A stretch of 40,001 nucleotides of DNA from Clostridia bacterium. GTDB taxonomy: Bacteria > Bacillota > Clostridia > Christensenellales > Aristaeellaceae. Numbering within the stretch: the stretch's first letter is position 1; the number at the start of each line of letters is the position of its first letter. The stretch is from the NCBI GenBank assembly GCA_030526225.1, contig JAUNDF010000002.1:5128-45128 (forward strand). The letters run 5' to 3'. Below the pieces are notes generated by a model. The model did not search any database. It saw only the letters and a program-made list of their open reading frames with translations, and was not told the origin of the DNA. Both the position numbers and the translations under genes were made by a program. Shown piece after piece: positions 1-40,001 of this stretch.

Positions 1-98
1 TCGCGACAGCTCCCCCAGAGGGGGAGCCTTTCGGCTTGGCCGACACGATAAAGGCTCTCCCTTTGGGAGAGCTGTCAGCTTTAGCTGACTGAGAGGGT
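1..98. repeat. Structured intergenic repeat (REP/MITE-like), copy cut by the window edge
   Basis: Two GC hairpins, gctccccc-aga-gggggagc (9-27) and gctctccc-ttt-gggagagc (54-72), are followed by ctgtcagctttagctgactgagaggg. The architecture and right end match the element at 9252-9368. Confidence 0.7.
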
Positions 99-152
99 CT
101 CCGAGGCAATGAAAAAATGTGACAAATTTCCGGATTTTATTGATGTCCAATT

Positions 153-1388
153 TTAGTGATGCATGCGGCCCTTGCCGAACAGGCTGCGGCGGCCGCCGTA
201 GGGGGTCATGCTGCCTGCCACCTGCGGGGTCAGGGCAGGGGCGGTCAGGCTGCGGTTCTTGGTAACGTTCAGCACCAGACCCACGCCCAGCATGTTGGTC
301 ATCATGTTGGAGCCGCCGTAGGAAATAAACGGCAGCGGGATGCCGGTAATGGGCATCAGGCCCATGGTCATGCCCATGTTCTCAAACACGTGGAACAGCA
401 GCATGCCCATCACGCCGATAATCACCAGCCGGCCGAACTTGTCGCGGGTGTAGGCGGACAGGTACAGCATCCGCAGGATAATCAGGAAGAAGACAATCAT
501 GATGCCCACACAGCCCACAAAGCCCCATGCCTCGCCGATGGTGGCGAAGATGAAGTCCGTCCAGTCGGCGGGCACGTAGTTCAGCTGGCTGATGGAGCCA
601 TCCACAAACATGCCGATGCCGGTCAGGCCGCCGGAGCCGATGGCTGTCTGGCTCTGCAAAACCTGATACGCGTCGGTGGAGGAATACAATTCGGGGTTGA
701 TGAAGGCCAGAATGCGGGCCAGACGGTAGCTGTCCGCGTTGGTGGCCACGGTAAAGCCGTACAGGGCGGCGATGCCGATGACGGCCACACCGGCCATGCC
801 CATCAGCAGACGGAAGTCCACGTTGGCAAAGAACAGCATCACGGCGAAGAAGAAAATAATCACCAGAACGCTGCCCATTTCGCCGGACATCAGGGTAACA
901 AAGGTGGGGATGGCGACAATCAGCATCACCCGGAAAAACTCCTGCACATTGCCCATGGGCTTTTCCGACTGGGAAAGAACACGGGACAGCATCAGAATCA
1001 TGGCCAGCTTGATGAACTATGACGGCTGCAGCGTCATGCCCCAAATGATGTCCAGCCACGCCTTCACGCCCTCGGCACGGTTCAGCACCCACACAAGGGT
1101 CAGGAAGATGGTGCCGCCCCAGTAGAAGATGGGCGTGTAGCGGCGCAGAAAGTCGTAGGGAATCAGGAGCAGTACGGAAAGCACCACAGGACCCAGCGCC
1201 AGGAATACGCACTGTTTCACCGCGTAGGAGGATTCCACGATGCGGTTGAGCAGTGAGCCTGTGGGGGCCGAGTCCACGGTGTAGGTAGCGACACACACTG
1301 CCAGCACACCGAAGACGGCCAGACTGAATACAAGCAGAATCAGCGGCACGTCCACATGGGCCCGTGAATGTCTGTTTTCAACGATCAA
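153..1388 (-). CDS. rodA: SEDS-family peptidoglycan polymerase RodA/FtsW, with one in-frame TAG at 1017-1019
   Basis: ORFs 1017-1388 and 153-1001 share a frame (1388-1001=387). Read on the minus strand the junction is ...GMTLQPS-TAG-FIKLAMILML. It carries the SEDS motifs QPS(E)F and PFISYGGS. The start is a TTG overlapping the minD TGA (TTGA). The true stop is TAA. Confidence 0.85.
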
Positions 1389-2194
1389 AGCTTGTTGACC
1401 TCCTTGTGCTTGCGGCCAAAGAGCCGGGAGAAGAAGCCGGGCTTGCGCACGCCGTAGGCGGGGAAGGGCTCATCCATGCCCTCCATGCGCGCGGCAATGC
1501 GGGTGAGGGCATAGCGGGCCTCGCAGTCGCACTGCATCAGCGGCTTGTGGTTAATCAGGCTCCGGTATACCACCGGGTCCCGGGGCACCTCGCCCAAAAG
1601 GGGCAGGTCCAGGGTCTGGGATACCACGGCGGCGGAGTACATTTCCCCTGCATCAATCAGCTCGCTGTCCAGCATGTTGACAACAAGGCGCGGGGAGGGC
1701 ATGTCCTTGCCCTGCAGCACGGAGGCGGTGCGCTCCACGTTGCGGATGCACACATCGTCCGGGGTGCTGATGAGGATGGTTTCGTCCGTGTGCTTGTTCA
1801 GCAGCCCGCGAAGGCCGCGCTCGATGCCGGCGGGGCAGTCAATGAGCACATGGTCAAAGCTGAGCTTCAGCTGGCCAATCAGCTTCATAAATGCCTTTTT
1901 GTCCAGATCCTTGCTGCGGGCAAACTGGGCGGCGGGGACGAGGAACAGGTTGGTGTAATCGCCGTGGCGAATCAGGGCCTAATCCATGCGGCAGCGCTTT
2001 TCCAGCACATCCAGCAAATCGTAGACCACCCGGTTTTCCACGCCCAGAATCACATCCTGATCGCGCAGGCCGATATCGGCATCCACAATGCAGCAGCGGC
2101 AGCCCCGCTGGCTGAGCGCGGCGCCCAGCGCGGCCGTTACGGTGGATTTGCCAACGCCGCCCTTGCCGGATGCAATGATCCATGCTTTGCCCAT
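1385..2194 (-). CDS. minD: Septum site-determining ATPase MinD, with one in-frame TAG at 1979-1981
   Basis: Deviant Walker A SGKGGVGKS, Walker B region LIDCPAG and a C-terminal amphipathic GFFSRLFG are present. ORFs 1979-2194 and 1385-1888 share a frame. The junction ...EKRCRMD-TAG-ALIRHGDYTNLFLVPAAQ... is collinear with B. subtilis MinD EGRCKMHQALVKDKRF. Stop is TGA. Confidence 0.85.
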
Positions 2195-2239
2195 GTGTGT
2201 TCCCTCCTGTATGTTGAGTGTGGGTTGGGGGATGCTGTG

Positions 2240-4804
2240 TTACGGGGCCACGGAGTTGCCGGTGGGCAGATCGTAATCCACCGTGCGCAGCTCTTCCTGG
2301 TTGAGGTACCAGTCCAGGAACTCTCTGGCGGCCATGGAGGCTTCACCGCCGGAATATCCGTTGGGGATAAACACCGCGATGGCAACCTCAGGTTTCTCGT
2401 AGGGGGCGAAGGTTACGAACCAGGCATTGTTCTCAAGGTCGATGGAGGTAACCTGAGCGGTACCGGTTTTTGCGCAGATTTCATCCCGGTATTTCCAGCC
2501 CTTGAAGTACTTGGCAGCAGTACCTGATTCGTCAACTACGCCCTTCATCCCCTTCTTGATGTAGGGCAGGTATTCCTCTGCGTTTTCCAGCACGTTGATG
2601 AGCGTAGGCTCGCGCTGGGAGAGGATTTCGCCCTCGGGGGAGATGATGGAGTCGATGATGGAAACGTTGTACACATAGCCGCCGTTGGCCAGGGCGCATA
2701 CATAGCGCGCAACGGCGACGGGGGTGACGGTGGTAACCGACTGGCCGATGGCCGTCAGAATGGTCTGGGCGCCGCCCCACTTGATGTCGTTCATGTAGTT
2801 GTACGTATCACCGATGACGGACTGCAGGTAGACCATTTCCTTGGTCATGTTCAGCTCTTCCATCAGGATGGTACGCATGTTGTCCAGCCAGTAGCTTTCA
2901 TCGTAGTTGACGGCCATGTCCATCAGGCGCTTGGCGCAGGCGGACAGACGGGCATCATCATAGGAAAGGTTTCTGGAGGCACCGCAGTTGCGCAGGTGCT
3001 TTTTGATGGAGTTGAAAACGATGATGGGCAGGGAGGTATCCTGACTGGCCTCGTTCATGGCCTTGGTGGTATCGTACAGGGTGTTCTGGCTGCCCACCAC
3101 GCTGCGGACCTCACCGGGCAGGTCGATGCCGGTTTTGCTGGTCAGGCCGAAGAGGGAGGCGTAGTGGTACAGCCGCTGCTCGCCCAAACGGCTGCCCAGC
3201 TCGTAGAAGAAGTAGTTGCAGGAGTTGGACAGACCCTCCACAATCGTCTGGTTTTGATGCTTCCAGCGGTTGCCCTTGCCAATCCAGCATTTGGGAGCGG
3301 TGGATTCGTCCTTGTTGTACTTGGTGTAGTAGCCCTGGTCGGTGATGCGCTCCTTCACCGTCAGCTCGCCCTCGCACAAGGCGCCCATGCTGGTGACCAT
3401 TTTGAAAATGGAGCCGGGGGTTCCGCGGGCGTGGATGCCGTAGTTGAGCAGCAGGTTGCGTTCATCGGCAAGGATGGTGATGGCTTCCTTGCCGCCGGCC
3501 ACCAGCGCATTCAGGTCGTAGGTGGGGTAGTTGGCCATGGCCAGCACCCGGTCCTCCATATCCAGAATGACCATACAGCCGTGCTCGGCCAGGGACATGG
3601 GGTAGGTGACCCAGTTGCGGTTGGCGATGTCCTCTTTGTTGTCCTCCAGCCAGGAGTCGGAGACCATCAGCTTTTCCTGATTGTCACGGGTGTTGTTGAC
3701 GTTGGCGGCAATGGCGCGCTCGGCCACCTCCTGATAGGAGGCATGGAGGGTCAGCTTGATGTTGTTGCCGTCCTGGGGGGCGGTGTAGCTCAGCTCGCGG
3801 ACCACGCGGCTCATGTTGTCGCGCTCCACCACGCGCTGGCCCTGACGCAGGTAGCTGTTCTGGGTCAGCCAGTCCTCCATGGAGGATTCGATGCCGTCGC
3901 GGCCGATGGTGTCATTGTACGAATAGCCCTTGGCCCGCAGGGTTTCCCACATGGCCTGGGAGGGGATGGCGCCGGTGTAGCCGATAATCTGGCTGGCAAG
4001 GGTTCGCTTGGGGTACACGCGCTTGGTGCCCACCTGAATTTCCATGCCCACCAGCATCATGGAGCGGGTCTCCACCTCGATGACTGTTTCGTACTTCACG
4101 TTCTGGGCGATGACGATGGGCTGGGAGGAGAACACGTTCATCTGCATTTCGCAGTAGATGGCCATGACCTTCAGCATGGTTTCCTCATCCAGAATGTGAA
4201 CGGGGGTGTACTTTTCGCCCTCCAGCTCCTTCAGGGGCTCGATTTCGCTGGCATCGTTGACAATGCGGAAGCGCTGCTTGAGCAGGTTGATGCACTTTTC
4301 CGCCGTGTCGTACTTGGTCATGCTGGTCAGGTAGTTGTTGCTGCGCCACTGGCGCTCACGCTTGGCCAGTACGCTGTCGGATACGCCGGAGCCGAAGTTG
4401 AACTCCCACTCGTTTGTTTCCGGATTGCGCTGAATGACAAAGTCAATGGCCATGGTACCGCCGTTGCGCTCGATGATTTCAATGGTGTCCACAATGGACT
4501 GGGTAAAGGCGGTGTATTCCCTGCGGGAATTCTGGGAGGCATCCTTGTAGAAGGTGACGTTGTAAATCAGCTCGTCCTCAGCCAGCAGCACGGAGTCCGC
4601 ATCGATGATGGAGCCGCGCTTGCCGCGCAGCACCACGGTTTTGGTGCGGGTGCTTTCCGCCTTGTCCGCATATTCCTCGCTGGATTTCAGCTGCAGGTTC
4701 ACAAGGCCGCTGACAAGGTAGGCGAACATCAGCAGCAGAATCACCACAAACAGGACATACCGCCACAGGATTCCCCGGGTGGCAGGGTTTGATGAACGGG
4801 CCAA
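2240..4804 (-). CDS. mrdA: Penicillin-binding protein 2 (elongasome class B transpeptidase)
   Basis: 854-aa ORF with an N-terminal TM helix and the transpeptidase motifs SxxK (GSIFK), SxN (SNS) and KTGT. A TTG start lies 6 nt after AGGAGG. Stop is TAA. It sits between mreD and minD. Confidence 0.9.
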   Translation of the reverse strand: MARSSNPATRGILWRYVLFVVILLLMFAYLVSGLVNLQLKSSEEYADKAESTRTKTVVLRGKRGSIIDADSVLLAEDELIYNVTFYKDASQNSRREYTAFTQSIVDTIEIIERNGGTMAIDFVIQRNPETNEWEFNFGSGVSDSVLAKRERQWRSNNYLTSMTKYDTAEKCINLLKQRFRIVNDASEIEPLKELEGEKYTPVHILDEETMLKVMAIYCEMQMNVFSSQPIVIAQNVKYETVIEVETRSMMLVGMEIQVGTKRVYPKRTLASQIIGYTGAIPSQAMWETLRAKGYSYNDTIGRDGIESSMEDWLTQNSYLRQGQRVVERDNMSRVVRELSYTAPQDGNNIKLTLHASYQEVAERAIAANVNNTRDNQEKLMVSDSWLEDNKEDIANRNWVTYPMSLAEHGCMVILDMEDRVLAMANYPTYDLNALVAGGKEAITILADERNLLLNYGIHARGTPGSIFKMVTSMGALCEGELTVKERITDQGYYTKYNKDESTAPKCWIGKGNRWKHQNQTIVEGLSNSCNYFFYELGSRLGEQRLYHYASLFGLTSKTGIDLPGEVRSVVGSQNTLYDTTKAMNEASQDTSLPIIVFNSIKKHLRNCGASRNLSYDDARLSACAKRLMDMAVNYDESYWLDNMRTILMEELNMTKEMVYLQSVIGDTYNYMNDIKWGGAQTILTAIGQSVTTVTPVAVARYVCALANGGYVYNVSIIDSIISPEGEILSQREPTLINVLENAEEYLPYIKKGMKGVVDESGTAAKYFKGWKYRDEICAKTGTAQVTSIDLENNAWFVTFAPYEKPEVAIAVFIPNGYSGGEASMAAREFLDWYLNQEELRTVDYDLPTGNSVAP

Positions 4805-4865
4805 CAGCGACCTCCTTTCTGTCCCCGGGGGCGAAAGCCGCAGGGACGCGTATTTCTGCCCGGGC

Positions 4866-5657
4866 TTACATGGCGTTCATGTAGCGGCCGCGGGCCTGTT
4901 TCTTTTCCTTGGGGGGCTTTTTGAAGCCCAGCATCCGGCGCACGGGCACCATCATCAGGATGGTGAGCACCGTGGTGTAGATCACAGCGCCGATAGCCCG
5001 GCCGTAGTGCACCGGCATCAGGGCAATGCCGCCGATGTACAGGTACAGCATGTGCACCACCTCGTACAGCAGCTGGCAGCAGGCGGCGCAAAGGGGCGTG
5101 CGCAGGTAGGGATGCATGTTGTGGGCCGAGGGATTGCTGGCCCGCTCCGCTTCCAGCCTCTTTTCACTCTTGTCGGCAAAGAATACCGACATGAACAGCG
5201 CCAGAATCGGGTACATCAGCAGATAGAAGAAAATCATGGGCTTCATCATTGCATCGGTGATGATGCCAAAGCAAGCGCCCGCCCAGTAGGCGCGGAGCAT
5301 GCCGTGGCACACGATGACGATGGCTATAACGGCCAGCATCACATTGGGGGTTACGCCGCCCATGGCCAGATAGGGCACGATGCACACCTGACACAGGTAT
5401 GCCAGCAGCACCACCAGCCAGAAGCGAACCAGCCGCATGATGCCGCGGAAGCAGCGGCTGACAAAGCCCAGAAAGCCCGTGCGCTGCTTTTCCTTTTTCA
5501 GGGCAGCCCGGTCGGTGGTGCGCAGGGTATCCGCCTGCCTTGTCCTGATGCCGACAGCCAGGGGATTCTCCGCTGCTTTCCCGGCAAGGGAAAAGCGGGA
5601 TTTCCCCTGCTCTGCCTGGGGGATGTCCTGGCCGGGCTGTCTTGTGATATCAGCCAT
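4866..5657 (-). CDS. mreD: Rod shape-determining protein MreD (start uncertain; an internal ATG at 5438 is possible)
   Basis: The C-terminal two thirds is polytopic and hydrophobic, and the gene sits directly after mreC. The ATG at 5657 lies 3 nt downstream of the mreC stop. The 73-aa N-terminal extension is basic and low in complexity. Confidence 0.7.
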   Translation of the reverse strand: MADITRQPGQDIPQAEQGKSRFSLAGKAAENPLAVGIRTRQADTLRTTDRAALKKEKQRTGFLGFVSRCFRGIMRLVRFWLVVLLAYLCQVCIVPYLAMGGVTPNVMLAVIAIVIVCHGMLRAYWAGACFGIITDAMMKPMIFFYLLMYPILALFMSVFFADKSEKRLEAERASNPSAHNMHPYLRTPLCAACCQLLYEVVHMLYLYIGGIALMPVHYGRAIGAVIYTTVLTILMMVPVRRMLGFKKPPKEKKQARGRYMNAM

Positions 5658-5660
5658 GGA

Positions 5661-7226
5661 TCAGTCCTCCTCCCAGGTCATGGTGGCAGGATCGGGGGTG
5701 ACATAGGGTGTGGGCGTGGGGCTGGGTGCTTCGGTGGGCACCTCCGTGGGCCCGAAGCTGACGGGGTTGTACTCGTACACCACCGGGGCCGGTGTGGGCA
5801 CCGGGGTGATGGTGGGCTCGGGGGTGGGCTCCGGCGTGGGTTCCGGCGTGGGAGAGGGGGTCACCTCAACCATTTCCATGGGGATGGGTGTTTCGCCGAA
5901 GGTGGAGCCGCCGATGCGCAGGGTCGGGTAGGGGCGGGCGGTGGGCAGCTCGGCATACTCCATGTTGGCATATGCGGAGGTGCGGCCGGTCACCGCCTCG
6001 GCTGCGGGCTTGTAGCGCAGGACAATCACGTATTCGATGTGCTCAAAGTCCACATAGGGCTGCACCACGATGTACTGCTTGTTGCTCTCCATGCCGCGGG
6101 TACTTTCGCGGACTGTGCCGATGGGGATGCCCTTGGGGAAGGACATGCCCACGCCGGAGGTGACCACCACGTCGCCGGGGCGGGGCAGGTGATCGTCGGA
6201 GAGGTAGTACATGCGGCACATGTAGGTGCCGTCAATGCCCAGGGTGCCGGAAACGGTGCCCTGATCGCGGCTGGACTGAATCAGCGCGGCGATGGAGGCA
6301 TCGCTGTCGATAATACAACGGACGTCGGCGGTGGTTTCTTTCACGTTTTCCGTATAACCCACCAGTGCGCCGGAGATGGTTACGGCCATGTAGTCCTCAA
6401 TGCCGTCACGCTTGCCGCGGTTGATGGTCATGGTGGAGAAATAGCTGTTGTCACCACGGCCGATGATGGCGCAGGTGATGGGGTTCATGGCCGTGTTGGA
6501 CTGAACCTCATCGTTGATGTTTTCGTACTGGTTCAGGCGGATTTGCAGCTCCTCGGCCAGCATGGCCTCATAGGTGAGGCGCTCGTTTTCCGCGCGCAGG
6601 TCGTTGTAGGCCACCTCGATGTTGGACCGCAGCTTCAGCTGGCGCAGATACCCGGCCACACCCTCGGTGATGGTGGAGAAGAAGCTCTGCACGGGGGTCA
6701 TGGCCCCGGCCACCGCATCCTCGGGAATGCCAAGGAAGCTGAGGTTGGAAATGTGGGAGAAGAACATAAAGCCCAGCACCGCCGTCAGCATCAGGGTGAT
6801 GATGACGATGAACAGCGTCCGCAGCTTTTTGGGGGTGCGGGCGGCGGAATCATCCTTTTTGGGGCGGCGGTCTTCCTCATCCATGCTGCCGTATTTCTGC
6901 CGCATTTTTCTGGTCAGGGCATCGCCGCTGTCCTGTTCATCCCGGAAGGCAGAGGCCGGGTCATCGGCGTAATCATCCGGTGCGGCCATGATATCGGGGA
7001 TGGACGGGGAGCCGTCATCCTCGTCCTCCTCCATCAGGTCGGCATCATCGGGGATGTGCTTTTCCCGGCTGATGCCCTCATCGGCATAGCCGCTGGAGCC
7101 CATGGAGAAGGAATAGCCCAGACCGCCGTCATCCCGCATATCATCATAGATAAAATCATCATACGCCGGGGCGGCGGGGGTATGCTCATTGCTGCCGCTG
7201 TTTTTGCGGAAGGGATTTCTTGCCAT
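5661..7226 (-). CDS. mreC: Rod shape-determining protein MreC (long form, with an acidic N-terminal and a Pro/Thr-rich C-terminal extension)
   Basis: 521 aa with a TM segment, a coiled coil and an MreC beta-barrel core (VVTSGVGMSFPKGIPIGTV). Located between mreB and mreD. Stop is TGA. Confidence 0.85.
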   Translation of the reverse strand: MARNPFRKNSGSNEHTPAAPAYDDFIYDDMRDDGGLGYSFSMGSSGYADEGISREKHIPDDADLMEEDEDDGSPSIPDIMAAPDDYADDPASAFRDEQDSGDALTRKMRQKYGSMDEEDRRPKKDDSAARTPKKLRTLFIVIITLMLTAVLGFMFFSHISNLSFLGIPEDAVAGAMTPVQSFFSTITEGVAGYLRQLKLRSNIEVAYNDLRAENERLTYEAMLAEELQIRLNQYENINDEVQSNTAMNPITCAIIGRGDNSYFSTMTINRGKRDGIEDYMAVTISGALVGYTENVKETTADVRCIIDSDASIAALIQSSRDQGTVSGTLGIDGTYMCRMYYLSDDHLPRPGDVVVTSGVGMSFPKGIPIGTVRESTRGMESNKQYIVVQPYVDFEHIEYVIVLRYKPAAEAVTGRTSAYANMEYAELPTARPYPTLRIGGSTFGETPIPMEMVEVTPSPTPEPTPEPTPEPTITPVPTPAPVVYEYNPVSFGPTEVPTEAPSPTPTPYVTPDPATMTWEED

Positions 7227-7247
7227 TGTGTCACCTCGAAGGGTCGG

Positions 7248-8270
7248 TTATTCTTCTGCCGTCTGCCCGGAGAAGGACATGAGCAGGTTCATGTTTTCCA
7301 CCAGATAGCCCAGACCCATGATGGTGCAGTCCATGGGCTCACGGGCCAGCAGCACGGGGATGTTCAGCTCCTCGGCAATAAACTGGTCCATGCCGTACAG
7401 CTGGGTGCCGCCGCCGGTGAGGTGGATGCCGCCGCGCATGATGTCGCCGGCCAGCTCCGGGGGCGTGCGCTCCAGCACCCACTTGATGGCCGTCAGCACG
7501 GATTGGCAGGGGTCGCGCAGCGCCTCGTAGCACTGCTGGGTATCAAAGATGACCTCCTTGGCGTTGTGGGGGCCGGTGCCGTAGGGGGTGCCTACGATTT
7601 TGCTGCGGGTGTTGTGGCTCAGGGGGATGGCGGTGCCAAAGTCCTTCTTCAGCTTTTCCGCCGTGCGGATGCCGATGGAGACCTTGTGCTCCCGCAGGAT
7701 GTAGGCGGCGATGGCCTCGTCCATCTTGTTGCCGCCCAGCCGCACGGAATGGGCCACCACCATGCCGCCCAGGGAGACCAGGGCCACATCCGTGGTGCCG
7801 CCGCCGATATCCACCACCATGCTGCCCACCGGCTCATACACCGGCAGACCGCTGCCGATGGCGGCCGCATAGGGCTTTTCTACCAGGAATACGTGCTTTA
7901 CGCCGGCCTGATGGGCGGCCTCCTCCACGGCGCGGCGCTCGACCGCAGACAGGGTGGAGGGCACGGCGATGACGGCCTTGGGCTTCATGAAATGGCTGGA
8001 GCCGATGGCCTTGCGAATCAGGCTCTTGAGCAGGGCGGCGGTCATTTCAAAATCCACAATGGAGCCGTTGCGCAGGGGAAACACGGTTTCCAGCTGGTCA
8101 TTTACGCGGCCGAACATCACATAGGCATCATCGCCCACAGCCACCACCAGCCGCTTGTTTTTCGCGTCCCGCACGATGATGCTGGGCTCGCTGACCACCA
8201 CGCCGCGGCCGCGCACGTAGATGGTTGTATTGGAAGTACCTAAATCGATACCGATTTCGGGTGAGAACAT
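7248..8270 (-). CDS. mreB: Actin-like rod shape protein MreB
   Basis: 340 aa with the ASKHA motifs GIDLGTSNT, VVDIGGGTTDVA and IHLTGGG. Confidence 0.95.
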   Translation of the reverse strand: MFSPEIGIDLGTSNTTIYVRGRGVVVSEPSIIVRDAKNKRLVVAVGDDAYVMFGRVNDQLETVFPLRNGSIVDFEMTAALLKSLIRKAIGSSHFMKPKAVIAVPSTLSAVERRAVEEAAHQAGVKHVFLVEKPYAAAIGSGLPVYEPVGSMVVDIGGGTTDVALVSLGGMVVAHSVRLGGNKMDEAIAAYILREHKVSIGIRTAEKLKKDFGTAIPLSHNTRSKIVGTPYGTGPHNAKEVIFDTQQCYEALRDPCQSVLTAIKWVLERTPPELAGDIMRGGIHLTGGGTQLYGMDQFIAEELNIPVLLAREPMDCTIMGLGYLVENMNLLMSFSGQTAEE

Positions 8271-8310
8271 ATTTGATTGTTACCTCTCAGTCTTGTCTGT
8301 CACGAAGGAT

Positions 8311-8883
8311 TCAGGGCAGTATCTCGATGCCGCTTTCTTCCAGCAGCCTGCGGGTCAGGTCCAAAGGCAGGCCAATGACGCAGGAGGAGCTGCCGCGGAT
8401 CTGGTCAATCCACAGGCCCGCTGCGCCCTGCAGTGCATAGGCACCGGCCTTGTCCATGGGCTCGCCGGTGGCGATATAGCGGCGGATTTCTTCATCGGTC
8501 ATGTGGGTAAAGTGCACATCCGTCACGTCGGTGCCGGTGTGCATCAGCCCGCTGCTGTCGCAGACCACCACGCCTGTGCAGACCTGGTGCCAGCGATTGC
8601 GCAGGGAGGAGAGCATGCGGAAGGCATCCGCCTCATCCCGGGGCTTGCCAAGGGGCGTGTCATCCACAAACACAAGGGTGTCGGAGGCCAGCACCGTGCA
8701 GCCGGGGTGTGCCTTGGCAATGGCGGCTGCCTTTCTGCGGCTGATTTCCACCACCGCCTCCTTCATGGGCAGGGCGCAGCTTTCGTCCACATCGGCGGAT
8801 TCCACGGTAAAGGGAACGCCGGTCAGGGCCAGCAGCTCGCGTCTGCGGGGGGAAGCGGATGCCAGAATCAGTTGCGTGTTCAT
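8311..8883 (-). CDS. maf: Maf-like nucleoside triphosphate pyrophosphatase / septum formation protein
   Basis: 190 aa with LILASASPRRRELL and GAYALQG. It is the first gene of the maf-mreBCD cluster. Confidence 0.9.
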   Translation of the reverse strand: MNTQLILASASPRRRELLALTGVPFTVESADVDESCALPMKEAVVEISRRKAAAIAKAHPGCTVLASDTLVFVDDTPLGKPRDEADAFRMLSSLRNRWHQVCTGVVVCDSSGLMHTGTDVTDVHFTHMTDEEIRRYIATGEPMDKAGAYALQGAAGLWIDQIRGSSSCVIGLPLDLTRRLLEESGIEILP

Positions 8884-8931
8884 ACATTACCTCCGGGCTT
8901 GATGGCGTATGGTGATATCAAGCCATCTTGT

Positions 8932-8962
8932 ATTATAGCACAATCCCGGCGGGATTTGTGAA
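8932..8962 (-). promoter_or_regulatory. Candidate sigma-A promoter of the maf-mre operon, with a palindrome in the spacer
   Basis: The minus strand reads TTCACA-(19 nt)-TGcTATAAT, an extended -10 whose hexamer is at 8932-8937. The spacer contains the perfect palindrome aatcccg-c-cgggatt (8942-8956). It lies about 45 nt upstream of the maf ATG. Confidence 0.4.
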
Positions 8963-9251
8963 AGTTCATAAATCTTTTTTGTAACAAGTCTGTGAAGTGA
9001 ATATGAAGGAAGCGAAACGCACCTGTGAATTGTGCAGGGAGAGCAGCAGCTGACACACCGGCACACTGACACACACGGTTTTAAAACTTTTCTGTTCCTG
9101 TATTTCTTTTTACTTAATCAAACTCTTTCAAAACAAGTGTGTCATGTGTGTCAAAACCCGGAAAGCCTTGCCCCGCAAGGGCTGAGGCCGGCACACAGCC
9201 TGACACATTGCTGACACAGTGTGCCGGGAAAAAGGACATCTGCTGCCGAAA

Positions 9252-9368
9252 ACCCTCTCAGTCTTCGCTTCGCTCAGCCAGCTCTCCCAGAGGGAGAGCC
9301 ATTATTCAGGTTGACAAACTGAAAAGGCTCCCACTTTGGGGGAGCTGTCAGCTTCAGCTGACTGAGAG
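9252..9368. repeat. REP/MITE-like element with hairpin-bearing inverted arms
   Basis: The left arm is aaccctctcagtcttcgcttcgctcagccagctctcccagagggagagcc. The right arm is ggctcccactttgggggagctgtcagcttcagctgactgagaggg. Its reverse complement begins ccctctcagtc, like the left arm. A short AT-richer core separates the arms. Confidence 0.7.
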
Positions 9369-9371
9369 GGC

Positions 9372-9402
9372 AAAAAAAGGACCCCGCATCACTGCGGAGT
9401 CC
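9372..9402 (-). terminator. Rho-independent terminator downstream of hydA
   Basis: The minus strand reads ggactccgca-gtga-tgcggggtcc followed by TTTTTTT (the forward A-run at 9372-9378). Confidence 0.75.
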
Positions 9403-9415
9403 TTGTGGGGTGCGA

Positions 9416-11164
9416 TTACTTGCTGTACTTGGGGCGTTCCACATAGTGGGTGTGGAGCAGCTCGTGGGCCTTGTGGCCGTTGGGCTCGCCCAGATAATCG
9501 GCGTACAGGGCCTTGATGGAGGGGTTCTCGTGGCTCTTGCGCAGGGCCTTGCCCTCGTCCTCGCGGTACAGGGCAGCGGCGCGGATCACCTTGGCGTCGC
9601 ATTCCATGCGCTTGCGGGCGGATACGATGGGCTGACCGCCGCCGGTCACGCAGCCGCCGGGGCAGCCCATGACCTCGATGAAGTGATAGGTCTTCTTGCC
9701 GGCGCGGATTTCGTCCAGCAGCTTGGCTGCATTGGCGGTGCCGTGGGCGATGGCTACATTCAGGGTCAGGTCGCCCACCTGAATGGCGGCTTCCTTCACG
9801 CCCTCAATGCCGCGGACCTGCTCGAATTCAACCTTCTCCAGCTCGCTGCCGGTGAGCACCTCGTATGCGGTGCGCAGGGCTGCCTCCATCACGCCGCCGG
9901 TGGTGCCGAAAATAACGGAAGCACCGGTGGATTCGCCCAGCAGGGGATCGAAATCCTCATCGGGCAGGTTGACGAAGTCGATGCCGGCTTCCTTAATCAT
10001 CTTGGCCAGCTCGCGGGTGGTGATGACCTCGTCCACATCCTGCATGCCGTCGTGACCCAGCTCGGGGCGCTTGGCCTCAAACTTCTTGGCGGTGCAGGGC
10101 ATCACGGAAACCACCGCGATGGTCTTGGGGTCGATGCCCATCTTCTCGGCATAGTAGCTCTTGATCATGGCACCGGACATTTCGTGGGGAGACTTGCAGC
10201 TGGACAGGTTGGGGATGAAGTCCTTGTAGTAGGTTTCGCAGAACTTGATCCAGCCGGGGGAGCAGGAGGTAATCATGGGCAATGTGCCGCCGTTCTTGAT
10301 GCGGCCAATCAGCTCGGTGCCTTCCTCCATGATGGTCAGGTCAGCGCCCCAGTCGGTATCAAATACCTTGTCAAAGCCCAGACGGCGCAGGGCAGCGGCC
10401 AGCTTGCCGGTGACCAGGGTACCCATCTCCATGCCGAATTCTTCGCCCAGTGCGGCGCGGACGGCGGGAGCGGGCTGCACCACCACGTGCTTGGCGGGGT
10501 CTGCCAGCAGGTCCCACACAGCCTTGGTGGAGTCCTTTTCATGCAGGGCACCGGTGGGGCAGGCGGCGATACACTGGCCGCAGTTGATGCAGCTCATGTC
10601 CACCAGCGGCATGCCCCAGGGGGATTCGATGGAGGTGTTGAAGCCGCGGTTGACCGGGCCAATCACACCCACAGCCTGGGTCTTGTTGCAGGCGGCCACA
10701 CAGCGGCGGCACAGCACGCACTTGTTGTTGTCGCGCACGATGGAAACGCTCAGGTCGTCCACATCGTACTTGTTCATGGAGCCGGCAAAGCGCTCGCCGT
10801 CTTCCACGCCCAGGTCGAAGCACAGCTGCTGCAGCTCGCACTTCTGGTTGCGGGCGCAGGAGAGGCACTTCTTGTCGTGGTTGGACAGCAGCAGCTCCAG
10901 GTTGATTTTGCGGGCCTCGCGGATGGCGGGGGTGTTGGTTTTCACCACCATGTTGGGCGCAACAGGCAGCACGCAGGCGGCCTGCAGGGCGCGGGCACCG
11001 GTATCAACCACGCACAGACGGCAGGCGCCGATCTGGTTGATGTCCTTGAGGTAACACAGGGTGGGGATATTGATGCCTGCCTTCTTGGCCGCTTCAAGCA
11101 CGGTTGTGCCGGCAGGAACCTCGACGGAAACGCCGTCGATCGTCAGTTTGATCAGCTGATCCAT
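9416..11164 (-). CDS. hydA: [FeFe] hydrogenase catalytic subunit (HydA/HndD type, multi-FeS N-terminus)
   Basis: N-terminal 2Fe-2S, a His-ligated 4Fe-4S and 2 ferredoxin CxxCxxCxxxCP motifs are present. H-cluster motifs are TSCSPGW (L1 variant), MPCTAKKFE and EVMGCPGGCVTGGGQP. I place the start at MDQLIKL (ATG 11164) after GAGGGAGGAAAAG; the upstream part of the track ORF overlaps the previous gene. Confidence 0.9.
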   Translation of the reverse strand: MDQLIKLTIDGVSVEVPAGTTVLEAAKKAGINIPTLCYLKDINQIGACRLCVVDTGARALQAACVLPVAPNMVVKTNTPAIREARKINLELLLSNHDKKCLSCARNQKCELQQLCFDLGVEDGERFAGSMNKYDVDDLSVSIVRDNNKCVLCRRCVAACNKTQAVGVIGPVNRGFNTSIESPWGMPLVDMSCINCGQCIAACPTGALHEKDSTKAVWDLLADPAKHVVVQPAPAVRAALGEEFGMEMGTLVTGKLAAALRRLGFDKVFDTDWGADLTIMEEGTELIGRIKNGGTLPMITSCSPGWIKFCETYYKDFIPNLSSCKSPHEMSGAMIKSYYAEKMGIDPKTIAVVSVMPCTAKKFEAKRPELGHDGMQDVDEVITTRELAKMIKEAGIDFVNLPDEDFDPLLGESTGASVIFGTTGGVMEAALRTAYEVLTGSELEKVEFEQVRGIEGVKEAAIQVGDLTLNVAIAHGTANAAKLLDEIRAGKKTYHFIEVMGCPGGCVTGGGQPIVSARKRMECDAKVIRAAALYREDEGKALRKSHENPSIKALYADYLGEPNGHKAHELLHTHYVERPKYSK

Positions 11165-11186
11165 GTTCTTTTCCTCCCTCGCACGA

Positions 11187-12983
11187 TCAGTTCTTGGAGA
11201 TGGCGCCGAAACGGCACTTCTCAACGCAGGCGCCGCACTTGAGGCACTTGGCGGTGTCAATCACATGCTGATGGCGCACTTCGCCGGAGATGGCACCGGC
11301 GGGGCAGGCCTTGGCGCACAGGGTGCAGCCGCGGCACTTGTCAGAGATGACATAGTTGAGCAGGGCCTGGCAATGGTGGGCCGGGCAGCGCTTTTCCTTG
11401 ATGTGGGCCTCGTACTCATCCCGGAAATAATGCAGGGTGGAGAGCACGGGGTTGGGGGCCGTCTGGCCCAGACCGCACAGTGCGGTGGACTTGATATTCT
11501 GCGCCAGGGTTTCCAGCTTCTCGATGTCGCCTTCCTCGCCCTTGCCGTCCACAATGCGCTCGAGGATTTCCAGCATGCGGCGGGTGCCGATGCGGCAGGG
11601 GGTGCACTTGCCGCAGCTTTCATCCACGGTGAAGTCAAGGAAGAAGCGGGCGATGTCCACCATGCAGTTGTCCTCGTCCATGACAATCATGCCGCCGGAG
11701 CCCATCATGGAGCCGATTTCAATCAGGGTGTCGTATTCAATCGGGATGTCCAGGTGGTCGGCAGGGATGCAGCCGCCGGAGGGACCGCCGGTCTGCACGG
11801 CCTTGAACTTTTTGCCGTTGGGGATGCCGCCGCCGATATCATAAATGATGGTGCGCAGGGGAGTGCCCATGGGGATTTCCACAAGGCCGGTGTTGTTGAT
11901 TTTGCCGCCCAGGGCGAATACCTTGGTGCCCTTGCTGCGCTCGGTGCCGATGGAGGAATACCACTTGGCACCCTTCAGGATAATCTGCGGAATGTTGGCA
12001 TAGGTTTCCACGTTGTTGAGCACGGTGGGCTTGCCGAACAGACCCTTCACAGCGGGGAAGGGAGGACGGGGACGGGGCTCGCCGCGCTTGCCCTCGATGG
12101 AGTTCATCAGTGCGGTTTCCTCGCCGCAGACGAAGGCACCGGCACCCAGACGGATGTGCAGGTCGAAGCAGAAATCGGTGCCGAAGATGTTGTCGCCCAG
12201 CAGGCCGTATTCCTTGGCCTGCTCAATGGCTACCTGCAGGCGCTTGACGGCGATGGGGTACTCGGCACGGACGTAGATGTAGCCCTCGGAGGCACCGATG
12301 GCATAGCCGCCGATGGCCATGGCCTCGATGATGGCATGGGGGTCGCCCTCCAGCAGGGAGCGGTCCATGAAGGCACCGGGGTCGCCCTCGTCAGCGTTGC
12401 AGGCGATGTACTTCTGGTCAGCGGGGCTGTTGTAGCCGAACTGCCACTTCTTGCCCGTGGGGAAGCCGCCGCCGCCGCGGCCGCGAAGACCGGAGTCAAT
12501 CACTTCCTGAATGACCTGCTCGCGGGTCATTTCGGTCAGGGCCTTTGCCAGGGCCTTGTAGCCGTCAAAGGCGATGTATTCGTCGATGTTTTCGGGGTCA
12601 ATCACGCCGCAGTTCTTCAGGGCGATGCGCTCCTGCTGCTTGTAGAAGCCGATTTCGTTCAGGCTCTTCTGCACGCTGGATTCATGGGTGGCATGGTCCA
12701 CATACACCAGACGCTGCACCTTGCGGCCCTTGAGCAGATGCTCGGAGACGATTTCATCCACGTCCTCGGGCTTTACGCGGGAGTAGAAGGTGCCCTCGGG
12801 GTATACAATGACAACGGGGCCGGCCTCGCAAAGGCCGAAGCAGCCGGTGCGGACGACCTTGACTTCCTTGTCCAGGCCCTTTTCCTTCAGCTGTTCATCA
12901 AAGCGCTCGATCAGCTGCATGGAACCGGAAGAGGTACAGCCGGTACCGCCGCAGACCAGCACATGTGCGCGGTAAAAATCCAT
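11187..12983 (-). CDS. hydB: NuoF-like NADH-binding flavoprotein subunit of the hydrogenase (HydB/HndC)
   Basis: 598 aa with an N-terminal thioredoxin-like 2Fe-2S domain, an FMN site GRGGGGFPTG, ESCGKCTPCR and two C-terminal ferredoxin motifs. Confidence 0.9.
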   Translation of the reverse strand: MDFYRAHVLVCGGTGCTSSGSMQLIERFDEQLKEKGLDKEVKVVRTGCFGLCEAGPVVIVYPEGTFYSRVKPEDVDEIVSEHLLKGRKVQRLVYVDHATHESSVQKSLNEIGFYKQQERIALKNCGVIDPENIDEYIAFDGYKALAKALTEMTREQVIQEVIDSGLRGRGGGGFPTGKKWQFGYNSPADQKYIACNADEGDPGAFMDRSLLEGDPHAIIEAMAIGGYAIGASEGYIYVRAEYPIAVKRLQVAIEQAKEYGLLGDNIFGTDFCFDLHIRLGAGAFVCGEETALMNSIEGKRGEPRPRPPFPAVKGLFGKPTVLNNVETYANIPQIILKGAKWYSSIGTERSKGTKVFALGGKINNTGLVEIPMGTPLRTIIYDIGGGIPNGKKFKAVQTGGPSGGCIPADHLDIPIEYDTLIEIGSMMGSGGMIVMDEDNCMVDIARFFLDFTVDESCGKCTPCRIGTRRMLEILERIVDGKGEEGDIEKLETLAQNIKSTALCGLGQTAPNPVLSTLHYFRDEYEAHIKEKRCPAHHCQALLNYVISDKCRGCTLCAKACPAGAISGEVRHQHVIDTAKCLKCGACVEKCRFGAISKN

Positions 12984-13016
12984 AAAGATTTCCTCCTTAA
13001 GAAAATCGTGTGCGTC

Positions 13017-13385
13017 TTATTCGGCAGCGCCGATGGTGTACTCCTCAACGGGATGACCGTTGACCACGTGCTCGGCCACAATGCGGCCTACCATTTCGGG
13101 CGTAACCTTGACATAGGTGACCTTTTCCTGACCGGGCAGATACACATCCACCATGGGCTCCAGGCGGCACATGCCCACGCAGCCGGTCTGGCTGACGGTC
13201 ACATGCTCAAGGCTGCGCTTGGCAATTTCATCCATGAAGGCCAGCATCACAGGGCGGGCGCCGGCGGCAATGCCGCAGGTGGCCATGCCGACCACCACGC
13301 GGGCAGCATCGGCGTTTTCCTTGCGCATGGCGATATTCTCCAGCGTTTTGGCGCGGATGGCTTCCAGTTCAGCAAGTGATTTCAT
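13017..13385 (-). CDS. Thioredoxin-like [2Fe-2S] ferredoxin (HndB-like)
   Basis: About 122 aa with Cys at ATCGIAAG and GCVGMCR. The ATG at 13385 follows AAAGGAG; the TTG at 13391 in the track is less likely. Confidence 0.8.
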   Translation of the reverse strand: MKSLAELEAIRAKTLENIAMRKENADAARVVVGMATCGIAAGARPVMLAFMDEIAKRSLEHVTVSQTGCVGMCRLEPMVDVYLPGQEKVTYVKVTPEMVGRIVAEHVVNGHPVEEYTIGAAE

Positions 13386-13416
13386 AAGCAATTCTCCTTT
13401 ATACAGGCAATCTGAT

Positions 13417-13959
13417 TCAGGTGAAAACAGGGTCGATTTCTTCCTTCAGCGCATCCCGCAGCCATGCGGCAATCTCCGGCTCGTTCAGGGGCAGACCGCC
13501 CAGCACGGCACGGACTTCGCGGGTGTCGAAGGTGCATTCACCCCGGGGCGATTTCCCCTCAAAGCGGAAATCCGGGGCAAGGGGGTTGGTAATCATCAGG
13601 CTCAGCAGTGTGCCGGATAAATCCCCCAAGGGCAGACAGTCGATGCATTTGGTGTTCATGGTTACGGTAAGCGCTGTGCCCACCCCAACCTTGGACGTGA
13701 TGACCAGGTCGCCCTCGGCCAGCCGGGCGTTTTCCAGCATCATGGGGATGCCGAGGCCGACCTTGCGCGTGGTTCTGGTGGTGGCAAAGGGGCTGGTGAC
13801 CCGGCTGAGCAGCTCGGGGTCCATGCCCTTTCCGTTATCCTCCAGCACCATGGTCAGCCAGCCGCTTTCGTCGATGGAAAGGCGGATGACAATCAGTGAC
13901 GCGCCGGCGGATATGCTGTTTTGGGTCAGGTCCAGCAAATGCAGGGACAAATCACGCAT
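13417..13959 (-). CDS. GHKL/histidine-kinase-like ATPase domain protein
   Basis: 180 aa with EDNGKGM and GLGIP (N and G boxes). It is embedded between the hydrogenase subunit genes. Confidence 0.8.
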   Translation of the reverse strand: MRDLSLHLLDLTQNSISAGASLIVIRLSIDESGWLTMVLEDNGKGMDPELLSRVTSPFATTRTTRKVGLGIPMMLENARLAEGDLVITSKVGVGTALTVTMNTKCIDCLPLGDLSGTLLSLMITNPLAPDFRFEGKSPRGECTFDTREVRAVLGGLPLNEPEIAAWLRDALKEEIDPVFT

Positions 13960-13971
13960 GGCAAATCAACC

Positions 13972-14439
13972 TCAGCGATACTTGGCCACAATGGCGGGAA
14001 TCTCGTCGGGGGTCAGGCGGCCGTAAACCTCGTCGTTAATCATCATGACGGGGGCCAGACCGCAGGCACCCAGACAGCGGGTGGCGTTGAGGGTGAAGCG
14101 GCCGTCGGCGGTTGTCTTGCCCACGGGGACCTTCAGCTCCTCGCTCAGCTTGTCCAGCACCTTCTGGGAGCCCTTGACGTAGCAGGCGGTACCGAGGCAT
14201 ACGCCCACGATATACTGGCCCTTGGGCTCCAGAGAGAACTGTGCGTAGAACGTGGCAACGCCGTAAACCTCGGCCAGGGTGGTGCCCAGACCGTCGGCGA
14301 TGATCTGCTGCACATCCATGGGTACATAGCCGAAGATTTCCTGTGCAGCCTGCAGGACGGGCATCAGTGCGCCGGGAACATCCTTATGCTTGGCAATGGC
14401 TTCCTGCAGAAGCGCGTATTTTTCCTTCTGATCAGGCAT
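13972..14439 (-). CDS. hydC: NuoE-like [2Fe-2S] subunit of the hydrogenase (HydC/HndA)
   Basis: 155 aa with CLGTACYVKG and CLGACGLAPVMMIND. Confidence 0.9.
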   Translation of the reverse strand: MPDQKEKYALLQEAIAKHKDVPGALMPVLQAAQEIFGYVPMDVQQIIADGLGTTLAEVYGVATFYAQFSLEPKGQYIVGVCLGTACYVKGSQKVLDKLSEELKVPVGKTTADGRFTLNATRCLGACGLAPVMMINDEVYGRLTPDEIPAIVAKYR

Positions 14440-14632
14440 GATGTAATTACCTCCTTGAATCGGGCGGCTTGACGGATGGATGCCGTCACAGCCTAAATCG
14501 TTTTAATTTTAACATAAATTTGGCAAAAAGGGAAATGGAAAAACACAAAAAATCCGCAATATCAGCAAAAAAATACAAAAAACATAGAAAATCACGAAAA
14601 AATCATACCGGATTACCCAAAAAGAGGAAGAA
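14440..14632 (-). promoter_or_regulatory. AT-rich leader/promoter region for the hydC-hydA structural genes
   Basis: This is the only AT-rich gap in the locus. The minus strand has an extended -10, TGtTAAAAT (forward 14506-14514), with only a weak -35. Phased T-tracts lie upstream (forward A-tracts 14567-14602), and a small hairpin gacgg-atggatg-ccgtc sits at 14471-14487. Confidence 0.3.
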
Positions 14633-15346
14633 TCAGCGGATGATTTCCTTCCCGGAGGCGGCCAGCAGGGTATCGAACAGACCGCCGGCGGAAAACCTGT
14701 CCGTGGGGAAATCGAACACCGCCTATTGAATCTTGCCCAATTGGTGGGCATCGGAGGAATGCAGCACCGCTCTGCCTGCAAGGATTTTCTCATTGATGGG
14801 CAGCTGAGGGGAAACCTCCACCAGCCCGTAGTGCGGCTCATCAGGCATCAGGCCCAGATTGACCAGCAGGCCGTTGCTGCCCCGGTTGATGTGGGCCGGC
14901 ACCGCAATGCCCCCTCTGCGGCGAACCTCTGCGGTGCATTCCTCAAGGGATAAATCCGTGGCGCCGATGAGCATCCTGTCCTCGGTGAAGCGAATGACAT
15001 CATCCGTGTCGCGAACATACTGGGTGCCGAAGAAGTCGGGCATGTTGGGCATATCCGGCAGATGGGAGGAGAAGAATTCCCCGGCATCCACCGCAGCCTC
15101 CACGGTGCGGAAGTACCCCAGCAGGTGCACCTCCTCCCGGGTGGTAATCTCCAGCCCCGGCAGCAGAATCAGCCCGAAATAATCAGCCGCTTCCTTGACA
15201 TAGGGCAGATTGAGGGCGGAGTTGTGGTCGGTGACGGCGATGGCCTGCAGCCCTTTGATGTGAGCCATGCCGCAGATGTTGGCGGGGGTCATGTCCTCAT
15301 CTGCGCAGGGGGACAGGCAGGAGTGAATGTGCAGGTCAACCAGCAA
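14633..15346 (-). CDS. PHP (polymerase/histidinol phosphatase) domain protein; the apparent TAG stop at 14723-14725 is read through to TGA at 14633
   Basis: DLHIHS, VTDHNS and HSSDAH motifs are present. After ...HQLGKIQ-TAG the frame stays open for 29 codons (AVFDFPTDRFSAGGLFDTLLAASGKEIIR) and ends at TGA. Confidence 0.7.
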
Positions 15347-15352
15347 GGCGTG

Positions 15353-15706
15353 TCAGTCCTCTCTGTTGTGCCCGGGCAGCCCTGCGGCGGAGAGCAGCGC
15401 GCACAGCTCGTAGGCGGTCAGGTCGCTTTCCAGCACGGTGATGTCTTCATCGATGGCCTTTTTCAGCGTGGCCTCCTCAATGTGGACCCCCTCGGGCAGG
15501 ATGACGGCAGCCATTTCCATCAGCGCGGCCACGGCAATCACGTTCATGTGGGTCTGGACGGTAATCCACGCCATGCCGGACTGGCCGTGGGCCATGACCC
15601 AGCTGAGCAGGTCGCAGGCATAGCCGCAGGTCACCGGTCGGGATTTGTCGGTATCGGGGGTTACATCCACCGCGCGGGTCAGGGCAGTCAATTCGGCAAT
15701 GGTCAT
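15353..15706 (-). CDS. DRTGG domain protein
   Basis: 117 aa, paralogous in size and position to 17510-17863. A typical companion of HydS-like genes. Confidence 0.7.
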   Translation of the reverse strand: MTIAELTALTRAVDVTPDTDKSRPVTCGYACDLLSWVMAHGQSGMAWITVQTHMNVIAVAALMEMAAVILPEGVHIEEATLKKAIDEDITVLESDLTAYELCALLSAAGLPGHNRED

Positions 15707-15728
15707 GGGGCATCAGTCCTTCCCATCT

Positions 15729-17027
15729 TTACTGTCTCGTATTCTGTGCCAGGGCCACCATTTGCTGGGCCATGGCGCGCAGGTGATCCTTCAGGATGTG
15801 GATGCAGTCCATCTCGCTGGCGTAGCCCCGGACGATATCCTCGGCGAAGGTGCGGCAGGTGGGGGAGCCGCAGGAGCCGCAGTCGTAGCCGGGCAGGCGG
15901 TTGATGGTTTCGTCAATCTGCTCCATTTTCCGCATGGCCTCGATGATGTCGTCGTCCAGCCGCATGGCACCGTTGGGCAGCACCACATCGGGTGCGTGCA
16001 GCTGGATGCCCTCCAGCAGGTTCAGCTCCACCGGCTTTTCCGGCAGCAGGGCCGGGTCGCCTTCAATCAGCCGGCGGACGATATTGCGGGCCACATAGTT
16101 GTTTTCAAAATTCAGCGGACCGCCCACGCAGCCGCCGGTGCAGGCGTTGCCCTCGAAGAAATCAAGGTCGCTGAGCTTGCCGTCCTCAATCTCCTAAAGC
16201 ACACGGATGACGTTCTCAATCCCGTCCACGGACATGCTGCTGCTGTGGCCCACCGCATTGGCCTCGCCGCCGCTGTTGGCCCAGCCCACGCCCAGGGCGC
16301 TGGCGGTGACCAGCGTGTCATCCTCTTCGGCTTGCTTGGTGTGGCTTGAGAGCAGACCGTAGATTTCCAGCACGCTGATGGCCCCGTCCACCGCGGAGGT
16401 GGGATGGCCGATGGGGGAGCGGATGGCGGTCACCTTGGCCGGGCAGGGAGTGATGAAAAAGCAGCCGATGTCCTCCTCCGGCACGCGGTTTTTCCTTGCG
16501 AACGCCCGCTTGGCCATCATGGCGGCAACCTCCATGGGCTGGCGCACATCCACGAGGTTGTCAATCAAATCGGGGAAGCGCACCTGAATCAGCCGCACAA
16601 TGGCCGGGCAGGCGGAGGAAATCAGCGGCTTGGGGCAATCAGGCTCCCGCAGCTTTTCCTGAATGACGCGGGTGACCACATCGGCACCCCGGGCCACCTC
16701 AAACACATCGTCAAAGCCCATTTTCTTCAGCCCCGCCAGCACCGGAGAGATGCTGTGCAGCGTTTTAAACTGCCCATACAGGCTGGGGGCCGGCAGGGCG
16801 ATTTTGTATTTGAAGGCGCTGATGGTGCTCAGCGGGTCCGTTACCGCCACCTTGGCGTGATGGTCGCACACGCGGATGCATTCGCCGCAGTCGATGCACA
16901 GCTCGTCGATGATATGCGCTCTGCCGCCGCGCACGCGGATGGCCTCCGTGGGGCAGCGCTTGAGGCAATTGGTGCAGCCCCTGCATTTATCCGCCAGAAG
17001 CGTGACAGAGTGGAAGCGTTTTTCCAT
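15729..17027 (-). CDS. HydS-like (putative sensory) [FeFe]-hydrogenase-domain protein, with one in-frame TAG at 16194-16196
   Basis: It has two N-terminal ferredoxin motifs. The H-cluster-type motifs are SSACPAIV (Ala at the relay-Cys position), TPCPAKV and ACTGGCVGG. A C-terminal CGSCGSPTC Fe-S domain follows. ORFs 16194-17027 and 15729-16127 share a frame (900 nt apart). The junction reads ...NVIRVL-TAG-EIEDGKLSDLDFFEGNACTGGCVGG. Confidence 0.8.
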
Positions 17028-17064
17028 TTTGGTTCAGTCCCTTTCGGATTTTGGTACAGCGTGG

Positions 17065-17487
17065 TCAATGCAGGGCAAAGCCCATCTCGATGGTGGTGCC
17101 CACCCCCACCTGACTTTCAATAGAGAAGGTGGAGGCGTTGCGCTTCATGTTGGGCAGGCCCATGCCGGCGCCAAAGCCCAGGGCCCGTGCCTGATCGCTG
17201 GCGGTGGAGTAGCCCTCGGTCATGGCCTTGTCAATATCCGGGATGCCCGGGCCCACATCCTTGCTGATGAGGGTAATCATGTCCGGGTCCACCCGAAGGG
17301 TCAGGGTGCCGCCCATGGAGTGGATGACCAGATTCAGCTCCACCTCGTAGCAGGATACGGAGATGTGCCGCAGCACCTCGGCGTTGATGCCCAGCTGCTT
17401 CAGCTTGCGCTTGATGGCCGTGGAGGCCTGACCGGCAGCGGCGAAATCCCCCGCTTCCACATTGAATACCTGTTCCAGAATGGCCAT
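17065..17487 (-). CDS. Anti-sigma-factor-like serine kinase / GHKL ATPase
   Basis: 140 aa with DVGPGIPD and GFGAGMGLPN. Confidence 0.75.
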   Translation of the reverse strand: MAILEQVFNVEAGDFAAAGQASTAIKRKLKQLGINAEVLRHISVSCYEVELNLVIHSMGGTLTLRVDPDMITLISKDVGPGIPDIDKAMTEGYSTASDQARALGFGAGMGLPNMKRNASTFSIESQVGVGTTIEMGFALH

Positions 17488-17509
17488 GGTGATGCTCTCC
17501 TTTCCTGTA

Positions 17510-17863
17510 TCAGTCTGCCTGACGGGAGCCGGGCAGATGGCGCAGGTACAGCTCCCCGCAGGAGGTGTAGGTGGTCATGGGCGTGGAAATCACCGCCAGC
17601 CCTGCCTCCCGGGCAAGGGTCAGCATTTCCTCGCTGGGCTGCTTGCCCCGGCTGAATACAATGCAGACCGCATCCAGCATTTCGGCGGTAATCATCACCT
17701 GGGGATTAATCAGCCCCGTAATCAGCACCGCCTTTTCATGGGCAAAGGCCAGCGCATCGCTCATCAGGTCCGCCCCGCAGGCGCAAAGGACCTCCTCGCC
17801 CAGCATGTCCTCGCCGGCCAGCAGCTTGCCGTGCAAAATCTCTCTGATTTCTCCGATGGTCAT
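17510..17863 (-). CDS. DRTGG domain protein
   Basis: 117 aa with AVLITGLINPQV...IVFSRGKQP...GLAVISTPMTTY. First gene of the regulatory module. Confidence 0.75.
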   Translation of the reverse strand: MTIGEIREILHGKLLAGEDMLGEEVLCACGADLMSDALAFAHEKAVLITGLINPQVMITAEMLDAVCIVFSRGKQPSEEMLTLAREAGLAVISTPMTTYTSCGELYLRHLPGSRQAD

Positions 17864-17930
17864 AAGTGTGCCTCCAAATATATAGAATGTATGTGAATGT
17901 CTGATGGGGAAAAGAACATCTCTTTACAGC

Positions 17931-18085
17931 TTCCTGAAAGGACCTCATCCGTCACGCCGCAAGCGGCGCGCCACCTTCCCCAACGGGGGAAGGCTTTAGC
18001 TTGTTCTGCGGCTGTGCTGCGGAATCGGACCGCCTTACCTCCCTCCCCGAGGGAGGTGCCTCGTGAGAGGCGGAGGGAGTAAATC
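17931..18085. repeat. REP/MITE-like composite element in a divergent intergenic region
   Basis: The left arm ttcctgaaaggacctcatccgtcacgccgcaagcggcgcgccaccttccccaacgggggaaggcttt (17931-17996) matches 32006-32073 apart from one substitution and an adjacent one-base indel. The right arm acctccc-tccccga-gggaggtgcctcgtgagaggcggagggagt resembles the right arm of 34198-34345. Confidence 0.7.
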
Positions 18086-18138
18086 CCCCTTGCCAACGCT
18101 CGCCCTTCATGCTACCATATCCCCCAGAGGTGAAGGAC

Positions 18139-18921
18139 ATGAAATACCACATCGATACCATCCCCGTGTGGGATGCGGTGAAGCTGCAGGGGGAGTGCTT
18201 TGTGTGCGCCATCCGCAGAAGGCTTGAGCTGGAGGAAACCGAGCGCTATCTGGGTGCCTCCGTCATGGAGCCGGATACGCGCATCCGGGTGAATAAGCAG
18301 GGCTTTTGCGCAAAGCATCAGGTGATGCTCTACGCCGGCGGCAACCGGCTGGGCCATGCGCTGATGATGGATACCCACCTGCAGGAAACGCAGAAGCAGA
18401 TGAAAAAGCCCCTGGAGGAAATCCGCAAGGCGGCAGAGCATCTGGATGCGCTCACCGTGGGGGACAAGCTGACCGGCAAGGGCCTGAAGGCCAAGCAGGA
18501 GCTGCAGTCAGCTGCAGACAAGCTGGCCGCCATGACCACAGCCTGCGTGCTGTGCCAATCCATTGATGACAACCTGAACCGCTATCTGCACACCTTTTTT
18601 CACCTGTACAAAAACGACGGTGAATTCCGCAAGGCGCTGGAAAATTCAAAGGGCGTGTGCATGCCCGATGCGGCGCTGCTTGTCAGCAAGTGCGCCGATG
18701 AGCTCCCCGCCAAAGAGGCGGCTGCCTTTGCCCGGCTGATTGTACAGCTGACGGAGGACAACCTGCAGCGGGTGGAGGATGACCTGAGCTGGTTTATCAA
18801 AAAATACGACTACCGCTATGACAGCGAGCCGTGGAAAAACAGCAAGGATGCCGTGGAGCGCACGGTGAACAAAATGCGCGGCTGGTGCGTGGGTCAGGAA
18901 CCGAACCCGAAGGAAAAATAA
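18139..18921 (+). CDS. Conserved hypothetical protein with paired Cys motifs (DUF6062-like)
   Basis: I place the start at MKYHIDTIPVWDA, after GAGGTGAAGG. Motifs are CFVC and CVLC. The family name is from memory and unverified. Confidence 0.6.
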   Translation: MKYHIDTIPVWDAVKLQGECFVCAIRRRLELEETERYLGASVMEPDTRIRVNKQGFCAKHQVMLYAGGNRLGHALMMDTHLQETQKQMKKPLEEIRKAAEHLDALTVGDKLTGKGLKAKQELQSAADKLAAMTTACVLCQSIDDNLNRYLHTFFHLYKNDGEFRKALENSKGVCMPDAALLVSKCADELPAKEAAAFARLIVQLTEDNLQRVEDDLSWFIKKYDYRYDSEPWKNSKDAVERTVNKMRGWCVGQEPNPKEK

Positions 18922-18945
18922 GGGAACCCTCTCAGTATTCGCTTA

Positions 18946-18984
18946 TGAAAAAAGGCCGCAGGAAATACATCCTGCGGCTTTGTT
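18946..18984. terminator. Bidirectional rho-independent terminator between convergent genes
   Basis: The sequence is gaaaaaag-gccgcagg-aaatacat-cctgcggc-tttgtt, an 8-bp stem at 18955-18978 flanked by an A-run and a T-run. Confidence 0.7.
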
Positions 18985-19456
18985 ATTCTGTTTTGTCTTC
19001 CTTTTCGCTGGGGTCATACCGCTCCAGCAGGACACCCGCTTCTTCAAACAGCTCCAGGGAGAAGGCATCGGGGTAGCCCTCCTGATACACAACCCGGGAG
19101 ATGCCGGCGTTGATGATCATCTTTGCGCACACACTGCAGGGCTGATGGGTACAGTACAGCACAGCACCCTCGATGGATACGCCGATTTTGGCGGCCTGAA
19201 TAATGGCGTTCTGCTCGGCATGGATGGCGTAGCAAAGCTCTGCGCGGGTGCCGGAGGCAATGCCCATGCTTCTGCGCATGCAAACGCCGCGCTCCCTGCA
19301 GGTCTTCAACCCCGCCGGGGCGCCGTTGTAGCCGGTGGTCAGGATGCGCTTGTCCTTCACGATGACCGCGCCGATGGAGCGGCCGGTGACGTAGCAGCTG
19401 GTCCAGCCGGCAATCACATGGGCCATTTCCATAAACCGATGATCCCATTTATCCAT
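18983..19456 (-). CDS. comEB: dCMP deaminase (ComEB family)
   Basis: Zinc motifs HAEQNAI and PCSVCAKMI. The ATG at 19456 follows GGAG; the track start at 19465 is a TTG. Confidence 0.85.
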   Translation of the reverse strand: MDKWDHRFMEMAHVIAGWTSCYVTGRSIGAVIVKDKRILTTGYNGAPAGLKTCRERGVCMRRSMGIASGTRAELCYAIHAEQNAIIQAAKIGVSIEGAVLYCTHQPCSVCAKMIINAGISRVVYQEGYPDAFSLELFEEAGVLLERYDPSEKEDKTE

Positions 19457-19551
19457 GTAAATCAACTCCAGTTCGGAGGGAATTTCTGCTATCCAGTATA
19501 GCTGATTCGGGGCAAAATGTCAATGAACGGCGGCGGGCACAGCGGTGCCGG

Positions 19552-20214
19552 TCAGTCCCCTTCCCCTGTGCGGATGCAGCCGTTGAGCCGCATTTCCAGA
19601 TCATGCATGATGTCCTCGGCGCGGCGGCAGGCAGCATCCAGCTCGTCCTTTTCCAGCCCCTCGGGGGCGGGCTTCAGGGTGAAGGGCTCGCCCACAATCA
19701 TGCGGAAGCGCTTGCCGAAAAAGTAGTTGTACCGGCCGTTGTGGAACACGGGCACCACCTTTACATCACAGGTGGAGGCCATGGCGGCAAAGCCGGGCTT
19801 GAAGGAATACATCACCCGGTCATGGTGGCACTTGCCCTCGGGGGCGATGCCCACGGCATAGCCCTGCTTCAGGTACCGGCGGCTTTCCCGCATCCACTGC
19901 AGGGAGAACCGGTGCCGCTCGATGGGTACGCACCACAGGAAGGAGCACAGAAAGCCCAGGGCGGGGTTTTTATCCAGAATGTCCTTGGCGGCCAGCATCC
20001 GCACGGTATTGCGGTGCGTGTGCAGGGCCATCAATGCGCCGTCCAGCACGGTGACGTGGTTGTAAATTATCACGCAGGGCTCTTCGCGGAAGCAGTGCTT
20101 TGCCTCCTCGGATACAAAGGTGCACTTGGGGCGGAAGGCGGCGTAAATCAGCGGACGAAGCACGCCGCGGATGACCACGCCCAGTCCCTCGTGGAGCATA
20201 TGCACAACATTCAT
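19552..20214 (-). CDS. 1-acyl-sn-glycerol-3-phosphate acyltransferase family protein
   Basis: 220 aa with the NHx4D motif (YNHVTVLDG) and APEG. Confidence 0.75.
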   Translation of the reverse strand: MNVVHMLHEGLGVVIRGVLRPLIYAAFRPKCTFVSEEAKHCFREEPCVIIYNHVTVLDGALMALHTHRNTVRMLAAKDILDKNPALGFLCSFLWCVPIERHRFSLQWMRESRRYLKQGYAVGIAPEGKCHHDRVMYSFKPGFAAMASTCDVKVVPVFHNGRYNYFFGKRFRMIVGEPFTLKPAPEGLEKDELDAACRRAEDIMHDLEMRLNGCIRTGEGD

Positions 20215-20217
20215 GGA

Positions 20218-21099
20218 TTAATCCTCCGGTATGATGCTCAGGCGGCGAACGCCCGGTGTCTCCTGCCCAAGGGCAAGGCGGCGGATGGCGGCGGCCACGC
20301 CCCCGAAATCGTTGCGCAGCGTCACGTAGTCCGCGGCTTCCAGGGCGGAGGCGGTGCTGTTGCCCATGCAAACGCCATAACCGGCGCATTGCAGCATGGG
20401 GACATCGTTGTCATTATCGCCGATGGCCATGACGGCTTCCATGGGGATGCCCAGGCTTGCGGCGTACTTTGCCAACGCGGTGCCCTTGTGACAGCCGCCG
20501 GCATTGATTTCAAGGTTGCCCACCCAGCTGGAGGAAATCTCCAGCCCGGGGACAGAGCGTGCTATCTCCCGGCGCATTTCCGGCAGATTTCCGGCATTTG
20601 TTTCATCCAGAATGACCATTTTGTTCACGCCGCGATGTGCGATTTCATCAAGCCCCTCAAGGCCCTTGCGGTAGGTGCAGCGGGCCTCTTTGCGGAAAAG
20701 ATGGGTCCCCCAGCGGATATCCGGGGGCATGGCGGGATTATCGCCCTCGTTGGTGACCAGATCGTTGCCGCTGAAGATGCCGCACACGGCACCGTAGCGG
20801 TGGGCCATGCGGGCCAGCAGCAGCACATCCTCCGCCTGCATGGTGCTTTCGTGGATGATATCGCCCAGGGGGTGCGCCATGGTGCAGGCGCCGTTCAGGG
20901 CAAGGGTGGCCATGTCGAGCCCGGCATCGGCGGCGAAGAGGGCGGCATCATCCGGCAGCCTGCCGGAGCAGAGCACCAGCCGGATGCCTGCCCGGGCCGC
21001 CATGTGCAGCGCCGCCATGTTTTCCTCCGGCATGCGGCTGGGGGAGCCGCACAGCAGTGTGCCGTCCATGTCCATGGCAATCAGTTGTATGGGGGTCAT
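20218..21099 (-). CDS. Cof-type HAD-IIB phosphatase
   Basis: 293 aa with DMDGTLL and GDNDNDVPM. Confidence 0.85.
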   Translation of the reverse strand: MTPIQLIAMDMDGTLLCGSPSRMPEENMAALHMAARAGIRLVLCSGRLPDDAALFAADAGLDMATLALNGACTMAHPLGDIIHESTMQAEDVLLLARMAHRYGAVCGIFSGNDLVTNEGDNPAMPPDIRWGTHLFRKEARCTYRKGLEGLDEIAHRGVNKMVILDETNAGNLPEMRREIARSVPGLEISSSWVGNLEINAGGCHKGTALAKYAASLGIPMEAVMAIGDNDNDVPMLQCAGYGVCMGNSTASALEAADYVTLRNDFGGVAAAIRRLALGQETPGVRRLSIIPED

Positions 21100-21141
21100 G
21101 TGTATGCTCTCCGAATCGGTTGATTATGCAGGGTGAAAAAA

Positions 21142-21999
21142 TCAGAAGGGACACTTGATTGCAAAGTGCCTGCCGTCCAGCCGGGGCAGCTCACCGCCGG
21201 TTTCAAGGGTCAGCTCACAGGCGCACAGCATCAGCCGCCGCACATGATTGGCGCGGTTGAAGGCGCGGTCGCCGTAGATGTCATCCCCCAGCAGCGGATG
21301 GCCCAGCGCAGCCATATGGGCGCGGATTTGGTGGGTGCGCCCGGTGACCAGATGAATCCGCAGACGGCTGACGGGGCCGTTTTCGATGGCCTCGTATTCG
21401 GTGATGATGGGCCGTGCGCCGGGGACCTCCCGGTCATACACGGTGACCACCGCCGCTTTGGCATCCTTTTTCAGATAGGCGCGGCAGGTGGCGGCCGGGG
21501 GCTTCATCATGCCGCGGACAAGACACTGGTAGCGCTTGTCCAGCGTGCGGTTTTTGAAGGCGCGGTGAAGGATTTCCTCGGCGCGGGGATTTTTGGCAAA
21601 CAGCACCAGTCCGCAGGTCTTGTTGTCCAGCCGGTGACAGGCGTGGGCAAAATCAGCCTTGCCGGCAATGTGCTTCTTCGCAAGGTCGGTCAGGGTTACG
21701 CCGCCCTTTTCGTCCGGCTCCACGTTGATGCCCGCGGGCTTGTTAATCAGCAGGATGTCCTCATCCTCGTACACAATGTCCAGGGCCGGGCTCTGCTGCT
21801 CCATGCAGTAGACCTGCACCCTGCTGCCGGGGGTCAGGCGCATGTCCTGTTTGACCCGGGTGCCGTCCACCTTCACATCACGGCGGCGGAAGGCGGCCAT
21901 CACCACCACAGAGGGAATCTCCGGCAGGTTCTTTTTGATAAACACATCCACCCGCTGGCCTGCTGCCTCGCGGGGGACGATTGCCTCGTACAATGCCAT
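21142..21999 (-). CDS. RluA-family pseudouridine synthase
   Basis: 285 aa with HRLDNKTCGLVLFAK. Its start overlaps the upstream gene stop (ATGA). Confidence 0.85.
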   Translation of the reverse strand: MALYEAIVPREAAGQRVDVFIKKNLPEIPSVVVMAAFRRRDVKVDGTRVKQDMRLTPGSRVQVYCMEQQSPALDIVYEDEDILLINKPAGINVEPDEKGGVTLTDLAKKHIAGKADFAHACHRLDNKTCGLVLFAKNPRAEEILHRAFKNRTLDKRYQCLVRGMMKPPAATCRAYLKKDAKAAVVTVYDREVPGARPIITEYEAIENGPVSRLRIHLVTGRTHQIRAHMAALGHPLLGDDIYGDRAFNRANHVRRLMLCACELTLETGGELPRLDGRHFAIKCPF

Positions 22000-23039
22000 C
22001 AGTTCAGCACCGCCGCTTTCATCCCGCCCCAGCGGGTCGTTTGGGATACCAGCTGCCGCAGCCCCTGCAGCATGGCGGGGGTGGGCTGCTGGGTGAGCAT
22101 GGAGGCCAGCACCTCCTGCATATCACGCATACCAACGCCCTGCTTGGCCAGAATGCGCAAATCCTGCACGGCCTCATCCTCGTTGGTTTCCGGGCGCACG
22201 GCATCCTGAATCAGACCAATCATCTGCAGCGTGGTTTCTGCCTCTTCAGGCAGGATGCCCGCCACGGCGCTGAGCAGCGTCATTTCGTCCATTCTGGGGG
22301 GCAGGCTGCTGCCCATGGCGGCAATGAAGGGCTCCGGCTCCGCAAGGCCCGGGTGCAAAAGAAACCGGCGGCCGTCCATGCGGCAGATAAAGTCACAGCT
22401 GATGTGCAGATACCGCTGGCACAGGCGGATGTCATCGGGGTCATCGGTCTCCATGGCATCCTGCACCAGATGCTCCAGCGCCTCCTCAAAGGGGACCACG
22501 CCGCGTATGTACAGCAGACCCCGCAGCGTCATGTCAAAGCGCATCAGGCGCTCGCGCAGCTCCTTGTGCACGTCATCGAAAATCATCTCGGCCACGGAGG
22601 GCACCAGCTACGGGGACATGCGCAGGAACAGCCGCTCGTCATCAACCCATTCAAGGTAGCACCACAGCCGCCGCACCAGCGACTCGGCAGGGAGGGCATC
22701 CTCCATGTCTGTCAATTCGGCCCGGCCGCCGCCCACAATCAGCTTTTCCAGCAGCAGATGCTCGGGGAGGGTGACCAGCGCCGTTTCCACCGGAAGGTTT
22801 TCGATGACCATATCCCGCAGCATGCTGACGGTATGCAGCCGCCTTTCCCGGGGGAACTCCTGGGCAGCATGGCTGATGGACCACAGCTGCTCGGCGCGGC
22901 TGTCATCCTGTAAAGCGAATAAATCAAAATCCGGCAACCCGGAAAGCCGGCTTTCGCAGGCCTCCAGCTGTCGGAGATGCAGGACAGACATGGTCTTGTC
23001 CGCCCAGTGATCATACCGAACATTGTTTTCCCGAAGCAT
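21999..23039 (-). CDS. Hypothetical protein (346 codons), with one in-frame TAG at 22608-22610
   Basis: ORFs 22608-23039 and 21999-22604 share a frame (435 nt apart). The junction reads ...ERLFLRMSP-TAG-LVPSVAEMIFDD. A strong RBS, AAAGGAGAACAA, precedes the ATG at 23039. There is no RBS or start for the second half. Stop is TGA. Confidence 0.65.
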
Positions 23040-23094
23040 TTGTTCTCCTTTATGGCAGGGGGCAATCCATCAAATGCCCCTAAAACACGAAAAA

Positions 23095-23129
23095 ATATAA
23101 CAAAAGCGGATGCGGCGCTTTCGGCATCC
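23095..23129 (-). terminator. Probable terminator downstream of ilvE
   Basis: The minus strand reads ggatgc-cgaaagcgcc-gcatcc followed by gcttttgttatatttttt. Confidence 0.5.
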
Positions 23130-23153
23130 ACATCCGCGATTATATCACATTCC

Positions 23154-24221
23154 TTACAGCTTTACAATCCAGCCGTTTTCATCAGCCACGCGGCCGTACT
23201 GGATGCCCGTGAGGGTATCGTACAGCTTCTGGGCCACAGGGCCGATTTCGCCGCCGTTGATGGTCAGCTTTTCATCGCCCCAGGCCAGCTCGCCCACGGG
23301 GGAGATAACGGCTGCCGTGCCGGTGCCGAAGGCCTCGGTGCACTTGCCGGACTTGATGTCCTCAAAGATGTCGGCCATGGCCAGCTTCTTTTCCTCCACC
23401 TCAAAGCCCAGCTGCTGTGCCAGGGTGAGGATGCTCTTGCGGGTGATGCCGGGGAGGATGGAGCCGTTGAGGGCGGGGGTGACAATCTTGCTGCCGTAGG
23501 CGAACATCATGTTCATGCTGCCCACTTCTTCTACATACTTCTGCTCTACGCCGTCCAGCCACAGCACCTGGGCATAGCCCTTCTTCTCGGCGATTTCGCT
23601 GGCGTAGATGGAAGCGGCGTAGTTGCCGGCGCACTTGGTAAAGCCGGTGCCGCCGCGGACGGCACGCACGTATTCATCCTCCACATAGATGCCCACAGGC
23701 TTGAGGCCCTCCTTGTAGTAGGCACCGGAGGGGGACATGATGATGAAGAACAGGTAGGTCTTGGAGGCATGCACGCCCAGATGCACATCGGTGGAAATCA
23801 TGGTGGGGCGGATGTACAGGCTGGCACCGTCATTGTGGGGCACCCAGTCCTGATCCACATCGATGAGGGCCTTCAGGCCTTCCAGGGCCAGGGCTTCATC
23901 CAGATGGGGCATGCCCATGCGCTCGGCAGAGCGGGACATGCGGGCGAAGTTTTCCTCCGGGCGGAACAGCTGCAGCCCGCCGTCTGCACGGCGGTAGCAC
24001 TTGGTGCCCTCAAAGATGGCCTGACCGTAGTGGAACACCACGCAGGCGGGATCCAGGGCGAAATCACCGTAGGGGACCACGCGGGGGTTGAACCAGCCCT
24101 TGCCCTCTTCGTAGTTCATCAGGAACATATGGTCGGTAAACACGCGGCCAAAGCCCAGCTTGGATTCGTCCTCCGGCTTTGCCTTCAGGTTCTGGGATAA
24201 GGTAACAGCAATCTTTTCCAT
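23154..24221 (-). CDS. ilvE: Branched-chain amino acid aminotransferase
   Basis: Class IV aminotransferase-like sequence (FEGTKCYR, GTGFTKCAGNYAAS). I place the start at MEKIAVTL (24221); the upstream track extension lacks an RBS. Confidence 0.85.
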   Translation of the reverse strand: MEKIAVTLSQNLKAKPEDESKLGFGRVFTDHMFLMNYEEGKGWFNPRVVPYGDFALDPACVVFHYGQAIFEGTKCYRRADGGLQLFRPEENFARMSRSAERMGMPHLDEALALEGLKALIDVDQDWVPHNDGASLYIRPTMISTDVHLGVHASKTYLFFIIMSPSGAYYKEGLKPVGIYVEDEYVRAVRGGTGFTKCAGNYAASIYASEIAEKKGYAQVLWLDGVEQKYVEEVGSMNMMFAYGSKIVTPALNGSILPGITRKSILTLAQQLGFEVEEKKLAMADIFEDIKSGKCTEAFGTGTAAVISPVGELAWGDEKLTINGGEIGPVAQKLYDTLTGIQYGRVADENGWIVKL

Positions 24222-24470
24222 GGGATAAAGCCCCTCTCTTGTATCATTTGCGCCCGGTGGGGCGGATAAAAAGCATGGTCGATATGGCCATACACCCATT
24301 ATACAAAGGGGGAATGGGCTGTCAAGGCGATTGGATACAGAAACACATCAGAAAGACAATCCGAAACCGCCGGAGGCAAAACAAGGATTTTGTGCCGCGG
24401 GGGTGGAAATATATCATATTAGGGTATTGTTTATTAATTGTAAGAAATAGATTTGAAGGGGGTCTGCGGC

Positions 24471-26348
24471 ATGGTGCGATATCTGTTCCTGTTCGGGGAT
24501 GCTGCGCTGCGCCTTACCCGTGTTTCCCTGTGGGCGGATGAGAGCGGCGCCGTATGCGCCATCCCCGGGGATGATGATGAAATCCGTGTGGTGCACGTGG
24601 GGCTGAATCCCCCGGATGAAGCACTGCAGAAGCGGCTGGCGCTGTACGGTGCCTTCGGCAGCATGGCGGACGGAAGCCCCTGCCGGGTGTCCTTTGTCAG
24701 CCTTTGCCCCCGGCTGCCCGGGGGGAAGCAGTCCCTTCAGGGGGCAGCCGTACCGCAGGAGGCACTGCTGTACCGCGCCCTGTTCGGGGAAGAAGAGGAA
24801 GACCTGCAGGCATTGATGGCCCGCCACAGCGAGGCCGCCGAGGCAGTGCTGCGCCGCTGGCTGACCGGCGGAAGCGACCCTGCGCTGAAGGATGCACTGG
24901 ACGACATCCGTGATGCGGCGGAAAGCTGCGGCGCGCAGGTACTGCTGTGCGCTCAGGGGGATGACGGCTTTGCCTGTGCCGGCATGATGACCATGCTGGA
25001 TACGCTGGCGCAGATGAAGCAGCAGTCCCGGGGCTACCTGAAGCTGGGGGCCATGGCTCTTCTGCCCGATGGAGAGAAGAATGGTGCCGGTCAGCTGGTC
25101 AATGCGCTGGCAGACCGGGCGGAAACCGGCGTGCCGGATGTGGTGTCCCTGATGGGCTGCCCCGGCTGGCAGGGCGGCGCGCAGGCTGATTTTATGGACC
25201 TGCCCGCCGCCGCACTGATGCTGGATTTCTTTGCGCAGATGGATATCCCGCGGGAACCGCAGGTGCATATGCTGCATCTGGCGGATTCCCTGTACACCGC
25301 CGATTTGCTCCCGGGGGCTGCCATGGCAGGCTATCAGGCGCTGGTGAAGGCATCGCTGCTGTATCGCTATGAAATGCTGCCCGTGATTCGGGAGCGGCTG
25401 GCATCTCCGTCCCTACTGAAGGACAGGCAGCGGGGCTGGTATGCCGCCGGCTTCGGTGCAGTGCGCAAGCTGGATGAAAACCACCGGCAGGAGACCATCC
25501 GCAGGGCGGAGCAGCTGGCTGAACTGCTGAAGCTGTACACCGAGGACATGGCGCAGATTGCCGATACGGTCCCTGCCGCCCTCAGTGCCGGAGACAAGCG
25601 CGCCTCTGCCATGCAGGAGGCGGTGAAGAACTACCGTGCGCTGCTGGAAGCCGCGGGTGAGCTGGCGGATATCGAGCGCACCATGAAGGCATACAATCTG
25701 CAGGATGACGGTGCAGTGGTCCGCGGCAAGGGTCCGGATGATTTTGCCGCGCGTCTATTGCGGGACGCAGCAGAAAAGCGCAAAGAGCTGCAGCAGCTGC
25801 GCCAAGTGCAGGCATCGCTGGACAAGACCATCGGCGGCATGGGCAAGCTGATGCTGATGGACCGCATGCTGGCAGGCATCCGCCGGGCATTGGCCGTGGA
25901 GGAAAAGGAAGCGGCCCGCCGGGAGATGATGATTGCGCAGATTGAGCGGGACAACCCCGGCACCCTTGAGGAAATGGAGCAGCGCCGGGTGCCTCTCAAT
26001 AGGCTGGCCATGCACATTCAAAAGCTGCGCAGCCAGCAGGAATATCTGGAAAAGGAACGGCAGGAGGCGGAAGAAACACGCCTGTGGGCCGAAGCACCGG
26101 AGGTGGAACCGGCCTGCACCGTGCTGCCCGGCGCTGCCGCGCTGGATGATTTCCGTAAGCGGGCGGTGCAAATCCGCAAGGACAGCGAGCTGTATCAGCT
26201 GCTGGATGACCTGCTGCCCGAATGCACACCCTGCCGCACGGCAGAAAAGCTGTTGGGCGGCATCAGCCCGGCACAGACCGGCGATGAGGCACTGCATCAA
26301 CTGATGGCACAGCTGTGCCGCATGTTCAGGGGAGAGGAGGCGCGATGA
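24471..26348 (+). CDS. Large uncharacterised protein A (625 aa; globular N-terminal half, charged coiled-coil-like C-terminal half)
   Basis: The ATG at 24471 follows GAAGGGGG, and an in-frame TAA lies at 24441. No family was recognised. The stop overlaps the start of the next gene (ATGA). Confidence 0.7.
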   Translation: MVRYLFLFGDAALRLTRVSLWADESGAVCAIPGDDDEIRVVHVGLNPPDEALQKRLALYGAFGSMADGSPCRVSFVSLCPRLPGGKQSLQGAAVPQEALLYRALFGEEEEDLQALMARHSEAAEAVLRRWLTGGSDPALKDALDDIRDAAESCGAQVLLCAQGDDGFACAGMMTMLDTLAQMKQQSRGYLKLGAMALLPDGEKNGAGQLVNALADRAETGVPDVVSLMGCPGWQGGAQADFMDLPAAALMLDFFAQMDIPREPQVHMLHLADSLYTADLLPGAAMAGYQALVKASLLYRYEMLPVIRERLASPSLLKDRQRGWYAAGFGAVRKLDENHRQETIRRAEQLAELLKLYTEDMAQIADTVPAALSAGDKRASAMQEAVKNYRALLEAAGELADIERTMKAYNLQDDGAVVRGKGPDDFAARLLRDAAEKRKELQQLRQVQASLDKTIGGMGKLMLMDRMLAGIRRALAVEEKEAARREMMIAQIERDNPGTLEEMEQRRVPLNRLAMHIQKLRSQQEYLEKERQEAEETRLWAEAPEVEPACTVLPGAAALDDFRKRAVQIRKDSELYQLLDDLLPECTPCRTAEKLLGGISPAQTGDEALHQLMAQLCRMFRGEEAR

Positions 26349-29300
26349 TGGAGGAAAAGATGACAGCCCGAACCGGGGAGCAGACAGCCGACCGTCTGCT
26401 GCCCTCCTTCAGCATGCTTCCGGTGTGCGATATCCCCGCAGACCAGCCCACGGGTGTGGTGGGCATCGGCCACGGCAGCAGCCGCTGGCTCCGCCGTCTG
26501 GCCGACCGCCTGGGCGGCACCGGCATGACCTATGCGGCCAAAGAAAAGCTGGCCGGGGCCATCCGGGACAAGGGCGAGGCATACACCTGCTGGCGGGGAA
26601 TGCTGGCCATGCTGCTCCTGTGGGATTTGCACCGTGATGCGCCCCAAGCCTTGGAGGCCGTTTGCTGGGACAAGGGCACGCCTTTGGCCGCCATGCTGCT
26701 GGAAGCCTCCGGTCTGCAGGACAGCGCCGCCTTTGGGGAGAAGCTGTGCGTGATGACCCTTCGTCAGGGCGGCAGACAGCTGCCTGTGGCCATTCCCGAC
26801 CGGGAGGCACTGCTGGTGCCCGCCGTGGATGCATCCCTTGACAGCGACGTGATTCCCCCGTGGGTCACATGGTTTGACCGGGATGAGGGCAAAATGCAGG
26901 ACCCCGTGGGGCTGATGAACGAAACGGAGCGGGAGGTGCTGGTCAAGCGGCTGCAGCTGTTCCTGCAGGCGTATGGCGCGGAGGAAAGCGCCCTGTCACA
27001 GGCGGTGCGCCAATTGGCAGAGGACACGGCAAAAATCAACCGCGATGCCAGAGAAGCCCTGTCAGACAGCAAGGGCAGTGCCGTGCAGGAGCTGGCATTG
27101 CGCATTGAGGCCATCCTTGGGCTGAAGGGTCACGAGGCTTTCCCGGGGCTGACCGGCGACAGCGCGGTGATGCAGACCGGCGGCACCAATCCGGTGCTGA
27201 GTGCATTGCACATCCCCCACAGCGCGGACCGCAAGCTGGTGTGCTGCACCACCTACCGCTGGAACGGCGTTCCCTTTGCCCGGGATGCCGAGCGCTTTGT
27301 CTACGAGCCTACGGGCCATGCTGACGAAGCCGCCGCGCTGGATGAACTGAGCCTGGAGCTGGACCTTGCGGCGGAATATATCCCCCACTGGAACGAGCAT
27401 CTGTCCGGGGGGCTCAGCGAGCTGTGGGAAAAGTGCAAGCGCAAAAACCGCCTGTATCCCGCGGTGACCAAAACGGTGTTCCAGCTGTTTGGCCGTGCGG
27501 ACAAGCAGAAGGAAACAAAGCCCGTGGTGCTGAACATTCCCGAGGAACGGGGTCTTGCCGCCGCCGGGTATCTGATGAAAACACTGCTTGGCGATGATGC
27601 GGCCCAGCTGCCCCAGAAGCTGTTCAGCGACCGGCTGACGCTGGTGCCCTTTGCCGCCCTTGCGGATGGTGCGCTGGCACAGGCCGCCTTTGTCCGCTAT
27701 GATGAGGACGGCAGCCCCCTGTGCGCTCTGCCGCCCCTGTCTGCGGCGCTCACCGCCTTTTTGACCGAGCGGGCTCACATCACCCTGCAGCCGGAGGGGC
27801 TGCGCTTCCTGCCTGCCGATGAGGAGGGCAGCCTGTAGGTGCGCCTGATGCTCCGCGGCGCGGGGGAGGTGTCCTTCAGCCGCGTATATCGGGCAGAGGA
27901 TATCATCACCCTGAACCATGACAGCATGCCCACGGTCAGCGTGTGGCCCGGCGTGGCTTTCCCTGAGGGGGACTGGCAGTATTATCTGCTTTAGGCCTTC
28001 CGCGGCGAAGAAGGCATCACCTTCAGCGTGTGGGAAAAGGATGGCTGGGTGCACTGCGCTCAGGGTGCGGAGGAGCGCATTTTCCGTGGGGCAAGGTGCA
28101 GCCGTTATCCCCGATTGATGGCCGTCAGCATGGACGGACTCTCCTTGGGTGCACTGCCCGATACGCCCCCTGTGTGCGATGTGCCCTCCGGCGGCGAAGC
28201 GGCGGCGGGCATCGACTTCGGCTCCTCTGCCGCGGCCACGGCCATCCTGATGGGCGACAGCATGATGAGCATCACCGGGGCAGATTGCCGCCGGGTGCTG
28301 ATGCAGGGCGAATTTGCGCCGGTGCCTGTGCTGGCCCAGCCGGTGATGCCCTCGGCACTGCAGCTGTGCGCCCGTCAGCTGCCCCATCGCCCCCAGCCTA
28401 TGCTGGACAGCCGCATCCCCTCCGAGGCGGATACGCTGGCAGAGGGCGCGGAAAACATCATCGACAACATCCCGTGGCGGGTGGAAAATGACCGGCAGGA
28501 AATGATTCGCCTGTACATGCTCCAGCTGATGCTCACCACGGCGCTGGCCTGCCGCCTTCAGGGTGCCGACCGCATCACGTGGCGCTTTGCCCTGCCCGAC
28601 AGCATGGCTTAGGCCGGCAAGGCATCGCTGATGAACCAGCTGTCCTACCTGACGGATGAACTGGCGGACATGACAGGGCTGCCTGCCCAAAAGGAGCCGC
28701 CGGTGATGGTCCCCGGCTGCCGTGCTCAGATGCTGTACTTCCGCGAGCGCAGGGATGTGAATGTGCGCGGCGGGTGCATCCTGCTGGATGTGGGCAGCAA
28801 CGGTGCCTCCGTGGCCCTGTGGCTTCGGGGCAGGCAGGCCCCTGTGCTGCAGATGGCGCTGCCTCTGGGCGTGGACCTGATGCTGGAAACCATGGCGGAT
28901 GAAAGCCAGATCAGCGCACTGCTGCACCTGCACGGCGCCTTCCTGATGCTCCTTTCCGGCGTGATGGCCCAGAGCGTGTACATGACCTCCTCCGTCAGCC
29001 ATCTGCTGCCGGAAACCATGCCGGTGTGCATGGCGGGACGGGGCGGCTCCTTGCTGCAGCGCATTGACGAAATGGACCGCATCCGCCTGCTGGACTTTAT
29101 GCGCCCGGCCATGGAGGAGACCCATCCCACCGTATCCGCCGGCTATGTGTTCAGCGAATACCCGAAGATGGAAACAGCCGCCGGCCTTGTGCTGTATGCT
29201 CCGGAGCAGGAGGAGGACACCGCCTCTGCCGGCATTGCCATGCGGACCCCGTGGCCGCCGGAGCAGCTGCTGATTGGCTTTATGCGCCTGTTCGGCGTGC

Positions 29301-29500
29301 GCTTCCCCTGGGAGGCTGCCGCCATGTTCCCGCAGATGTTTGCCCGGGACGGCTACCTGTCCGTGGACGGCGAAAACCTGCTGATGGCGCTGGCGGAGGA
29401 ATGCATGACCGGCCAGCCCCTGACGGACGGGCTTTTGCGGGTGATTGCACAGCTGCGCACCATGGCCTTCCCCATGGGCGGCAGCATGGATGAAATGTGA
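26345..29500 (+). CDS. Very large uncharacterised protein B (about 1051 codons) with a C-terminal actin/Hsp70-fold (ASKHA) ATPase domain; three in-frame TAGs (27836, 27992, 28610)
   Basis: Track ORFs 26315-27838, 28028-28612 and 28631-29500, plus the 51-codon gap segment, are all in one frame (start positions all 2 mod 3). I verified codon by codon that TAG is the only interruption. ASKHA-like motifs are AAGIDFGSS (from 28208), ILLDVGSNGASVAL (about 28787) and CMAGRGGSLL (about 29030). These parallel the MreB motifs in this window. Confidence 0.7.
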
Positions 29501-29577
29501 TGCTTTGCGCATACCGGCCCCATGGGCTGGACGATTGTATCAATAACTGAATCAGGATTCCGGAGGTGAAAGCAACC

Positions 29578-29889
29578 ATGATGAAGAATCTGCAGGTATA
29601 TGCCTACTGCCGCTCCGACCCCGGTGAAGGGGAGGAGACCATCGACCGCCAGAAGGCAAAGCTGGAGGCCTACGCAAAGGATAAGGGCTGGACAATCGTC
29701 GGGTGGTACATCGACCGCAACATCGACGGCAAAACCCCCGACAGGCCGGAGATGAACCGCCTGAAGGCTGATACCGCCGATATGACCAATCCGGCGGTGA
29801 TTATGGAAAAGTTTGCCACCTGGTTTTCCCGGTCCAACCCCGATGATTTCTCCGTGCCGTTTCTGGCCTATGTGACGGAGGCAAACTGA
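29578..29889 (+). CDS. Small resolvase-catalytic-domain-like protein (degenerate, no DNA-binding domain)
   Basis: 103 aa. VYAYCRSD..TIDRQKAKLEAYAKDKGWTIVGWYIDRNIDGKTPDRPEMNRL is collinear with serine-recombinase N-termini (YxRVS..Q...L..YA...GW.IV..Y.D.G.SG...RP). The RVS and SG signature residues are altered. Confidence 0.5.
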   Translation: MMKNLQVYAYCRSDPGEGEETIDRQKAKLEAYAKDKGWTIVGWYIDRNIDGKTPDRPEMNRLKADTADMTNPAVIMEKFATWFSRSNPDDFSVPFLAYVTEAN

Positions 29890-29910
29890 CCGATTCGTAA
29901 GGAGATTAGC

Positions 29911-30909
29911 ATGAAAAGATTGTTTGCGGCGGTGCTGGCCATGGTGCTGGCGCTGTCCCTGACCTGTGCCCATGGCGATATCCTCCCCGATACCGCCCCG
30001 CTGGGCCTTTCCTTTGATGTCAACGCCGCGGAATGGGAGCCGGATTTGATGTTCCTCGACTCTGCGGCGGCAGACAAGAGCTATGTGCTGCTGTATGCCA
30101 TGTACATCAACAGCGCCGTGATGGACCCGCTGGCGGATGCCTATTAGCAGGCCTATGAAGCCGGTGACGAGGCCGGGGCAGAAGCGGCCCTGACGGCGTA
30201 CCGGCAGGCACAGACGGCCAATTCCGCTGTGTGCGGCATGCTGGTGGGCTTTGAAAAATCACAGGCGGATGCGCTGAAGGCAGAAATCTTCGGGGATGCC
30301 CAGCTGACAAAGGTGGGCGAAAGCAGCACCCATGTGTACTACAAAATCGTGGCCGAGGAGCCTGACGAAGCCCTTTCCCCGGAGAATCAGGCAGAGATGG
30401 TCAAGGCCATCGCCCTGACAAAGCAGGTCTTCGATGCGGCACAGGTGGTTGAAATCACCGAGGAAAGCTATACCGGCACATCCATCGGCGCCTTCTCCAC
30501 CCGGGATCTGCAGGGCAGTGAGGTGACGGATGACATCTTCGCACAGGCGGATTTGACCGTGCTCAACGTGTGGGCCACCACCTGCCCGCCCTGCATCCGC
30601 GAGATGCCCGAGCTGGAGGCATGGTCCCATGATCTGCCCGAAAATGTACAGGTCATCGGCCTTGTGATTGACGTAAGCGACACCTCCGGCAAGGTGTATG
30701 ACACCGCCATGACCATCATCGGCAAAACCGGCGTCACCTACCGCAACCTGATGATGGACCGCTCCCTGACGGGCTTTGTCAGCGGCATCATCGGCACCCC
30801 CACCACCTTCTTTGTGGATAAGGACGGCCGTCAGGTGTGCGAGCCTGTGGTGGGTGCGTATATGGACATGTACAGGCAGAACGTGACTGACTGGCTTTCC
30901 GGCCGGTAA
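29911..30909 (+). CDS. TlpA/ResA-like thioredoxin-fold lipoprotein, with one in-frame TAG at 30145-30147
   Basis: Signal peptide MKRLFAAVLAMVLALSLTC and active site WATTCPPC. ORFs 29911-30147 and 30229-30909 share a frame (318 nt apart). The junction reads ...DPLADAY-TAG-QAYEAGDEAG. Confidence 0.75.
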
Positions 30910-30918
30910 GGAAAAACG

Positions 30919-31080
30919 ATGAACAAGCATGCGATAAAAAACCTTGTGTGGATAGCGCTGCTTATCCTTGCCGCGGGGATGATATGCTTCGGCTGTCTGG
31001 AAACCTTTGCCCGTGAGGAATGGCGGCTGGTGCTGGACAAGGCAATCAACATCTGCTTTGAGTGCATCGGATTGGGGTGA
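30919..31080 (+). CDS. Small membrane CXXC peptide (53 aa; CD1871A-like)
   Basis: This ORF is below the track length cutoff: MNKHAIKNLVWIALLILAAGMICFGCLETFAREEWRLVLDKAINICFECIGLG. It has one TM helix plus CFGC and CFEC, and sits tightly between the TlpA-like and 4Fe-4S genes. The family name is from memory. Confidence 0.55.
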   Translation: MNKHAIKNLVWIALLILAAGMICFGCLETFAREEWRLVLDKAINICFECIGLG

Positions 31081-31086
31081 CGGCGG

Positions 31087-31992
31087 ATGAAAAAATGGCG
31101 GTCCCTGCTTTCACGCCTGAAGGAGCGCCCCCTGCGGCAGGCCATCCGCCGCAAGGCACTGCAAATGGCGGCCTTCGGCTTTACCAATGCGGATTTGGGC
31201 AACTTCGCCAGGGGCGTCATCAACAAGGGACCATGGAAGAAATTCTGCGCCCCGGGCATGAACTGCTACTCCTGCCCGGCGGCAAGGTTTGCCTGCCCCA
31301 TCGGCGCATTGCAGGCGGTAGGCGGCAGCATGAACTTCCGCTTCAGCTTTTACGTGGTGGGCTTTCTGTTGGCCGTGGGTGTGCTCATTGGCCGGCTGGT
31401 GTGCGGCTTTCTGTGCCCCTTCGGGCTTTTGCAGGAGCTGCTGCACAAAATCCCCACGAAGAAATTCCACCTGTGGAAGCCCCTGCGGTATGTCAAGTAT
31501 GTGTTTTTGGCAGTGATGGTCTTTCTGCTGCCGGTCATGGCAACGGATTTTCTGGGCATGGGTGACCCGTGGTACTGCAGGCTGATTTGCCCCGTCGGTA
31601 CGCTGGAGGGCGGCATTCCTTTGCTGGCCGCCAACGAGAGCCTGCAGCGTCTTGCCGGTCCCCTGTTCTGGTGGAAGATATTCCTGCTGGCCGTGACGGT
31701 TGTGTTCAGTGTGCTGATTTGCCGCTTCTTCTGCAAGGTAGGCTGCCCTCTGGGCGCCTTCTACGGCCTGCTCAACCGCTTCAGTGCCTATCACCTTGAG
31801 GTGGATGATGACAAGTGCATCCGCTGCGGCCGGTGTGAGCGGGAATGCCCCATGGAAATCGACCCCACGAAAACCCCCAACAGCCCCGAGTGCATCCGCT
31901 GCGGTCACTGCCGCGCCATATGCCCCGCGGAGGCGATTTGCTTCCGGTTTGGGTATGGGGGGAAGGGAAATAAAATAAAAAAGGAACCGTGA
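31087..31992 (+). CDS. Polytopic membrane 4Fe-4S binding protein (NapH/MauN-like)
   Basis: 301 aa with repeated CP(F/V/L)G motifs in the TM region and two CIRCGxCxxxCP ferredoxin motifs. Confidence 0.8.
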   Translation: MKKWRSLLSRLKERPLRQAIRRKALQMAAFGFTNADLGNFARGVINKGPWKKFCAPGMNCYSCPAARFACPIGALQAVGGSMNFRFSFYVVGFLLAVGVLIGRLVCGFLCPFGLLQELLHKIPTKKFHLWKPLRYVKYVFLAVMVFLLPVMATDFLGMGDPWYCRLICPVGTLEGGIPLLAANESLQRLAGPLFWWKIFLLAVTVVFSVLICRFFCKVGCPLGAFYGLLNRFSAYHLEVDDDKCIRCGRCERECPMEIDPTKTPNSPECIRCGHCRAICPAEAICFRFGYGGKGNKIKKEP

Positions 31993-32005
31993 ACACTTCT
32001 CACAG

Positions 32006-32076
32006 TTCCTGAAAGGACCTCATCCGTCACGCCGCAAGCGGCGCGCCGCCTTTCCCAACGGGGGAAGGCTTTTTTA
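32006..32076 (+). terminator. Solo repeat arm whose terminal hairpin plus T-run acts as a rho-independent terminator
   Basis: The stem gcctttccc-aacg-ggggaaggc (32048-32069) is followed by TTTTTT. The preceding 40 nt match 17931-17975 with one substitution. Confidence 0.7.
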
Positions 32077-32084
32077 TTTACCCA

Positions 32085-32468
32085 TCAGTGGCACCCATGG
32101 CTTCCGCAGGAATGCTCACCGCAGGAATGCCCGCTGCCGTGATGATTGCAGTTCACGCCGCTGTTGACCAGCTTGCCTGCCAGATAATCGGCTACTGCCT
32201 TGTCGGCATCGCCGCTCTGGCCTGCACACAGGGTGATGCCGGCCTCGCTCAGGGCAGCCTGTGCGCCGCCGCCGATGCCGCCGCAGATGAGCACATCCAC
32301 CTTGTAGCCGGACAGCAGGGCGGCCAGTGCGCCGTGCCCCTGACCATTGCTGCCCACAACCACCGCGGTGGTTACCTGATTGTTCTCAACCTCGTAGACC
32401 TTGAAGGATTCGGTGTGACCGAAATGCTGGAAAATATTGCCGTTTTCATAAGTGACTGCGATGCGCAT
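32085..32468 (-). CDS. NifB/NifX-family (dinitrogenase FeMo-cofactor-binding-like) domain protein with a His/Cys-rich tail
   Basis: I place the start at MRIAVTYENG, after GGAGGAAAAAA. It carries FGHTESFKVYEV and the C-terminal tail NCNHHGSGHSCGEHSCGSHGCH. Confidence 0.75.
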   Translation of the reverse strand: MRIAVTYENGNIFQHFGHTESFKVYEVENNQVTTAVVVGSNGQGHGALAALLSGYKVDVLICGGIGGGAQAALSEAGITLCAGQSGDADKAVADYLAGKLVNSGVNCNHHGSGHSCGEHSCGSHGCH

Positions 32469-32547
32469 GATTTTTTCCTCCTGAATATGTCTGTAGGCGG
32501 GATTTTGTCCGCAGGGACAGTATAGCATCACCGTATGGGAAATGCAA

Positions 32548-34062
32548 TCAGTCCGGCTGCACCAGCCTTGCCATCTGCTGCTCCAGCAGCTGATAGAACT
32601 GCCCGAGCTGTCTGCCGTCCACCAGCGCGTGGTGGCACAGCACGGTGACGGGCATTATCCACCGCCCGGCAGCATCCTGCGTGTATTTTCCCCAGGTGAT
32701 GCGGGGGTTGCTGTCATCCCCGGTGGGCTGGATGAGGGCGGTATAGCTCAGCCACGGCAGGCAGGAGATGAAGTACAGCCCCTCGCTGTTTTCATCCTCC
32801 GAAAGTCCCGATTGCTGTCGGCTTGCTTCCTGCGCGGCCTTTGCTTCCCTGAGATAGGTTTCCAATGGCAGATGATGGTTCAGCGTGCAGTACACATAGG
32901 TGCCGTCGGGCATGCTCTCCGTGTGGGAGGTGCCGCAGCGGCTGTATTCCACAATGCTGTCGCCGCGGATGCGCTGGCGAAATTGCGGGATGTCATCCGC
33001 CGCCAAGGCCGCCGCGTGAAGGAACATTAGGAAAAAGGAAATGCCGCGGGCCTTGCACCGGTCCTTCAGGGCGGTGACATCCACCTGAACGGTGGTGCCC
33101 ACATAGGGGTTGGCCATGGTGCGGAAGTAGTCGAAGTGGGTTTTGCGGGGATAGGCGGCCATGTCCACCGGACGGTAGAGGGGCGGACGATACACTACCT
33201 CGAATTCCTCCAGCACACAGTCGCCGTGCCGGTCAAAGGGCAGACCGGCGGCTTCGTAATCGGGGGTGAAAAAGCGGAGATGCACCTCCCGCCATTTTTC
33301 CAGACTGCGGTCATCCTCGCCCTCGCGGAAGGCGTGGGCCGGGCTGACTTCGTCAAAGGGCACCACGCTGACCTTTGTATCCCGGATGATGCAGGCGGCC
33401 TCATCGTTATCAAACAGAACCACGCTGAGGCACCCGACCTTCGGAATGGGCTCGCCCTCGGTCCGGTAGGCAATCATGGCGCTGGCGGTGGCTGTTTTGA
33501 TGCCGGCCAGCACAAGGTCAGCCAGCTCATCTGCCGCAGGTCCGCCGCCGCAGAATTTCCATGTGTCGTGGGGGGTATCGGTGCTGATGCCGGAGGCCTG
33601 ACAATAGGATAGCCACAATGCTTCGCCGGTCATGGTGCTTCGTTCCTTTCCTTGATGTAATACACGGATTCCGCATCCCTTTCGGTAGAAGCGGTTGGTG
33701 CGCCGGTTGCAGGCGGGGGTATCCAGCCGGAAGGCCGGGGCTTGCGGGAACAATGCTTCCACGGCTTCCATCAGCCGGATGCCCAGCCCCTGCCGGTGGT
33801 GTGCAGGGTCGACGAAGATGCGCCCGATGAACACGCCCTCATCCCCCTCAAAGAGGATGGCACCGCCGAGAATGGTGCCGCTGTCATCGGCAAAGGTGTA
33901 CAGGTGATGCTCCTGCCGCATCTGCTCGTGCCAGTGGGGATTGTCATAGTCCGGCGGACCGCCGGGGGAATCCATGCCTACGGATACATCCGTGTCAAAG
34001 GCGGCTTTGGAGATGGCGGTGAGAGCGGCCACTTCCTCGGGCAAAGATGGGTACAGCTTCAT
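32548..34062 (-). CDS. Three-domain fusion: GNAT acetyltransferase, ASCH domain and chloramphenicol-acetyltransferase-like domain
   Basis: A single 504-aa ORF with no stops. The GNAT core is RIFVDPAHHRQGLG..RFY. The ASCH part starts at MTGEALWLSY...LAGIKTATAS. The CAT-like part runs YPRKTHFDYF...LCHHALVDG. Confidence 0.7.
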   Translation of the reverse strand: MKLYPSLPEEVAALTAISKAAFDTDVSVGMDSPGGPPDYDNPHWHEQMRQEHHLYTFADDSGTILGGAILFEGDEGVFIGRIFVDPAHHRQGLGIRLMEAVEALFPQAPAFRLDTPACNRRTNRFYRKGCGIRVLHQGKERSTMTGEALWLSYCQASGISTDTPHDTWKFCGGGPAADELADLVLAGIKTATASAMIAYRTEGEPIPKVGCLSVVLFDNDEAACIIRDTKVSVVPFDEVSPAHAFREGEDDRSLEKWREVHLRFFTPDYEAAGLPFDRHGDCVLEEFEVVYRPPLYRPVDMAAYPRKTHFDYFRTMANPYVGTTVQVDVTALKDRCKARGISFFLMFLHAAALAADDIPQFRQRIRGDSIVEYSRCGTSHTESMPDGTYVYCTLNHHLPLETYLREAKAAQEASRQQSGLSEDENSEGLYFISCLPWLSYTALIQPTGDDSNPRITWGKYTQDAAGRWIMPVTVLCHHALVDGRQLGQFYQLLEQQMARLVQPD

Positions 34063-34197
34063 GGACGGCTCCTTTCTGTCAGGAACAGGCGTGAAATCAG
34101 TTGTGTGTCTGTGTGTTCATATTGTAGCCTCCGGGGCGGGAGCGTGTCAACAAAAAGGTGCTGTGAAAAATCACAGTGAATGGATAATGCCCCGGAA

Positions 34198-34345
34198 GAC
34201 CTCTTCCGACTTCGCTGCGCTCAGCCACCCTCCCCAGCGGGGAAGGTTGATAATTGTGCTTGCATATGGTTGCAAATATGACCTTTTTGAACCAAATAAA
34301 AAACCTTCCCCGCTGGGGAAGGTGCCCCGAAGGGGCGGAAGAGGT
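34198..34345. repeat. MITE-like element: about 45-bp hairpin-bearing terminal inverted repeats around an AT-rich core
   Basis: The left arm is gacctcttccgacttcgctgcgctcagccaccctccccagcggggaaggt. The reverse complement of the right arm is gacctcttccgccccttcggggcaccttccccagcggggaaggt. The core is tgataattgtgcttgcatatggttgcaaatatgacctttttgaaccaaataaaaa. Confidence 0.75.
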
Positions 34346-34365
34346 CCCATGAACGCGTATAAACC

Positions 34366-35022
34366 TTACATCATCTTCTGTTCGTTGAACATCAGCTGGA
34401 AGTGCAGCCCCAGGGACTCGGCGGCCTTCTGGCACAGCTGCATGCGCTCCATAAAAATCTGGAAATAATCCATGGCGGAGCTGTAGTGGGTGTCCACGGT
34501 CAGCTTCAGCTTGATGAGCGTGTGGGCCTCGTTGATTTTCAGCTCCGTTTTGGTGACAGAGTAATTAACCCGGTCGTGGATGTCGAAGGTGCTCTTGTCA
34601 TCGTTGCGCACACGGCTGCGGCGCACATCGCTCTTATCGGCCAGAATCAGCGCGGCGGCCATGGGGCTGACGGGCATGCCGTTGCCCTCGTCATGGTTGC
34701 CGATGGCGGCAGCGATATCGGCGATGTCCTCCATGGGCATGCCCATTTTGTCCAGCAGGCGGAAGGCCATCAGCGCGCCGCTCTGGCTGTGATCCACCCG
34801 GTTGATGAGGTTGCCGATGTCATGGAGCCATGCGGCAATGCGGGCCTTTTCCACCAGCTCCGCCGGATAGCCCAGGGTGGTGAGGATGTAGCCGCAGCGG
34901 TCGGCCACGGAGCCCACATGGGCAAAGGAATGCTCGGTGTAGCCAAGGGTGCCCAGGGTTGCGTCCGCCTTTTCAATCAGCATGCGGACGGTTTCGTTGT
35001 GTTTGATTTCTTCAAAGGTCAT
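34366..35022 (-). CDS. HD-domain phosphohydrolase
   Basis: 218 aa with HSFAHV and WLHDIGN. Confidence 0.8.
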   Translation of the reverse strand: MTFEEIKHNETVRMLIEKADATLGTLGYTEHSFAHVGSVADRCGYILTTLGYPAELVEKARIAAWLHDIGNLINRVDHSQSGALMAFRLLDKMGMPMEDIADIAAAIGNHDEGNGMPVSPMAAALILADKSDVRRSRVRNDDKSTFDIHDRVNYSVTKTELKINEAHTLIKLKLTVDTHYSSAMDYFQIFMERMQLCQKAAESLGLHFQLMFNEQKMM

Positions 35023-35047
35023 AATCTATCTCCTGTGGATGTGTTGT

Positions 35048-36394
35048 TCAGAACCGGACGGTAATGGCGGTGCCCTTGCCCTCTTCGCTCTCCAGCTTGA
35101 TGTCGGCGCTGTGGATTTCGGCAATGTGCTTGACGATGCTCAGGCCCAGACCGGTGCCGCCGGTTTCCCGGGAGCGGCTCTTGTCCACCCGGTAGAAGCG
35201 CTCGAACACGCGGCTTTGCTGCTCCTTCGGGATGCCGATGCCGCTGTCGGATACGGTGAGGATGGCGTGGCTGTTCTCCGAGGAGACCTTCACCCGCACC
35301 CAGCCGCCGTCACGGTTGTAGCGGATGGCGTTCTGCAGCAGGTTCTCCAGAAGCTCCTTCAGCTGTTCGCGGTCGCCGGTGAGCATGGTATCCGTGCCGA
35401 TGCAGCTGATGGTGATGTTCCTTTGAGCGGCGGTGATACGCAGGGTGCGCACACAGTCCAGCGCCAGCTTGTACAGGTTCAGGTGCTCGAATTTGTGGGG
35501 CAGCTACTGATGGTCCAGCTCGCTGAGGCGGATGATGTCGTTGATCAGGCTCAGCAGACGGTCGGCATTTTGGTGAATCTGCCCGGCGATTCTGCCGGAC
35601 TGGTCCGGGGGCACCATGCCCGCTTCAATCAGCTCTGCATAGCCGGAAATGGCGGTGAGGGGCGTTTTCAGCTCGTGGGAGATGTTGGCGGTAAAATCCT
35701 GCCGGCTTTTGACGGAGGACAGCAGCTTGTCGTGCTGGCTGCGGATTTTATCCGCAAAGGGCTCCAGCTCCCGGTATTCCATGGGGTCGATGTGGTCCAG
35801 ATGCTCGGCCATCTTGTTGATGGGGCGGATGAGCTGCACCGTCAGCAGATGACCGATGACGATGCACAGCCCCATGATGACGGCCAGAATCACCACCATC
35901 ACCGGCAGGGCGGAAAGCATCACGCTGATGATGGACCGTGCCTCGGTGGATACGCGCAGAACCGTGCTGTCCGGCAGGAGCAGCGCGTAATAGAAGGTGG
36001 ACATGTTCTGCGTGGAGGAGGTGCGGGTGCTTTCACCAGTGCCCTGCGCCAGGGCAGCGGTGATTTCCGGGCGGTCCAGGTGGTTGCCCAGGGCATCGGC
36101 GTTGGTATCGTTGTCATACAGCACACGGCCGTCATGATCCACCCAGGTGATGCGCAGACCGTCCACATGCATGGCAGCCATGGGGGACAGGTCGATGGCG
36201 TCCGGGTTGCCGCCGGCCTTTTCGTAGGCGGTCTGGAAAATCCCCGTGCCGGAAAGCATCCGGGCGTTGGTGGCAAGGTCCATGCGGACCCGGCCCACGA
36301 AAATGTTGTAGTACACAAAGGTCAGGGCGGCGGTGGTGGCCAAAATGGCAATCAGCGCAATCAGCCCCAGCCGCAGGTTGATTTTCTGCTTCAT
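35048..36394 (-). CDS. PhoR-like sensor histidine kinase, with one in-frame TAG at 35504-35506
   Basis: It has two TM segments, the H-box SHELKTPLTAI, the N box LLQNAIRYN, and G boxes DSGIGIP and GGTGLGLSI. ORFs 35504-36394 and 35048-35452 share a frame (942 nt apart). The junction reads ...LSELDHQ-TAG-LPHKFEHLNLYKLALD. Confidence 0.8.
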
Positions 36395-36398
36395 CGGG

Positions 36399-37082
36399 TC
36401 ACTGCCCCTTTTCCTCCGAAATCACGTAGCCCACGTTGCGCACGGTGCCGATGAGGCTGCCGCACTCGCCCAGCTTCTGGCGCAGTGTCTTGATGTGCAT
36501 ATCCACCGTGCGGGATTCGCCCTCGTAATCCGTGCCCCATACAAACAGCATGATGGTATCGCGGCTGAGGACGATGCCCTCGTTGAGCATCAGGTAGCGC
36601 AGCAGCTCGTATTCCTTGTAGGTCAGTTCAATCTGTCTGCCGGCGGCGGTGACGATGTGGCGGTCGTGGTCCAGGGTGATGCCGCCCACCTGCAGCAGCT
36701 TCGGTGCCTCCTCCTGGGAGCGGCGCAGCAGGGCGCGCACCCGGCTGAGCAGCTCCATCACCGAGAAGGGCTTTTTGATGTAGTCATCCGCGCCGTCATC
36801 CAGCCCCTTGACCAGGTCCATTTCCGTGGTTTTGGCGGTGACCATAATCACGGGAATCCGGGCGGTTTTGCTGCTCTTGCGCAGCTTGCGCACAATGTCA
36901 TAGCCGCTTTCATCCGGCAGCATAATGTCCAGCAGAATCAGGTCGGGGAGGATTTCGTTCATCCGGGCATAAAAATCCGCGGCACGGTCAAAGCCCTGCA
37001 CCATGTAGTTGCTGTTCTTCAGGGCAATCATCTCGATTTCGCGGATGGATACGTCATCCTCCACCACATAAATCAGCGGCAT
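36399..37082 (-). CDS. OmpR/PhoB-family response regulator
   Basis: 227 aa with a receiver domain (DDxxxRE..LLDIMLPDESG) and a winged-helix output (TVDMHIKTLRQKL..VGY). Confidence 0.9.
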   Translation of the reverse strand: MPLIYVVEDDVSIREIEMIALKNSNYMVQGFDRAADFYARMNEILPDLILLDIMLPDESGYDIVRKLRKSSKTARIPVIMVTAKTTEMDLVKGLDDGADDYIKKPFSVMELLSRVRALLRRSQEEAPKLLQVGGITLDHDRHIVTAAGRQIELTYKEYELLRYLMLNEGIVLSRDTIMLFVWGTDYEGESRTVDMHIKTLRQKLGECGSLIGTVRNVGYVISEEKGQ

Positions 37083-37093
37083 ATTTTGTCACC

Positions 37094-38872
37094 TCATCCG
37101 TTCTGCACCGGCAGGGTATAATGCCGGCGGCACTTCTTATATTCTTCGGCAAACCAGGGGGCTTCTCCTTTTACGGCGGTGTATTTGTGGGTGCCGAATT
37201 CGTCATGGGCGGTTTCAATCAGGCACACGGCCACATTGGAGCAGTGGTCGGATACGCGCTCGTGGTCGGTGATGATGTCCTCCAGCACAAGGCCTGCCTC
37301 CATGGAGCAGCGGCCGGTGCGAAGGCGGGCGATGTGGCGCTGCTTCATTTCGTCCCGCAGGTCATCCACCACCTGTTCCAGCGGCTATACGCTCCTGGCC
37401 AGCAGGGTGTCCCCGTCGGCAAACACGGTGACGGTCAAATCAAGAATGTCCGACACGGCGCGGCCGAAGGCGGTCAGCTCGTCCATGGCATCATCCGACA
37501 GGGTGATGCCCTTCTCCCGCAGCTCCCGGGCGGATTCCACCATGTTCATCGCGTGGTCGGAGATGCGCTCGAAATCGGAGATGGAGTGCAGCAGCTGGCT
37601 GAGCAGCTTGCTGTCCTCCAGCGCCAGATCGTGGCCGGAAAGCTTGACCAGATAGCTGCCCAATGCATCCTCATAGCGGTCGCACAGCTTTTCCATGGCC
37701 AGCACCTCACCGGCCTTTGCTTCATCAAACCTGTACAGCACCTGCATGCCCGTGCGGAAGGCCTTGCGGGCGGTATCCGCCATTTCATCCGCGGCATTTT
37801 TGCACAGGCGGATGGCGAAGGAGGGCTGGTCGAGGAAGCGCTCGTCCAATGCGGCCAGCACGGCAGGCTGCTGCACGGCGGGCTTTGCATCGCCCTTGTC
37901 GGGGATGGTCTTCTCCGCCATCTTCACCAGCAGATTGCCGAAGGGGAACAGAATCAGGGTGCAGCCGACATTGAACACGGTGTGCATCAGGGCGATGCCT
38001 GCCGCGCCCACGGCTTCATCCAGGAAGGGCATGGGGACAAACAGCTTCGCGCCGTAGAAGCCGGCCATAAACAGCACCGAGCCGATGACGTTGTAATACA
38101 GGTGAATCATGGCGGCGCGCCGGGCATTTTTGCTGGCACCGGCCGAGGAAAGAATGGCGGTGACGCAGGTGCCGATGTTCTGCCCCAGAATGATGGGCAG
38201 CGCCGTGCCCCAGGTAACCATGCCGGTCATGCACAATGCCTGCAGAATACCCACCGAGGCAGAGGAGGACTGAATCACGGCCGTGAGCACTGCACCGGCC
38301 AGCACGCCCAGAATGGGGTTGGAGAAGGCTGTGAGCAGGCCGGTGAAGTTGGGGTCATCCTTCAGGGGAGAGACAGCGCCGGACATGGTTTCCATGCCGG
38401 TCATCAGCACCGTGAAGCCGAGGAAGATGGTGCCGACAGTCTTCTTTTTGCTGCCCTCTTTGGCGGTCATCAGCAGAATGATGCCGATCAGCGCCAGCAC
38501 AGGGGAGAAGGAGGAGGGCTTCAGCAGCCGGATGAAAATGTTGGTGCCGGAGATGCCTGCCAGGGACAGAATCCAGCTGGTCACCGTGGTGCCGATGTTG
38601 GCGCCCATGATGATGCCTACCGCCTGCCCCAGCTTCATGATGCCGGCGTTGACAAAGCCCACCACCATCACCGTGGTGGCAGAGGAGGACTGAATCACCG
38701 CCGTGACCACCATGCCCAGCAGCAGGGCGGCAAAGCGGTTTTTCGTCAGCTTTTCAAGAATTTTCTCCAGCCGTCCGCCGGAGAGCTGGACCAGACCGTC
38801 GCCCATCACCTTCATGCCGTACAGGAACAGGGCAAGGCCGCCTGCCATGGTCAAAACATGGAAAATATCCAT
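37094..38872 (-). CDS. Na/Pi cotransporter family protein with C-terminal PhoU-like repeats, with one in-frame TAG at 37385-37387
   Basis: It carries GANIGTTVTSW and GQNIGTCVTA, then PhoU-like FERISDH and ERVSDHCSN. ORFs 37385-38872 and 37094-37372 share a frame (1500 nt apart). The junction reads ...TLLARSV-TAG-PLEQVVDDLRDEMK. Confidence 0.8.
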
Positions 38873-38927
38873 TCTGTCATCTTCCTTTCACGGAGCTTTC
38901 GTTCCATAAAAGATGATAGGACAGCTG

Positions 38928-39016
38928 TGTAAAGTCGGATGGGGGTGTATGTAAAGCACAGGTAAAAAGTGTGTGGTTTACAAAGGTTTTACGCCTGCAT
39001 GCATTTGCGCTTTACA
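38928..39016. promoter_or_regulatory. Pho-box-like TTTACA repeats in a divergent promoter region
   Basis: TGTAAA (the reverse complement of TTTACA) occurs at 38928 and 38950, and GGTAAA at 38961. TTTACA occurs at 38977 and 39011, and TTTACG at 38988. Spacings are 11 or 22 bp. The hexamers match the B. subtilis PhoP-type TT(A/T/C)ACA as I remember it. Confidence 0.4.
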
Positions 39017-39058
39017 CAGGGCGGCTATGCTTTGGTCAGAAAAAGGAGGGCGACGGAG

Positions 39059-39319
39059 ATGAAAAAGCTCTTTCGGTTTCTTGACGGACTCAACACCGCC
39101 GCGGATGCAAAGTACCGCCTTTTATGCCTTGCGGCCATGGTTGCCGGTGCACTGTTCGGCGGGCTTGTGTGGCTGATAATCAGCCCCCTGGGGTTTGCCG
39201 GGGTGGAATGGCTGCTGTGCTTTGCGGGCTTTTCCCTGTGCCTTGCGTGGCTGTGGGCAAACCTGTATGCATTAAATCACGCGCTCCATGACGGAGCATA
39301 TCCGGCAGGAAGCGCGTGA
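39059..39319 (+). CDS. Small hypothetical membrane protein (86 aa)
   Basis: The ATG at 39059 follows AAAAGGAGGG. Two hydrophobic helices are present. The upstream part of the track ORF lacks an RBS. Confidence 0.5.
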   Translation: MKKLFRFLDGLNTAADAKYRLLCLAAMVAGALFGGLVWLIISPLGFAGVEWLLCFAGFSLCLAWLWANLYALNHALHDGAYPAGSA

Positions 39320-39335
39320 CAAAAGCAATGTTCGG

Positions 39336-40001
39336 TTAATCGGCCAGAGCGCAGGCCACGTTGATGGCGTGGTCAGAGCAGCGCTCCAGGTCGGAGGCCA
39401 TGTCGGTGAAAATCACGCCGCCCACGGGATTGCAGGCTGCCTTCATCAGGCGGTCGATATGGGCGTTAACGATGGACAGGTGCAGGTCATCCACCTCCTG
39501 CTCCATCTTTTCGGCCTTGGGCAGCAGGGCGTAATTCTCCTGCTTGAACACCCGCAGGGACATCTGCATGGAGGCAAGCACCGCATCGGCCAGGGCGCGC
39601 AGGTCCTTTTCACCCACCTCGGAGAGCACCGCCTTGCGGGCCTTGTACTGCTCGGTGTACTCGGCAATGTTGCGGCCGTGGTCGGAGATGCGCTCGATGT
39701 CGGAGGCAACGAGAATCATCTGGGAAATCTGCTGCATCACCTTGGGGGAGTAATCCCGGGAGCGCATGGCAATCAGCCGCTCCTGAATCTTGTCGGTGAG
39801 CACGTCGATGGCATCCTCGGCATCCATGGCCCGCTCGGCCAGGGAATCATCATGCTGGAAGAAGCTGTCGATGGCATCCTTCATGCAGTCGTAGGCCATG
39901 TCGCCCATGCGGCCAAGCTCCAGCCGGGCCTGCTGCAGGGCCATGGAGGAGGGCAGCTCGCCGGACTGCACCATGTAGGCCAGCTGGCGGCTTTCCAGAC
40001 G
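39336..40001 (-). CDS. PhoU-domain protein, partial (ORF open to the window edge; either PhoU-like or the C-terminus of a second Na/Pi cotransporter)
   Basis: Two PhoU repeats are present (DIERISDHGRNIA, DLERCSDHAINVA). The frame continues upstream of the first Met to position 40001. Stop is TAA. Confidence 0.75.
   Translation of the reverse strand, partial: RLESRQLAYMVQSGELPSSMALQQARLELGRMGDMAYDCMKDAIDSFFQHDDSLAERAMDAEDAIDVLTDKIQERLIAMRSRDYSPKVMQQISQMILVASDIERISDHGRNIAEYTEQYKARKAVLSEVGEKDLRALADAVLASMQMSLRVFKQENYALLPKAEKMEQEVDDLHLSIVNAHIDRLMKAACNPVGGVIFTDMASDLERCSDHAINVACALAD

Follow-up and report, generated by a model that had tools for sequence, protein, structure and literature searches.

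In-frame TAG codons suggest reassignment of UAG to glutamate in a small uncultivated clade of Clostridia

In-frame TAG codons in ordinary chromosomal genes

The window analysed here, a stretch of 40,001 nt, belongs to contig JAUNDF010000002.1 of assembly GCA_030526225.1 (Clostridia bacterium), the MAG of an uncultivated member of the Clostridia with affinity to gut and rumen MAGs of the Christensenellales type. Its gene content is ordinary and its G+C content 60%, and the chromosomal genes present include rodA, minD, mreBCD, ilvE, a hydrogenase operon and a gene for a PBP2-type penicillin-binding protein. Between positions 153 and 39974, 35 genes amounting to 12,058 codons could be placed, and these are interrupted by 11 in-frame TAG codons; neither TAA nor TGA interrupts a frame, and frameshifts are absent. 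The interruptions affect nine of the 35 genes, rodA and minD among them, with seven TAGs on the minus strand and four on the plus strand (Table 1). A preliminary description of this DNA had placed in-frame TAGs at the same 11 sites, and all were confirmed, as were the lack of any other kind of interruption and the frequency of about one TAG per thousand codons (11 per 12,058). In the window, the 11 TAGs compare with 473 GAG and 326 GAA.

Table 1. Positions of the in-frame TAG codons and of the genes that contain them (window coordinates).
Gene	TAG	Strand	Gene span	Context
rodA	1017..1019	-	~153-1352	Glu of SEDS QPSE motif
minD	1979..1981	-	1385-2194	between Walker A and Walker B
PHP-domain gene	14723..14725	-	14633-15346	29 codons upstream of TGA stop
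HydS-like sensory [FeFe]-hydrogenase gene	16194..16196	-	15729-17027	
346-codon hypothetical gene	22608..22610	-	21999-23039	gene adjoins ilvE
Protein B (large hypothetical), first TAG	27836..27838	+	26345-29500	
Protein B, second TAG	27992..27994	+	26345-29500	
Protein B, third TAG	28610..28612	+	26345-29500	
TlpA-like/redoxin lipoprotein gene	30145..30147	+	29911-30909	N-terminal region
Histidine kinase gene	35504..35506	-	35048-36394	between HisKA and HATPase_c
Na/Pi cotransporter gene	37385..37387	-	37094-38872	second PhoU domain

Reading through TAG yields a single open frame at all 11 sites, and the GC1/GC2/GC3 pattern (~0.6/0.4/0.8) persists for 29 to 553 codons 3' of each TAG. In three proteins one Pfam domain match crosses the TAG, namely FTSW_RODA_SPOVE in RodA (residues 6-368), ParA in MinD (residues 5-234) and Fe_hyd_lg_C in the HydS-like protein (residues 76-304). 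PDB alignments also run through the TAG positions. No sequence motif common to the TAG flanks was found. A twelfth TAG, at 35026, is noncoding and lies between the stop of the kinase gene and the start of an HD-domain gene.

The presence of the TAGs in the DNA was checked independently against the Logan assembly of run SRR24915835, which represents a second assembler rather than raw reads. Logan contigs are 100% identical to the window over eight of the 11 TAG sites, those of rodA and minD (contig L083), the HydS-like gene (L085), protein B (all three) and the TlpA-like gene (L084), and the Na/Pi cotransporter gene (L081). Because of this identity, the TAGs are not an assembly artefact.

Gene ends in the window are divided between TGA (21 of 35) and TAA (14 of 35), and none is TAG. 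The preliminary description had reported 38 ends (24 TGA, 14 TAA, 0 TAG); the lack of TAG stands but the count does not, owing to a small difference in gene calling. Similarly, none of six gene ends in the recoded relatives described below is TAG. Since standard-code relatives of the family themselves end only ~4% of their genes in TAG, a rate at which no TAG among 35 ends would be expected with a chance of 0.96^35 ~0.24, the absence of TAG terminators from these 35 + 6 genes is only weak evidence.

The residue at the TAG positions

A Codetta-style column inference, which the preliminary description had proposed, was run on the homolog alignments and returned a posterior for TAG of 0.9998 for Glu and 0.0002 for Gln. 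The assignment to glutamate is a step beyond that description, in which no amino acid was named. Conserved-column support comes from the HydS-like, PHP, Na/Pi and RodA sites. The HydS-like column is Glu in 107/107 homologs (Asp in PDB hydrogenases), the PHP column is Glu in 12/12 full-length homologs (232-234 aa), and the Na/Pi-PhoU column holds 117 Glu and 3 Asp among 120 homologs. In RodA the column is occupied by Glu in both MrdB of E. coli and RodA of T. thermophilus, and the relative L082 has GAA (Glu) there. At the kinase site both closest relatives have Glu, encoded by GAG in the lineage represented by L086, L087 and L088 (L086-88) and by GAA in L089, with T or S in distant PDB kinases.

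Exchange between TAG and the standard glutamate codons is also seen at the codon level, where TAG and GAG/GAA interchange across three lineages (the window, L086-88 and L089). The Na/Pi position is GAA in L086-88 and GAG in L089, and in the reciprocal case a TAG of L089 aligns to GAG both in the window and in L086. Five sites can be compared within the clade; TAG swaps with GAG or GAA at three of them and with CAG at one. L082 has CAG at the minD position.

The minD column speaks against glutamate, being mainly Gln (42/50 cluster representatives); in the nearest clade it is variable (E, Q, A, K, R, S, D), with Glu in the nearest representative (P0453). Four further sites fall in variable columns. 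At 22608 the residues in 41 relatives are Gln (19), Glu (8), Ala (5), Lys (2) and others, and in protein B the columns hold R 18, E 13, T 12 and Q 7 at 27836, and A 14, P 13, E 11, L 11 and D 10 at 28610, while the column at 27992 is poorly aligned and mostly Tyr (Y 35, gap 13, S 11, F 6, L 6). For the TlpA-like site at 30145, no informative homolog was found that covers the column.

Related lineages and competing explanations

In-frame TAGs also occur in two other lineages, in each case at sites different from those of the window and at a syntenic PhoU-Na/Pi-RR-HK locus. One of these lineages is L086-88, drawn from three SRA runs, and the other is L089, drawn from an ENA assembly; with 2 TAGs in 1485 codons and 1 in 1035, respectively, they resemble the window in TAG density. 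A TAG in the Na/Pi gene of one relative recurs in three different sequencing runs. Protein identity between the recoded lineages is only 65-84%, and the sequence of the recoded clade covered here comes to only ~43 kb. Among more distant relatives (L001-L043) there is one TAG in ~58,500 aligned residues, most likely upstream of a start codon, and behind the TAGs of these relatives the next gene follows with its own RBS and ATG. L090 and L091 likewise lack in-frame TAGs, and they have genes that terminate in TAG. These outgroups use the standard code, with TAG as a true but rare stop. Because two other lineages carry the trait at different sites, it is a property of a clade rather than of one MAG, and the sharing of the trait by lineages that are about equally divergent points to an inherited code change in a small clade. 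The proposal of the preliminary description that UAG is decoded as sense, by reassignment or by constitutive suppression, is supported in that the TAGs are real, fall in Glu columns and are found alike in related lineages. In the organism of the window, UAG very probably functions as a rare sense codon specifying glutamate, although a tRNA(CUA) and a lost or altered RF1 are only inferred.

Several other explanations could account for parts of these data. That the TAGs are lesions or artefacts, arising from recent pseudogenisation or from sequencing or assembly errors, can be given almost no credence, even though the evidence comes from assemblies and not from raw reads, and NCBI annotates genes as truncated under code 11 (the PHP protein record P0139, of 207 aa, is cut at the TAG). 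The interruptions are exclusively TAG, and the chance of 11/11 TAG under random nonsense mutation is between 2e-3 and 2e-5, depending on the mutation model. If a G-to-T process had affected Glu codons, GAA should likewise have been converted into TAA, of which none is seen (chance 0.59^11 ~0.003 from the window codon counts). The agreement of a second assembler at eight sites, the recurrence of the relative's Na/Pi TAG between runs, the same phenomenon at other sites in two further lineages and the lack of a shared flank motif all count against this explanation. Pseudogenisation or genome decay in particular was rejected on the grounds that only TAG is involved, without frameshifts, and that the coding GC pattern and homology are kept downstream. 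Pyrrolysine, or another non-canonical residue inserted genome-wide as a bacterial counterpart of the archaeal Code 34, is scarcely conceivable. Some Clostridia-class bacteria do carry pyl genes, and the codon is identical to that of the archaeal code, but TAG falls at strictly conserved Glu positions, including that of the SEDS QPSE motif, where a bulky lysine derivative is unexpected, and neither pyl genes nor methylamine methyltransferases are present within the window.

Glutamine, delivered by a tRNA-Gln(CUA) and known as the meaning in TAG-recoded phages and in many eukaryotic codes, is very improbable as the meaning of UAG. The conversion of CAG into TAG needs only a single transition, and the mostly Gln minD column, the CAG of L082 and the 19 of 41 relatives with Gln at 22608 would all suit this reading; set against them are four sites in (nearly) invariant Glu columns, a fifth that is Glu in both nearest relatives, the posterior of 2e-4 and the within-clade exchanges, which involve GAG/GAA at three comparable sites and CAG at one. 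Ambiguous decoding, in which RF1 is kept and UAG is both a stop and, through an efficient natural amber suppressor tRNA, a Glu codon (an 'ambiguous intermediate' stage), is unlikely. It is compatible with the rarity of TAG as a sense codon (~1 per 1000 codons), with the continued use of TAG as a stop in standard-code relatives and with the lack of RF1 or tRNA data. However, 9/35 genes, rodA and minD included, require read-through for a full-length protein, no gene ends in TAG in any of the three lineages, and the retention of the trait across lineages whose proteins have diverged so far argues for a stable state. With neither a tRNA(CUA) nor the condition of RF1 verified, full reassignment and very efficient suppression with RF1 kept are indistinguishable here.

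Decoding machinery, known codes and significance

Reassignment of UAG to glutamate would require a tRNA with a CUA anticodon that is charged with glutamate, for which the simplest source may be a duplicated tRNA-Glu recognised by GluRS. RF1 would have been lost or would no longer terminate at UAG, leaving RF2 to read UAA and UGA, and the family-wide scarcity of TAG terminators could have made such a switch cheap. These steps are inferred. No tRNA gene of any kind was found in the window or in any of the 91 loci examined, nor was a release-factor gene.

The literature searched, up to August 2026, describes only UGA reassignments among bacterial stop codons and contains no description of a bacterial code in which TAG is Glu, in keeping with the lack of precedent that the preliminary description had suggested for a Clostridia-like chromosome. 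In code 4, UGA is Trp in Mycoplasmatota, Hodgkinia, Nasuia and, as of 2026, some Eggerthellaceae, and in code 25 it is Gly in Gracilibacteria and Absconditabacteria. As is proposed for the present case, these codes turn a stop into a sense codon throughout the genomes of one monophyletic group of bacteria, and the codon was already rare as a stop in sister lineages (PMC13462651). Their expected signature is a mutated tRNA together with loss of the cognate release factor. Here, however, the codon is UAG and the amino acid Glu, RF1 rather than RF2 would be affected, and the window, at 60% G+C and with ordinary genes, does not resemble a reduced AT-rich genome.

In the archaeal Code 34, described as the first archaeal case, all TAG codons specify pyrrolysine (Kivenson et al., bioRxiv 10.1101/2024.09.30.615893). 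As here, TAG is a rare sense codon scattered in ordinary genes and TAG terminators are absent, whereas the present case involves the canonical amino acid Glu instead of Pyl, bacteria instead of archaea, and a distribution that looks clade-like instead of sporadic. TAG-recoded phages, with a code 15-like reassignment of TAG to Gln (Ivanova 2014, Borges 2022), likewise read TAG as sense in sequences from gut microbiomes, but they are viral, usually insert Gln and carry their own suppressor tRNAs, in contrast to the Glu and the bacterial chromosome found here. Code 15 itself was ruled against by the Gln posterior and by the housekeeping gene content of the window. UAG has the meaning Glu in the eukaryotic UAR codes of peritrich ciliates and Blastocrithidia (PMC12153298). 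These codes (30 and 31) also reassign UAA and were rejected, as TAA is never in-frame in the window and terminates 14/35 genes. The engineered E. coli strain C321.deltaA reportedly had every TAG codon removed and RF1 deleted. UAG is thereby freed from termination and can be read by a tRNA(CUA), as proposed here, so that the clade would be a natural analogue if RF1 has been lost. C321.deltaA differs in being synthetic, with UAG unassigned until a suppressor is supplied, whereas the present case is one of natural evolution in which RF1 loss is unverified (for RF1-deleted recoded E. coli, see also PMC11903333).

It is likely that these data represent the first natural bacterial reassignment of UAG, to Glu, in a small uncultivated gut-/rumen-type clade of Clostridia with at least three genus-level lineages, presumably through a tRNA-Glu(CUA) and the loss or retuning of RF1. 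Reassignment of UAG has so far been known from phages, eukaryotes, organelles and archaea (as Pyl), and the natural bacterial stop reassignments reported all concern UGA. When these genomes are annotated under code 11, as they are publicly, roughly one gene in four is truncated or split, and estimates of completeness, counts of pseudogenes and reconstructions of metabolism are distorted as a result. Current code predictors include no test for a bacterial code in which TAG is Glu. If the reassignment is true, it would add a new entry to the genetic-code tables from a free-living-type, 60% G+C Clostridia lineage, and its tRNA(CUA)/GluRS pair, as a product of natural evolution, would be of interest to work on genetic code expansion. 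It would also be the natural equivalent of recoded E. coli strains from which RF1 has been deleted, showing that RF1 termination at UAG is dispensable in nature and not only in engineered E. coli. The clade would then offer a test case for the course of codon reassignment, in which the ~4% of gene ends that are TAG in sister lineages fit codon capture.

In-frame TAG codons of the window

When TAG is read as a sense codon and codon-position G+C (~0.6/0.4/0.8) is used to tell real genes from shadow frames, the window (60% G+C) resolves into 35 genes, nine of which hold in-frame TAG codons (11 in total). The 12,058 codons of these genes contain no in-frame TAA or TGA and no frameshift, and the 35 gene ends are formed by 21 TGA and 14 TAA codons but no TAG; an extra TAG at 35026 is intergenic. 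This confirms the basic observation of the preliminary description, which had located the same 11 in-frame TAGs, every position being exact, and had likewise reported neither TAA/TGA interruptions nor frameshifts. It had counted 38 gene ends (24 TGA, 14 TAA); the absence of TAG among them stands, while the total differs trivially as a result of gene calling.

Coding composition persists for 29 to 553 codons downstream of every TAG. A single Pfam domain match crosses the TAG in each of three proteins, namely RodA, MinD and a HydS-like protein (a sensory [FeFe]-hydrogenase protein), and PDB alignments likewise cross TAG sites. If the 11 sites were random nonsense mutations, the probability of every one being TAG would be 2e-3 to 2e-5 under several mutation models.

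The window is part of a 79,104-bp contig of the NCBI MAG 'Clostridia bacterium', whose IlvE is MDO4482968.1. Contigs from Logan, an independent assembly made with a different pipeline (run SRR24915835), are 100% identical to the window at 118-2923, 16117-17416, 23548-32035 and 35563-38680; they are short, and none reaches past the window. On the basis of this identity, which covers eight of the 11 TAGs and is not accompanied by read-level support, an assembly artefact is excluded as the source of the TAGs. No common sequence motif, sought as a sign of modification-induced miscalls, was found in the flanks of the TAGs. NCBI annotated the MAG with code 11, and the PHP protein was consequently cut at its TAG (P0139, 207 aa, versus 232-234 aa in homologs), while protein libraries list pieces of the large hypothetical protein B, of TlpA and of MinD as separate 'proteins' (P0372, P0384, P0385, P0410, P0439, P0502).

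Features of the window and residues found in homologs at the TAG columns
Feature	Position	TAG	Homolog column or remark
RodA		1017	Glu of the SEDS QPSE motif in E. coli MrdB, T. thermophilus RodA and L082 (relative matched by MinD)
MinD		1979	Gln 42/50 overall; variable in nearest clade; Glu in nearest representative
Hydrogenase cluster, then hfs-like module	9416-17923
PHP protein	14633-15346	14723	Glu 12/12; shortened in public record
HydS-like protein	15729-17027	16194	Glu 107/107
Direct repeat, copy 1	17931-17968		Intergenic; similarity to ~17975
Hypothetical protein		22608	Gln 19, Glu 8, Ala 5, Lys 2, others
Proteins A and B, then resolvase-N-domain gene	24471-29889
Protein B	26345-29500	27836, 27992, 28610	Variable
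TlpA-like protein		30145	Not assessable
Direct repeat, copy 2	32006-32043		Intergenic; similarity to ~32050
Histidine kinase		35504	Glu in 2/2 nearest relatives
Na/Pi-PhoU		37385	Glu 117, Asp 3 (n=120)

Several other features of the window were recorded. The palindrome CTAG does not occur in its 40,001 bases, in which the plus strand holds 188 TAG and 60 CTA, and none of the 11 in-frame sites has a C immediately 5' of the TAG. An [FeFe]-hydrogenase cluster of the bifurcating hydABC type precedes a sensory module that resembles hfs (HATPase, NuoE-like, PHP, DRTGG, HydS-like, HATPase, DRTGG), and this regulatory module carries two of the 11 TAGs. Protein B (1051 aa; homologs of 1000-1750 aa) alone carries three; it and protein A (~625 aa) are overlapping hypotheticals without a Pfam domain, and a small resolvase-N-domain gene comes after them. 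The direct repeat has an exact 38-bp core, TTCCTGAAAGGACCTCATCCGTCACGCCGCAAGCGGCG, that includes a GCCGC-AAG-CGGCG hairpin, with similarity extending over ~48 bp; no such match is expected by chance, and a Logan contig ends at one of the copies.

The residue at the TAG sites

Homologs for the TAG columns were collected from a 5.8-billion-protein collection with fused segment queries, and the MinD column was obtained via a fused query against a representative library. Column inference of this kind had been proposed in the preliminary description, and a conservative Codetta-style calculation over nine columns gives a posterior of 0.9998 for glutamate and 0.0002 for glutamine. Glutamate is thus the residue that fits the TAG sites as judged from the homologs, with no peptide evidence. 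A G-to-T process acting on glutamate codons would also be expected to give TAA, because the window holds 326 GAA versus 473 GAG; the complete absence of GAA to TAA changes has a chance of ~0.003 under such a process.

Standard-code and recoded relatives

A search of genome contigs with IlvE returned 80 loci (best 84% identical), all of which use the standard code, and their shared synteny reached just one TAG site. In the 43 family-level loci around ilvE (L001-L043; IlvE 75-84% identical), which belong to rumen and gut MAGs of Christensenellales type, ~58,500 residues aligned to window proteins contain one TAG versus ~53 expected at the window density, and this single TAG is probably upstream of a start codon. 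Apparent internal TAGs in these loci are either antisense artefacts or genuine terminators, after which come the RBS and ATG of a following gene. When TAG-sense ORFs were compared all against all by BLAST, many matches in relatives appeared, mostly of TAG with Q, which were rejected as antisense frames of real genes since inspection of the translations showed CTA or CTG leucine codons read backwards.

TAG terminates ~20 of ~480 called genes (~4%) in L001-L043 and ~10% in more distant Oscillospiraceae-type loci. Zero TAG among the gene ends of the window, which the preliminary description had offered as support, is therefore weak evidence. The ~4% in relatives is compatible with a codon-capture route, and scarcity of TAG terminators in sister lineages may have been a precondition for reassignment. 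The HydS-like protein of the window is 75-80% identical to all its relatives (P0132-P0251), which are mutually 80-100% identical. By these identities the window lineage is a long branch, which may reflect faster evolution of the recoded lineage.

For the C-terminus of Na/Pi, the two closest homologs are truncated proteins, and their contigs share the synteny PhoU - Na/Pi - response regulator - kinase. One lineage, recovered from three SRA runs (L086/L087/L088, 54-55% G+C), has a TAG in Na/Pi, which is the same in each run, and another in the kinase; the other (L089, ENA ERZ27234661, 51% G+C) has one in Na/Pi. These TAGs sit at positions other than those of the window: that of L089 aligns with GAG in the window and L086, and the window TAGs in the kinase and Na/Pi genes align with GAG or GAA in both relatives. 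TAG density is similar at 0.9 (window), 1.3 (L086-L088) and 1.0 (L089) per 1000 codons, and the six genes that are complete in the recoded relatives all end in codons other than TAG. The three lineages lie at about equal distances from one another, their response regulators being 82-84% and their kinases 65-72% identical. Metagenome contigs searched with MinD yielded only one locus, L082 (64% identity).

Truncated homologs served as a marker of recoding for P0253 and P0254, in which a TAG was the cause, but failed in two further relatives, L090 and L091, both of which have genes terminated by TAG. P0235 reflects a scaffold gap, the HydS-like gene of L090 (~9415-10705, ENA ERZ28576369) being split only by an N run and a frame change, a caution that truncated database proteins alone are not evidence of recoding. 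P0289 derives from a 44% G+C standard-code organism (L091, ENA ERZ922481), in which the Na/Pi gene (6461-8148) is broken by a ~29-codon deletion and a frameshift and terminates with TAG. Three protein clusters (P0274, P0276, P0289) begin at the same internal Na/Pi position, suggesting that this lesion is conserved.

Decoding of UAG and known codes

Reading UAG as glutamate would involve a tRNA(CUA) charged with glutamate and loss or alteration of RF1, both of which are inferred. No tRNA genes, Rfam families or release-factor genes or motifs were found in the window or the fetched loci, which do not cover the rest of the genome, and hence full reassignment cannot be separated from efficient suppression of UAG with RF1 retained.

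The preliminary description knew of no precedent in a Clostridia-like chromosome, and the literature searched, to August 2026, gives for bacteria only reassignments of the stop codon UGA, to Trp or Gly, with no report found of a bacterial code in which TAG means glutamate and no paper found on the run accessions. To our knowledge UAG encodes glutamate only alongside UAA, in some ciliates and trypanosomatids, whereas UAA remains a stop in the window organism. Recoded phages typically read UAG as glutamine; here, in contrast, the sequence is a bacterial chromosome and TAG appears to mean glutamate. TAG as pyrrolysine has been presented as the first alternative code known in archaea (bioRxiv 10.1101/2024.09.30.615893).

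The earlier interpretation of UAG as sense is thus supported and can be sharpened to glutamate, from the homolog columns, and to a clade-wide character, from the L086-L088 and L089 lineages. Sense decoding of TAG is a trait of the clade, heritable across lineages, and translation of UAG is required in nine genes, rodA and minD among them, if their products are to be full length.

Follow-up and report, generated by a model that had tools for sequence, protein, structure and literature searches.

In-frame UAG codons at conserved glutamate positions suggest a stop codon read as glutamate in a Clostridia bacterium

The rodA locus and its internal TAG codon

The window, by which we mean the entire 40,001-nucleotide stretch of DNA analyzed here, has a GC content of 60% and carries ordinary metabolic genes. 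At 153–1388 on its minus strand lies rodA, a gene of 411 codons for a SEDS peptidoglycan glycosyltransferase, assigned from the Pfam family PF01098, operon context, and comparison with relatives. The gene begins at a TTG codon (1388–1386) that overlaps the TGA stop of minD in the sequence TTGA, and ends at a TAA (155–153); initiation at the TTG gives an N-terminus, MIVENRHSRAHVD, that resembles the relatives' consensus MIxENRRxRAHVD. A terminator-like hairpin, GCTCTCCC-AAA-GGGAGAGC, with a T-rich tail behind it, is found 80 nt past the rodA stop (54–72, minus strand). The order mreB-mreC-mreD-pbp2-minD-rodA represents the ancestral context and is retained here, with mreD present as a homolog.

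Codon 124 of the 411 is an in-frame TAG (1017–1019, minus strand). The minus strand at 1031–1002 reads ctg cag ccg tca TAG ttc atc aag ctg gcc, or LQPS-TAG-FIKLA, which places the TAG at the Glu of the QPSE motif, corresponding to Glu114 of E. coli RodA. The PF01098 profile (FTSW_RODA_SPOVE) matches the gene in a single stretch across the TAG (E = 3.3e-78), covering residues 44–406 when the ORF is counted from stop to stop, and positions 4–354 of the 356 in the profile. Alignment to PDB chains by phmmer sets the TAG against the E of "fqpsEiaki" in E. coli RodA (8tj3_B) and against the E of "fqplElakl" in Thermus thermophilus RodA (6bar); the motif's partner Lys, three residues 3′ of the TAG, is kept. 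That the TAG stands in place of the QPSE glutamate had been proposed in the first-pass annotation, and is borne out by the sequence itself, by these structure alignments, and by the homolog columns described below. Membership in the SEDS family is indicated by the full-length PF01098 match, the QPSE..K motif, and the Rod-complex gene neighbors. The gene shares with the RodA of the E. coli RodA-PBP2 complex (8TJ3) and with T. thermophilus RodA (6BAR) a full-length family likeness and the Lys of QPS(E)xxK, and it follows mreBCD-pbp2-minD; its difference from known RodA is limited to the codon of the motif Glu. In E. coli RodA, Glu114 and Lys117 are highly conserved and lie between two substrate cavities (PMC10449877). 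Substitution of the equivalent SpoVE residues (E116A, K119N) severely impairs sporulation, and the effect on RodA in vitro is modest (PMC10449877).

The residue at this position does not vary among the homologs collected. Among the 120 best database matches, all 119 full-length homologs have Glu in the TAG column; the 120th match, the window's own 282-aa rodA fragment, was left out. Glu likewise occupies the column at all 84 relatives' loci, 80 of which come from GTDB species representatives, and is encoded by GAG at 52 loci, GAA at 32, and TAG at none. The earlier argument that a Glu-like residue is called for at UAG therefore stands, and extends to four further TAGs on Glu columns elsewhere in the window; aligned with its orthologs, the rodA site returns a residue that is always Glu and a codon that is GAG or GAA, never TAG. 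A single substitution from GAG to TAG, also suggested from the sequence alone, is plausible given the 52 relatives with GAG, although the nearest relative, a MAG from Hadza gut with 72% identity, carries GAA at this codon.

Could the TAG instead mark a split or decaying gene? Under the standard code, the first ATG 3′ of the TAG yields a 282-aa product, which was indeed called in an independent assembly (P0008), and the sizes of 123 and 282 aa first reported for the two pieces are correct given the TTG start and this ATG. A split-gene reading was rejected: the 282-aa piece lacks the motif's Glu together with its invariant Lys and Leu, and its ATG has no upstream ribosome-binding site, which further counts against it. 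The scenario of a decaying copy, raised at the outset as what would undo the argument, finds no counterpart in the gene. Neither another stop nor a frameshift is present, the alignment to the nearest relatives (72% identity) contains zero gaps, the nearest relative is as similar after the TAG as before it (70.7% identity on the 5′ side and 74.4% on the 3′ side), and the operon context is kept. If UAG is read as Glu, as the best explanation holds, rodA would encode a full-length RodA of 411 aa with the usual Glu in its QPSE motif. The reading of TAG as sense would then apparently be a property of the genome, with nothing special to rodA, and as such would be invisible from one codon.

In-frame TAG codons and termination across the window

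With TAG read as sense, the window holds approximately 35 genes, and 11 in-frame TAGs are found in 9 of them, on both strands and from 1 to 37 kb; Pfam domains cross these TAGs or resume after them. Adjacent to rodA, minD (1385–2194, minus strand; 269 aa) starts with an ATG at 2194 behind AGGAGG and ends with TGA, and its ParA/CbiA match at residues 20–249 spans a TAG at 1979–1981 (minus strand; RMD-TAG-ALIRH). A PHP-domain protein in the hydrogenase cluster has a TAG at 14723–14725 (minus strand), 30 codons ahead of its TGA stop, and a HydS-like [FeFe]-hydrogenase-domain protein has one at 16194–16196 (minus strand; VIRVL-TAG-EIEDGKL), spanned by the Pfam domain Fe_hyd_lg_C. Two proteins without a Pfam match follow: a conserved 346-aa protein with a TAG at 22608–22610 (minus strand), and a 1050-aa protein with three, at 27836–27838, 27992–27994, and 28610–28612 (plus strand). 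A thioredoxin-fold (Redoxin/AhpC-TSA) lipoprotein carries a TAG in its N-terminal region (30145–30147, plus strand), with both the frame and the Pfam domain running on downstream. In a histidine kinase, the TAG (35504–35506, minus strand; SELDHQ-TAG-LPHKFE) falls between HisKA and HATPase_c, and in a Na/Pi cotransporter-PhoU protein (37385–37387, minus strand; ARSV-TAG-PLEQVVDD) it falls at the orthologs' motif VEPLEEVVD. The sole regularity around the 11 TAGs is that A never stands directly 3′ of the TAG.

These codons could in principle represent pseudogenes in a decaying genome, or sequencing or assembly errors such as G-to-T damage. The provenance of the data leaves some room for this reading. 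An NCBI protein from a 79,104-bp MAG contig (MDO4482970.1; Q4C54_00635) covers the first 496 aa of the 1050-aa protein and ends exactly at the first of its TAGs (27836–27838), and the rodA pieces are sourced from Logan only, with none from NCBI; evidently such genes were handled as broken or truncated by NCBI's pipeline. In the Logan assembly of run SRR24915835, three contigs are 100% identical to the window at 118–2923, 23548–32035, and 35563–38680, together 14.4 kb covering 8 of the 11 TAGs; an exact match of the response regulator was likewise found only in a 3.1-kb contig of this run. The contigs of the two assembly pipelines are identical, which counts against assembly error; the two agree, however, probably on the same reads, and all of the sequence comes from one sample.

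The pattern of the lesions themselves is harder to reconcile with decay or error. Among 12,513 codons, no in-frame TAA or TGA was found; TAG is the sole lesion type, although G-to-T changes on GAA or GGA would yield TAA or TGA. Random nonsense mutation would be expected to give TAG in 57% of cases, and the probability that all 11 of 11 would be TAG is approximately 0.002. Alignment of the TAG-bearing genes to relatives revealed no frameshifts; gaps take up no more than one to five positions in any alignment, and identity to relatives is equal 5′ and 3′ of each TAG; for the histidine kinase, identity to the nearest relatives is 62.6% before the TAG and 76.8% after it. Several core functions, moreover, would have to be affected together. 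We therefore consider decay or error very improbable as an account of these codons, and return to the reading of TAG as sense.

Stop codon usage points in the same direction, with less force. The window's 34 genes with a scored stop end in TGA (20) or TAA (14), and in TAG in no case. Relatives, however, rarely stop at TAG (66 of 1011 stops, or 6.5%, including true TAG stops of rodA itself, in L058 and L065), and at that rate zero TAGs among 34 stops would arise with a probability of approximately 0.1; the missing TAG stops thus agree with reassignment but, taken by themselves, are weak evidence. The low ancestral usage of TAG as a stop would also have provided a starting point from which reassignment was cheap.

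The main residual alternative is partial amber suppression, in which a Glu-inserting suppressor tRNA operates while RF1 remains active, so that TAG still ends some genes and the code is ambiguous or transitional. The low significance of the missing TAG stops is compatible with this alternative, as is the location of the decoding machinery outside the window: no tRNA genes or RNA elements were detected in the 40 kb by ARAGORN and Rfam, and prfA is absent from it. TAG also accounts for only 11 of approximately 836 putative Glu codons in the window, as expected of a young or costly change. Against it, TAGs occupy positions that are conserved and functionally important in genes for the cell wall and for division (rodA, minD), and they occur in 9 of approximately 35 genes, such that inefficient read-through would leave a large share of the proteome truncated, and none of the window's genes needs TAG as a stop. 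On balance, retention of RF1 with partial suppression seems unlikely, and complete reassignment is the reading we prefer.

The amino acid probably encoded by UAG

Homologs for the sites outside rodA were gathered with two chimeric queries, one full HMMER scan of representatives, and the contigs of relatives. The second chimeric query, a word-based search combining the poorly conserved genes with the PHP-domain protein, returned 3 matches; the HMMER scan recovered the poorly conserved families, in which the TAG columns proved variable. The best-conserved columns, in contrast to these, are uniform. Glu occupies the TAG column in 83 of 83 homologs of the HydS-like protein, 21 of 21 orthologs of the Na/Pi-PhoU protein, and 16 of 16 homologs of the histidine kinase. 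For the PHP-domain protein, the single relative covering the site (L088) also has Glu, reading SDAHQLGAIM-E-ADFDFDTPRF; homology to this relative extends 21 residues beyond the TAG, which therefore is not the gene's real stop. PDB alignments were informative to different degrees. At the hydrogenase site, Asp stands in the column, which is compatible with Glu; at the PhoU site, the column contains I and A, from homologs too distant to be useful, and close homologs were used in their place.

The remaining sites lie on variable columns. For minD, the column in 84 relatives comprises Q64 R5 D5 S4 E4 N1 T1, with Gln at 76% and CAG the codon in most cases. In the 346-aa protein, Glu is the commonest residue (22 of 89). 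In the 1050-aa protein, the first TAG aligns with R16 T10 E6 Q5, the two closest homologs having E and D; the second, on a gap-prone and uninformative column, with Y21 S6 F5; and the third with A10 P8 E7 L7 D5, with D in the two closest homologs. None of the homologs collected covers the TAG of the thioredoxin-fold lipoprotein. Every TAG on a conserved column, then, sits on Glu. Codons for the majority residue at two variable sites (CAG for Gln in minD, TAY for Tyr at the second TAG of the 1050-aa protein) are one step from TAG, which fits the origin of new TAGs by single mutations at tolerant positions.

Summed over the 10 assessable sites, the log-likelihood is −16.0 for Glu, −45.0 for Ser, the next residue, and −46.0 for Gln, a lead for Glu of approximately 29 nats over the next residue and 30 over Gln. 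As a control, every codon of 10 genes was assessed in the same manner; all well-sampled codons returned their standard meanings, including Glu for GAG and GAA and Gln for CAG, and TAG returned Glu by 26.7 nats. If one codon is drawn at random from each of the four best-sampled proteins, the joint chance that all fall on columns with at least 95% Glu is 6e-7, a concentration that also counts against pseudogenes or errors as the source of the TAGs. Judged by these alignments, UAG positions behave like Glu codons under purifying selection.

Two other assignments merit consideration. The first is that TAG encodes Gln, as in TAG-recoded gut phages (code 15), or a mixture of Glu and Gln. In phages, reassigned amber codons are reported to be read as Gln in the usual case (PMC9523058), and at the minD site, where TAG aligns with Gln in 64 of the relatives, a CAG-to-TAG change is a single transition. 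That column varies, however, and Glu (4) and Asp (5) are already tolerated in it. An assignment to Gln would, moreover, replace Glu at four all-Glu columns in four unrelated proteins, and overall it scores well below Glu, as given above; the setting also differs from that of code 15, consisting of chromosomal housekeeping genes. We regard a Gln or mixed assignment as very improbable. The second is that, throughout the genome, TAG stands for pyrrolysine or some other non-standard residue. Some Clostridia carry pyl genes, and a 22nd amino acid would be invisible to column-based methods such as those used here. A code in which all TAGs are read as pyrrolysine has also been proposed in archaea (10.1101/2024.09.30.615893). 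Yet a bulky lysine derivative at all-Glu acidic columns in four or five proteins is hard to square with function, and the window contains neither pyl genes nor methylamine methyltransferases. Further, no common sequence context and no downstream sequence or structure element was found at the 11 sites, which speaks against recoding that depends on context, as with selenocysteine or pyrrolysine. Pyrrolysine at these sites accordingly appears extremely improbable. Translation as Glu is the reading that we retain: UAG is quite probably a sense codon for Glu in this Clostridia bacterium, and the best reading of the comparative evidence is a genome-wide reassignment of UAG to Glu in a divergent Clostridia lineage.

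The extent of this lineage can be outlined from its relatives. Uncultured gut Clostridia, from humans and ruminants, stand nearest, and some of them are labeled Aristaeellaceae or Christensenellales. The GTDB species representatives do not include the organism itself, their best match being 72%; no closer relative was found, and there is thus no within-clade TAG/GAG polymorphism to compare. In the genomes of 80 relatives (GTDB species), none of seven shared genes contains an internal TAG. The putative reassignment was found in one organism, its nearest relatives (72% RodA identity) having no internal TAG, and the change would therefore be confined to this long branch, as far as is visible.

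Possible decoding mechanism and significance

By analogy with all known stop reassignments, and with less confidence than we place in the meaning of the codon, the genome is predicted to encode a tRNA with anticodon CUA that is charged with Glu by glutamyl-tRNA synthetase, and to have lost or disabled release factor 1. RF2, which recognizes TGA and TAA alike, could serve all remaining stops. In such a system, a single G-to-T change, itself synonymous, would turn GAG into TAG, and at tolerant sites TAG would also arise from further codons one step away, such as CAG in minD.

The origin of such a tRNA may be linked to the physiology of the Clostridia. Many Clostridia have no GlnRS and instead use a non-discriminating GluRS with GatCAB, and a CUA tRNA charged with Glu could plausibly have come about in this way; none of these components is encoded within the 40 kb. 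In this version, the CUA tRNA would derive either from tRNA-Glu or, through a single change, from tRNA-Gln(CUG); a non-discriminating GluRS tolerant at anticodon position 36 would charge it with Glu; and the Glu-charged tRNA would escape the GatCAB amidotransferase. We offer an origin by way of the indirect route to glutamine that is typical of Clostridia, with RF1 lost in the meantime, as a possibility that is tentative and, at present, rather doubtful.

The same codon has acquired the same meaning elsewhere. Ciliate nuclear codes (peritrich; NCBI table 30) likewise assign UAG to Glu, as inferred from in-frame UAG at conserved Glu columns, and in Oligohymenophorea sp. PL0344, UAA encodes Lys and UAG encodes Glu (PMC10553269). 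The ciliate codes, however, are eukaryotic and nuclear and operate with eRF1 and cytosolic tRNAs, whereas a bacterium would have the general bacterial RF1/RF2 system; here, in addition, the change touches UAG alone, and 14 of 34 genes still end at UAA. Phage code 15, found in crAss-like and other gut phages, resembles the present case in that amber is read as sense, in gut prokaryotic elements, with genes split by standard callers. In this code, TAG is reported to encode Gln and often to be recoded only in late genes (PMC9523058; 10.1101/2021.08.26.457843). The window differs in that it belongs to a bacterial chromosome, whose housekeeping operons are in synteny with those of relatives, and in the residue, which is Glu.

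Among bacteria, the known UGA codes are also genome-wide changes from stop to sense: table 4, with UGA as Trp, in Mycoplasmatales and some symbionts, and table 25, with UGA as Gly, in Gracilibacteria and Absconditabacteria. In these lineages the matching release factor, RF2, was lost and a new tRNA gained. The present case involves another stop codon and hence RF1, and while those lineages are AT-rich or reduced, the window has the GC content given above. The predicted end state is the same as that of engineered E. coli without RF1 (C321.deltaA type; "Ochre," PMC11903333), in which RF2 terminates at UAA and UGA and a suppressor tRNA reads UAG. Those strains are man-made, with every TAG removed first, whereas here the state would have been reached by natural evolution from an ancestor with approximately 6.5% TAG stops.

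No bacterial stop reassignment other than of UGA was reported in the literature searched. A preprint of May 2026 explicitly names only UGA among bacterial stop reassignments, and a 2026 screen of approximately 2.7 million assemblies does not describe in its text any change of TAG in bacteria. Within that literature, UAG apparently represents a new reassigned stop codon for bacteria and a new codon–amino acid pair for prokaryotes.

The practical consequences extend to annotation. Standard annotation breaks approximately one quarter of the organism's genes, giving, for example, the 496-aa fragment of the 1050-aa protein (NCBI) and the split rodA (Logan); estimates of genome quality, pseudogene content, and metabolism would consequently be wrong for such genomes. 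If the indirect pathway did give rise to the change, lineages without GlnRS would be predisposed to the reassignment of UAG to Glu, and a site of the Gln type, like the minD TAG, could be a trace of that history or a sign that some dual decoding persists. More broadly, if UAG is indeed translated as Glu, this organism would add a new bacterial translation table, from a free-living-type gut Clostridia lineage of 60% GC; it would supply a natural Glu-inserting amber suppressor system; and it would indicate that RF1-dependent termination can be abandoned in nature, as it has been in engineered E. coli.

Gene neighborhoods bearing in-frame TAG codons

A complete [FeFe] hydrogenase cluster of the electron-bifurcating type occupies positions 9416-17923 on the minus strand, encoding HydA-like (614 aa), NuoF-like (609 aa), and NuoE-like proteins together with small HATPase and DRTGG proteins. 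The cluster adjoins genes for a PHP phosphoesterase and for a sensory HydS-like protein with a hydrogenase domain, and its gene order is kept in one relative (L088). In-frame TAG codons are present in two genes of this region.

Two adjacent Na/Pi cotransporter-PhoU paralogues, both on the minus strand (36926-38932 and 39336-40001), neighbor a PhoR/PhoB-like two-component system, and the identical arrangement of the pair and this system is found in one relative (L089). Only the first paralogue (36926-38932) contains a TAG codon; the second (39336-40001) is incomplete, extending past the end of the window.

At the minD-rodA junction, the TGA stop of minD and the TTG start of rodA overlap as TTGA (1385-1388), and no minE gene lies between the two. 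This overlap suggests that minD and rodA are translationally coupled.

Protein families without a Pfam match

The 346-aa protein (21999-23039, minus strand) represents a conserved family so far undescribed, because it lacks a Pfam match yet has many full-length homologues, each of about 345 aa, in the library of GTDB species representatives. Its gene overlaps the end of that for an RluA-type pseudouridine synthase (21142-22122).

Two larger proteins without a Pfam match, of 634 and 1050 aa, are encoded side by side on the plus strand (24444-29500), where GC content is 0.63-0.64, above that of the rest of the window. Members of the 1050-aa protein's family range from roughly 980 to 1770 aa; this family and that of the 346-aa protein jointly account for 117 representatives (E<=1e-30). 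The 1050-aa protein carries the motifs GIDFGSS and LLDVGSNG, which we take to resemble those of actin/Hsp70-like ATPases.

Between these large proteins and a thioredoxin-fold lipoprotein, a short plus-strand ORF (29551-29889; 112 aa) shows similarity only to the N-terminal catalytic domain of serine resolvases (PF00239), and may be a mobile-element remnant. Further along, a 504-aa minus-strand product (32548-34062) combines GNAT acetyltransferase, ASCH, and chloramphenicol-acetyltransferase-like domains in one polypeptide, an unusual triple fusion.

Codon and stop usage

ATA and CGA are very rare across the ten window genes whose codons were scored against aligned homologue columns (3 and 2 columns, respectively). 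Neither could be given an assignment, the difference being 0.1 nats for ATA and 1.4 nats for CGA, and the failure most likely reflects mere low counts. Reassignments of CGG have been reported in other Clostridia.

Among the relatives (loci L002-L089), ORF-based gene calls place TAG at 66 of 1011 stop codons (6.5%). TAG termination would therefore be cheap to give up from so low a starting frequency.

Follow-up and report, generated by a model that had tools for sequence, protein, structure and literature searches.

In a Clostridia lineage, the amber codon UAG is likely to be a sense codon for glutamate, with TAA and TGA as the sole stop codons. Three lines of evidence carry this reading: TAG codons that interrupt genes across which the coding signal persists, the use of stop codons in the same DNA and in related lineages, and the residues that homologues place opposite each TAG. 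Throughout, 'the window' denotes the whole stretch of DNA that was analysed, 40,001 nucleotides in length.

Results

TAG lies within coding sequence

Translating the window with TAG kept open, and choosing coding frames by homology and codon usage, yielded 32 genes. Nine of them hold 11 in-frame TAGs between them (Table 1), and none holds an in-frame TAA or TGA. The same genes end in TGA (19) or TAA (13) and never in TAG. In-frame TAGs make up 11 of 11,782 codons, or about 1.4% of the Glu codons in the window.

Table 1 Coordinates of minD, rodA and the 11 in-frame TAG codons in the window
Feature	Position	Strand	Remarks
minD	1385-2194	-	269 codons, TGA end; intact but for TAG; Pfam and PDB matches
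In-frame TAG of minD	1979..1981	-	Aligned column mostly Gln; Glu, Asp, Ala, Lys and Arg also occur
rodA (FtsW/RodA/SpoVE family)	153..1400	-	TAA end; start codon tentative
In-frame TAG of rodA	1017..1019	-	Glu position in conserved QPSE-x-x-K motif
In-frame TAG of PHP-domain gene (14633-15346)	14723..14725	-	30 codons 5' of TGA; coding score carries on
In-frame TAG of [FeFe]-hydrogenase-like gene (15729-17027)	16194..16196	-	Column Glu 94, Asp 25, Asn 8, Gln 3 of 149
In-frame TAG of unknown-family gene (21999-23039)	22608..22610	-	Variable, badly aligned column; uninformative
TAG 1 of 3, unknown-function 1051-codon gene (26345-29500)	27836..27838	+	Without usable homologues
TAG 2 of 3, 1051-codon gene (26345-29500)	27992..27994	+	
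TAG 3 of 3, 1051-codon gene (26345-29500)	28610..28612	+	
TAG of thioredoxin-like lipoprotein gene (29911-30909)	30145..30147	+	Variable N-terminal part; 'thioredoxin-like' label read off the sequence rather than obtained by family search
In-frame TAG of histidine kinase gene (35048-36394)	35504..35506	-	Glu in 2/2 close orthologues
In-frame TAG of Na/Pi cotransporter-PhoU gene (37094-38872)	37385..37387	-	Glu in 120/120 homologues

Coding signal continues through these codons. A codon-usage log-odds score, trained on the window and taken over 60 codons either side of each TAG, is above zero both before and after all 11. In standard-code relatives, the score falls after a TAG that is a real stop, or rises where the TAG precedes a start codon. 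Pfam domains and orthologue alignments run across the window TAGs, and the genes that bear them are free of frameshifts. The codons are also reproducible: Logan contig L086 equals window positions 118-2923 at 100%, including the rodA and minD TAGs, and L005 equals positions 35563-38680 at 100%, including the TAG of the Na/Pi transporter gene. These two contigs are separate assemblies, both from run SRR24915835. We looked for a sequence context shared by the window TAGs, such as a methylation or base-calling motif, and found none.

These observations bear directly on whether the TAGs are simply nonsense mutations or assembly errors, that is, whether the genes are broken in pseudogenes, in a mutator lineage or by a sequencing artefact. 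GenBank treats the genes as split, and its record for MinD comprises only the C-terminal 167 amino acids ('P-loop NTPase', MDO4482945.1); moreover, pseudogenes with in-frame stops can look like reassignment, as the authors of Codetta caution. Yet breakage would have to account for 11 of 11 in-frame stops being TAG in frames with an unbroken coding score, for hits in essential cell-shape genes, for identical independent assemblies and for a pattern that recurs in three other lineages. The aligned columns are biased towards Glu, whereas transitions favour Gln and Trp, and no TAG falls in a Trp, Tyr, Lys, Leu or Ser column, as random nonsense mutation would produce. This explanation is close to refuted, and we give it next to no credence. 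We hold with high confidence that TAG is a sense codon in this lineage.

In-frame TAGs and stop usage in related lineages

A metagenome scan with the window ilvE, the gene for a branched-chain aminotransferase, returned 80 loci. In L033 (12 kb) and L070 (21 kb), TAGs lie within coding frames and all genes end in TAA or TGA. A third related locus, L092, is a Logan contig of 50% G+C that carries the closest homologue of the Na/Pi transporter (72% identity), and an in-frame TAG interrupts its response-regulator gene. The TAGs of L033, L070 and L092 occupy positions other than those in the window. In a neighbour-joining tree of ilvE, a single gene, the window groups with L033 and L070; the clade also takes in L006-L010, whose called genes contain no TAG, either in frame or as a stop.

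TAG does serve as a stop elsewhere in the family. It ends rodA in the more distant relatives L002-L004 and 2 of 14 genes in L093. Scanning reference genomes with MinD gave only four loci, 57-64% identical; no recoding is seen in any of them, and in three TAG closes rodA. An exact look-up of MreB gave no record. By crude gene calls, TAG accounts for roughly 5-8% of stops in standard-code relatives. Because TAG stops are already rare there, their absence from the 32 gene ends of the window (P ~0.12) is weak by itself. Across the four recoded lineages, 0 of ~59 genes end in TAG (P ~0.02 given the same 5-8%).

Several candidate sites were set aside. In 15 other loci, 18 TAGs that seemed internal were either genuine stop codons or lay 5' of a start codon. 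L048 seemed to carry an in-frame TAG, but its frame was wrong and non-coding, as were those of two long 'genes' of L070 (16038-17276 and 17900-20761, plus strand), and all were dropped. An all-against-all comparison of open reading frames was swamped by conserved antisense frames in this G+C-rich family, and frame filters and a codon model were used instead.

Conserved columns opposite TAG are glutamate

We then asked which residue homologues carry at each TAG. At the rodA site, which had been said at first pass to point to Glu, this proved right: Glu occupies the column in all six relatives (L001-L004, L087 and L090) and in the solved RodA structures of E. coli and T. thermophilus. The window sequence retains the Lys of the motif three residues downstream. 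The Glu of QPSE-x-x-K is reported by Sjodt et al. (2018) to form a required salt bridge with this Lys, an interaction for which our literature search gave nothing. In the Na/Pi transporter, TAG falls in an invariant column of the motif SVEPLEEV. The column in the hydrogenase-like protein is more mixed (Table 1), with Glu in all 13 of the closest homologues. At the rodA, transporter and histidine kinase sites, the codon used by relatives is GAA or GAG.

The related recoded lineages follow suit. Both TAG columns of the L070 RecG hold Glu in each of four solved chains (E. coli RecG, T. maritima RecG and two Mfd structures), and the column of the L070 PhoH holds Glu in its sole solved homologue, 3b85. 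Glu is likewise found in 23 of 38 sequences at the L070 RluA site, in 4 of 4 at a site in a conserved protein of L033 and in both orthologues of the L092 response regulator. For RluA of L033, Glu (13) and Asp (11) are both frequent, and one L033 RluA site has Gln as its commonest residue (15/39). The column of the L033 branching enzyme is variable. Altogether, four window sites and seven sites in related recoded lineages are Glu columns. Across the 18 sites scored below, Glu is the most frequent residue at 11, and Gln is commonest only at minD and two variable columns.

Five of the 11 window TAGs are without informative homologues. A database search with the 1051-residue protein gave one homologue at 25% identity, leaving its three sites uninformative, and PDB searches with the PHP protein and with distant PhoU domains gave no usable column. 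The Gln signal at position 22608 came from a badly aligned stretch in which the nearest relatives have Ala, Thr or Pro, and it was discounted.

We scored the 18 sites by column likelihood, counting at most 20 residues per site and adding pseudocounts of 5. The score is our own and treats related sequences as partly independent. Pooled log-likelihoods are 20.9 for Glu, 3.6 for Gln and -4.1 for Asp; for the six informative sites of the window alone, they are 7.4 for Glu and 1.9 for Gln. The first-pass annotation was borne out in holding that more sites were needed to fix the residue. It had also named an outcome that would speak against reassignment, namely TAG columns with no preferred residue, and across these 18 sites Glu is preferred. 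Judged by alignment, the conserved columns opposite TAG are Glu throughout, as expected if the codon has one preferred amino acid.

The minD codon as a probable tolerated exception

The minD site deserves separate attention because its column is mostly Gln. On the minus strand the sequence is cgc atg gat TAG gcc ctg att cgc, with the TAG at 1981..1979, as first annotated, and the view that this TAG is a translated codon is supported over random nonsense mutation by the sequence, by the intact domains and by a coding score that continues past it. The deviant Walker A motif SGKGGVGKST spans residues 9-18, Pfam matches to ParA, CbiA and MipZ span residues 5-234, and a PDB search matched solved MinD structures (best E = 1e-42). 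The C-terminal amphipathic tail, KPGFFSRLFGRK, is encoded 3' of the TAG. By its sequence, the product is a MinD, with a deviant Walker A motif, a ParA/CbiA fold and a C-terminal amphipathic membrane-targeting helix. The genes minC and minE are not neighbours of minD in the window.

The TAG had been described as aligned with a conserved Gln. The alignment with Gln stands: E. coli MinD (3q9l) has Gln here (...atlnQalikd...), as does P. aeruginosa MinD, and so do 104 of the best 119 database homologues. The conservation is broad but incomplete, since the remaining homologues have Glu (6), Asp (5), Ser (2), Ala (1) or Arg (1), and among other solved structures the Aquifex protein has Lys and the Pyrococcus protein Asp. 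In a tree of the closest 45 MinD sequences, the window protein forms a long branch, and its neighbours have Gln (P0017), Glu (P0003), Asp (P0002, P0005, P0006 and P0011) or Ala (P0004). This range shows that an acidic residue is accepted in that part of the family. Relatives with Gln at this column encode it as CAG, a single C-to-T transition from TAG.

Because the column varies among the nearest relatives (Glu, Asp, Ala, Gln and Arg), minD does not contradict a Glu reading, and the apparent conflict between rodA and minD is resolved once this local variability is taken into account. The best reading of the minD TAG, on present sequence comparisons, is a Gln-to-Glu change that is tolerated.

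Glutamine as a possible sole or partial product

At first pass, Gln and Glu had both been named as live candidates. An equal standing of the two is not supported by the wider set of sites, in which four conserved columns of the window and seven of its relatives are Glu and minD alone in the window is Gln. A Gln code does have points in its favour. Gln is the commonest amber reassignment elsewhere, and a supE-like tRNA-Gln needs only one base change in its anticodon, from CUG to CUA. The minD column, the one L033 RluA site and the rank of Gln as second-best residue overall are what such a code would predict. It fares poorly at the remaining sites: Glu leads by ~17 log units pooled and by 5.5 in the window alone, Gln makes up only 3 of 149 residues in the hydrogenase-like column, and some columns (Na/Pi transporter, RodA, both RecG/Mfd) have no Gln at all. 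TAGs at conserved Gln, the pattern of a table 15-like code, are not what we see; invariant-Glu columns dominate. Since a Gln code would demand that Gln take the place of Glu where RodA, the transporter and RecG have it invariant, it is much less likely, and we regard it as very improbable.

A subtler alternative, in that ambiguous insertion had also been raised at first pass, is that both Glu and Gln are inserted at TAG, for example by a single tRNA(CUA) charged with Glu by a non-discriminating GluRS and partially amidated by GatCAB. Many Firmicutes form Gln-tRNA by amidating Glu-tRNA, which makes Glu and Gln the one pair deliverable by a single tRNA. The sites do form two classes, a majority of Glu columns and a small number of Gln columns, with no rival from any other class of residue. 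However, the Gln-type sites are few and each of their columns also contains Glu or Asp, so that they are accounted for if TAG means only Glu and CAG now and then mutates to TAG. Frequent insertion of Gln would also harm invariant Glu positions, and the sequence gives no direct sign of ambiguity. We consider ambiguous decoding unlikely. Were it true, every TAG would give two protein forms, TAGs would settle at both Glu and Gln sites, and the lineage would offer a case of a bacterial genetic code that is ambiguous by nature and permanently so.

Discussion

How UAG could have come to mean glutamate

Returning to glutamate as the sole product, we propose a dedicated tRNA, bearing the anticodon CUA, that GluRS would charge with Glu and that would escape amidation. 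Near-cognate reading of UAG in RF1-free E. coli inserts mainly Gln, Tyr and Lys rather than Glu, so the Glu signal points to a dedicated tRNA. A scan for tRNA(CUA) found none in the window or in any related locus scanned; the window holds no tRNA of any kind and has 0 Rfam matches. Release factor 1, which reads UAG and UAA, would be lost or inactive on UAG, with RF2 covering UAA and UGA. The RF1 gene prfA lies outside the window. Low use of TAG stops across the family may have made the change cheap.

Under such a Glu code, the majority of TAGs would have replaced Glu codons silently, while a smaller share would have arisen from CAG, by the commonest mutation, where Gln-to-Glu is tolerated. The TAGs of rodA and of the Na/Pi transporter, hydrogenase-like and histidine kinase genes would be synonymous replacements of GAG or GAA. 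The minD TAG would reflect a CAG-to-TAG transition at a position tolerant of an acidic residue, and MinD would be made at full length with Glu where most MinD proteins carry Gln. As a rough estimate, a CAG-to-TAG origin may apply to about a third of the TAGs.

Comparison with known genetic codes

Among bacteria, reassignment of UGA to Trp or Gly (tables 4 and 25) is familiar from Mycoplasmatales, insect endosymbionts, Eggerthellaceae and Absconditabacteria/Gracilibacteria. The likeness to our case is that a stop codon has turned sense genome-wide in a bacterial clade. The differences are that the codon here is UAG rather than UGA, that the residue is Glu, and that the genome has a G+C content of 60% and the window no sign of genome reduction. 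With UAG reassigned rather than UGA, RF1 would become dispensable instead of RF2. The signature to be expected of such a reassignment is a cognate tRNA together with loss of whichever release factor is specific to the codon (PMC13462651).

Recoded phages (table 15) and supE strains resemble the proposed system in that a tRNA with anticodon CUA reads UAG and in that table 11 splits the genes. They insert Gln and keep TAG as a stop, whereas here the columns are Glu, the genes are chromosomal housekeeping genes and no gene ends in TAG. Glu is the meaning of UAG in the nuclear codes of two eukaryotic groups, peritrich ciliates (table 30) and Blastocrithidia (table 31), which have a single eRF1 and in which UAA is reassigned too; in the window, TAA closes 13 of 32 genes and is never found inside a reading frame, so only the UAG half of a UAR-to-Glu code fits.

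Pyrrolysine presents a prokaryotic precedent. Genome-wide reassignment of UAG to pyrrolysine has been described in archaea (Kivenson et al. 2025, as presented in the gTranslate preprint), and it is the sole genome-wide prokaryotic amber reassignment reported in the searchable literature. It shares with our case a poor visibility to methods based on coding density. It differs in domain of life, in residue and in its dedicated Pyl machinery; here the amino acid is a standard one. If TAG encoded pyrrolysine or another non-standard residue in this lineage, pylT, pylSBCD, TAGs in methylamine methyltransferase genes and columns without a preferred standard residue would be expected. The window contains no such genes, the TAG columns prefer Glu and are acidic rather than Lys-like, and the TAG of rodA has its partner in a Lys three residues downstream. 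On these columns and the genes of the window, a non-standard residue is exceedingly improbable.

The proposed end state, with no UAG stops, termination by RF2 only and UAG available for an amino acid, resembles that of engineered E. coli (C321.deltaA and 'Ochre', PMC11903333). There, RF1 was deleted by design; the lineage described here would be a natural counterpart, with a predicted loss of RF1.

Significance

All known bacterial stop reassignments were stated to involve UGA by Shulgina and Eddy (2021). A 2026 k-mer screen of ~2.7 million assemblies reported three new candidate sense-codon changes and described no bacterial TAG reassignment; sense readings of TAA and TAG, in archaeal assemblies, were treated there as possible contamination. 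Only UGA changes in bacteria, along with UAG-to-pyrrolysine in archaea, are listed in the gTranslate preprint and in a paper from 2026 on Eggerthellaceae (PMC13462651). Our phrase searches for UAG or TAG to glutamate returned eukaryotic cases only, in a searched literature that excludes subscription journals. UAG-to-Glu in bacteria is thus without a report in the searchable literature, and the present case may be the first bacterial amber-codon reassignment described.

If correct, the reading extends bacterial stop reassignment to the amber codon, in a Clostridia lineage of free-living type. It also predicts natural loss of RF1 and provides a test case for the capture of a stop codon that was already rare. 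A practical consequence concerns annotation. Table 11 splits or truncates 9 of the 32 window genes, about a quarter, which would leave both protein databases and estimates of genome quality wrong for this clade.

TAG usage and base composition in relatives

TAG terminates only ~5-8% of genes, making it an unusually rare stop family-wide according to crude gene calls from the metagenome relatives L006-L049 and L050-L085, together with L087 and L091. Among the close relatives L006-L010, L012, L087 and L091, called genes contained no TAG at all, whether terminating a gene or lying in frame within it. Such scarcity looks like the depleted state expected ahead of codon capture. We found that lineages carrying in-frame TAG span ~10 points of G+C, from 50% in L092 and 56% in L070 to 60% in both L033 and the window; reassignment is therefore independent of any single base composition.

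Effect on public annotation

Because public annotation applies table 11, in which TAG is a stop, genes containing TAG are split or truncated. Nine of the 32 window genes, about a quarter, are affected in this way, including minD, whose product was deposited as a short 'P-loop NTPase'. Gene calls on the matching Logan contigs L086 and L005 likewise break rodA and the Na/Pi transporter gene into two pieces each.

Features of the window

The features noted in the window are listed with their positions.

Coordinates of genes and repeats in the window
Feature	Position	Strand or orientation	Details
mre-min region	153-8883		maf, mreB, mreC, mreD, PBP2, minD, rodA
MinD as deposited	1385-1888		167 aa; MDO4482945.1
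Hydrogenase-like cluster with adjoining genes	9416-17487		HydA, NuoF-like, NuoE-like; regulatory genes alongside
Neighbouring large genes	24471-29500	plus	625 and 1051 codons
Intergenic repeat	17931-17997; 32006-32072		67 nt; 2 copies, 97% identical
Short palindromic intergenic element	5-31; 50-97; 9323-9370	both	AAAGGCTCCC…GGGGGAGCTGTCAGC…GCTGACTGAGAGGG
Separate inverted repeat	34226-34324		30 nt

The window shares its maf-to-rodA gene order with the related loci L001-L004 and L087, and neither minC nor minE adjoins minD within this region. At its N terminus MreC is extended by a long acidic stretch, and at the C-terminal end it has a repeat rich in Pro and Thr (PTPEPTPEPTPEPT). Separately, L002, L003 and L004 are near-identical Clostridia-type loci publicly labelled Bacteroidaceae, Alloprevotella and Anaerovoracaceae, so not every label can be correct; some of the MAGs, at a minimum, seem to carry the wrong taxonomic name.

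The HydA, NuoF-like and NuoE-like genes look like an electron-bifurcating [FeFe]-hydrogenase cluster. The genes adjoining them encode a sensory hydrogenase-like protein, which carries an Fe-S domain at its C-terminal end, as well as a PHP phosphoesterase and a pair of histidine-kinase-like proteins of the ATPase or anti-sigma kind. Of these regulatory genes beside the cluster, two carry TAGs.

Each copy of the 67-nt repeat contains a G+C-rich hairpin (…CACGCCGCAAGCGGCGCG… and …CCCCAACGGGGGAAGG…), and neither copy matched Rfam. The palindromic element and the 30-nt inverted repeat are probably REP-like or terminator elements.

Neither large plus-strand gene had a Pfam match as tested. A search of 5.8 billion proteins returned a single distant homologue of the 1051-codon gene (1752 aa, 25% identity), and this gene holds 3 of the 11 in-frame TAGs in the window.

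Follow-up and report, generated by a model that had tools for sequence, protein, structure and literature searches.

An in-frame TAG in a PHP-domain gene and a candidate bacterial code reading UAG as glutamate

The PHP-domain gene on the minus strand of the window, i.e. of the whole 40,001-nucleotide stretch of DNA analysed here, very probably encodes a protein of 237 aa in which codon 208, a TAG, is translated, most likely as glutamate, and which ends at a TGA 29 codons further on. The likely reason why this TAG can be read through is a changed genetic code in the lineage, whose release factor 1 (RF1) gene has been deleted. We put the probability of this reading at roughly 0.85. For the lineage as a whole, an uncultured one within the gut-type Clostridia (Christensenellales-like), we consider it fairly likely that a natural bacterial code in which UAG means glutamate is seen near its origin, with RF1 gone, a TAG codon that prefers a preceding A, and a relative that has RF1 and ends about 1 % of its genes with TAG. 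The features of the gene are as follows.

14726..15346, minus strand: first 207 codons of the PHP gene, with a TTG start, HxH and SSDAH motifs, a PF02811 match and a start residue shared by homologs
14723..14725, minus strand: in-frame TAG, codon 208, a Glu column in homologs and most likely decoded as Glu
14636..14722, minus strand: C-terminal tail AVFDFPTDRFSAGGLFDTLLAASGKEIIR, 29 codons, with a conserved motif, coding statistics and an ordered model
14633..14635, minus strand: TGA, probably the real PHP terminator, with a drop in GC content and codon score directly 3′ of it
14440..14632, minus strand: AT-rich intergenic spacer of 193 bp (GC 35 %) before the NuoE-like hydrogenase subunit gene (14439-13975)

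The PHP protein and its C-terminal tail

Translation confirmed the frame described in an earlier, sequence-only reading of this DNA: from the TTG start at 15346, 207 codons lead to ...SSDAHQLGKIQ and the TAG at 14725-14723, after which the frame stays open for AVFDFPTDRFSAGGLFDTLLAASGKEIIR up to the TGA at 14635-14633. The ORF thus measures 207 aa when translated with table 11, or 237 aa with the TAG read. The protein matches Pfam PF02811 with 28.5 bits (cut-off 26.4), and its aligned homologs start at the same residue, with MLVDLH or MFVDLH. Across 32 aligned PHP sequences, H6, H8, D40-H41, E66, H74, H152, D199 and H201 are invariant, and the His and Asp residues among them are putative metal sites. 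An AlphaFold model of the 237 aa protein (mean pLDDT 83, pTM 0.85) found its best Foldseek matches in 3e0f, 2anu, 5zb8 and 7ug9 (E values from 4e-9 to 1e-6, TM 0.5-0.63), all of which are PHP phosphoesterases. While the fold and the N-terminal HxH motif are shared with these PF02811 proteins (BAD_1165, 3e0f; TM0559, 2anu; RNase AM, 7ug9; EndoQ, 5zb8), sequence identity is just 13-20 %, and the subfamily found in the window is stand-alone and roughly 230 aa long.

The 237 aa product was used as query in a database search, in which 119 homologs came up; they measure 229-240 aa and cover 96-100 % of its length, in line with the earlier expectation that a read-through product of about 237 aa would have the usual length of such proteins. 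The sole 207 aa entry in the same search was the truncated PHP call from the genome itself. The tail consensus in the homologs reads E-AVFDFPT-x-RFSLGGLFD-x-L, with the position after RFS variable in the looser motif RFS-x-GGLFD, and five tail residues, i.e. R217, F218, S219, G222 and L223, are invariant in 31 aligned homologs and all retained in the window's protein. Conservation of the tail in these alignments matches that of the PHP body. We also collected 65 genomic orthologs that cover the TAG site, from named MAGs of uncultured Clostridia, Christensenellales and Oscillospiraceae, mostly of the ruminant gut. Their Glu codon at the TAG-equivalent position is followed by 18-38 further codons (median 23) and a TGA (34 orthologs), TAA (24) or TAG (7) terminator, so that the short C-terminal segment proposed to follow the last His motif is indeed present in orthologs. 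The contrary outcome named beforehand, i.e. orthologs stopping right after ...IQ, was seen in none of the homologs and orthologs aligned.

The composition of the extension is normal, as had been noted, with a GC content of 63 %, a GC3 of 83 % and a codon log-odds score of 0.51 in frame versus -0.99 and -0.48 in the remaining two frames. This score corresponds to the 43rd percentile among in-frame 29-codon windows of the same genome and was matched by none of 5,000 windows in the +1 frame. In the spacer 3′ of the TGA, the GC content is 35 % and codon scores are negative. The description of the tail as 'amphipathic-helix-like' turned out to be roughly right: the model places a helix at 220-231 and, besides it, a short strand at 211-214, with a pLDDT of 78-87 for the block and disorder limited to the last four residues. 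The significance of the tail derives from conservation and coding statistics, since a run of 29 open codons alone is not significant. These comparisons support the view that the 29-codon tail belongs to the PHP protein, which would then comprise 237 aa in all; standard annotation would cut it by 30 residues, the invariant RFS-x-GGL segment included.

The gene lies in a minus-strand locus with the order DRTGG protein, GHKL ATPase, HydS-like [FeFe]-hydrogenase-type protein, 117 aa protein, PHP protein, 193 bp spacer, NuoE-like protein, GHKL protein, 124 aa protein, NuoF-like protein and HydA. The part from the DRTGG to the PHP gene (DRTGG, GHKL ATPase, HydS-like, 117 aa protein, PHP; window 13417-17863, minus strand) is conserved as a module, with hydABC-type genes downstream of it. 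PHP orthologs are found at most 1.5 kb from a HydS-like gene in 15 relatives, and the module is putatively involved in H2 sensing.

TAG usage across the genome

The genome assembly comprises 2.19 Mb in 136 contigs, with a GC content of 57 % and a completeness of 79.8 %. Genome-wide, 79 % of the coding frames that reach a TAG continue as coding sequence past it, compared to 13 % for TAA and 7 % for TGA. About 110 in-frame TAGs are flanked on both sides by coding sequence, while the same procedure yielded two in the nearest relative, G014, and one in a further relative, G013 (1.1 Mb each). As a sense codon, TAG accounts for about 1 in 2,700 codons and is spread along genes with no enrichment at their 3′ ends, and UAA is still the commonest terminator. 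Of the genes compared, 335 of the 336 that could be aligned to G014 through the C-terminus show no TAG near their end.

The same picture emerges within the window, where many pairs of well-coding frames abut across a TAG. It had been noted that no TAG in the window other than that of the PHP gene looks like a terminator, and this was borne out, as every other TAG ending a well-coding frame is immediately followed, in frame, by another long run of coding sequence, the continuation being short only at the PHP gene. It had also been argued that the PHP TAG fits the read-through pattern and is no exception to it, which agrees with the conserved tail and with the Glu found in the TAG column. With the PHP TAG resolved as a sense codon, the rule that no gene in the window is terminated by TAG therefore holds without exception. 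Single Pfam domains span the TAG in rodA, minD, the HydS-like gene, a histidine kinase gene and a Na/Pi transporter gene; for three of these genes, the positions in the window are given here.

1017..1019, minus strand: in-frame TAG in the rodA/ftsW-family gene, where the QPSE motif has its Glu; the Pfam domain spans the TAG, and 23/23 orthologs carry Glu
1979..1981, minus strand: in-frame TAG in the minD-type gene; the domain spans the TAG, and orthologs carry Gln in 17/25 cases and Glu in none
16194..16196, minus strand: in-frame TAG in the HydS-like [FeFe]-hydrogenase-type gene (17027-15732); Fe_hyd_lg_C spans the TAG, and orthologs carry Glu in 17/17 relatives

The TAG-richest genes are those for long sensor histidine kinases and hybrid kinases, with two to three TAGs each, which fits a rare codon that is tolerated in weakly expressed genes. 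Two further ORFs of the window, one of 1061 aa with three in-frame TAGs (26315-29500, plus strand) and one of 346 aa with a single in-frame TAG (22002-23039, minus strand), had no Pfam match at an E value of 0.001 or better.

The base preceding the codon is strongly biased. Genome-wide, in-frame TAGs are preceded by A in 52-53 % and by C in 2 % of cases, as compared to 7 % and 36-39 %, respectively, for GAG codons, and the bias persists when the preceding codon is four-fold degenerate (chi-square p = 4e-118). The PHP gene itself provides an example in the window, with caa at 14726-14728. The tetranucleotide CTAG occurs 37 times per Mb in this genome versus 142 and 180 times in two relatives; the scarcity of C before TAG, though not the strong preference for A, fits this genome-wide depletion.

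Release factor 1, decoding tRNA and the residue inserted at TAG

RF1 is the only release factor that recognises UAG. A profile search for its gene, prfA, gave no match in the genome (assembly 79.8 % complete), while prfA scored above the curated cut-off in 139 of 151 sampled genomes of the family. The gene order is prmC-prfA-tsaC in the relatives G006, G013 and G015, and prfA directly adjoins tsaC in G014, G141 and G005. In the genome under study, prmC ends with a TGA and is followed 30 bp further on the same contig by tsaC, with no prfA in between. The cognate release factor gene is thus gone from a syntenic site at which all six examined relatives carry it, although a translocated copy is possible in an assembly that is 80 % complete. 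The release-factor methyltransferase gene prmC, which was kept beside the deletion (L127:1667-2509, plus strand, contig C109), contains an in-frame TAG of its own. RF2 was not found in the assembly either, and since the assembly is 79.8 % complete and lacks RF2 as well as several ordinary tRNAs, little weight can be given to absences other than that of prfA from its syntenic site. Five other genomes with no RF1-level match (G036, G100, G094, G151 and G072) were considered as sharers of the code and dismissed as assembly gaps, as prmC is missing from all five, and tsaC from G094 too; no internal TAG was seen in the first 20 kb of G036.

None of the 43 tRNA genes of the assembly has a CUA anticodon, and ARAGORN gave no credible CUA tRNA at default or lowered thresholds; the tRNA set is itself incomplete, with tRNA-Tyr and tRNA-Ile among the missing species. 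One low-threshold CUA candidate on contig C130 proved to be a mispaired artefact. Searching 150 genomes of the family with a Glu-type tRNA pattern carrying a CUA anticodon gave no exact match, just ordinary CUC and UUC tRNAs, and a scan of metagenomes for the CUA anticodon arm gave six chance matches and no tRNAs. The genome does encode GluQRS, a YadB-type truncated glutamyl-tRNA synthetase paralog (L243:1348-2268, minus strand, contig C1; 308 bits versus a cut-off of 277). As a lineage-specific charging enzyme it was rejected, since the gene, found in only 5 of the 61 genera sampled from the family, is also present in the nearest standard-code relatives, G014 and G005; it is conceivable that it served as a pre-adaptation.

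Which amino acid is inserted can be judged from conserved columns. All aligned database homologs (19/19 and 31/31) have Glu in the TAG column of the PHP protein, and at the TAG site of the 65 genomic orthologs the codon is GAG in 36 and GAA in 25, i.e. Glu in 61/65, and TAG in none. Glu is also the residue at the conserved RodA QPSE and HydS-like columns listed above and at the IGL-x-VHVEL site of gatB. For a broader tally, all coding frames were aligned to 1.1 Mb each of G014 and G013, and the residues opposite TAG were compared with the profiles of ordinary codons; because a strict filter against G013 left only seven sites, the filter was relaxed and the closer relative added. Against G014, 25 TAG sites gave E 10, R 3 and then others (lnL -63.1 for E versus -75.7 for Q), while against G013 26 sites under the relaxed filter gave E 10, T 4, Q 4 and D 3 (lnL -57.9 versus -66.2). 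As controls, GAG was opposite E in 65 % of cases, and CAG opposite Q in 52 % and opposite E in 9 %. The share of Glu in the TAG tallies is therefore a plurality of about 40 % and no majority, as compared to the 65 % of ordinary GAG. Judging from these alignments, TAG is likely decoded as Glu, with Gln or a Gln/Glu mixture still in play.

In the latter case, UAG would be read either by a near-cognate tRNA-Gln(CUG) or by a tRNA with a CUA anticodon that receives Glu, part of which GatCAB then amidates, and the length of the PHP protein would remain 237 aa, with Gln at position 208. Near-cognate reading of UAG by tRNA-Gln(CUG) occurs in RF1-deleted E. coli, and with no dedicated CUA tRNA found in the assembly, with Gln as the second-best residue in both tallies and with gatB present (its IGL-TAG-VHVEL site included), so that a transamidation route exists, there is something to be said for Gln. 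The MinD column, with Gln in 17/25 relatives, points the same way, but the four closest relatives differ there (R, Q, Y, H), whereas the invariant columns of PHP (61/65), RodA and HydS-like proteins are all Glu and the log-likelihood gap of 8 to 13 favours Glu. We therefore regard decoding as Gln, in whole or in part, as rather improbable.

Considerably less probable still is that the TAG is a true stop, left by a recent nonsense mutation that would give a 207-residue PHP protein without the conserved tail, or that the TAGs are consensus errors for GAG. The evidence for TAG does come from one assembly, i.e. a single consensus sequence, a metagenome scan for the PHP TAG site in further samples gave no match, and the absence of RF2 is a sign of incompleteness. 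But neither mutation nor error would produce about 110 in-frame TAGs with TAA and TGA at the background set by adjacent same-frame genes, remove prfA cleanly between prmC and tsaC, create a strong synonymous context bias before TAG or clear TAG from gene ends, and neither fits a tail that retains its five invariant residues and full coding statistics. As codon specificity, prfA deletion, context bias and the lack of TAG at gene ends agree, an assembly artefact is unlikely.

Pyrrolysine, which some Bacillota insert at UAG, or a Pyl/Sec-type recoding of special sites by a local signal, as the A bias before TAG could suggest, can practically be dismissed: the genome search found no PylS (best PylS_Cterm match 26.7 bits versus a cut-off of 178), there is no tRNA-Pyl in the assembly, TAGs occur in unrelated genes of every kind and align with Glu and not Lys, and with RF1 deleted there would be no competition to overcome.

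Taken together, the RF1 gene is deleted, TAG has gone from gene ends, and it has come back as a rare sense codon, chiefly where relatives carry GAG or GAA, with a CUA-anticodon tRNA of glutamate identity, whose gene is not in the assembly, as the presumable decoder. The route was probably codon capture, given that the nearest relative keeps RF1 with only about 1 % TAG terminators. In G014, prfA is present and TAG ends just 4 of 354 aligned genes, which fits a loss of TAG terminators before the loss of RF1; in G013, TAG ends 16 of 198 aligned genes.

Relation to known codes and significance

Bacterial reassignments of UGA include UGA = Trp in Mycoplasmatales, some endosymbionts and Eggerthellaceae, and UGA = Gly in Absconditabacteria/Gracilibacteria (NCBI tables 4 and 25). 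According to Shulgina and Eddy, every code change known from bacteria reassigns UGA (PMC8629427), and a 2026 paper on Eggerthellaceae discusses stop reassignment in bacteria in terms of UGA and RF2, with loss of RF2 and a changed tRNA as its signature (PMC13462651). The genome studied here shares with these codes a genome-wide change from stop to sense, the loss of the cognate release-factor gene and the disappearance of the codon from gene ends. In contrast, the codon is UAG, the release factor RF1 and the amino acid probably Glu, the genome, with at least 2.2 Mb and 57 % GC, is not tiny and not rich in AT, and the decoding tRNA is not in the assembly.

The same assignment is found in eukaryotic nuclear codes (PMC12153298, PMC10553269). 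Peritrich ciliates (table 30), Blastocrithidia nonstop (UAR = Glu) and Oligohymenophorea sp. PL0344 (UAA = Lys, UAG = Glu) share both codon and amino acid with the code proposed here, whereas in eukaryotes the change involves eRF1 and UAA is usually altered along with UAG, while the present genome keeps UAA as its commonest terminator. TAG recoding is also described for gut phages (bioRxiv 10.1101/2021.08.26.457843, PMC10607447), for which Gln is the residue assigned in the literature. Like this genome, code 15-like gut phages (crAss-like, Lak, phAss-1) use TAG as a sense codon in gut-microbiome DNA. They carry their own suppressor tRNAs, whereas the TAGs of the present genome are found in housekeeping genes of the chromosome (rodA, minD, gatB, prmC and the hydrogenase locus) and the host prfA is deleted. 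Deletion of RF1 frees UAG for sense decoding in engineered E. coli (PMC4434889, PMC4333366). C321.deltaA and related E. coli are man-made and read UAG with added or near-cognate tRNAs, and the present genome would be their natural counterpart. A full-text literature search, which left most subscription journals outside its reach, found no report of a bacterial reassignment of UAG to Glu.

The code change is put forward, on genomic grounds, as a candidate new form of stop-codon reassignment. In practical terms, standard annotation would split or shorten about a hundred further genes of this genome in addition to the PHP gene. If the proposed reading is true, the lineage would be a natural case of a bacterium without RF1 in which UAG means Glu, i.e. 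a new code, and a possible source of a natural UAG-decoding tRNA/synthetase pair. It would also provide a test case for the codon-capture model, with close relatives apparently at an intermediate stage.

Follow-up and report, generated by a model that had tools for sequence, protein, structure and literature searches.

Among bacterial stop codons, UGA has been reassigned to Trp (translation table 4) and to Gly (table 25), with loss of RF2. To our knowledge, no bacterial reassignment of a stop codon other than UGA has been described. In recoded gut phages (genetic code 15), which include crAss-like phages, Lak phages and others, TAG is inferred to encode Gln and is served by a phage suppressor tRNA. 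Reading of UAG as Glu is described for the nuclear codes of peritrich ciliates and Blastocrithidia, eukaryotes in which both UAA and UAG are reassigned and eRF1 is changed (PMC12153298). An archaeal code reads all TAG codons as pyrrolysine, the 22nd amino acid, with dedicated Pyl machinery (bioRxiv 10.1101/2024.09.30.615893). No bacterial code with UAG as Glu was found in the genetic-code literature and screens searched, and a 2026 preprint screening ~2.7 million assemblies lists no bacterial TAG reassignment.

The gene studied here belongs to a family represented by TamHydS of Thermoanaerobacter mathranii, a group D (M2e) putative sensory [FeFe]-hydrogenase (PMC8163306, PMC10407848, PMC13104023). 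Group D is defined by a C-terminal Cx2Cx4Cx16C motif without a PAS domain. Replacement of the proton-relay Cys (C299 of CpI) is described as a feature of groups C and D, and the change of M353 to Ser or Thr is conserved among M2e enzymes (PMC8163306). The window analysed here, 40,001 nucleotides from an uncultured Clostridia bacterium, contains a gene of this type with a TAG in its reading frame.

The putative hydrogen-sensor gene and its operon

The gene and its parts are located as follows.

15729..17027, minus strand: hydrogen-sensor gene, 432 aa, TAA stop, one in-frame TAG
16854..16997, minus strand: N-terminal two-[4Fe-4S] ferredoxin-like domain (residues 11-58, Pfam Fer4_7/Fer4_10)
16602..16619, minus strand: L1-like motif SSACPA (residues 137-142), ligand Cys kept, Ala at the position of CpI C299
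16434..16451, minus strand: L2-like motif TPCPAK (residues 193-198), Thr at the position of CpI M353
16194..16196, minus strand: in-frame TAG, codon 278 (plus-strand letters CTA)
16128..16145, minus strand: L3 motif ACTGGC (residues 295-300), two H-cluster Cys ligands, downstream of the TAG
15804..15881, minus strand: C-terminal Cx2Cx4Cx16C [4Fe-4S] motif (residues 383-408), found by regular expression and by PF04060

The minus-strand frame 17027..15729 comprises 433 codons, 432 residues and the TAA, with the TAG at codon 278 as its sole interruption. An earlier note on this DNA had placed the TAG between the H-cluster motifs L2 and L3, which is where it lies, and the junction given there, ...GIENVIRVL-TAG-EIEDGKLSDLDFFEGNACTGGCVGGPLN, is matched exactly. 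The Fe_hyd_lg_C domain (PF02906; residues 76-304, E=1e-35) runs across the TAG in one stretch, and PF04060 (FeS) covers residues 378-409. The ligands of the H-cluster [4Fe-4S] unit, C140 in L1, C195 in L2, and C296 and C300 in L3, are invariant in 34 aligned homologues. C296 and C300 exist in the protein only if the TAG is read through, and termination would remove both together with the C-terminal CGSCGSPTC... motif, as the note had stated. Under the standard code (table 11) the frame divides into ORFs of 277 and 132 aa. The latter (15729..16127) does start after L3, as had been claimed, but not at an internal Met: its start is a GTG at codon 301, Val in the full protein, just past the second L3 Cys.

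Judged by sequence, the product is a putative sensory [FeFe]-hydrogenase of group D (M2e, TamHydS type). Its layout is that of TamHydS: a pair of [4Fe-4S] motifs at the N-terminus is followed by an H-domain and then by the C-terminal Cx2Cx4Cx16C motif. As there, a PAS domain is lacking: the Pfam scan gave no PAS match, and the protein ends 24 residues past the C-terminal Cys motif. As in TamHydS, the position of CpI C299 is not Cys (Ala here) and that of M353 is a hydroxyl residue (Thr here). The absence of a PAS domain rules out a group C HydS (M2f, TmHydS type). Of the earlier designation "HydS-like sensor" the sensory type is therefore retained, and the PAS-bearing group C identity is replaced by a PAS-less one resembling TamHydS. 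The proton-path residues proposed for group D are present as S252, E255, D268 and E292, which correspond to S249, E252, D265 and E289 of TamHydS when its numbering is tied to the mutagenesis primers printed in PMC10407848. The acidic residues around the C-terminal cluster are also kept (D382, E396, D397 and D407). Codon 278 corresponds to TamHydS position 275, outside the named proton-path residues; unlike TamHydS, the gene has its conserved Glu at this position written as TAG. An AlphaFold2 model computed from 34 close homologues had a mean pLDDT of 58 and was therefore used for helix placement alone. In this low-confidence model codon 278 falls inside a predicted helix (residues 270-281), shortly before L3.

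The neighbouring genes with Pfam assignments are the following.

17510..17863, minus strand: DRTGG-domain gene, putative signalling partner, upstream of the sensor gene
17065..17487, minus strand: HATPase_c gene, putative signalling partner, directly upstream of the sensor gene
14633..15346, minus strand: PHP-domain gene, second gene downstream, with a TAG at codon 208 (14723..14725)
13972..14439, minus strand: NuoE-like gene
13417..13959, minus strand: downstream HATPase_c gene
11187..12983, minus strand: HydB/NuoF-like gene
9416..11260, minus strand: HydA gene

The order on the minus strand is DRTGG, HATPase_c, hydrogen sensor, 117-aa ORF, PHP, NuoE-like, HATPase_c, 124-aa ORF, HydB, HydA. 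The same order is found in a 38-kb contig of a 79%-identical relative, L013, and the downstream bifurcating-type hydrogenase genes (9416..14439, minus strand) are 85-90% identical to their L013 counterparts. As with TamHydS, the sensor gene precedes a bifurcating HydABC and adjoins a histidine-kinase-like ATPase; unlike with TamHydS, no AraC-type regulator was seen beside it, its neighbours include DRTGG and PHP genes, and its product is known from sequence. All operon genes in the window terminate with TGA or TAA. The 117-aa ORF (15353-15706, minus strand) and the 124-aa ORF (13017-13391, minus strand) match no Pfam family at E<=1e-5 and are conserved in L013 (74-79% identity), where the counterpart of the 124-aa ORF gives only a faint 2Fe-2S_thioredx match.

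The TAG column in relatives

Alignment for continuity and for the residue at the TAG column, the check proposed in the earlier note, gave unsplit proteins and Glu throughout. The column is Glu in 120 of 120 best database homologues (71-80% identical, 431-440 aa, all single polypeptides) and in the loci of 15 of 15 relatives (11 GTDB relatives and 4 metagenome contigs), again all single polypeptides. Invariant columns number 153 over the 432 residues, and this is one of them. The Glu codon used there by the relatives is GAA, in the closest ones, or GAG. With PF02906 spanning the TAG and 135 of 135 relatives encoding one polypeptide, the TAG interrupts a single continuous sensory-hydrogenase gene, as the note had implied without naming the amino acid. 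Orthologues divided at the TAG, the finding that the note had named as its refutation, were looked for; since no homologue is split (0/135), that refutation does not apply.

These data bear directly on the idea that two separate polypeptides, divided at the TAG, are the natural product. The two ORFs obtained under the standard code agree with such an arrangement. However, translation could restart in frame no earlier than the GTG of codon 301, and the 23 conserved codons from 278 to 300 would stay untranslated. Because there is no in-frame start before codon 301 and 135 relatives are unsplit, we exclude a natural split and leave it hardly any probability.

The two parts of the gene were also compared in their rates of change. 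Against L013, dN/dS is 0.19 before the TAG and about 0.26 after it. Before and after the TAG alike, the branch leading to our gene is the longer one, and by a comparable ratio; the downstream part is therefore not decaying but under purifying selection. The value of 0.26 weighs against a fresh pseudogene, in which a GAG-to-TAG nonsense mutation in an organism using the standard code would have truncated the sensor to 277 residues. TAG is a single transversion from GAG, and table 11 does yield the 277-aa and 132-aa ORFs; the closest relatives, however, have GAA at the column.

The single-base difference from GAG, in a metagenome-assembled genome of 136 contigs, would also suit an error of sequencing or assembly. 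The Logan contig L127 (from SRR24915835, 1300 nt), the product of a different assembler, is 100% identical to our sequence over its length, with the same TAG, although it possibly derives from the same reads. The species was met in one sequencing run only. Both accounts, a mutation and an error, are taken up again below with the genome-wide data.

TAG codons and release factors across the genome

The genome examined amounts to 2.19 Mb in 136 contigs, is 79.8% complete and has 60% G+C. Six-frame ORFs with TAG masked were searched against ~1.7 Mb of relatives' DNA, mostly from the closest GTDB relative (G006). The best-scoring frame per region was retained, and N runs and tRNA clusters were excluded. 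This procedure replaced gene models chosen by codon score because the latter were contaminated by antisense ORFs: they picked shadow ORFs such as 9410..11242 (plus strand) over the real minus-strand HydA gene. They also grossly over-counted CAG, and the TAG-specific excess of post-stop coding that they gave is indicative only. N runs occur inside genes of this genome (G000) in contigs C41 (~1983-2783), C112 (~2563-4668) and C46 (~14447-15079), where they may be scaffold gaps and imitate strings of masked codons in six-frame translations.

In 50 homology-verified genes we found 54 isolated in-frame TAGs, which align to Glu in 22 cases, Asp in 6, Ala in 5, Lys in 3 and Gln in none. Against a Glu background of 6.4%, the binomial probability of this many TAGs at Glu is ~1e-13. 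Where at least 9 of the 12 flanking residues are identical, the counts are 9 for Glu and 2 for Asp. The assignment to Glu is a statistical one: the 32 of 54 sites that align to residues other than Glu lie mostly in poorly conserved contexts. The genome's own GAA and GAG codons served as a standard, aligning to Glu in 56% and to Asp in 8.5% of cases in the relatives, compared with 41% Glu, 11% Asp and 0% Gln for TAG. Codons for Gln, Lys, Tyr, Leu, Ser and Trp in the same genome align to Glu in at most 10% of cases. In these alignments the profile of the TAG columns matches that of the genome's ordinary Glu codons. As a control for readthrough, the other stop codons were treated in the same way: conserved-context sites numbered 2 for TGA and 2 for TAA, as against 12 for TAG.

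The converse was seen at gene ends. In 421 verified genes, the first stop past the aligned end is TAA in 256, TGA in 163 and TAG in 2. Both TAG cases are artefacts, one lying in a tRNA cluster and the other 309 codons beyond the alignment. The orthologues in relatives end with TAG in 24 of 435 cases (Fisher P 1e-5 to 1e-7).

Within the window, at least five genes with Pfam domains contain one in-frame TAG each. For the TAG of the PHP gene, 6 of 7 relatives have Glu. The TAGs located outside the operon are listed here.

1017-1019: TAG in the FtsW/RodA gene, Glu in G006
1979-1981: TAG in the MinD/ParA-like gene, aligning to Tyr in a poorly conserved stretch
22608-22610: TAG in a 346-aa ORF, aligning to Ala in a poorly conserved stretch
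30145-30147: TAG in a redoxin-domain ORF (codon 79), possibly preceding the true start
35504-35506: TAG in the histidine kinase gene

The possibility that the TAGs of the operon serve a regulatory gating was considered and rejected: 2 TAGs in ~2,900 operon codons are not above the genome rate of ~0.36 per 1,000 aligned codons. Elsewhere in the window, positions 24414-29512 hold overlapping long ORFs on both strands (631 aa plus, 628 aa minus, 816 aa minus and 1061 aa plus), none with a Pfam match; the 1061-aa ORF requires TAG readthrough.

The release-factor genes were examined in their chromosomal context. In contig C109 the order is DUF1385, PrmC, 30 nt and Sua5, with no prfA (RF1 gene) between the last two. 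In 8 of 8 relatives examined PrfA directly follows PrmC, with Sua5 seen downstream in 5, where the range reaches it. More widely, prfA is present in 30 of 30 nearest relatives and in 189 of the 200 family genomes sampled. A tblastn search of our genome with the RF1 of a relative gave no match. A release-factor family search did not find RF2 either in this 80%-complete assembly; the mere absence of RF1 is therefore uninformative, and only the synteny of prfA carries weight. From this synteny, the RF1 gene has been deleted from its conserved place.

Several observations were made beside this comparison. The 11 family genomes lacking prfA were considered as sister recoded lineages and rejected, as they look like assembly gaps (Sua5 missing or contig end); their HydS-like orthologues contain no TAG. 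The PrmC gene of our genome (C109:23238-23987; locus L117:1429-2271) has one in-frame TAG and shares 4 nt with the DUF1385 gene that precedes it. G019, a genome of the same order (93% complete), gave with the prfA model a match at RF2 level only (306 bits, with a TAA inside) and none at RF1 level. It differs in this from the other 29 relatives and could represent a gap or another RF1-less lineage.

A nonsense mutation and a sequence error can now be weighed against these results. Both leave unexplained the TAG-only excess, the Glu columns, the vanished TAG terminators and the loss of prfA. A pseudogene in a standard-code organism would not account for 50 verified genes with TAG, the lack of any verified TAG terminator and the deleted prfA, and we regard it as very unlikely. 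An error process would not yield TAG alone at Glu columns together with the loss of all TAG terminators, and its probability is smaller still, close to negligible. The TAG site of the sensor gene is thus ordinary for this genome; it is the code of the genome that is remarkable.

Probable decoding of TAG and its consequences

We consider it very likely that the organism treats the TAG at codon 278 as normal sense, most probably as Glu, and makes the full 432-residue group D putative sensor. This uncultured Clostridia lineage is probably a bacterium naturally free of RF1, with UAG serving as a rare Glu codon in its chromosome. According to this model the ribosome would read through the TAG to give a 432-residue protein with all four H-cluster Cys ligands and the C-terminal [4Fe-4S] motif. 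The TAG would be decoded by a Glu-charged tRNA with anticodon CUA, and RF2 alone would terminate translation, at TAA and TGA.

The predicted tRNA was searched for in several ways. Among 44 ARAGORN and 42 Rfam tRNA matches in the 79.8%-complete assembly none has the anticodon CUA. The assembly has tRNA-Glu(UUC) and tRNA-Glu(CUC) but lacks tRNA-Tyr; the tRNA set is therefore incomplete and the absence of a tRNA(CUA) proves nothing. A pattern scan for tRNA(CUA) in five genomes of the family returned tRNA-Arg(UCU) only. A pattern combining a Glu-like CUA loop and a T-arm, run over all GTDB species genomes, gave 18 matches and none in Clostridia. The 18 genomes (L134-L151) include many of Hyphomicrobium and a Methanomassiliicoccales archaeon; these may be suppressor or Pyl tRNAs of unrelated lineages. 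In our genome the segment C12:472-538 is a weak Rfam tRNA match (30.7 bits) left uncalled by ARAGORN. Its T-arm is good, but neither an acceptor nor a D arm is clear, and its loop resembles anticodon CGC, not CUA.

That no tRNA(CUA) was found, and that at 32 of 54 TAG sites the relative has a residue other than Glu, could be taken to mean that TAG is sense without being specifically Glu. In an RF1-free cell, either near-cognate tRNAs (Gln, Tyr, Lys or Trp) or a suppressor that carries some other amino acid would then insert a mixture or a different residue. However, the TAG profile fits the genome's own Glu codons and not those for Gln, Lys, Tyr, Leu or Trp. In addition, the most conserved contexts are Glu or Asp (9 and 2), and the column of codon 278 is Glu in all 135 relatives. 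A reading other than Glu is therefore unlikely, though it is the most serious of the rival accounts.

Pyrrolysine has a precedent, TAG being the Pyl codon in some bacteria of the class Clostridia and in archaea. In our genome the best match to PylS (TIGR02367) scores 26.7 bits against a cut-off of 178, and no tRNA-Pyl was called by ARAGORN at default settings. Three "Pyl" calls made at relaxed settings, among 1885 relaxed matches, are not credible. The TAG columns, moreover, are Glu or Asp and not Lys. We attach almost no probability to pyrrolysine at these codons.

Comparison with the known recodings places the proposed Glu code apart from each of them. It resembles the bacterial UGA recodings in that a stop has become sense genome-wide, its use as a terminator has gone and the cognate class-I release factor is lost; it differs in that the codon is UAG, the factor RF1 and the amino acid Glu, in a genome with 60% G+C that is not reduced (given as >2.2 Mb). 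With the code-15 phages it shares TAG as a sense codon and the same kind of habitat. Unlike theirs, its TAGs belong to the chromosome, to housekeeping and operon genes whose synteny with standard-code relatives is kept, and none of the 54 columns is Gln; a phage-type TAG=Gln fits neither of these observations. As in the ciliate and Blastocrithidia codes UAG would be Glu, but UAG is the only codon concerned here and TAA is the commonest terminator. As with the archaeal Pyl code, a prokaryote would never use TAG as a stop; in contrast to that code, no PylS was found and the columns are those of Glu.

If UAG is Glu in this lineage, standard pipelines fragment the sensor and roughly one gene in ten of the genome, and databases hold truncated products such as the recorded 277-aa fragment of the sensor gene. 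The RF1-free, amber-free E. coli strains made by engineering would then have a natural bacterial counterpart in this lineage. Its code would be a bacterial genetic code absent from the NCBI tables, and the first in which a bacterial stop codon is reassigned to any standard amino acid besides Trp and Gly. With 60% G+C and a non-reduced genome, it would not fit the usual account of codon capture by AT pressure and genome reduction. Codon 278 provides a clean test case, with one TAG at an invariant Glu in a well-studied enzyme family and a gene that is non-functional if truncated.

By analogy with the published work on TamHydS, and from the operon context, the sensor probably binds H2 at a slow H-cluster. 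It probably also signals, by way of the HATPase_c, DRTGG and PHP proteins encoded beside it, to control the downstream HydABC hydrogenase. If the lineage is indeed RF1-free and reads UAG as Glu, the invariant Glu278 of its H2 sensor is among the sites for which accurate decoding of this codon matters.

Follow-up and report, generated by a model that had tools for sequence, protein, structure and literature searches.

FtsZ-like 1 proteins (FtsZl1; Pfam Tubulin_2, PF13809) and membrane-remodelling operons were predicted in 2010 by Makarova and Koonin, and a supplement to that work lists an operon in which a 1,626-aa gene of COG0443 (DnaK-like) stands together with FtsZl1 and three vWA genes (PMC2875224). 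Here we describe a pair of adjoining genes, A and B, found in a 40,001-nt stretch of DNA from a Clostridia bacterium (the window, in what follows). A preliminary description had concluded that the two proteins match nothing that can be named. As detailed below, A can now be placed, indirectly, with FtsZl1/Tubulin_2, and the pair probably forms the core of a recurrent cassette.

Gene organisation and the reading of TAG

The features of the locus and its surroundings are as follows.

24471-26348, + strand: gene A, ATG start, 625 aa
26345-29500, + strand: gene B, 1051 codons with a TGA end, giant protein with a predicted C-terminal ASKHA domain
26345-26348, + strand: ATGA overlap of the A stop and the B start, translational coupling
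24456-24463, + strand: Shine-Dalgarno-like GAAGGGGG, 7 nt 5' of the A ATG, read from sequence
24298-24325, - strand: perfect sigma-70-type promoter, TTGACA-16-TATAAT, for the divergent aminotransferase gene
23154-24221, - strand: branched-chain aminotransferase gene, aminotransferase class IV match
29566-29889, + strand: resolvase-like ORF, a 107-aa remnant of a serine-recombinase N-terminal domain, neighbour but not part of the conserved module
7248-8270, - strand: MreB used for motif comparison

The ATGA overlap bears out the earlier view of A and B as a coupled two-gene unit. The upstream gap, formerly described as simply AT-rich, is better regarded as a divergent promoter and control region (24222-24470). 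By a six-frame codon model whose training set was 18 Pfam-verified genes from the window, both genes score as coding on the sense strand (+0.31 per codon for A and +0.34 for B), with values of -0.30 and -0.45 for their respective antisense shadow ORFs. Gene B is intact if TAG encodes a residue, since its in-frame stops are exactly three and all of them are TAG:

27836-27838, + strand: TAG at B codon 498, variable family column (R 25, E 14, T 13, Q 6)
27992-27994, + strand: TAG at B codon 550, family column mostly Y 36, S 20, F 7
28610-28612, + strand: TAG at B codon 756, variable column (A 13, D 11, P 10, E 10)

At codon 550, where the family mostly has Tyr or Ser, a Glu would be unusual.

Genome-wide, 140 of the 190 TAG triplets that follow coding sequence (74%) continue in frame with at least 40 open, coding-like codons, and the same test gave 28/643 (4%) for TGA and 96/1000 (10%) for TAA; among relatives, TAG continuation was found in 2 of 21 cases (656 kb). 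Moreover, Pfam domains cross TAGs, or lie 3' of them, in the RodA, the hydrogenase-like protein and the histidine kinase of the window. The four TAG-bounded segments of B all score as coding, the signal being equal on either side of each TAG. Reading TAG as a residue, as was done at the outset, is thus justified by the genome-wide evidence: this organism reads all three TAGs of B as sense, and both genes are intact.

That B might instead be a pseudogene with three nonsense mutations, and the locus a decaying remnant, would agree with the clustering of the three in-frame stops inside 777 nt, with the existence of homologues from other genomes without such stops, with the loss of nucleotide-binding motifs, and with the fact that a single substitution could have turned a Tyr codon into TAG 550. 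The terminal branch of B, third-longest in the tree (1.55 vs a median of 0.55), points the same way and could reflect relaxed constraint. Nevertheless, we regard this reading as highly improbable. All the stops are TAG, a triplet that behaves as a sense codon across the genome, including in RodA, ClpB, MutS, RpoD and MnmA; not one TAA, TGA or frameshift occurs across 3,153 nt of B, where chance alone would give about 17 (an estimate from base composition); the coding signal is unchanged before and after every TAG; and the motif loss is common to a whole clade of intact genes.

Folds and nucleotide-binding motifs of the two proteins

The domains and motifs of both proteins are given below.

24471-25310, + strand: N-terminal domain of A (residues 1-280), alpha/beta Rossmann-like and FtsZ-like, with a helical insert between strands 3 and 4
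24480-24515, + strand: T1 loop position of A (residues 4-15), YLFLFGDAALRL, degenerate; canonical relatives have A[IV]GGTGNK
24939-24989, + strand: T4 loop position of A (residues 157-173), VLLCAQGDDGFACAGMM, degenerate; canonical relatives have LCGSIFGGTGASGIP
25314-26075, + strand: long helices of A, predicted coiled coil (residues 282-535), AlphaFold model
27782-28159, + strand: beta-rich domain of B (residues 480-605), directly N-terminal to the ASKHA domain
28193-29464, + strand: predicted ASKHA domain of B (actin/Hsp70/sugar-kinase fold; residues 617-1040), from Foldseek and Pfam
28208-28228, + strand: phosphate-1 motif of B, GIDFGSS (residues 622-628), D624 and G626 invariant in the close family
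28781-28819, + strand: phosphate-2 motif of B, LLDVGSNGASVAL (residues 813-825), D815 and G817 kept
29030-29050, + strand: adenosine-motif region of B, MAGRGGS (residues 896-902), G898 invariant and G900 nearly invariant

Neither A nor B has a meaningful family match in Pfam, NCBIfam or PHROGs. The two AlphaFold models were built from shallow alignments, one of 12 and one of 14 sequences. The model of A (pLDDT 72, pTM 0.65) agrees with the globular N-terminal domain and long coiled coil originally proposed, and adds a helical tail of short helices that runs up to residue 619. Its best Foldseek matches are FtsZ and tubulin (E 0.02-0.5, probability up to 1.0). This structural match is weak, with a best E of 0.02, a TM of about 0.3 and SDR Rossmann folds intermixed, so that the tubulin assignment of A proceeds through a chain of inference. 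A itself has no match to a tubulin profile; within its family, Tubulin_2 is matched by 6 of 23 members (best 4.5e-7) and PF00091 by 3, relatives exceeding the Tubulin_2 cut-off (28.0 bits vs 27). The relatives that match tubulin profiles keep GGTGNK and GGTGASG loops, and hhalign joins these loop-keeping proteins to the window's clade with a probability of 99.9% (E 3.6e-33, 602 columns). Direct hhalign alignment to FtsZ was unsuccessful both for the window's clade and for the canonical clade. By transitive homology, A is indirectly identified as a motif-degenerate relative of FtsZ-like 1/Pfam Tubulin_2. In this regard, the loop of A earlier likened to a degenerate NTPase loop corresponds in the alignment to T4, the tubulin-signature loop (GSIFGGTGASGIP), in those relatives that keep it. 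A PADLOC match of A residues 311-361 to PtuA (AAA ATPase domain model; E 0.002) was read as noise.

For B, the AlphaFold model (pLDDT 66) and Foldseek agree with the C-terminal ASKHA fold that had been suspected from its motifs, and the motifs quoted for A and B were all found in place. Of the 102 Foldseek matches of the model at E<=0.001, the 50 listed are all ASKHA proteins, among them GppA/Ppx, PilM, MreB, ParM, EutJ (TM 0.56) and the DnaK NBD. These matches range from E 3e-5 to 5e-4 and from TM 0.3 to 0.56, and no single ASKHA family stands out. Members of the B family have weak Pfam matches to MreB_Mbl (4e-6), Ppx-GppA, FtsA and EutA, B belonging to no Pfam ASKHA family. As modelled, then, the C-terminus of B is an actin/Hsp70-fold domain. 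In the family, the consensus motifs read VDFG, LDxGGGTxDxS and AGNG; B keeps D-x-G, D-x-G and G-x-G at the corresponding places and has lost from phosphate-2 the GGT-x-D of the consensus D-x-GGGT-x-D. The domain is preceded by the beta-rich domain, which is common to distant paralogues of about 1050 aa and conserves Y515, W534-P535, W544, Y547, P589 and G602, and this in turn by an N-terminal region of about 480 residues.

Distribution, neighbourhood and putative role

A and B adjoin in every genome examined. The pair recurs across many gut Clostridia: the split form occurs in several genera, four other loci share the same 4-nt ATGA overlap, and in many genomes of other genera both proteins are fused in one open frame of 1,710-1,790 aa. 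This coupling or fusion indicates that A and B work together, probably as one complex. Fuller relatives carry upstream two extra genes, one for an exported lipoprotein (X) and one for a small polytopic membrane protein (Y). The window copy falls in a derived clade (support 100/99 in the tree; the fused forms are nested inside) that has lost X and Y together with the canonical motifs of A and B, namely the T1 and T4 loops of A and the phosphate-2 loop of B, all decayed. Altogether, the A-B cassette is recurrent and experimentally unstudied.

The usual place of the pair is behind surface-polysaccharide genes. In five genera of the clade, the genes immediately before it encode a phosphoglycosyl transferase, a sugar nucleotidyl transferase and/or a sugar dehydratase/epimerase, and in a sixth it follows LCP, CpsD-like and CpsB genes. 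The link is absent from loci of the g7, g22, g260 and g280 types, save for one glycosyltransferase, and polysaccharide neighbours are also absent from the locus of this genome, where the pair seems to have moved from its usual company. None of the marker genes of other loci recurs next to the pair, nor does a resolvase; the association formerly suggested with the resolvase-like ORF, whose match to the Resolvase profile (145 positions) covers only positions 1-71, is not conserved.

Two further readings of the pair have to be weighed here, both of them raised by the preliminary description. A role in anti-phage defence or some other conflict, as a sensor/effector machine like those of defence islands, would fit the patchy distribution by genus (carriers are 15 of the 72 genera of the family and, in a sample of 400 other genomes from across the class, 1) and the non-ancestral place of this copy beside a resolvase remnant; conflict systems, moreover, commonly contain long coiled coils and degenerate NTPases. 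This idea fits poorly with the presence of the pair in all or nearly all species of the carrier genera (8/8, 8/8, 6/7 and 2/2), in stable synteny between housekeeping-type genes. Neither A nor B has a recognised effector domain (nuclease, protease, TIR, pore or other), PADLOC returned nothing for B and only the weak PtuA stretch for A, and the 47 pattern matches obtained in viral contigs included no gene for a relative, all of which makes a defence role unlikely.

The folds of both proteins are classical cytomotive folds, and canonical relatives retain full GTP and ATP motifs, which would suit nucleotide-driven filaments that move cargo in DNA segregation or cell division, like ParM/AlfA or TubZ. 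The cytoskeletal or segregation module once envisaged could be upheld only in a weak sense, given that the nucleotide-binding sites of A and B have both degenerated in the window's clade. The pair is chromosomal, away from any plasmid or phage context, no adaptor or centromere-binding gene was recognised beside it, and canonical FtsZ and MreB are present separately. FtsZl1 proteins, for their part, are devoid of T7/C-terminal polymerisation elements (PMC2875224). Such a cytomotive system is accordingly very improbable here.

We rather favour, with some reservation, A and B as the core genes of a recurrent cassette that couples a tubulin/FtsZ-fold protein of the FtsZl1 type to a giant ASKHA protein, and the most likely role of the pair is that of a cytoplasmic scaffold at the envelope. 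A would oligomerise through its coiled coil and bind B to give a stable scaffold, which may still bind nucleotide, a dynamic filament driven by GTP or ATP being unlikely. At the inner face of the membrane, the A-B complex could then take part in the assembly or placement of an envelope glycopolymer, as synteny suggests.

Comparison with FtsZl1 operons and actin-fold proteins

Compared with FtsZl1, A is shorter (625 aa vs about 850-1,190 aa), lacks a signature of the GGGTG(S/T)G type, reaches no tubulin profile itself and has no vWA, GTPase, kinase or OmpA gene beside it. Its constant partner is a giant ASKHA protein, undescribed in the text of that paper (PMC2875224). On the other hand, A and FtsZl1 have the same architecture: an FtsZ-like N-terminal domain that carries inserts between T1 and T4 is followed by an extended coiled coil and a C-terminal part made of alpha-helices (PMC2875224). 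Its relatives match Tubulin_2 above the cut-off, its gene is present in addition to a normal FtsZ, and exported and membrane partner genes accompany the fuller relatives of the pair.

With respect to MreB, ParM, FtsA, PilM and EutJ, B is three times as large, some 600 residues at its N-terminus are of an unrecognised kind, and its phosphate-2 loop is degenerate. The resemblance lies in the C-terminal 420 residues, predicted to adopt the ASKHA fold, in the phosphate-1 D-x-G and adenosine G-x-G motifs, and in the weak family matches to MreB_Mbl, FtsA, EutA and Ppx-GppA. Within this group, PilM and FtsA are actin-fold precedents for membrane-proximal scaffolds.

The A-B pair and the reading of TAG as a sense codon

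Both genes of the locus lie on the forward strand, and the stops inside the second one are all TAG.

24471-26348, + strand: gene A, ATG start with GAAGGGGG ahead of it, 625 aa
26345-29500, + strand: gene B, a single frame of 1051 codons ended by TGA
27836, + strand: first in-frame TAG of gene B
27992, + strand: second in-frame TAG of gene B
28610, + strand: third in-frame TAG of gene B
1017-1019, 14723-14725, 16194-16196, 22608-22610, 30145-30147 and 35504-35506: other TAG sites of the window

The translational coupling of A and B advanced in a preliminary description of this DNA is backed by an ATGA overlap at 26345, where the start codon of B shares bases with the TGA stop of A, an arrangement that is found again in four other loci. 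A six-frame codon model, trained with 18 Pfam-verified genes of the window, placed the coding strand of A (+0.31 per codon) and B (+0.34) in the sense orientation, and classed the long ORFs opposite both of them as antisense. Under the standard code, B would appear as four abutting ORFs in the same frame.

Across the whole genome, TAG behaves as a sense codon. Stops following a coding stretch were counted as continuing when at least 40 open, coding-like codons came directly after them in the same frame, which was the case for 140 of 190 TAG (74%), compared with 28 of 643 TGA (4%) and 96 of 1000 TAA (10%). The same measure applied to 656 kb of related genomes gave 2/21 for TAG (10%), 9/147 for TGA and 6/135 for TAA. 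Moreover, the same-frame ORF pairs listed for the 2.19-Mb assembly place TAG inside conserved parts of housekeeping genes, with TAG-bearing genes for ClpB, MutS, RpoD, RecD2, MnmA, a DNA polymerase III alpha-type protein, PhoH and histidine kinases. Window genes behave likewise: in RodA, one Pfam match (residues 17-379) runs across a TAG at residue 124, a hydrogenase-like protein has a TAG at residue 278, within a match over 76-304, and a histidine kinase keeps its ATPase domain C-terminal to a TAG at residue 297. Because of these genome-wide counts and of the TAGs inside conserved window genes, the three stops of B are read as residues and the gene is intact. The opposite reading of B as a decaying pseudogene, with its TAG stops found in this genome but in none of the other homologues compared, is accordingly considered very improbable. 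Homologues of B in five other genomes (G593, G542, G674, G483 and G658) have each a single in-frame TGA or TAA, and these lone stops may be either sequencing errors or real breaks.

Regarding the amino acid inserted, alignments with PDB sequences placed Glu opposite TAG in MnmA (two alignments), and Ala, Arg and Glu in ClpB/Hsp104, which is compatible with a putative decoding as Glu. The three TAG columns of B are too variable in the family to name the residue, and in a tblastn comparison of the relatives' ORFs against the genome, carried out for the amino acid of TAG, the result was swamped by off-frame matches. Neither genes for RF1 and RF2 nor a tRNA with anticodon CUA were found in the assembly, which at 80% completeness makes their absence uninformative. 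In practical terms, genes of a TAG-recoded bacterium would be mis-called as fragments, and B offers an example of it.

Folds of the two proteins

Searches of A and B with Pfam, NCBIfam, PHROGs and PADLOC returned only noise and named neither of them, and a profile of B found nothing among PDB sequences. B belongs nevertheless to a large family: a family profile searched against 1.84 billion representatives recovered 1,200 proteins at E<=0.001 and 213 at E<=1e-30, with lengths falling in two clusters of ~1,040-1,270 and ~1,710-1,770 aa. In a separate homologue search, B alone retrieved 3 proteins and a 9-sequence alignment none among 8,000 candidates. The family consensus contains VDFG, LDxGGGTxDxSxW and CLAGNG, which correspond to the phosphate-1, phosphate-2 and adenosine motifs of the ASKHA (actin/Hsp70/sugar-kinase) fold, and 30 family members gave weak Pfam matches to MreB_Mbl (2, best E 4e-6), Ppx-GppA (2), FtsA (1) and EutA (1).

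An AlphaFold model of B from a 14-sequence alignment (mean pLDDT 66) shows over residues 617-1040 a duplicated beta-beta-beta-alpha-beta-alpha-beta-alpha order. Foldseek against the PDB yielded 102 matches at E<=0.001, and the best 50 of the 102 were all ASKHA proteins, so that the C-terminal ASKHA-like domain originally suggested for B is borne out by model and structural comparison alike. GppA/Ppx, PilM, MreB, ParM, EutJ, the DnaK nucleotide-binding domain, ROK kinases and actin are found among the ASKHA matches listed, without any of these families standing out. A close-up view of the motifs shows that phosphate-1 retains its D-x-G (GIDFGSS), with D624 and G626 invariant in the 9- and 14-sequence alignments and nearly so in one of 30, and that the adenosine G-x-G is kept (MAGRGGS, G898 invariant and G900 nearly invariant). 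The D-x-G-G-G-T-x-D of phosphate-2, on the other hand, has become DVGSNGAS, keeping D815 and G817 alone. Ahead of the ASKHA domain lies a beta-rich domain (residues 480-605), which B has in common with more distant paralogues of ~1,050 aa.

The assignment of A follows a longer path. Its AlphaFold model (12-sequence alignment, pLDDT 72, pTM 0.65) is composed of three parts:

residues 1-270: alpha/beta domain, in which a helical insert separates strands 3 and 4
residues 282-535: long helices
residues 555-619: short helices

In this model, a putatively FtsZ-like N-terminal domain precedes a long predicted coiled coil and a C-terminal domain made of helices, which is the architecture of the FtsZ-like 1 family (FtsZl1; Pfam Tubulin_2, PF13809). 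Foldseek against the PDB placed FtsZ and tubulin on top with weak scores (E 0.02-0.5, TM ~0.3), mixed with SDR Rossmann folds, and nothing significant was obtained against viral models. With the Tubulin_2 and PF00091 profiles, A itself matched no family at E<=0.05 and gave only noise at E<=1. The evidence comes from its relatives: among 23 members of the A family, hits to Tubulin_2 were obtained for 6 (best 4.5e-7) and to PF00091 for 3 (best 1.1e-5), and the gene that occupies the position of A in a paralogous locus matches Tubulin_2 at 1.6e-6, with 28.0 bits for a Pfam cut-off of 27. In the matching relatives, the loop of the first strand (T1) is A[IV]GGTGNK and that behind the fourth strand (T4) is LCGSIFGGTGASGIP, and loops of the GGTGNK type at T1 together with GGTGA[SAC]G at T4 occur in eight relatives' loci (L012, L014, L101, L102, L106, L110, L111 and L113). 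The same columns in A read LFGDAALR at T1 and LCAQGDDGFACAG (QGDDGFACAG) at T4, so that neither the glycine-rich T1 nor the T4 tubulin signature (GGGTG[ST]G or its variant GGTGASG) is preserved. Since the Gly/Asp/Cys-rich stretch of A, previously noted as a possible degenerate NTPase loop, shares its columns with the signature loop of canonical relatives, it can now be recognised as a decayed T4 loop.

In this line, hhalign of the window clade (26 sequences) against the canonical clade, the forms keeping the nucleotide loops (8 sequences), gave a probability of 99.9% and an E of 3.6e-33 over 602 aligned columns. Against an FtsZ alignment, no significant similarity was detected for either the window clade (probability 0.1%) or the canonical clade. 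As this last comparison fails and no tubulin profile is reached by A, its placement in the FtsZl1/Tubulin_2 branch of the tubulin superfamily is proposed by transitive homology.

Distribution, fuller forms and decay of the nucleotide sites

In the relatives, the A-like gene invariably neighbours the B-like one on the same strand, and a further set of genomes carries both fused as a single open frame of ~1,710-1,790 aa, whose N-terminal part aligns colinearly with the split A proteins. The adjacency, the translational coupling and the repeated fusion across many bacteria provide strong genomic evidence that A and B would work as one unit, and the identification of the folds and of the partnership is regarded as very probable. 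Matches were found in 76 of 301 genomes of the family to which the bacterium belongs, distributed in 15 of 72 genera, and within the tallied genera the presence was genus-wide (8/8, 8/8, 6/7 and 2/2 species); an even sample of the rest of the class gave one match in 400 genomes. A locus search with a 5-sequence alignment returned 5 loci in genomes, 5 in metagenomes and 0 in viral contigs, and no relative was encoded in the viral contigs searched.

Fuller versions of the locus have one or two genes ahead of the pair. The first, X, encodes a protein of ~550-720 aa with an N-terminal signal, lipobox or anchor, and occurs in genera g7, g22, g260 and g280 as well as in more distant paralogous loci. 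The second, Y, present in g7, g22, g260 and the paralogous loci, encodes a polytopic membrane protein of ~200-300 aa with 3-5 hydrophobic segments. Before the canonical pairs, X is a lipoprotein or anchored protein of ~700 aa and Y has ~218 aa, and the regions that hold them are:

L101:3992-6844
L102:14329-17089
L109:3260-6073
L106:14869-17034

Neither X nor Y had any Pfam or PDB sequence match, and profiles of X against PDB sequences found nothing either. The idea of a vWA domain in X was discarded, as it came from a D-x-S-x-S-like stretch seen by eye in paralogous loci, with no Pfam or PDB confirmation. Some genomes have a second, distant four-gene cassette (L110 at G545:C1:1735000-1754000, L111 and L113) composed of X-like and Y-like genes, a Tubulin_2 protein and an ASKHA protein of 1,030-1,240 aa; both cassettes coexist in genomes of g22.

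Most forms bearing X keep canonical loops in both partners. Genera g7, g22 and g260 and the paralogues retain a canonical phosphate-2, which is already altered in the B protein of g280 (DVGGGSAE). The window clade lacks X and Y, and its loops are degenerate in both A and B. Altogether, the phosphate-2 consensus fits 10 of 77 close B representatives, the other 67 being degenerate, and the GG[TS]G tubulin signature is absent from all 23 fused representatives. A maximum-likelihood tree of the C-terminal 560 residues of B grouped 25 of 28 motif-degenerate rows, fused forms included, in one clade (support 100/99), which is nested inside the canonical forms under the assumption that distant paralogues provide the root; the branch of the window protein is long (1.55 versus a median of 0.55). 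With this assumed rooting, the grouping makes it look as if the lack of X, of Y and of both nucleotide sites were a derived trait that arose essentially once. The window clade would then represent a natural experiment, in which both nucleotide sites have decayed and the membrane partners are gone, with genes that stay intact and are inherited vertically. Such persistence despite the joint decay and the loss of partners points to a structural role that may outlast the enzymatic cycle.

The genes next to the pair are largely those of polysaccharide synthesis. A trio encoding a phosphoglycosyl transferase (Bac_transf), an NTP_transferase and a NAD-dependent sugar epimerase/dehydratase stands directly ahead of the pair in g271 (fused), g268 and g300, with a SpoU methylase after the pair in g271 and g268. 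Bac_transf and epimerase genes precede it in g295, an epimerase gene in g6, and LytR-CpsA-Psr, CpsD-like, CpsB, acyltransferase and MgtC genes in g15; in g7 a group-1 glycosyltransferase gene lies ahead of X. The genome under study has the trio on another contig (C112:31550-35034), where the next gene is an unrelated one with an N-terminus that, read by eye, looks carboxyltransferase-like. Its A-B pair is flanked on one side by the divergent gene of an aminotransferase and on the other by a resolvase fragment, beyond which a redoxin gene is found. Given the trio on another contig with an unrelated follower and the different flanks, the pair has most likely been relocated in this genome.

The remaining window is ordinary chromosome, with rodA, pbp2, mreC, mreB, maf and hydrogenase genes, a plsC-type acyltransferase gene, a HAD hydrolase gene, rluA and a two-component system. 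A link between the pair and the mreBCD-pbp2-rodA cluster 16 kb upstream was dropped, as it was unseen in the other loci examined. Several of these regions were described in passing:

153-8270, - strand: complete rod-shape cluster of rodA, pbp2, a 263-aa ORF in the mreD position, mreC and mreB
8311-8883: maf, after the rod-shape cluster
9416-17863, - strand: [FeFe]-hydrogenase cluster with HydA-like and NuoF-like subunits, two HATPase_c proteins and a DRTGG protein; in-frame TAG in the genes of a sensory hydrogenase-like protein and a PHP-domain protein
24298-24325, - strand: perfect TTGACA-16-TATAAT promoter upstream of the branched-chain aminotransferase gene
32548-34062, - strand: GNAT acetyltransferase, ASCH and chloramphenicol-acetyltransferase-like domains combined in a single protein of 504 aa

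Possible roles and comparison with FtsZl1 operons

A and B would form a stable complex whose oligomerisation would be driven by the coiled coil of A, and which in the window clade would be a static scaffold instead of a nucleotide-driven filament. The complex might act on the cytoplasmic side of the membrane, where it would serve the assembly or placement of envelope glycopolymers, a role suggested by the exported and membrane partners of the relatives and by the polysaccharide-synthesis genes that adjoin the window clade. On its own, the envelope-scaffold role is a tentative proposal, possible but less probable than its denial; stated jointly with the folds and the partnership, the whole is judged somewhat likely. 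A bolder version, in which a tubulin fold and an actin fold make an obligate heteromeric machine whose partners have both lost hydrolysis and now persist as a static, polysaccharide-organising cytoplasmic scaffold, is speculative and appears doubtful. Tubulin and actin folds represent the two great cytomotive filament families, which are normally studied as separate systems, and if that version were true a bacterial structure would be built of both together.

Other readings of the locus can be contemplated. A conflict or defence system is an unlikely explanation: the strongest PADLOC-DB 2.0 match of A was to a stretch of the PtuA AAA domain (residues 311-361, E 0.002), which lies together with weaker PADLOC matches at the start of the helical and coiled-coil part, and the defence profiles of the same database gave no match to B. 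A cytomotive system for segregation or division, as the two folds could evoke, is quite improbable for a pair with degenerate loops in both partners. The scaffold at the envelope is set against these two readings as the preferred, still tentative, proposal.

The closest published kind of system is that of the FtsZl1-centred operons predicted in 2010. Tubulin_2 and the FtsZ-like 1 family of Makarova and Koonin are one and the same (PMC9871819). The family was defined by an FtsZ-like N-terminal domain bearing insertions between T1 and T4, followed by an extended coiled coil and by a C-terminal portion made of helices, and its genes were predicted to lie in membrane-remodelling operons alongside those for vWA, GTPase and OmpA proteins (PMC2875224). 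The text of that paper makes no mention of an actin-fold partner of FtsZl1, and in its supplement a 1,626-aa COG0443 gene appears together with three vWA genes in one FtsZl1 operon (PMC2875224). No paper on a Tubulin_2-ASKHA pair or fusion was found in the literature searched. In its model, A shares with FtsZl1 proteins the same three-part architecture. No vWA gene was seen beside the pair in the window or in its clade. The locus differs from FtsZl1 operons, most of which have a vWA partner, in its small size, in the loss of the tubulin signature and in dispensing with vWA, GTPase and OmpA genes, whereas a giant ASKHA protein is here the constant partner.

Follow-up and report, generated by a model that had tools for sequence, protein, structure and literature searches.

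Probable genome-wide reading of TAG as glutamate in an uncultured Clostridia bacterium

An uncultured Clostridia bacterium, represented by one MAG, probably translates TAG as sense across its whole genome, and glutamate is the most probable meaning of that codon. The inference is drawn from one window, i.e. the whole 40-kb stretch of DNA that was analysed, and both a tRNA(CUA) and the loss of release factor 1 (RF1) are inferred only. Across the window, 11 in-frame TAGs are distributed over nine of 34 genes: three interrupt the gene of a large protein, designated protein B, and eight occur singly in eight other genes (Table 1). The same 34 genes contain no in-frame TAA, no in-frame TGA and no frameshift, and they end with TGA (22 genes) or TAA (12 genes), never with TAG. 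Were the 11 codons random nonsense mutations, the chance of all being TAG would be 0.0017. Nine of the 11 are backed by spanning domains or homologs, and the codon-position GC signal is unchanged across every one of them. Since eight genes besides that of protein B are affected, TAG reading is a property of the code of the organism and not of protein B, whose three TAGs are then likely to be plain glutamate codons. The original prediction concerned protein B and made no mention of in-frame TAG in the eight other genes.

Table 1. Protein B, its partner, their motifs and the in-frame TAGs of the 40-kb window (positions are those of the window)
Feature	Position	Strand	Evidence and remarks
TAG in rodA (QPS-TAG-F)	1017..1019	-	One continuous Pfam FTSW_RODA_SPOVE match across TAG; column Glu in 83/83 relatives
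TAG in minD	1979..1981	-	Column Q104/E6/D5 of 120 proteins; Q57/D6/R6/Y5/S3/E2 of 83 loci
TAG in PHP-domain gene	14723..14725	-	Column E22/D2 of 27; homology resumes past TAG
TAG in HydS-like sensory [FeFe]-hydrogenase gene	16194..16196	-	Fe_hyd_lg_C match spans TAG; column E in 120/120 proteins, 77/80 loci and 3/3 PDB HydA chains
TAG in gene of unknown function	22608..22610	-	Coding signal equal on either side; no homologs obtained
Protein A, 625 aa	24471..26348	+	TGA overlaps ATG of B (ATGA); fused to B in many homologs (1710-1770 aa)
Protein B gene, single 1051-codon frame with three likely sense TAGs	26345..29500	+	ATG 26345, TGA 29498-29500; open frame, continuous GC3, uninterrupted homologs, full-length AF2 model
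TAG 1, B residue 498	27836..27838	+	Homolog column variable, R23/E14/T14/L9/Q6 of 77; local pLDDT ~92
TAG 2, B residue 550	27992..27994	+	Homolog column Y38/S20/F7, local alignment register uncertain; local pLDDT 85-94
Putative ASKHA phosphate-1 motif GIDFGSS, residues 622-628	28208..28228	+	Upstream of TAG 3; sequence inspection and fold match
TAG 3, B residue 756, within predicted ASKHA domain	28610..28612	+	Homolog column A13/P13/E10/D10; pLDDT ~87
Putative ASKHA phosphate-2 motif LLDVGSNGAS, residues 813-822	28781..28810	+	Downstream of TAG 3; sequence inspection and fold match
Putative ASKHA adenosine motif CMAGRGGS, residues 895-902	29027..29050	+	Downstream of TAG 3; sequence inspection and fold match
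TAG in lipoprotein-type gene, between signal peptide and redoxin domain	30145..30147	+	Frame and coding signal
TAG in histidine kinase, between HisKA and HATPase_c	35504..35506	-	Flanking Pfam domains
TAG in second PhoU domain of Na/Pi cotransporter-PhoU protein	37385..37387	-	Pfam domains span or flank TAG; Glu in the two closest homologs, motif V-E-PLE

The frame of protein B is free of stops from position 26288 to its terminal TGA, except for the three TAGs. Their positions are confirmed, and the claim of the original prediction that no other stop occurs in this frame holds. Off-frame TGA makes up ~3% of codons in the 40-kb window; therefore, a frame of 1051 codons without TGA or TAA is not random. 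GC content by codon position is alike on both sides of each TAG of the gene (GC3 ~0.80 > GC1 ~0.68 > GC2 ~0.46). Under the standard code the frame splits into segments of 497, 51, ~205 and ~295 aa, as had been stated, and the public annotation of the source MAG (table 11) lists four ‘hypothetical proteins’ of 496, 51, 194 and 289 aa (MDO4482970.1-MDO4482973.1). The earlier judgement, which held a row of four adjoining ORFs in one frame to be implausible and favoured one read-through protein with TAG as Gln or Glu, is supported. The accompanying claim that no recognizable ribosome-binding site precedes the downstream segments fails in part: a GTG lies directly 3′ of TAG 1, with GAGGAGG 11 nt upstream. 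This site and its start codon are read here as an accident of D-E-E-G codons. The presence of three TAGs in one gene is only mildly above the clustering expected from a uniform spread (P = 0.07). As part of the organism-wide reading, protein B is likely to be one intact protein of 1051 residues with its TAGs read as sense, an inference from sequence and structural model without protein data.

Homologs support the continuity of the frame. An exhaustive HMMER search retrieves 214 homologs of protein B, 79 of them at E<1e-30, while a word-indexed protein search retrieves only one. The strong homologs (~80) are either 1040-1140 aa long or, when fused to protein A, about 1710-1770 aa. Single alignment stretches cover query residues ~65-850 and so cross all three TAG positions. 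Thus, the uninterrupted homologs proposed as a check do exist, and a four-piece protein B is found among them only in the annotation of the source genome itself. Pfam, NCBIfam and PADLOC contain no family for protein A or protein B; protein A has a weak tubulin/FtsZ-like fold.

The AF2 model of full read-through protein B, computed with the TAG residues entered as X, reaches pLDDT 85.5 and pTM 0.77 and is confident at residues 498, 550 and 756. The C-terminal ~400 residues of the model match the DnaK nucleotide-binding domain, MamK, MreB, ParM, AlfA and PPX in Foldseek (probability 1.0). As in ASKHA (actin / Hsp70 / sugar-kinase) ATPases, the fold matches (TMt 0.5-0.6) are accompanied by phosphate-1, phosphate-2 and adenosine motifs in the correct order. 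Protein B differs from these ATPases by a sequence identity of just 10-13%, by ~600 residues of unassigned fold that precede the domain and by its pairing or fusion with the tubulin-like protein A. As the fold matches satisfy the requirement of two RNase-H-like subdomains of actin/Hsp70 type and the motifs are present, the C-terminal domain is predicted to belong to the ASKHA superfamily, on the basis of a model and of motifs identified by inspection; nucleotide binding or hydrolysis is inferred only. In the model, TAG 3 falls after strand 741-750 and before helix 758-777, and it splits the domain between the phosphate-1 and phosphate-2 motifs. The original prediction had placed the phosphate-1 motif on one ORF and the other two motifs on another, which holds, and the ASKHA fold is completed across TAG 3 in the full-length model, as it had proposed to verify.

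The other affected genes belong to an ordinary bacterial chromosome. The genes of the window include rodA, minD, PBP2, mreBCD, maf, hydrogenase subunits and ilvE, arranged in an order found in related bacterial MAGs. In the public annotation rodA is broken into two pieces, and only a 167-aa C-terminal fragment of minD is retained. A further TAG, at position 35028, was considered as coding and rejected: it is flanked by the ribosome-binding site AGGAGA and the start codon ATG of the following gene. No shared read-through context, motif or downstream signal is seen around the TAG sites of the window.

Conserved columns indicate which amino acid is likely to be inserted. Glutamate is found at the TAG column in every RodA relative, in all HydS-like proteins and nearly all HydS-like loci, in 22 of 27 PHP proteins and in both of the closest PhoU homologs (Table 1), and glutamine is absent from the RodA (0/83), HydS-like (0/120 and 0/80) and PHP (0/27) columns. 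In a deliberately down-weighted likelihood, E stands >10^4 above D, Q or R, with Q ~10^5 below E. MinD is the exception to this pattern: its column is variable and mostly Gln, and just 2-5% of homologs carry E. The site does tolerate an acidic residue, since D, E or A is found there in the nearest relatives of MinD. The second TAG of protein B, aligned with Tyr/Ser/Phe, counts against the Glu reading. Alignments with PDB entries are of limited help at two sites: the PHP structures stop short of the TAG, and the canonical PhoU column is variable (I/C/A/R). TAG remains a minor codon in the window, with a share of Glu-type codons of ~1.4% (11 versus 803 GAG+GAA).

The recoding is not seen in relatives. 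Internal TAG in seven mre-cluster genes occurs in 0/83 related loci, and no phylogenetically coherent recoded clade is found: one MAG stands against 83 related loci without internal TAG in the shared genes. One related locus (L047), in which mreC has a TAG close to its end and some similarity beyond it, was considered as a recoded relative and rejected, the TAG being an ordinary terminator 11 codons before the next stop. A contig search with protein B among GTDB representative genomes gives no match, the species being absent from the set searched. The sequences are carried by one MAG and one sequencing run only, without a second independent sample. An independent Logan assembly of that run (SRR24915835) overlaps by 2.8 kb with 100% identity, and the TAGs of both rodA and minD fall in the overlap.

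A mechanism can be outlined by inference. Decoding would require a tRNA with anticodon CUA charged with Glu; as TAA is still a stop, CUA is expected rather than UUA. RF1 would be lost, or blind to UAG, with RF2 then terminating at UAA and UGA. The probable route would be codon capture, in which rare TAG terminators render RF1 loss tolerable and TAG then reappears at former GAG positions. TAG accounts for 31 of 740 stops (4.2%) in near relatives versus 31 of 167 (19%) in more distant ones, and such rarity would make the loss of RF1 tolerable. The GluRS through which Clostridia normally form Gln-tRNA is non-discriminating and accepts different bases at anticodon position 36, which would make Glu charging of a CUA tRNA plausible. 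ARAGORN and Rfam detect no tRNA and no RNA family in the 40-kb window, and prfA is absent from it, a result that concerns the window and not the whole genome. The lack of TAG terminators in the 34 genes, considered as proof of reassignment, was rejected as such, its probability being ~0.23 given the 4% background in relatives.

It is tempting to go further and to propose that this is the first report of a natural bacterium in which UAG has changed from stop to Glu, i.e. a new translation table. In this bolder reading, towards which the evidence leans without settling the matter, the organism is a GC-rich, non-reduced gut Clostridia, presumably RF1-free with a Glu-accepting tRNA(CUA), from a clade in which TAG terminators were already nearly extinct.

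Five rival explanations deserve consideration. The first, which is unlikely, takes TAG as a sense codon for glutamine, as in phage code 15 and many eukaryotic codes, with a tRNA-Gln(CUG) mutated to CUA and transamidated normally. In its favour, 104/120 and 57/83 homologs carry Gln at the MinD column, CAG becomes TAG by one transition, and no amber reassignment is more frequent in the literature than TAG to Gln (PMC8629427). Against it, in three independent proteins (RodA, HydS-like and PHP) the TAG occupies a Glu column that is invariant or almost so and from which Gln is entirely absent, the likelihood contradicts it by the margin given above, and the nearest MinD relatives are D, E or A at the site.

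Ambiguous decoding is also unlikely. Here RF1 would be kept and a natural suppressor tRNA would insert Glu part-time, TAG being both stop and sense. The low share of TAG among Glu-type codons fits a young or leaky assignment, and the status of RF1 is undetermined. However, production of essential single-copy rodA and minD, and of multi-TAG protein B with its three read-throughs, would be inefficient; no common sequence context is present 3′ of the TAGs to modulate read-through; and none of the 34 genes ends with TAG, although this last point is weak evidence.

Decay into pseudogenes in this strain only, which the original prediction named as a possible refutation, is very unlikely. Table 11 does formally interrupt each gene, and the public annotation gives fragments. 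Yet all the disruptions are TAGs (11/11, P = 0.0017), with neither TAA nor TGA nor any frameshift, rodA and minD are among the affected genes, the coding signal is intact with identical codon-position GC on either side of every TAG, and the TAGs fall at conserved Glu columns instead of being randomly scattered. An artefact of sequencing, assembly or damage (e.g. G-to-T oxidative errors), or contamination by DNA of an organism or phage with another code, is likewise very unlikely. Every datum does come from one run, SRR24915835, but two different assemblers give identical sequence, the surroundings of the TAGs have no common motif, and G-to-T damage would also convert GAA to TAA (332 GAA codons are available) and GGA to TGA, neither of which is observed; as to contamination, the TAG genes are contiguous bacterial housekeeping genes ordered as in relatives, neither phage nor eukaryotic. 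Finally, pyrrolysine inserted via pylTSBCD is the sole natural sense reading of UAG known in bacteria and is not modelled by code-inference tools, but it is very unlikely here: the TAGs occupy Glu-conserved positions of housekeeping genes rather than methylamine methyltransferase genes, the invariant RodA QPSE glutamate is an implausible place for a bulky lysine derivative, and the 40-kb window contains no pyl genes.

If the reading of TAG as glutamate is true, a free-living-type, GC-rich bacterium has assigned UAG to Glu, and the amber codon can be captured in bacteria as well. Such an organism would be a natural counterpart of engineered RF1-free E. coli and a possible source, for genetic-code engineering, of a natural Glu-accepting amber suppressor tRNA with its synthetase context. 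Annotation with table 11 would then misrepresent about one gene in four in the window, and truncated fragments (MinD, RodA, protein B) are now in protein databases. Large code surveys may miss recodings known from a single MAG.

No bacterial code with UAG read as Glu is described in the accessible bacterial literature searched. The bacterial stop reassignments listed in surveys of 2021 and 2026 are all UGA (PMC8629427; 10.64898/2026.04.02.715157). The 2026 survey, of 2.7 million assemblies, has no bacterial TAG reassignment among the cases discussed; many further candidates are in a separate dataset not covered here, and it is not established that the source MAG was screened (10.64898/2026.04.02.715157). 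Known bacterial codes assign UGA to Trp (code 4: Mycoplasmatales, some endosymbionts and Eggerthellaceae MAGs) or to Gly (code 25: Gracilibacteria/Absconditabacteria). They share with the source MAG in-frame occurrence of a stop codon at conserved sites in normal chromosomal genes, fragmentation of these genes by standard-code annotation, an expected mechanism based on a mutant tRNA and loss of the matching release factor, and a codon already rare as terminator in sister lineages (PMC13462651). The source MAG differs in that the codon is UAG and not UGA, the amino acid is probably Glu, RF1 and not RF2 is expected to be lost, and the genome, at 60% GC, is GC-rich and seems not to be reduced. 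Phage code 15 (crAss-like, Lak and others; TAG to Gln) also concerns gut prokaryotic-type genomes with in-frame TAG and genes broken under table 11. It applies to phage genomes, often to late genes only, whereas the TAGs of the MAG lie at Glu positions on a bacterial chromosome that carries genes for the cell wall, division and hydrogenase; the window meets neither criterion of that code, having no Gln at the RodA, HydS-like and PHP columns and not being a phage genome. A parallel in meaning is the eukaryotic assignment of UAR to Glu (peritrich ciliates, code 30; Blastocrithidia nonstop), in which UAG is likewise read as glutamate. These are nuclear codes in which UAA is reassigned too, whereas in the window of the MAG TAA is never in frame and ends 12 of the 34 genes.

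In the window's genes, TAG behaves as a glutamate codon. The stretch is ordinary bacterial chromosome, carrying rodA, minD, PBP2, mreD, mreC, mreB, maf, ilvE, a two-component system and a Na/Pi-PhoU transporter, together with a HydABC-type hydrogenase with its HydS-like sensor and regulators. When TAG is treated as sense and frames are chosen by codon-position GC, 34 complete genes are obtained, which stop at TGA (22) or TAA (12). Within them lie 11 in-frame TAGs, but no TAA and no TGA; under a random-nonsense-mutation model the probability that all 11 would be TAG is 0.0017. No frameshifts were seen in the window genes. The three TAGs of protein B, a 1051-codon gene on the + strand, represent only a mild excess over a uniform spread (P = 0.07).

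Features of the window, with each in-frame TAG located by its first base on the coding strand
Feature	Position (nt)	Observation	Homologs at the TAG column
rodA TAG	1019	Pfam domain runs over TAG in one stretch	E 83/83 (motif QPSEF)
minD TAG	1981	homologs align across TAG	Q in 104/120 proteins and in 57/83 loci; several of the closest relatives have D, E or A
PHP-domain protein TAG	14725	homology persists beyond TAG	E 22/27, D 2
HydS-like protein TAG	16196	Fe_hyd_lg_C covers TAG	E 120/120 proteins; E 77/80 loci; E 3/3 solved HydA structures
Unknown protein TAG	22610	coding signal only	
Protein B TAG, residue 498	27836	homologs and model	variable R/E/T
Protein B TAG, residue 550	27992	homologs and model	variable Y/S/F
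Protein B TAG, residue 756	28610	homologs and model	variable A/P/E/D
Redoxin lipoprotein TAG	30145	between signal peptide and redoxin domain	
Histidine kinase TAG	35506	between HisKA and HATPase_c	
Na/Pi-PhoU transporter TAG	37387	within second PhoU domain	E in two closest homologs (V-E-PLE motif in common); K/V/I/L in distant ones
Rejected twelfth coding TAG	35028	intergenic, between RBS and start codon	
Phosphate-1 motif GIDFGSS	B residues 622-628	N-terminal to third TAG	
Phosphate-2 motif	B residues 813-822	C-terminal to third TAG	
Adenosine motif	B residues 895-902	C-terminal to third TAG	
PBP2	2240-4876		
[FeFe] hydrogenase cluster	9416-17923	complete, electron-bifurcating type	
A + B pair	24471-29500	translationally coupled, ATGA overlap	
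Resolvase-like ORF	29551-29889	directly after B	

The amino acid was deduced from homologous columns, using 120 MinD proteins, 80 minD-region genome loci of GTDB representatives, 120 HydS-like proteins with 80 metagenome loci that surround the gene for the HydS-like protein, and, for the PhoU site, six plasmid-borne Na/Pi transporters. When every column is given the weight of only ten effective sequences, the likelihood of Glu exceeds that of Asp, Gln or Arg by more than four orders of magnitude. At the conserved sites relatives use GAG and GAA, so that a single G-to-T step leads from GAG to TAG. No common motif was seen around the 11 in-frame sites (the following base is G in six, C in four and T in one), which disfavours both recoding signals that depend on context and sequencing errors tied to a motif.

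In protein B, the original prediction of three TAGs and no other stop held on in-frame translation of 27836-28612 (frame 1), where TAG is the first, the 53rd and the last codon. Apart from these, no stop interrupts the frame between 26288 and the TGA at 29498-29500. The start is probably the ATG at 26345, which follows GGAGAGGAGG and overlaps the upstream gene's TGA in the string ATGA. Codon-position GC (GC3 ~0.8, GC1 ~0.68, GC2 ~0.46) fits coding on the + strand and is unchanged across each TAG; an 816-aa ORF on the opposite strand was rejected as a shadow frame. In the source genome's public annotation, B appears as four hypothetical proteins in a row (496, 51, 194 and 289 aa; MDO4482970.1-73.1), matching the predicted sizes of the standard-code segments. 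The claim that no downstream segment has an RBS failed at the first TAG, which is directly followed by GTG with GAGGAGG 11 nt upstream (27816-27841). This GAGGAGG belongs to the D-E-E-G codons; together with the GTG it mimics an RBS and a start, which accounts for annotation of the 51-aa ORF.

Homology and structure make it very likely that B is one protein across all three TAGs. A word-indexed search returned a single homolog, an uninterrupted protein of 1752 aa aligned through all three positions. Exhaustive HMMER searching returned 214, 79 of them at E<1e-30, with lengths of 1040-1140 aa or ~1710-1770 aa and single alignment stretches covering query residues ~65-850; the only fragmentary matches are the source genome's own four pieces. 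Modelled by AlphaFold2 over all 1051 residues (X at TAGs, 45-sequence alignment), B has a mean pLDDT of 85.5 and a pTM of 0.77, with local pLDDT of 85-94 at the three TAG residues. Its C-terminal ~400 residues match DnaK NBD, MamK, MreB, ParM, AlfA and PPX in the PDB (Foldseek, probability 1.0). Thus, both checks attached to the prediction, for uninterrupted homologs and for an ASKHA fold continuing across the third TAG, support a single protein: the model is confident at residue 756 and the fold's motifs are split around it. Reading B through its TAGs was almost certainly correct and points to something larger, the phenomenon being wider than was proposed.

The extra N-terminal part of the longer homologs is the counterpart of protein A (625 aa, encoded directly upstream), and A and B are fused as one ~1750-aa protein in many homologs. 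The N-terminal ~270 residues of A are modelled with a tubulin/FtsZ-like fold (pLDDT 69) and match tubulin, BtubA/B and FtsZ in Foldseek (E 1e-3 to 3e-2); long coiled helices come after them. Neither A nor B has a family in Pfam, NCBIfam or PADLOC; on model predictions, they may form an uncharacterised tubulin-like and actin-like module. The 112-aa ORF that follows matches only the first half of a serine-recombinase (Resolvase) N-terminal domain (profile 1-71/145) and could be a truncated mobile-element remnant.

The TAG-bearing sequence is genuine, and the public records trace to one source; no other sample with these proteins was found. The best full-length MinD homologs reach just 64-66% identity; MDO4482945.1 ('MAG: P-loop NTPase [Clostridia bacterium]') is 100% identical over the last 167 residues only, lies on a 79,104-bp contig and is the source genome's own MinD annotated under table 11, the standard bacterial code. 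Over 2806 bp, which include the rodA and minD TAGs, the Logan assembly of SRR24915835 agrees with the window at every base, and its gene caller splits both genes (RodA as 112 + 282 aa). Such table-11 fragments of MinD and RodA (153-2239) and of B are present in NCBI nr and derived databases.

The nearest genomes are MAGs of uncultured Clostridia from gut and rumen; their labels are Clostridia, Aristaeellaceae, Christensenellales, Candidatus Egerieenecus and Faecalibacterium sp. CAG:74. RodA identity to them is at most 69%, and PBP2 identity reaches 81%. They have in common with the window the gene order maf-mreBCD-pbp2-minD-rodA, in which they carry no internal TAG. By a crude GC-frame gene caller applied to the compared loci (L003-L085), TAG ends 31 of 740 genes (4.2%) in nearer relatives versus 31 of 167 (18.6%) in more distant Limiplasma-like genomes of similar GC content. 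Lack of TAG terminators in the window is therefore not significant alone. The lineage belongs to a clade in which TAG was already almost unused, the setting where the codon-capture model expects stop-codon reassignment. A TAG in mreC of MAG220 (L047:1-1437, 65% GC) was considered as an internal sense codon and judged an ordinary terminator; it lies 11 codons before the next stop, and its read-through tail ..LSWE resembles the window MreC C-terminus ..MTWE.

Conservation across the window is uneven. PBP2 is 81.5% identical to one rumen MAG (GCA_017516645.1, L003-L005), while the flanking MinD, RodA and MreB reach only 62-69% in any relative; uneven conservation or past gene transfer may be involved. 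HydS (75-79% identity to relatives) is far more conserved than the cell-shape genes. The hydrogenase cluster (HydA-like, NuoF-like and NuoE-like subunits) adjoins this sensory hydrogenase, a PHP phosphoesterase, DRTGG-like proteins and a histidine-kinase-like ATPase. Clostridia-type mre/minD loci also occur in GTDB representatives titled Phocaeicola dorei, Bacteroidaceae, Alloprevotella and Lachnospiraceae (L027, L052, L057 and L007), bins that are probably mislabelled.

TAG very likely serves this organism as a sense codon. Organism-wide reassignment to Glu is the best full explanation and probably correct, although it relies on one MAG and one run, and tRNA and release-factor evidence is missing; the window contains no tRNA genes. 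Decoding would require a Glu-charged tRNA with anticodon CUA, not UUA, because TAA remains a terminator. RF1 would be lost or changed, and RF2 would terminate at TGA and TAA, the sole terminators observed in the window. Clostridia generally make Gln-tRNA via a non-discriminating GluRS and GatCAB. Such a GluRS tolerates either of two bases at anticodon position 36, so that it could plausibly accept CUA, and a suppressor derived from tRNA-Glu would avoid transamidation and remain charged with Glu.

Among the rivals, ambiguous decoding with RF1 kept remains possible and is not excluded on window data alone. A code 15-like reading of TAG as Gln is unlikely, given three Glu-invariant sites. Damage or assembly artefact is likewise improbable because two assemblers gave the same sequence, GAA-to-TAA and GGA-to-TGA changes are absent, and TAG sites have no motif in common. 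Pyrrolysine is very unlikely, fitting neither housekeeping genes nor Glu-conserved columns. Pseudogenes are all but ruled out, since TAG is the only interruption seen and the coding signal is intact; gene content and a gene order common to relatives likewise all but rule out phage or eukaryotic contamination.

Organism-wide reading of TAG as Glu would take its place within stop-codon reassignment. UGA was involved in all bacterial stop reassignments known to a 2021 Codetta screen (PMC8629427); a paper of August 2026 on Actinomycetota that read UGA as Trp takes the same view of the field (PMC13462651). A 2026 preprint covering ~2.7 million assemblies lists no TAG among known and newly supported bacterial reassignments, with many further candidates in a separate dataset outside the listed cases (10.64898/2026.04.02.715157). 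Bacterial UAG-to-Glu would thus be new, no case having been found in the literature searched. Elsewhere, phages are known that read UAG as Gln, and peritrich ciliates and Blastocrithidia read UAR as Glu.
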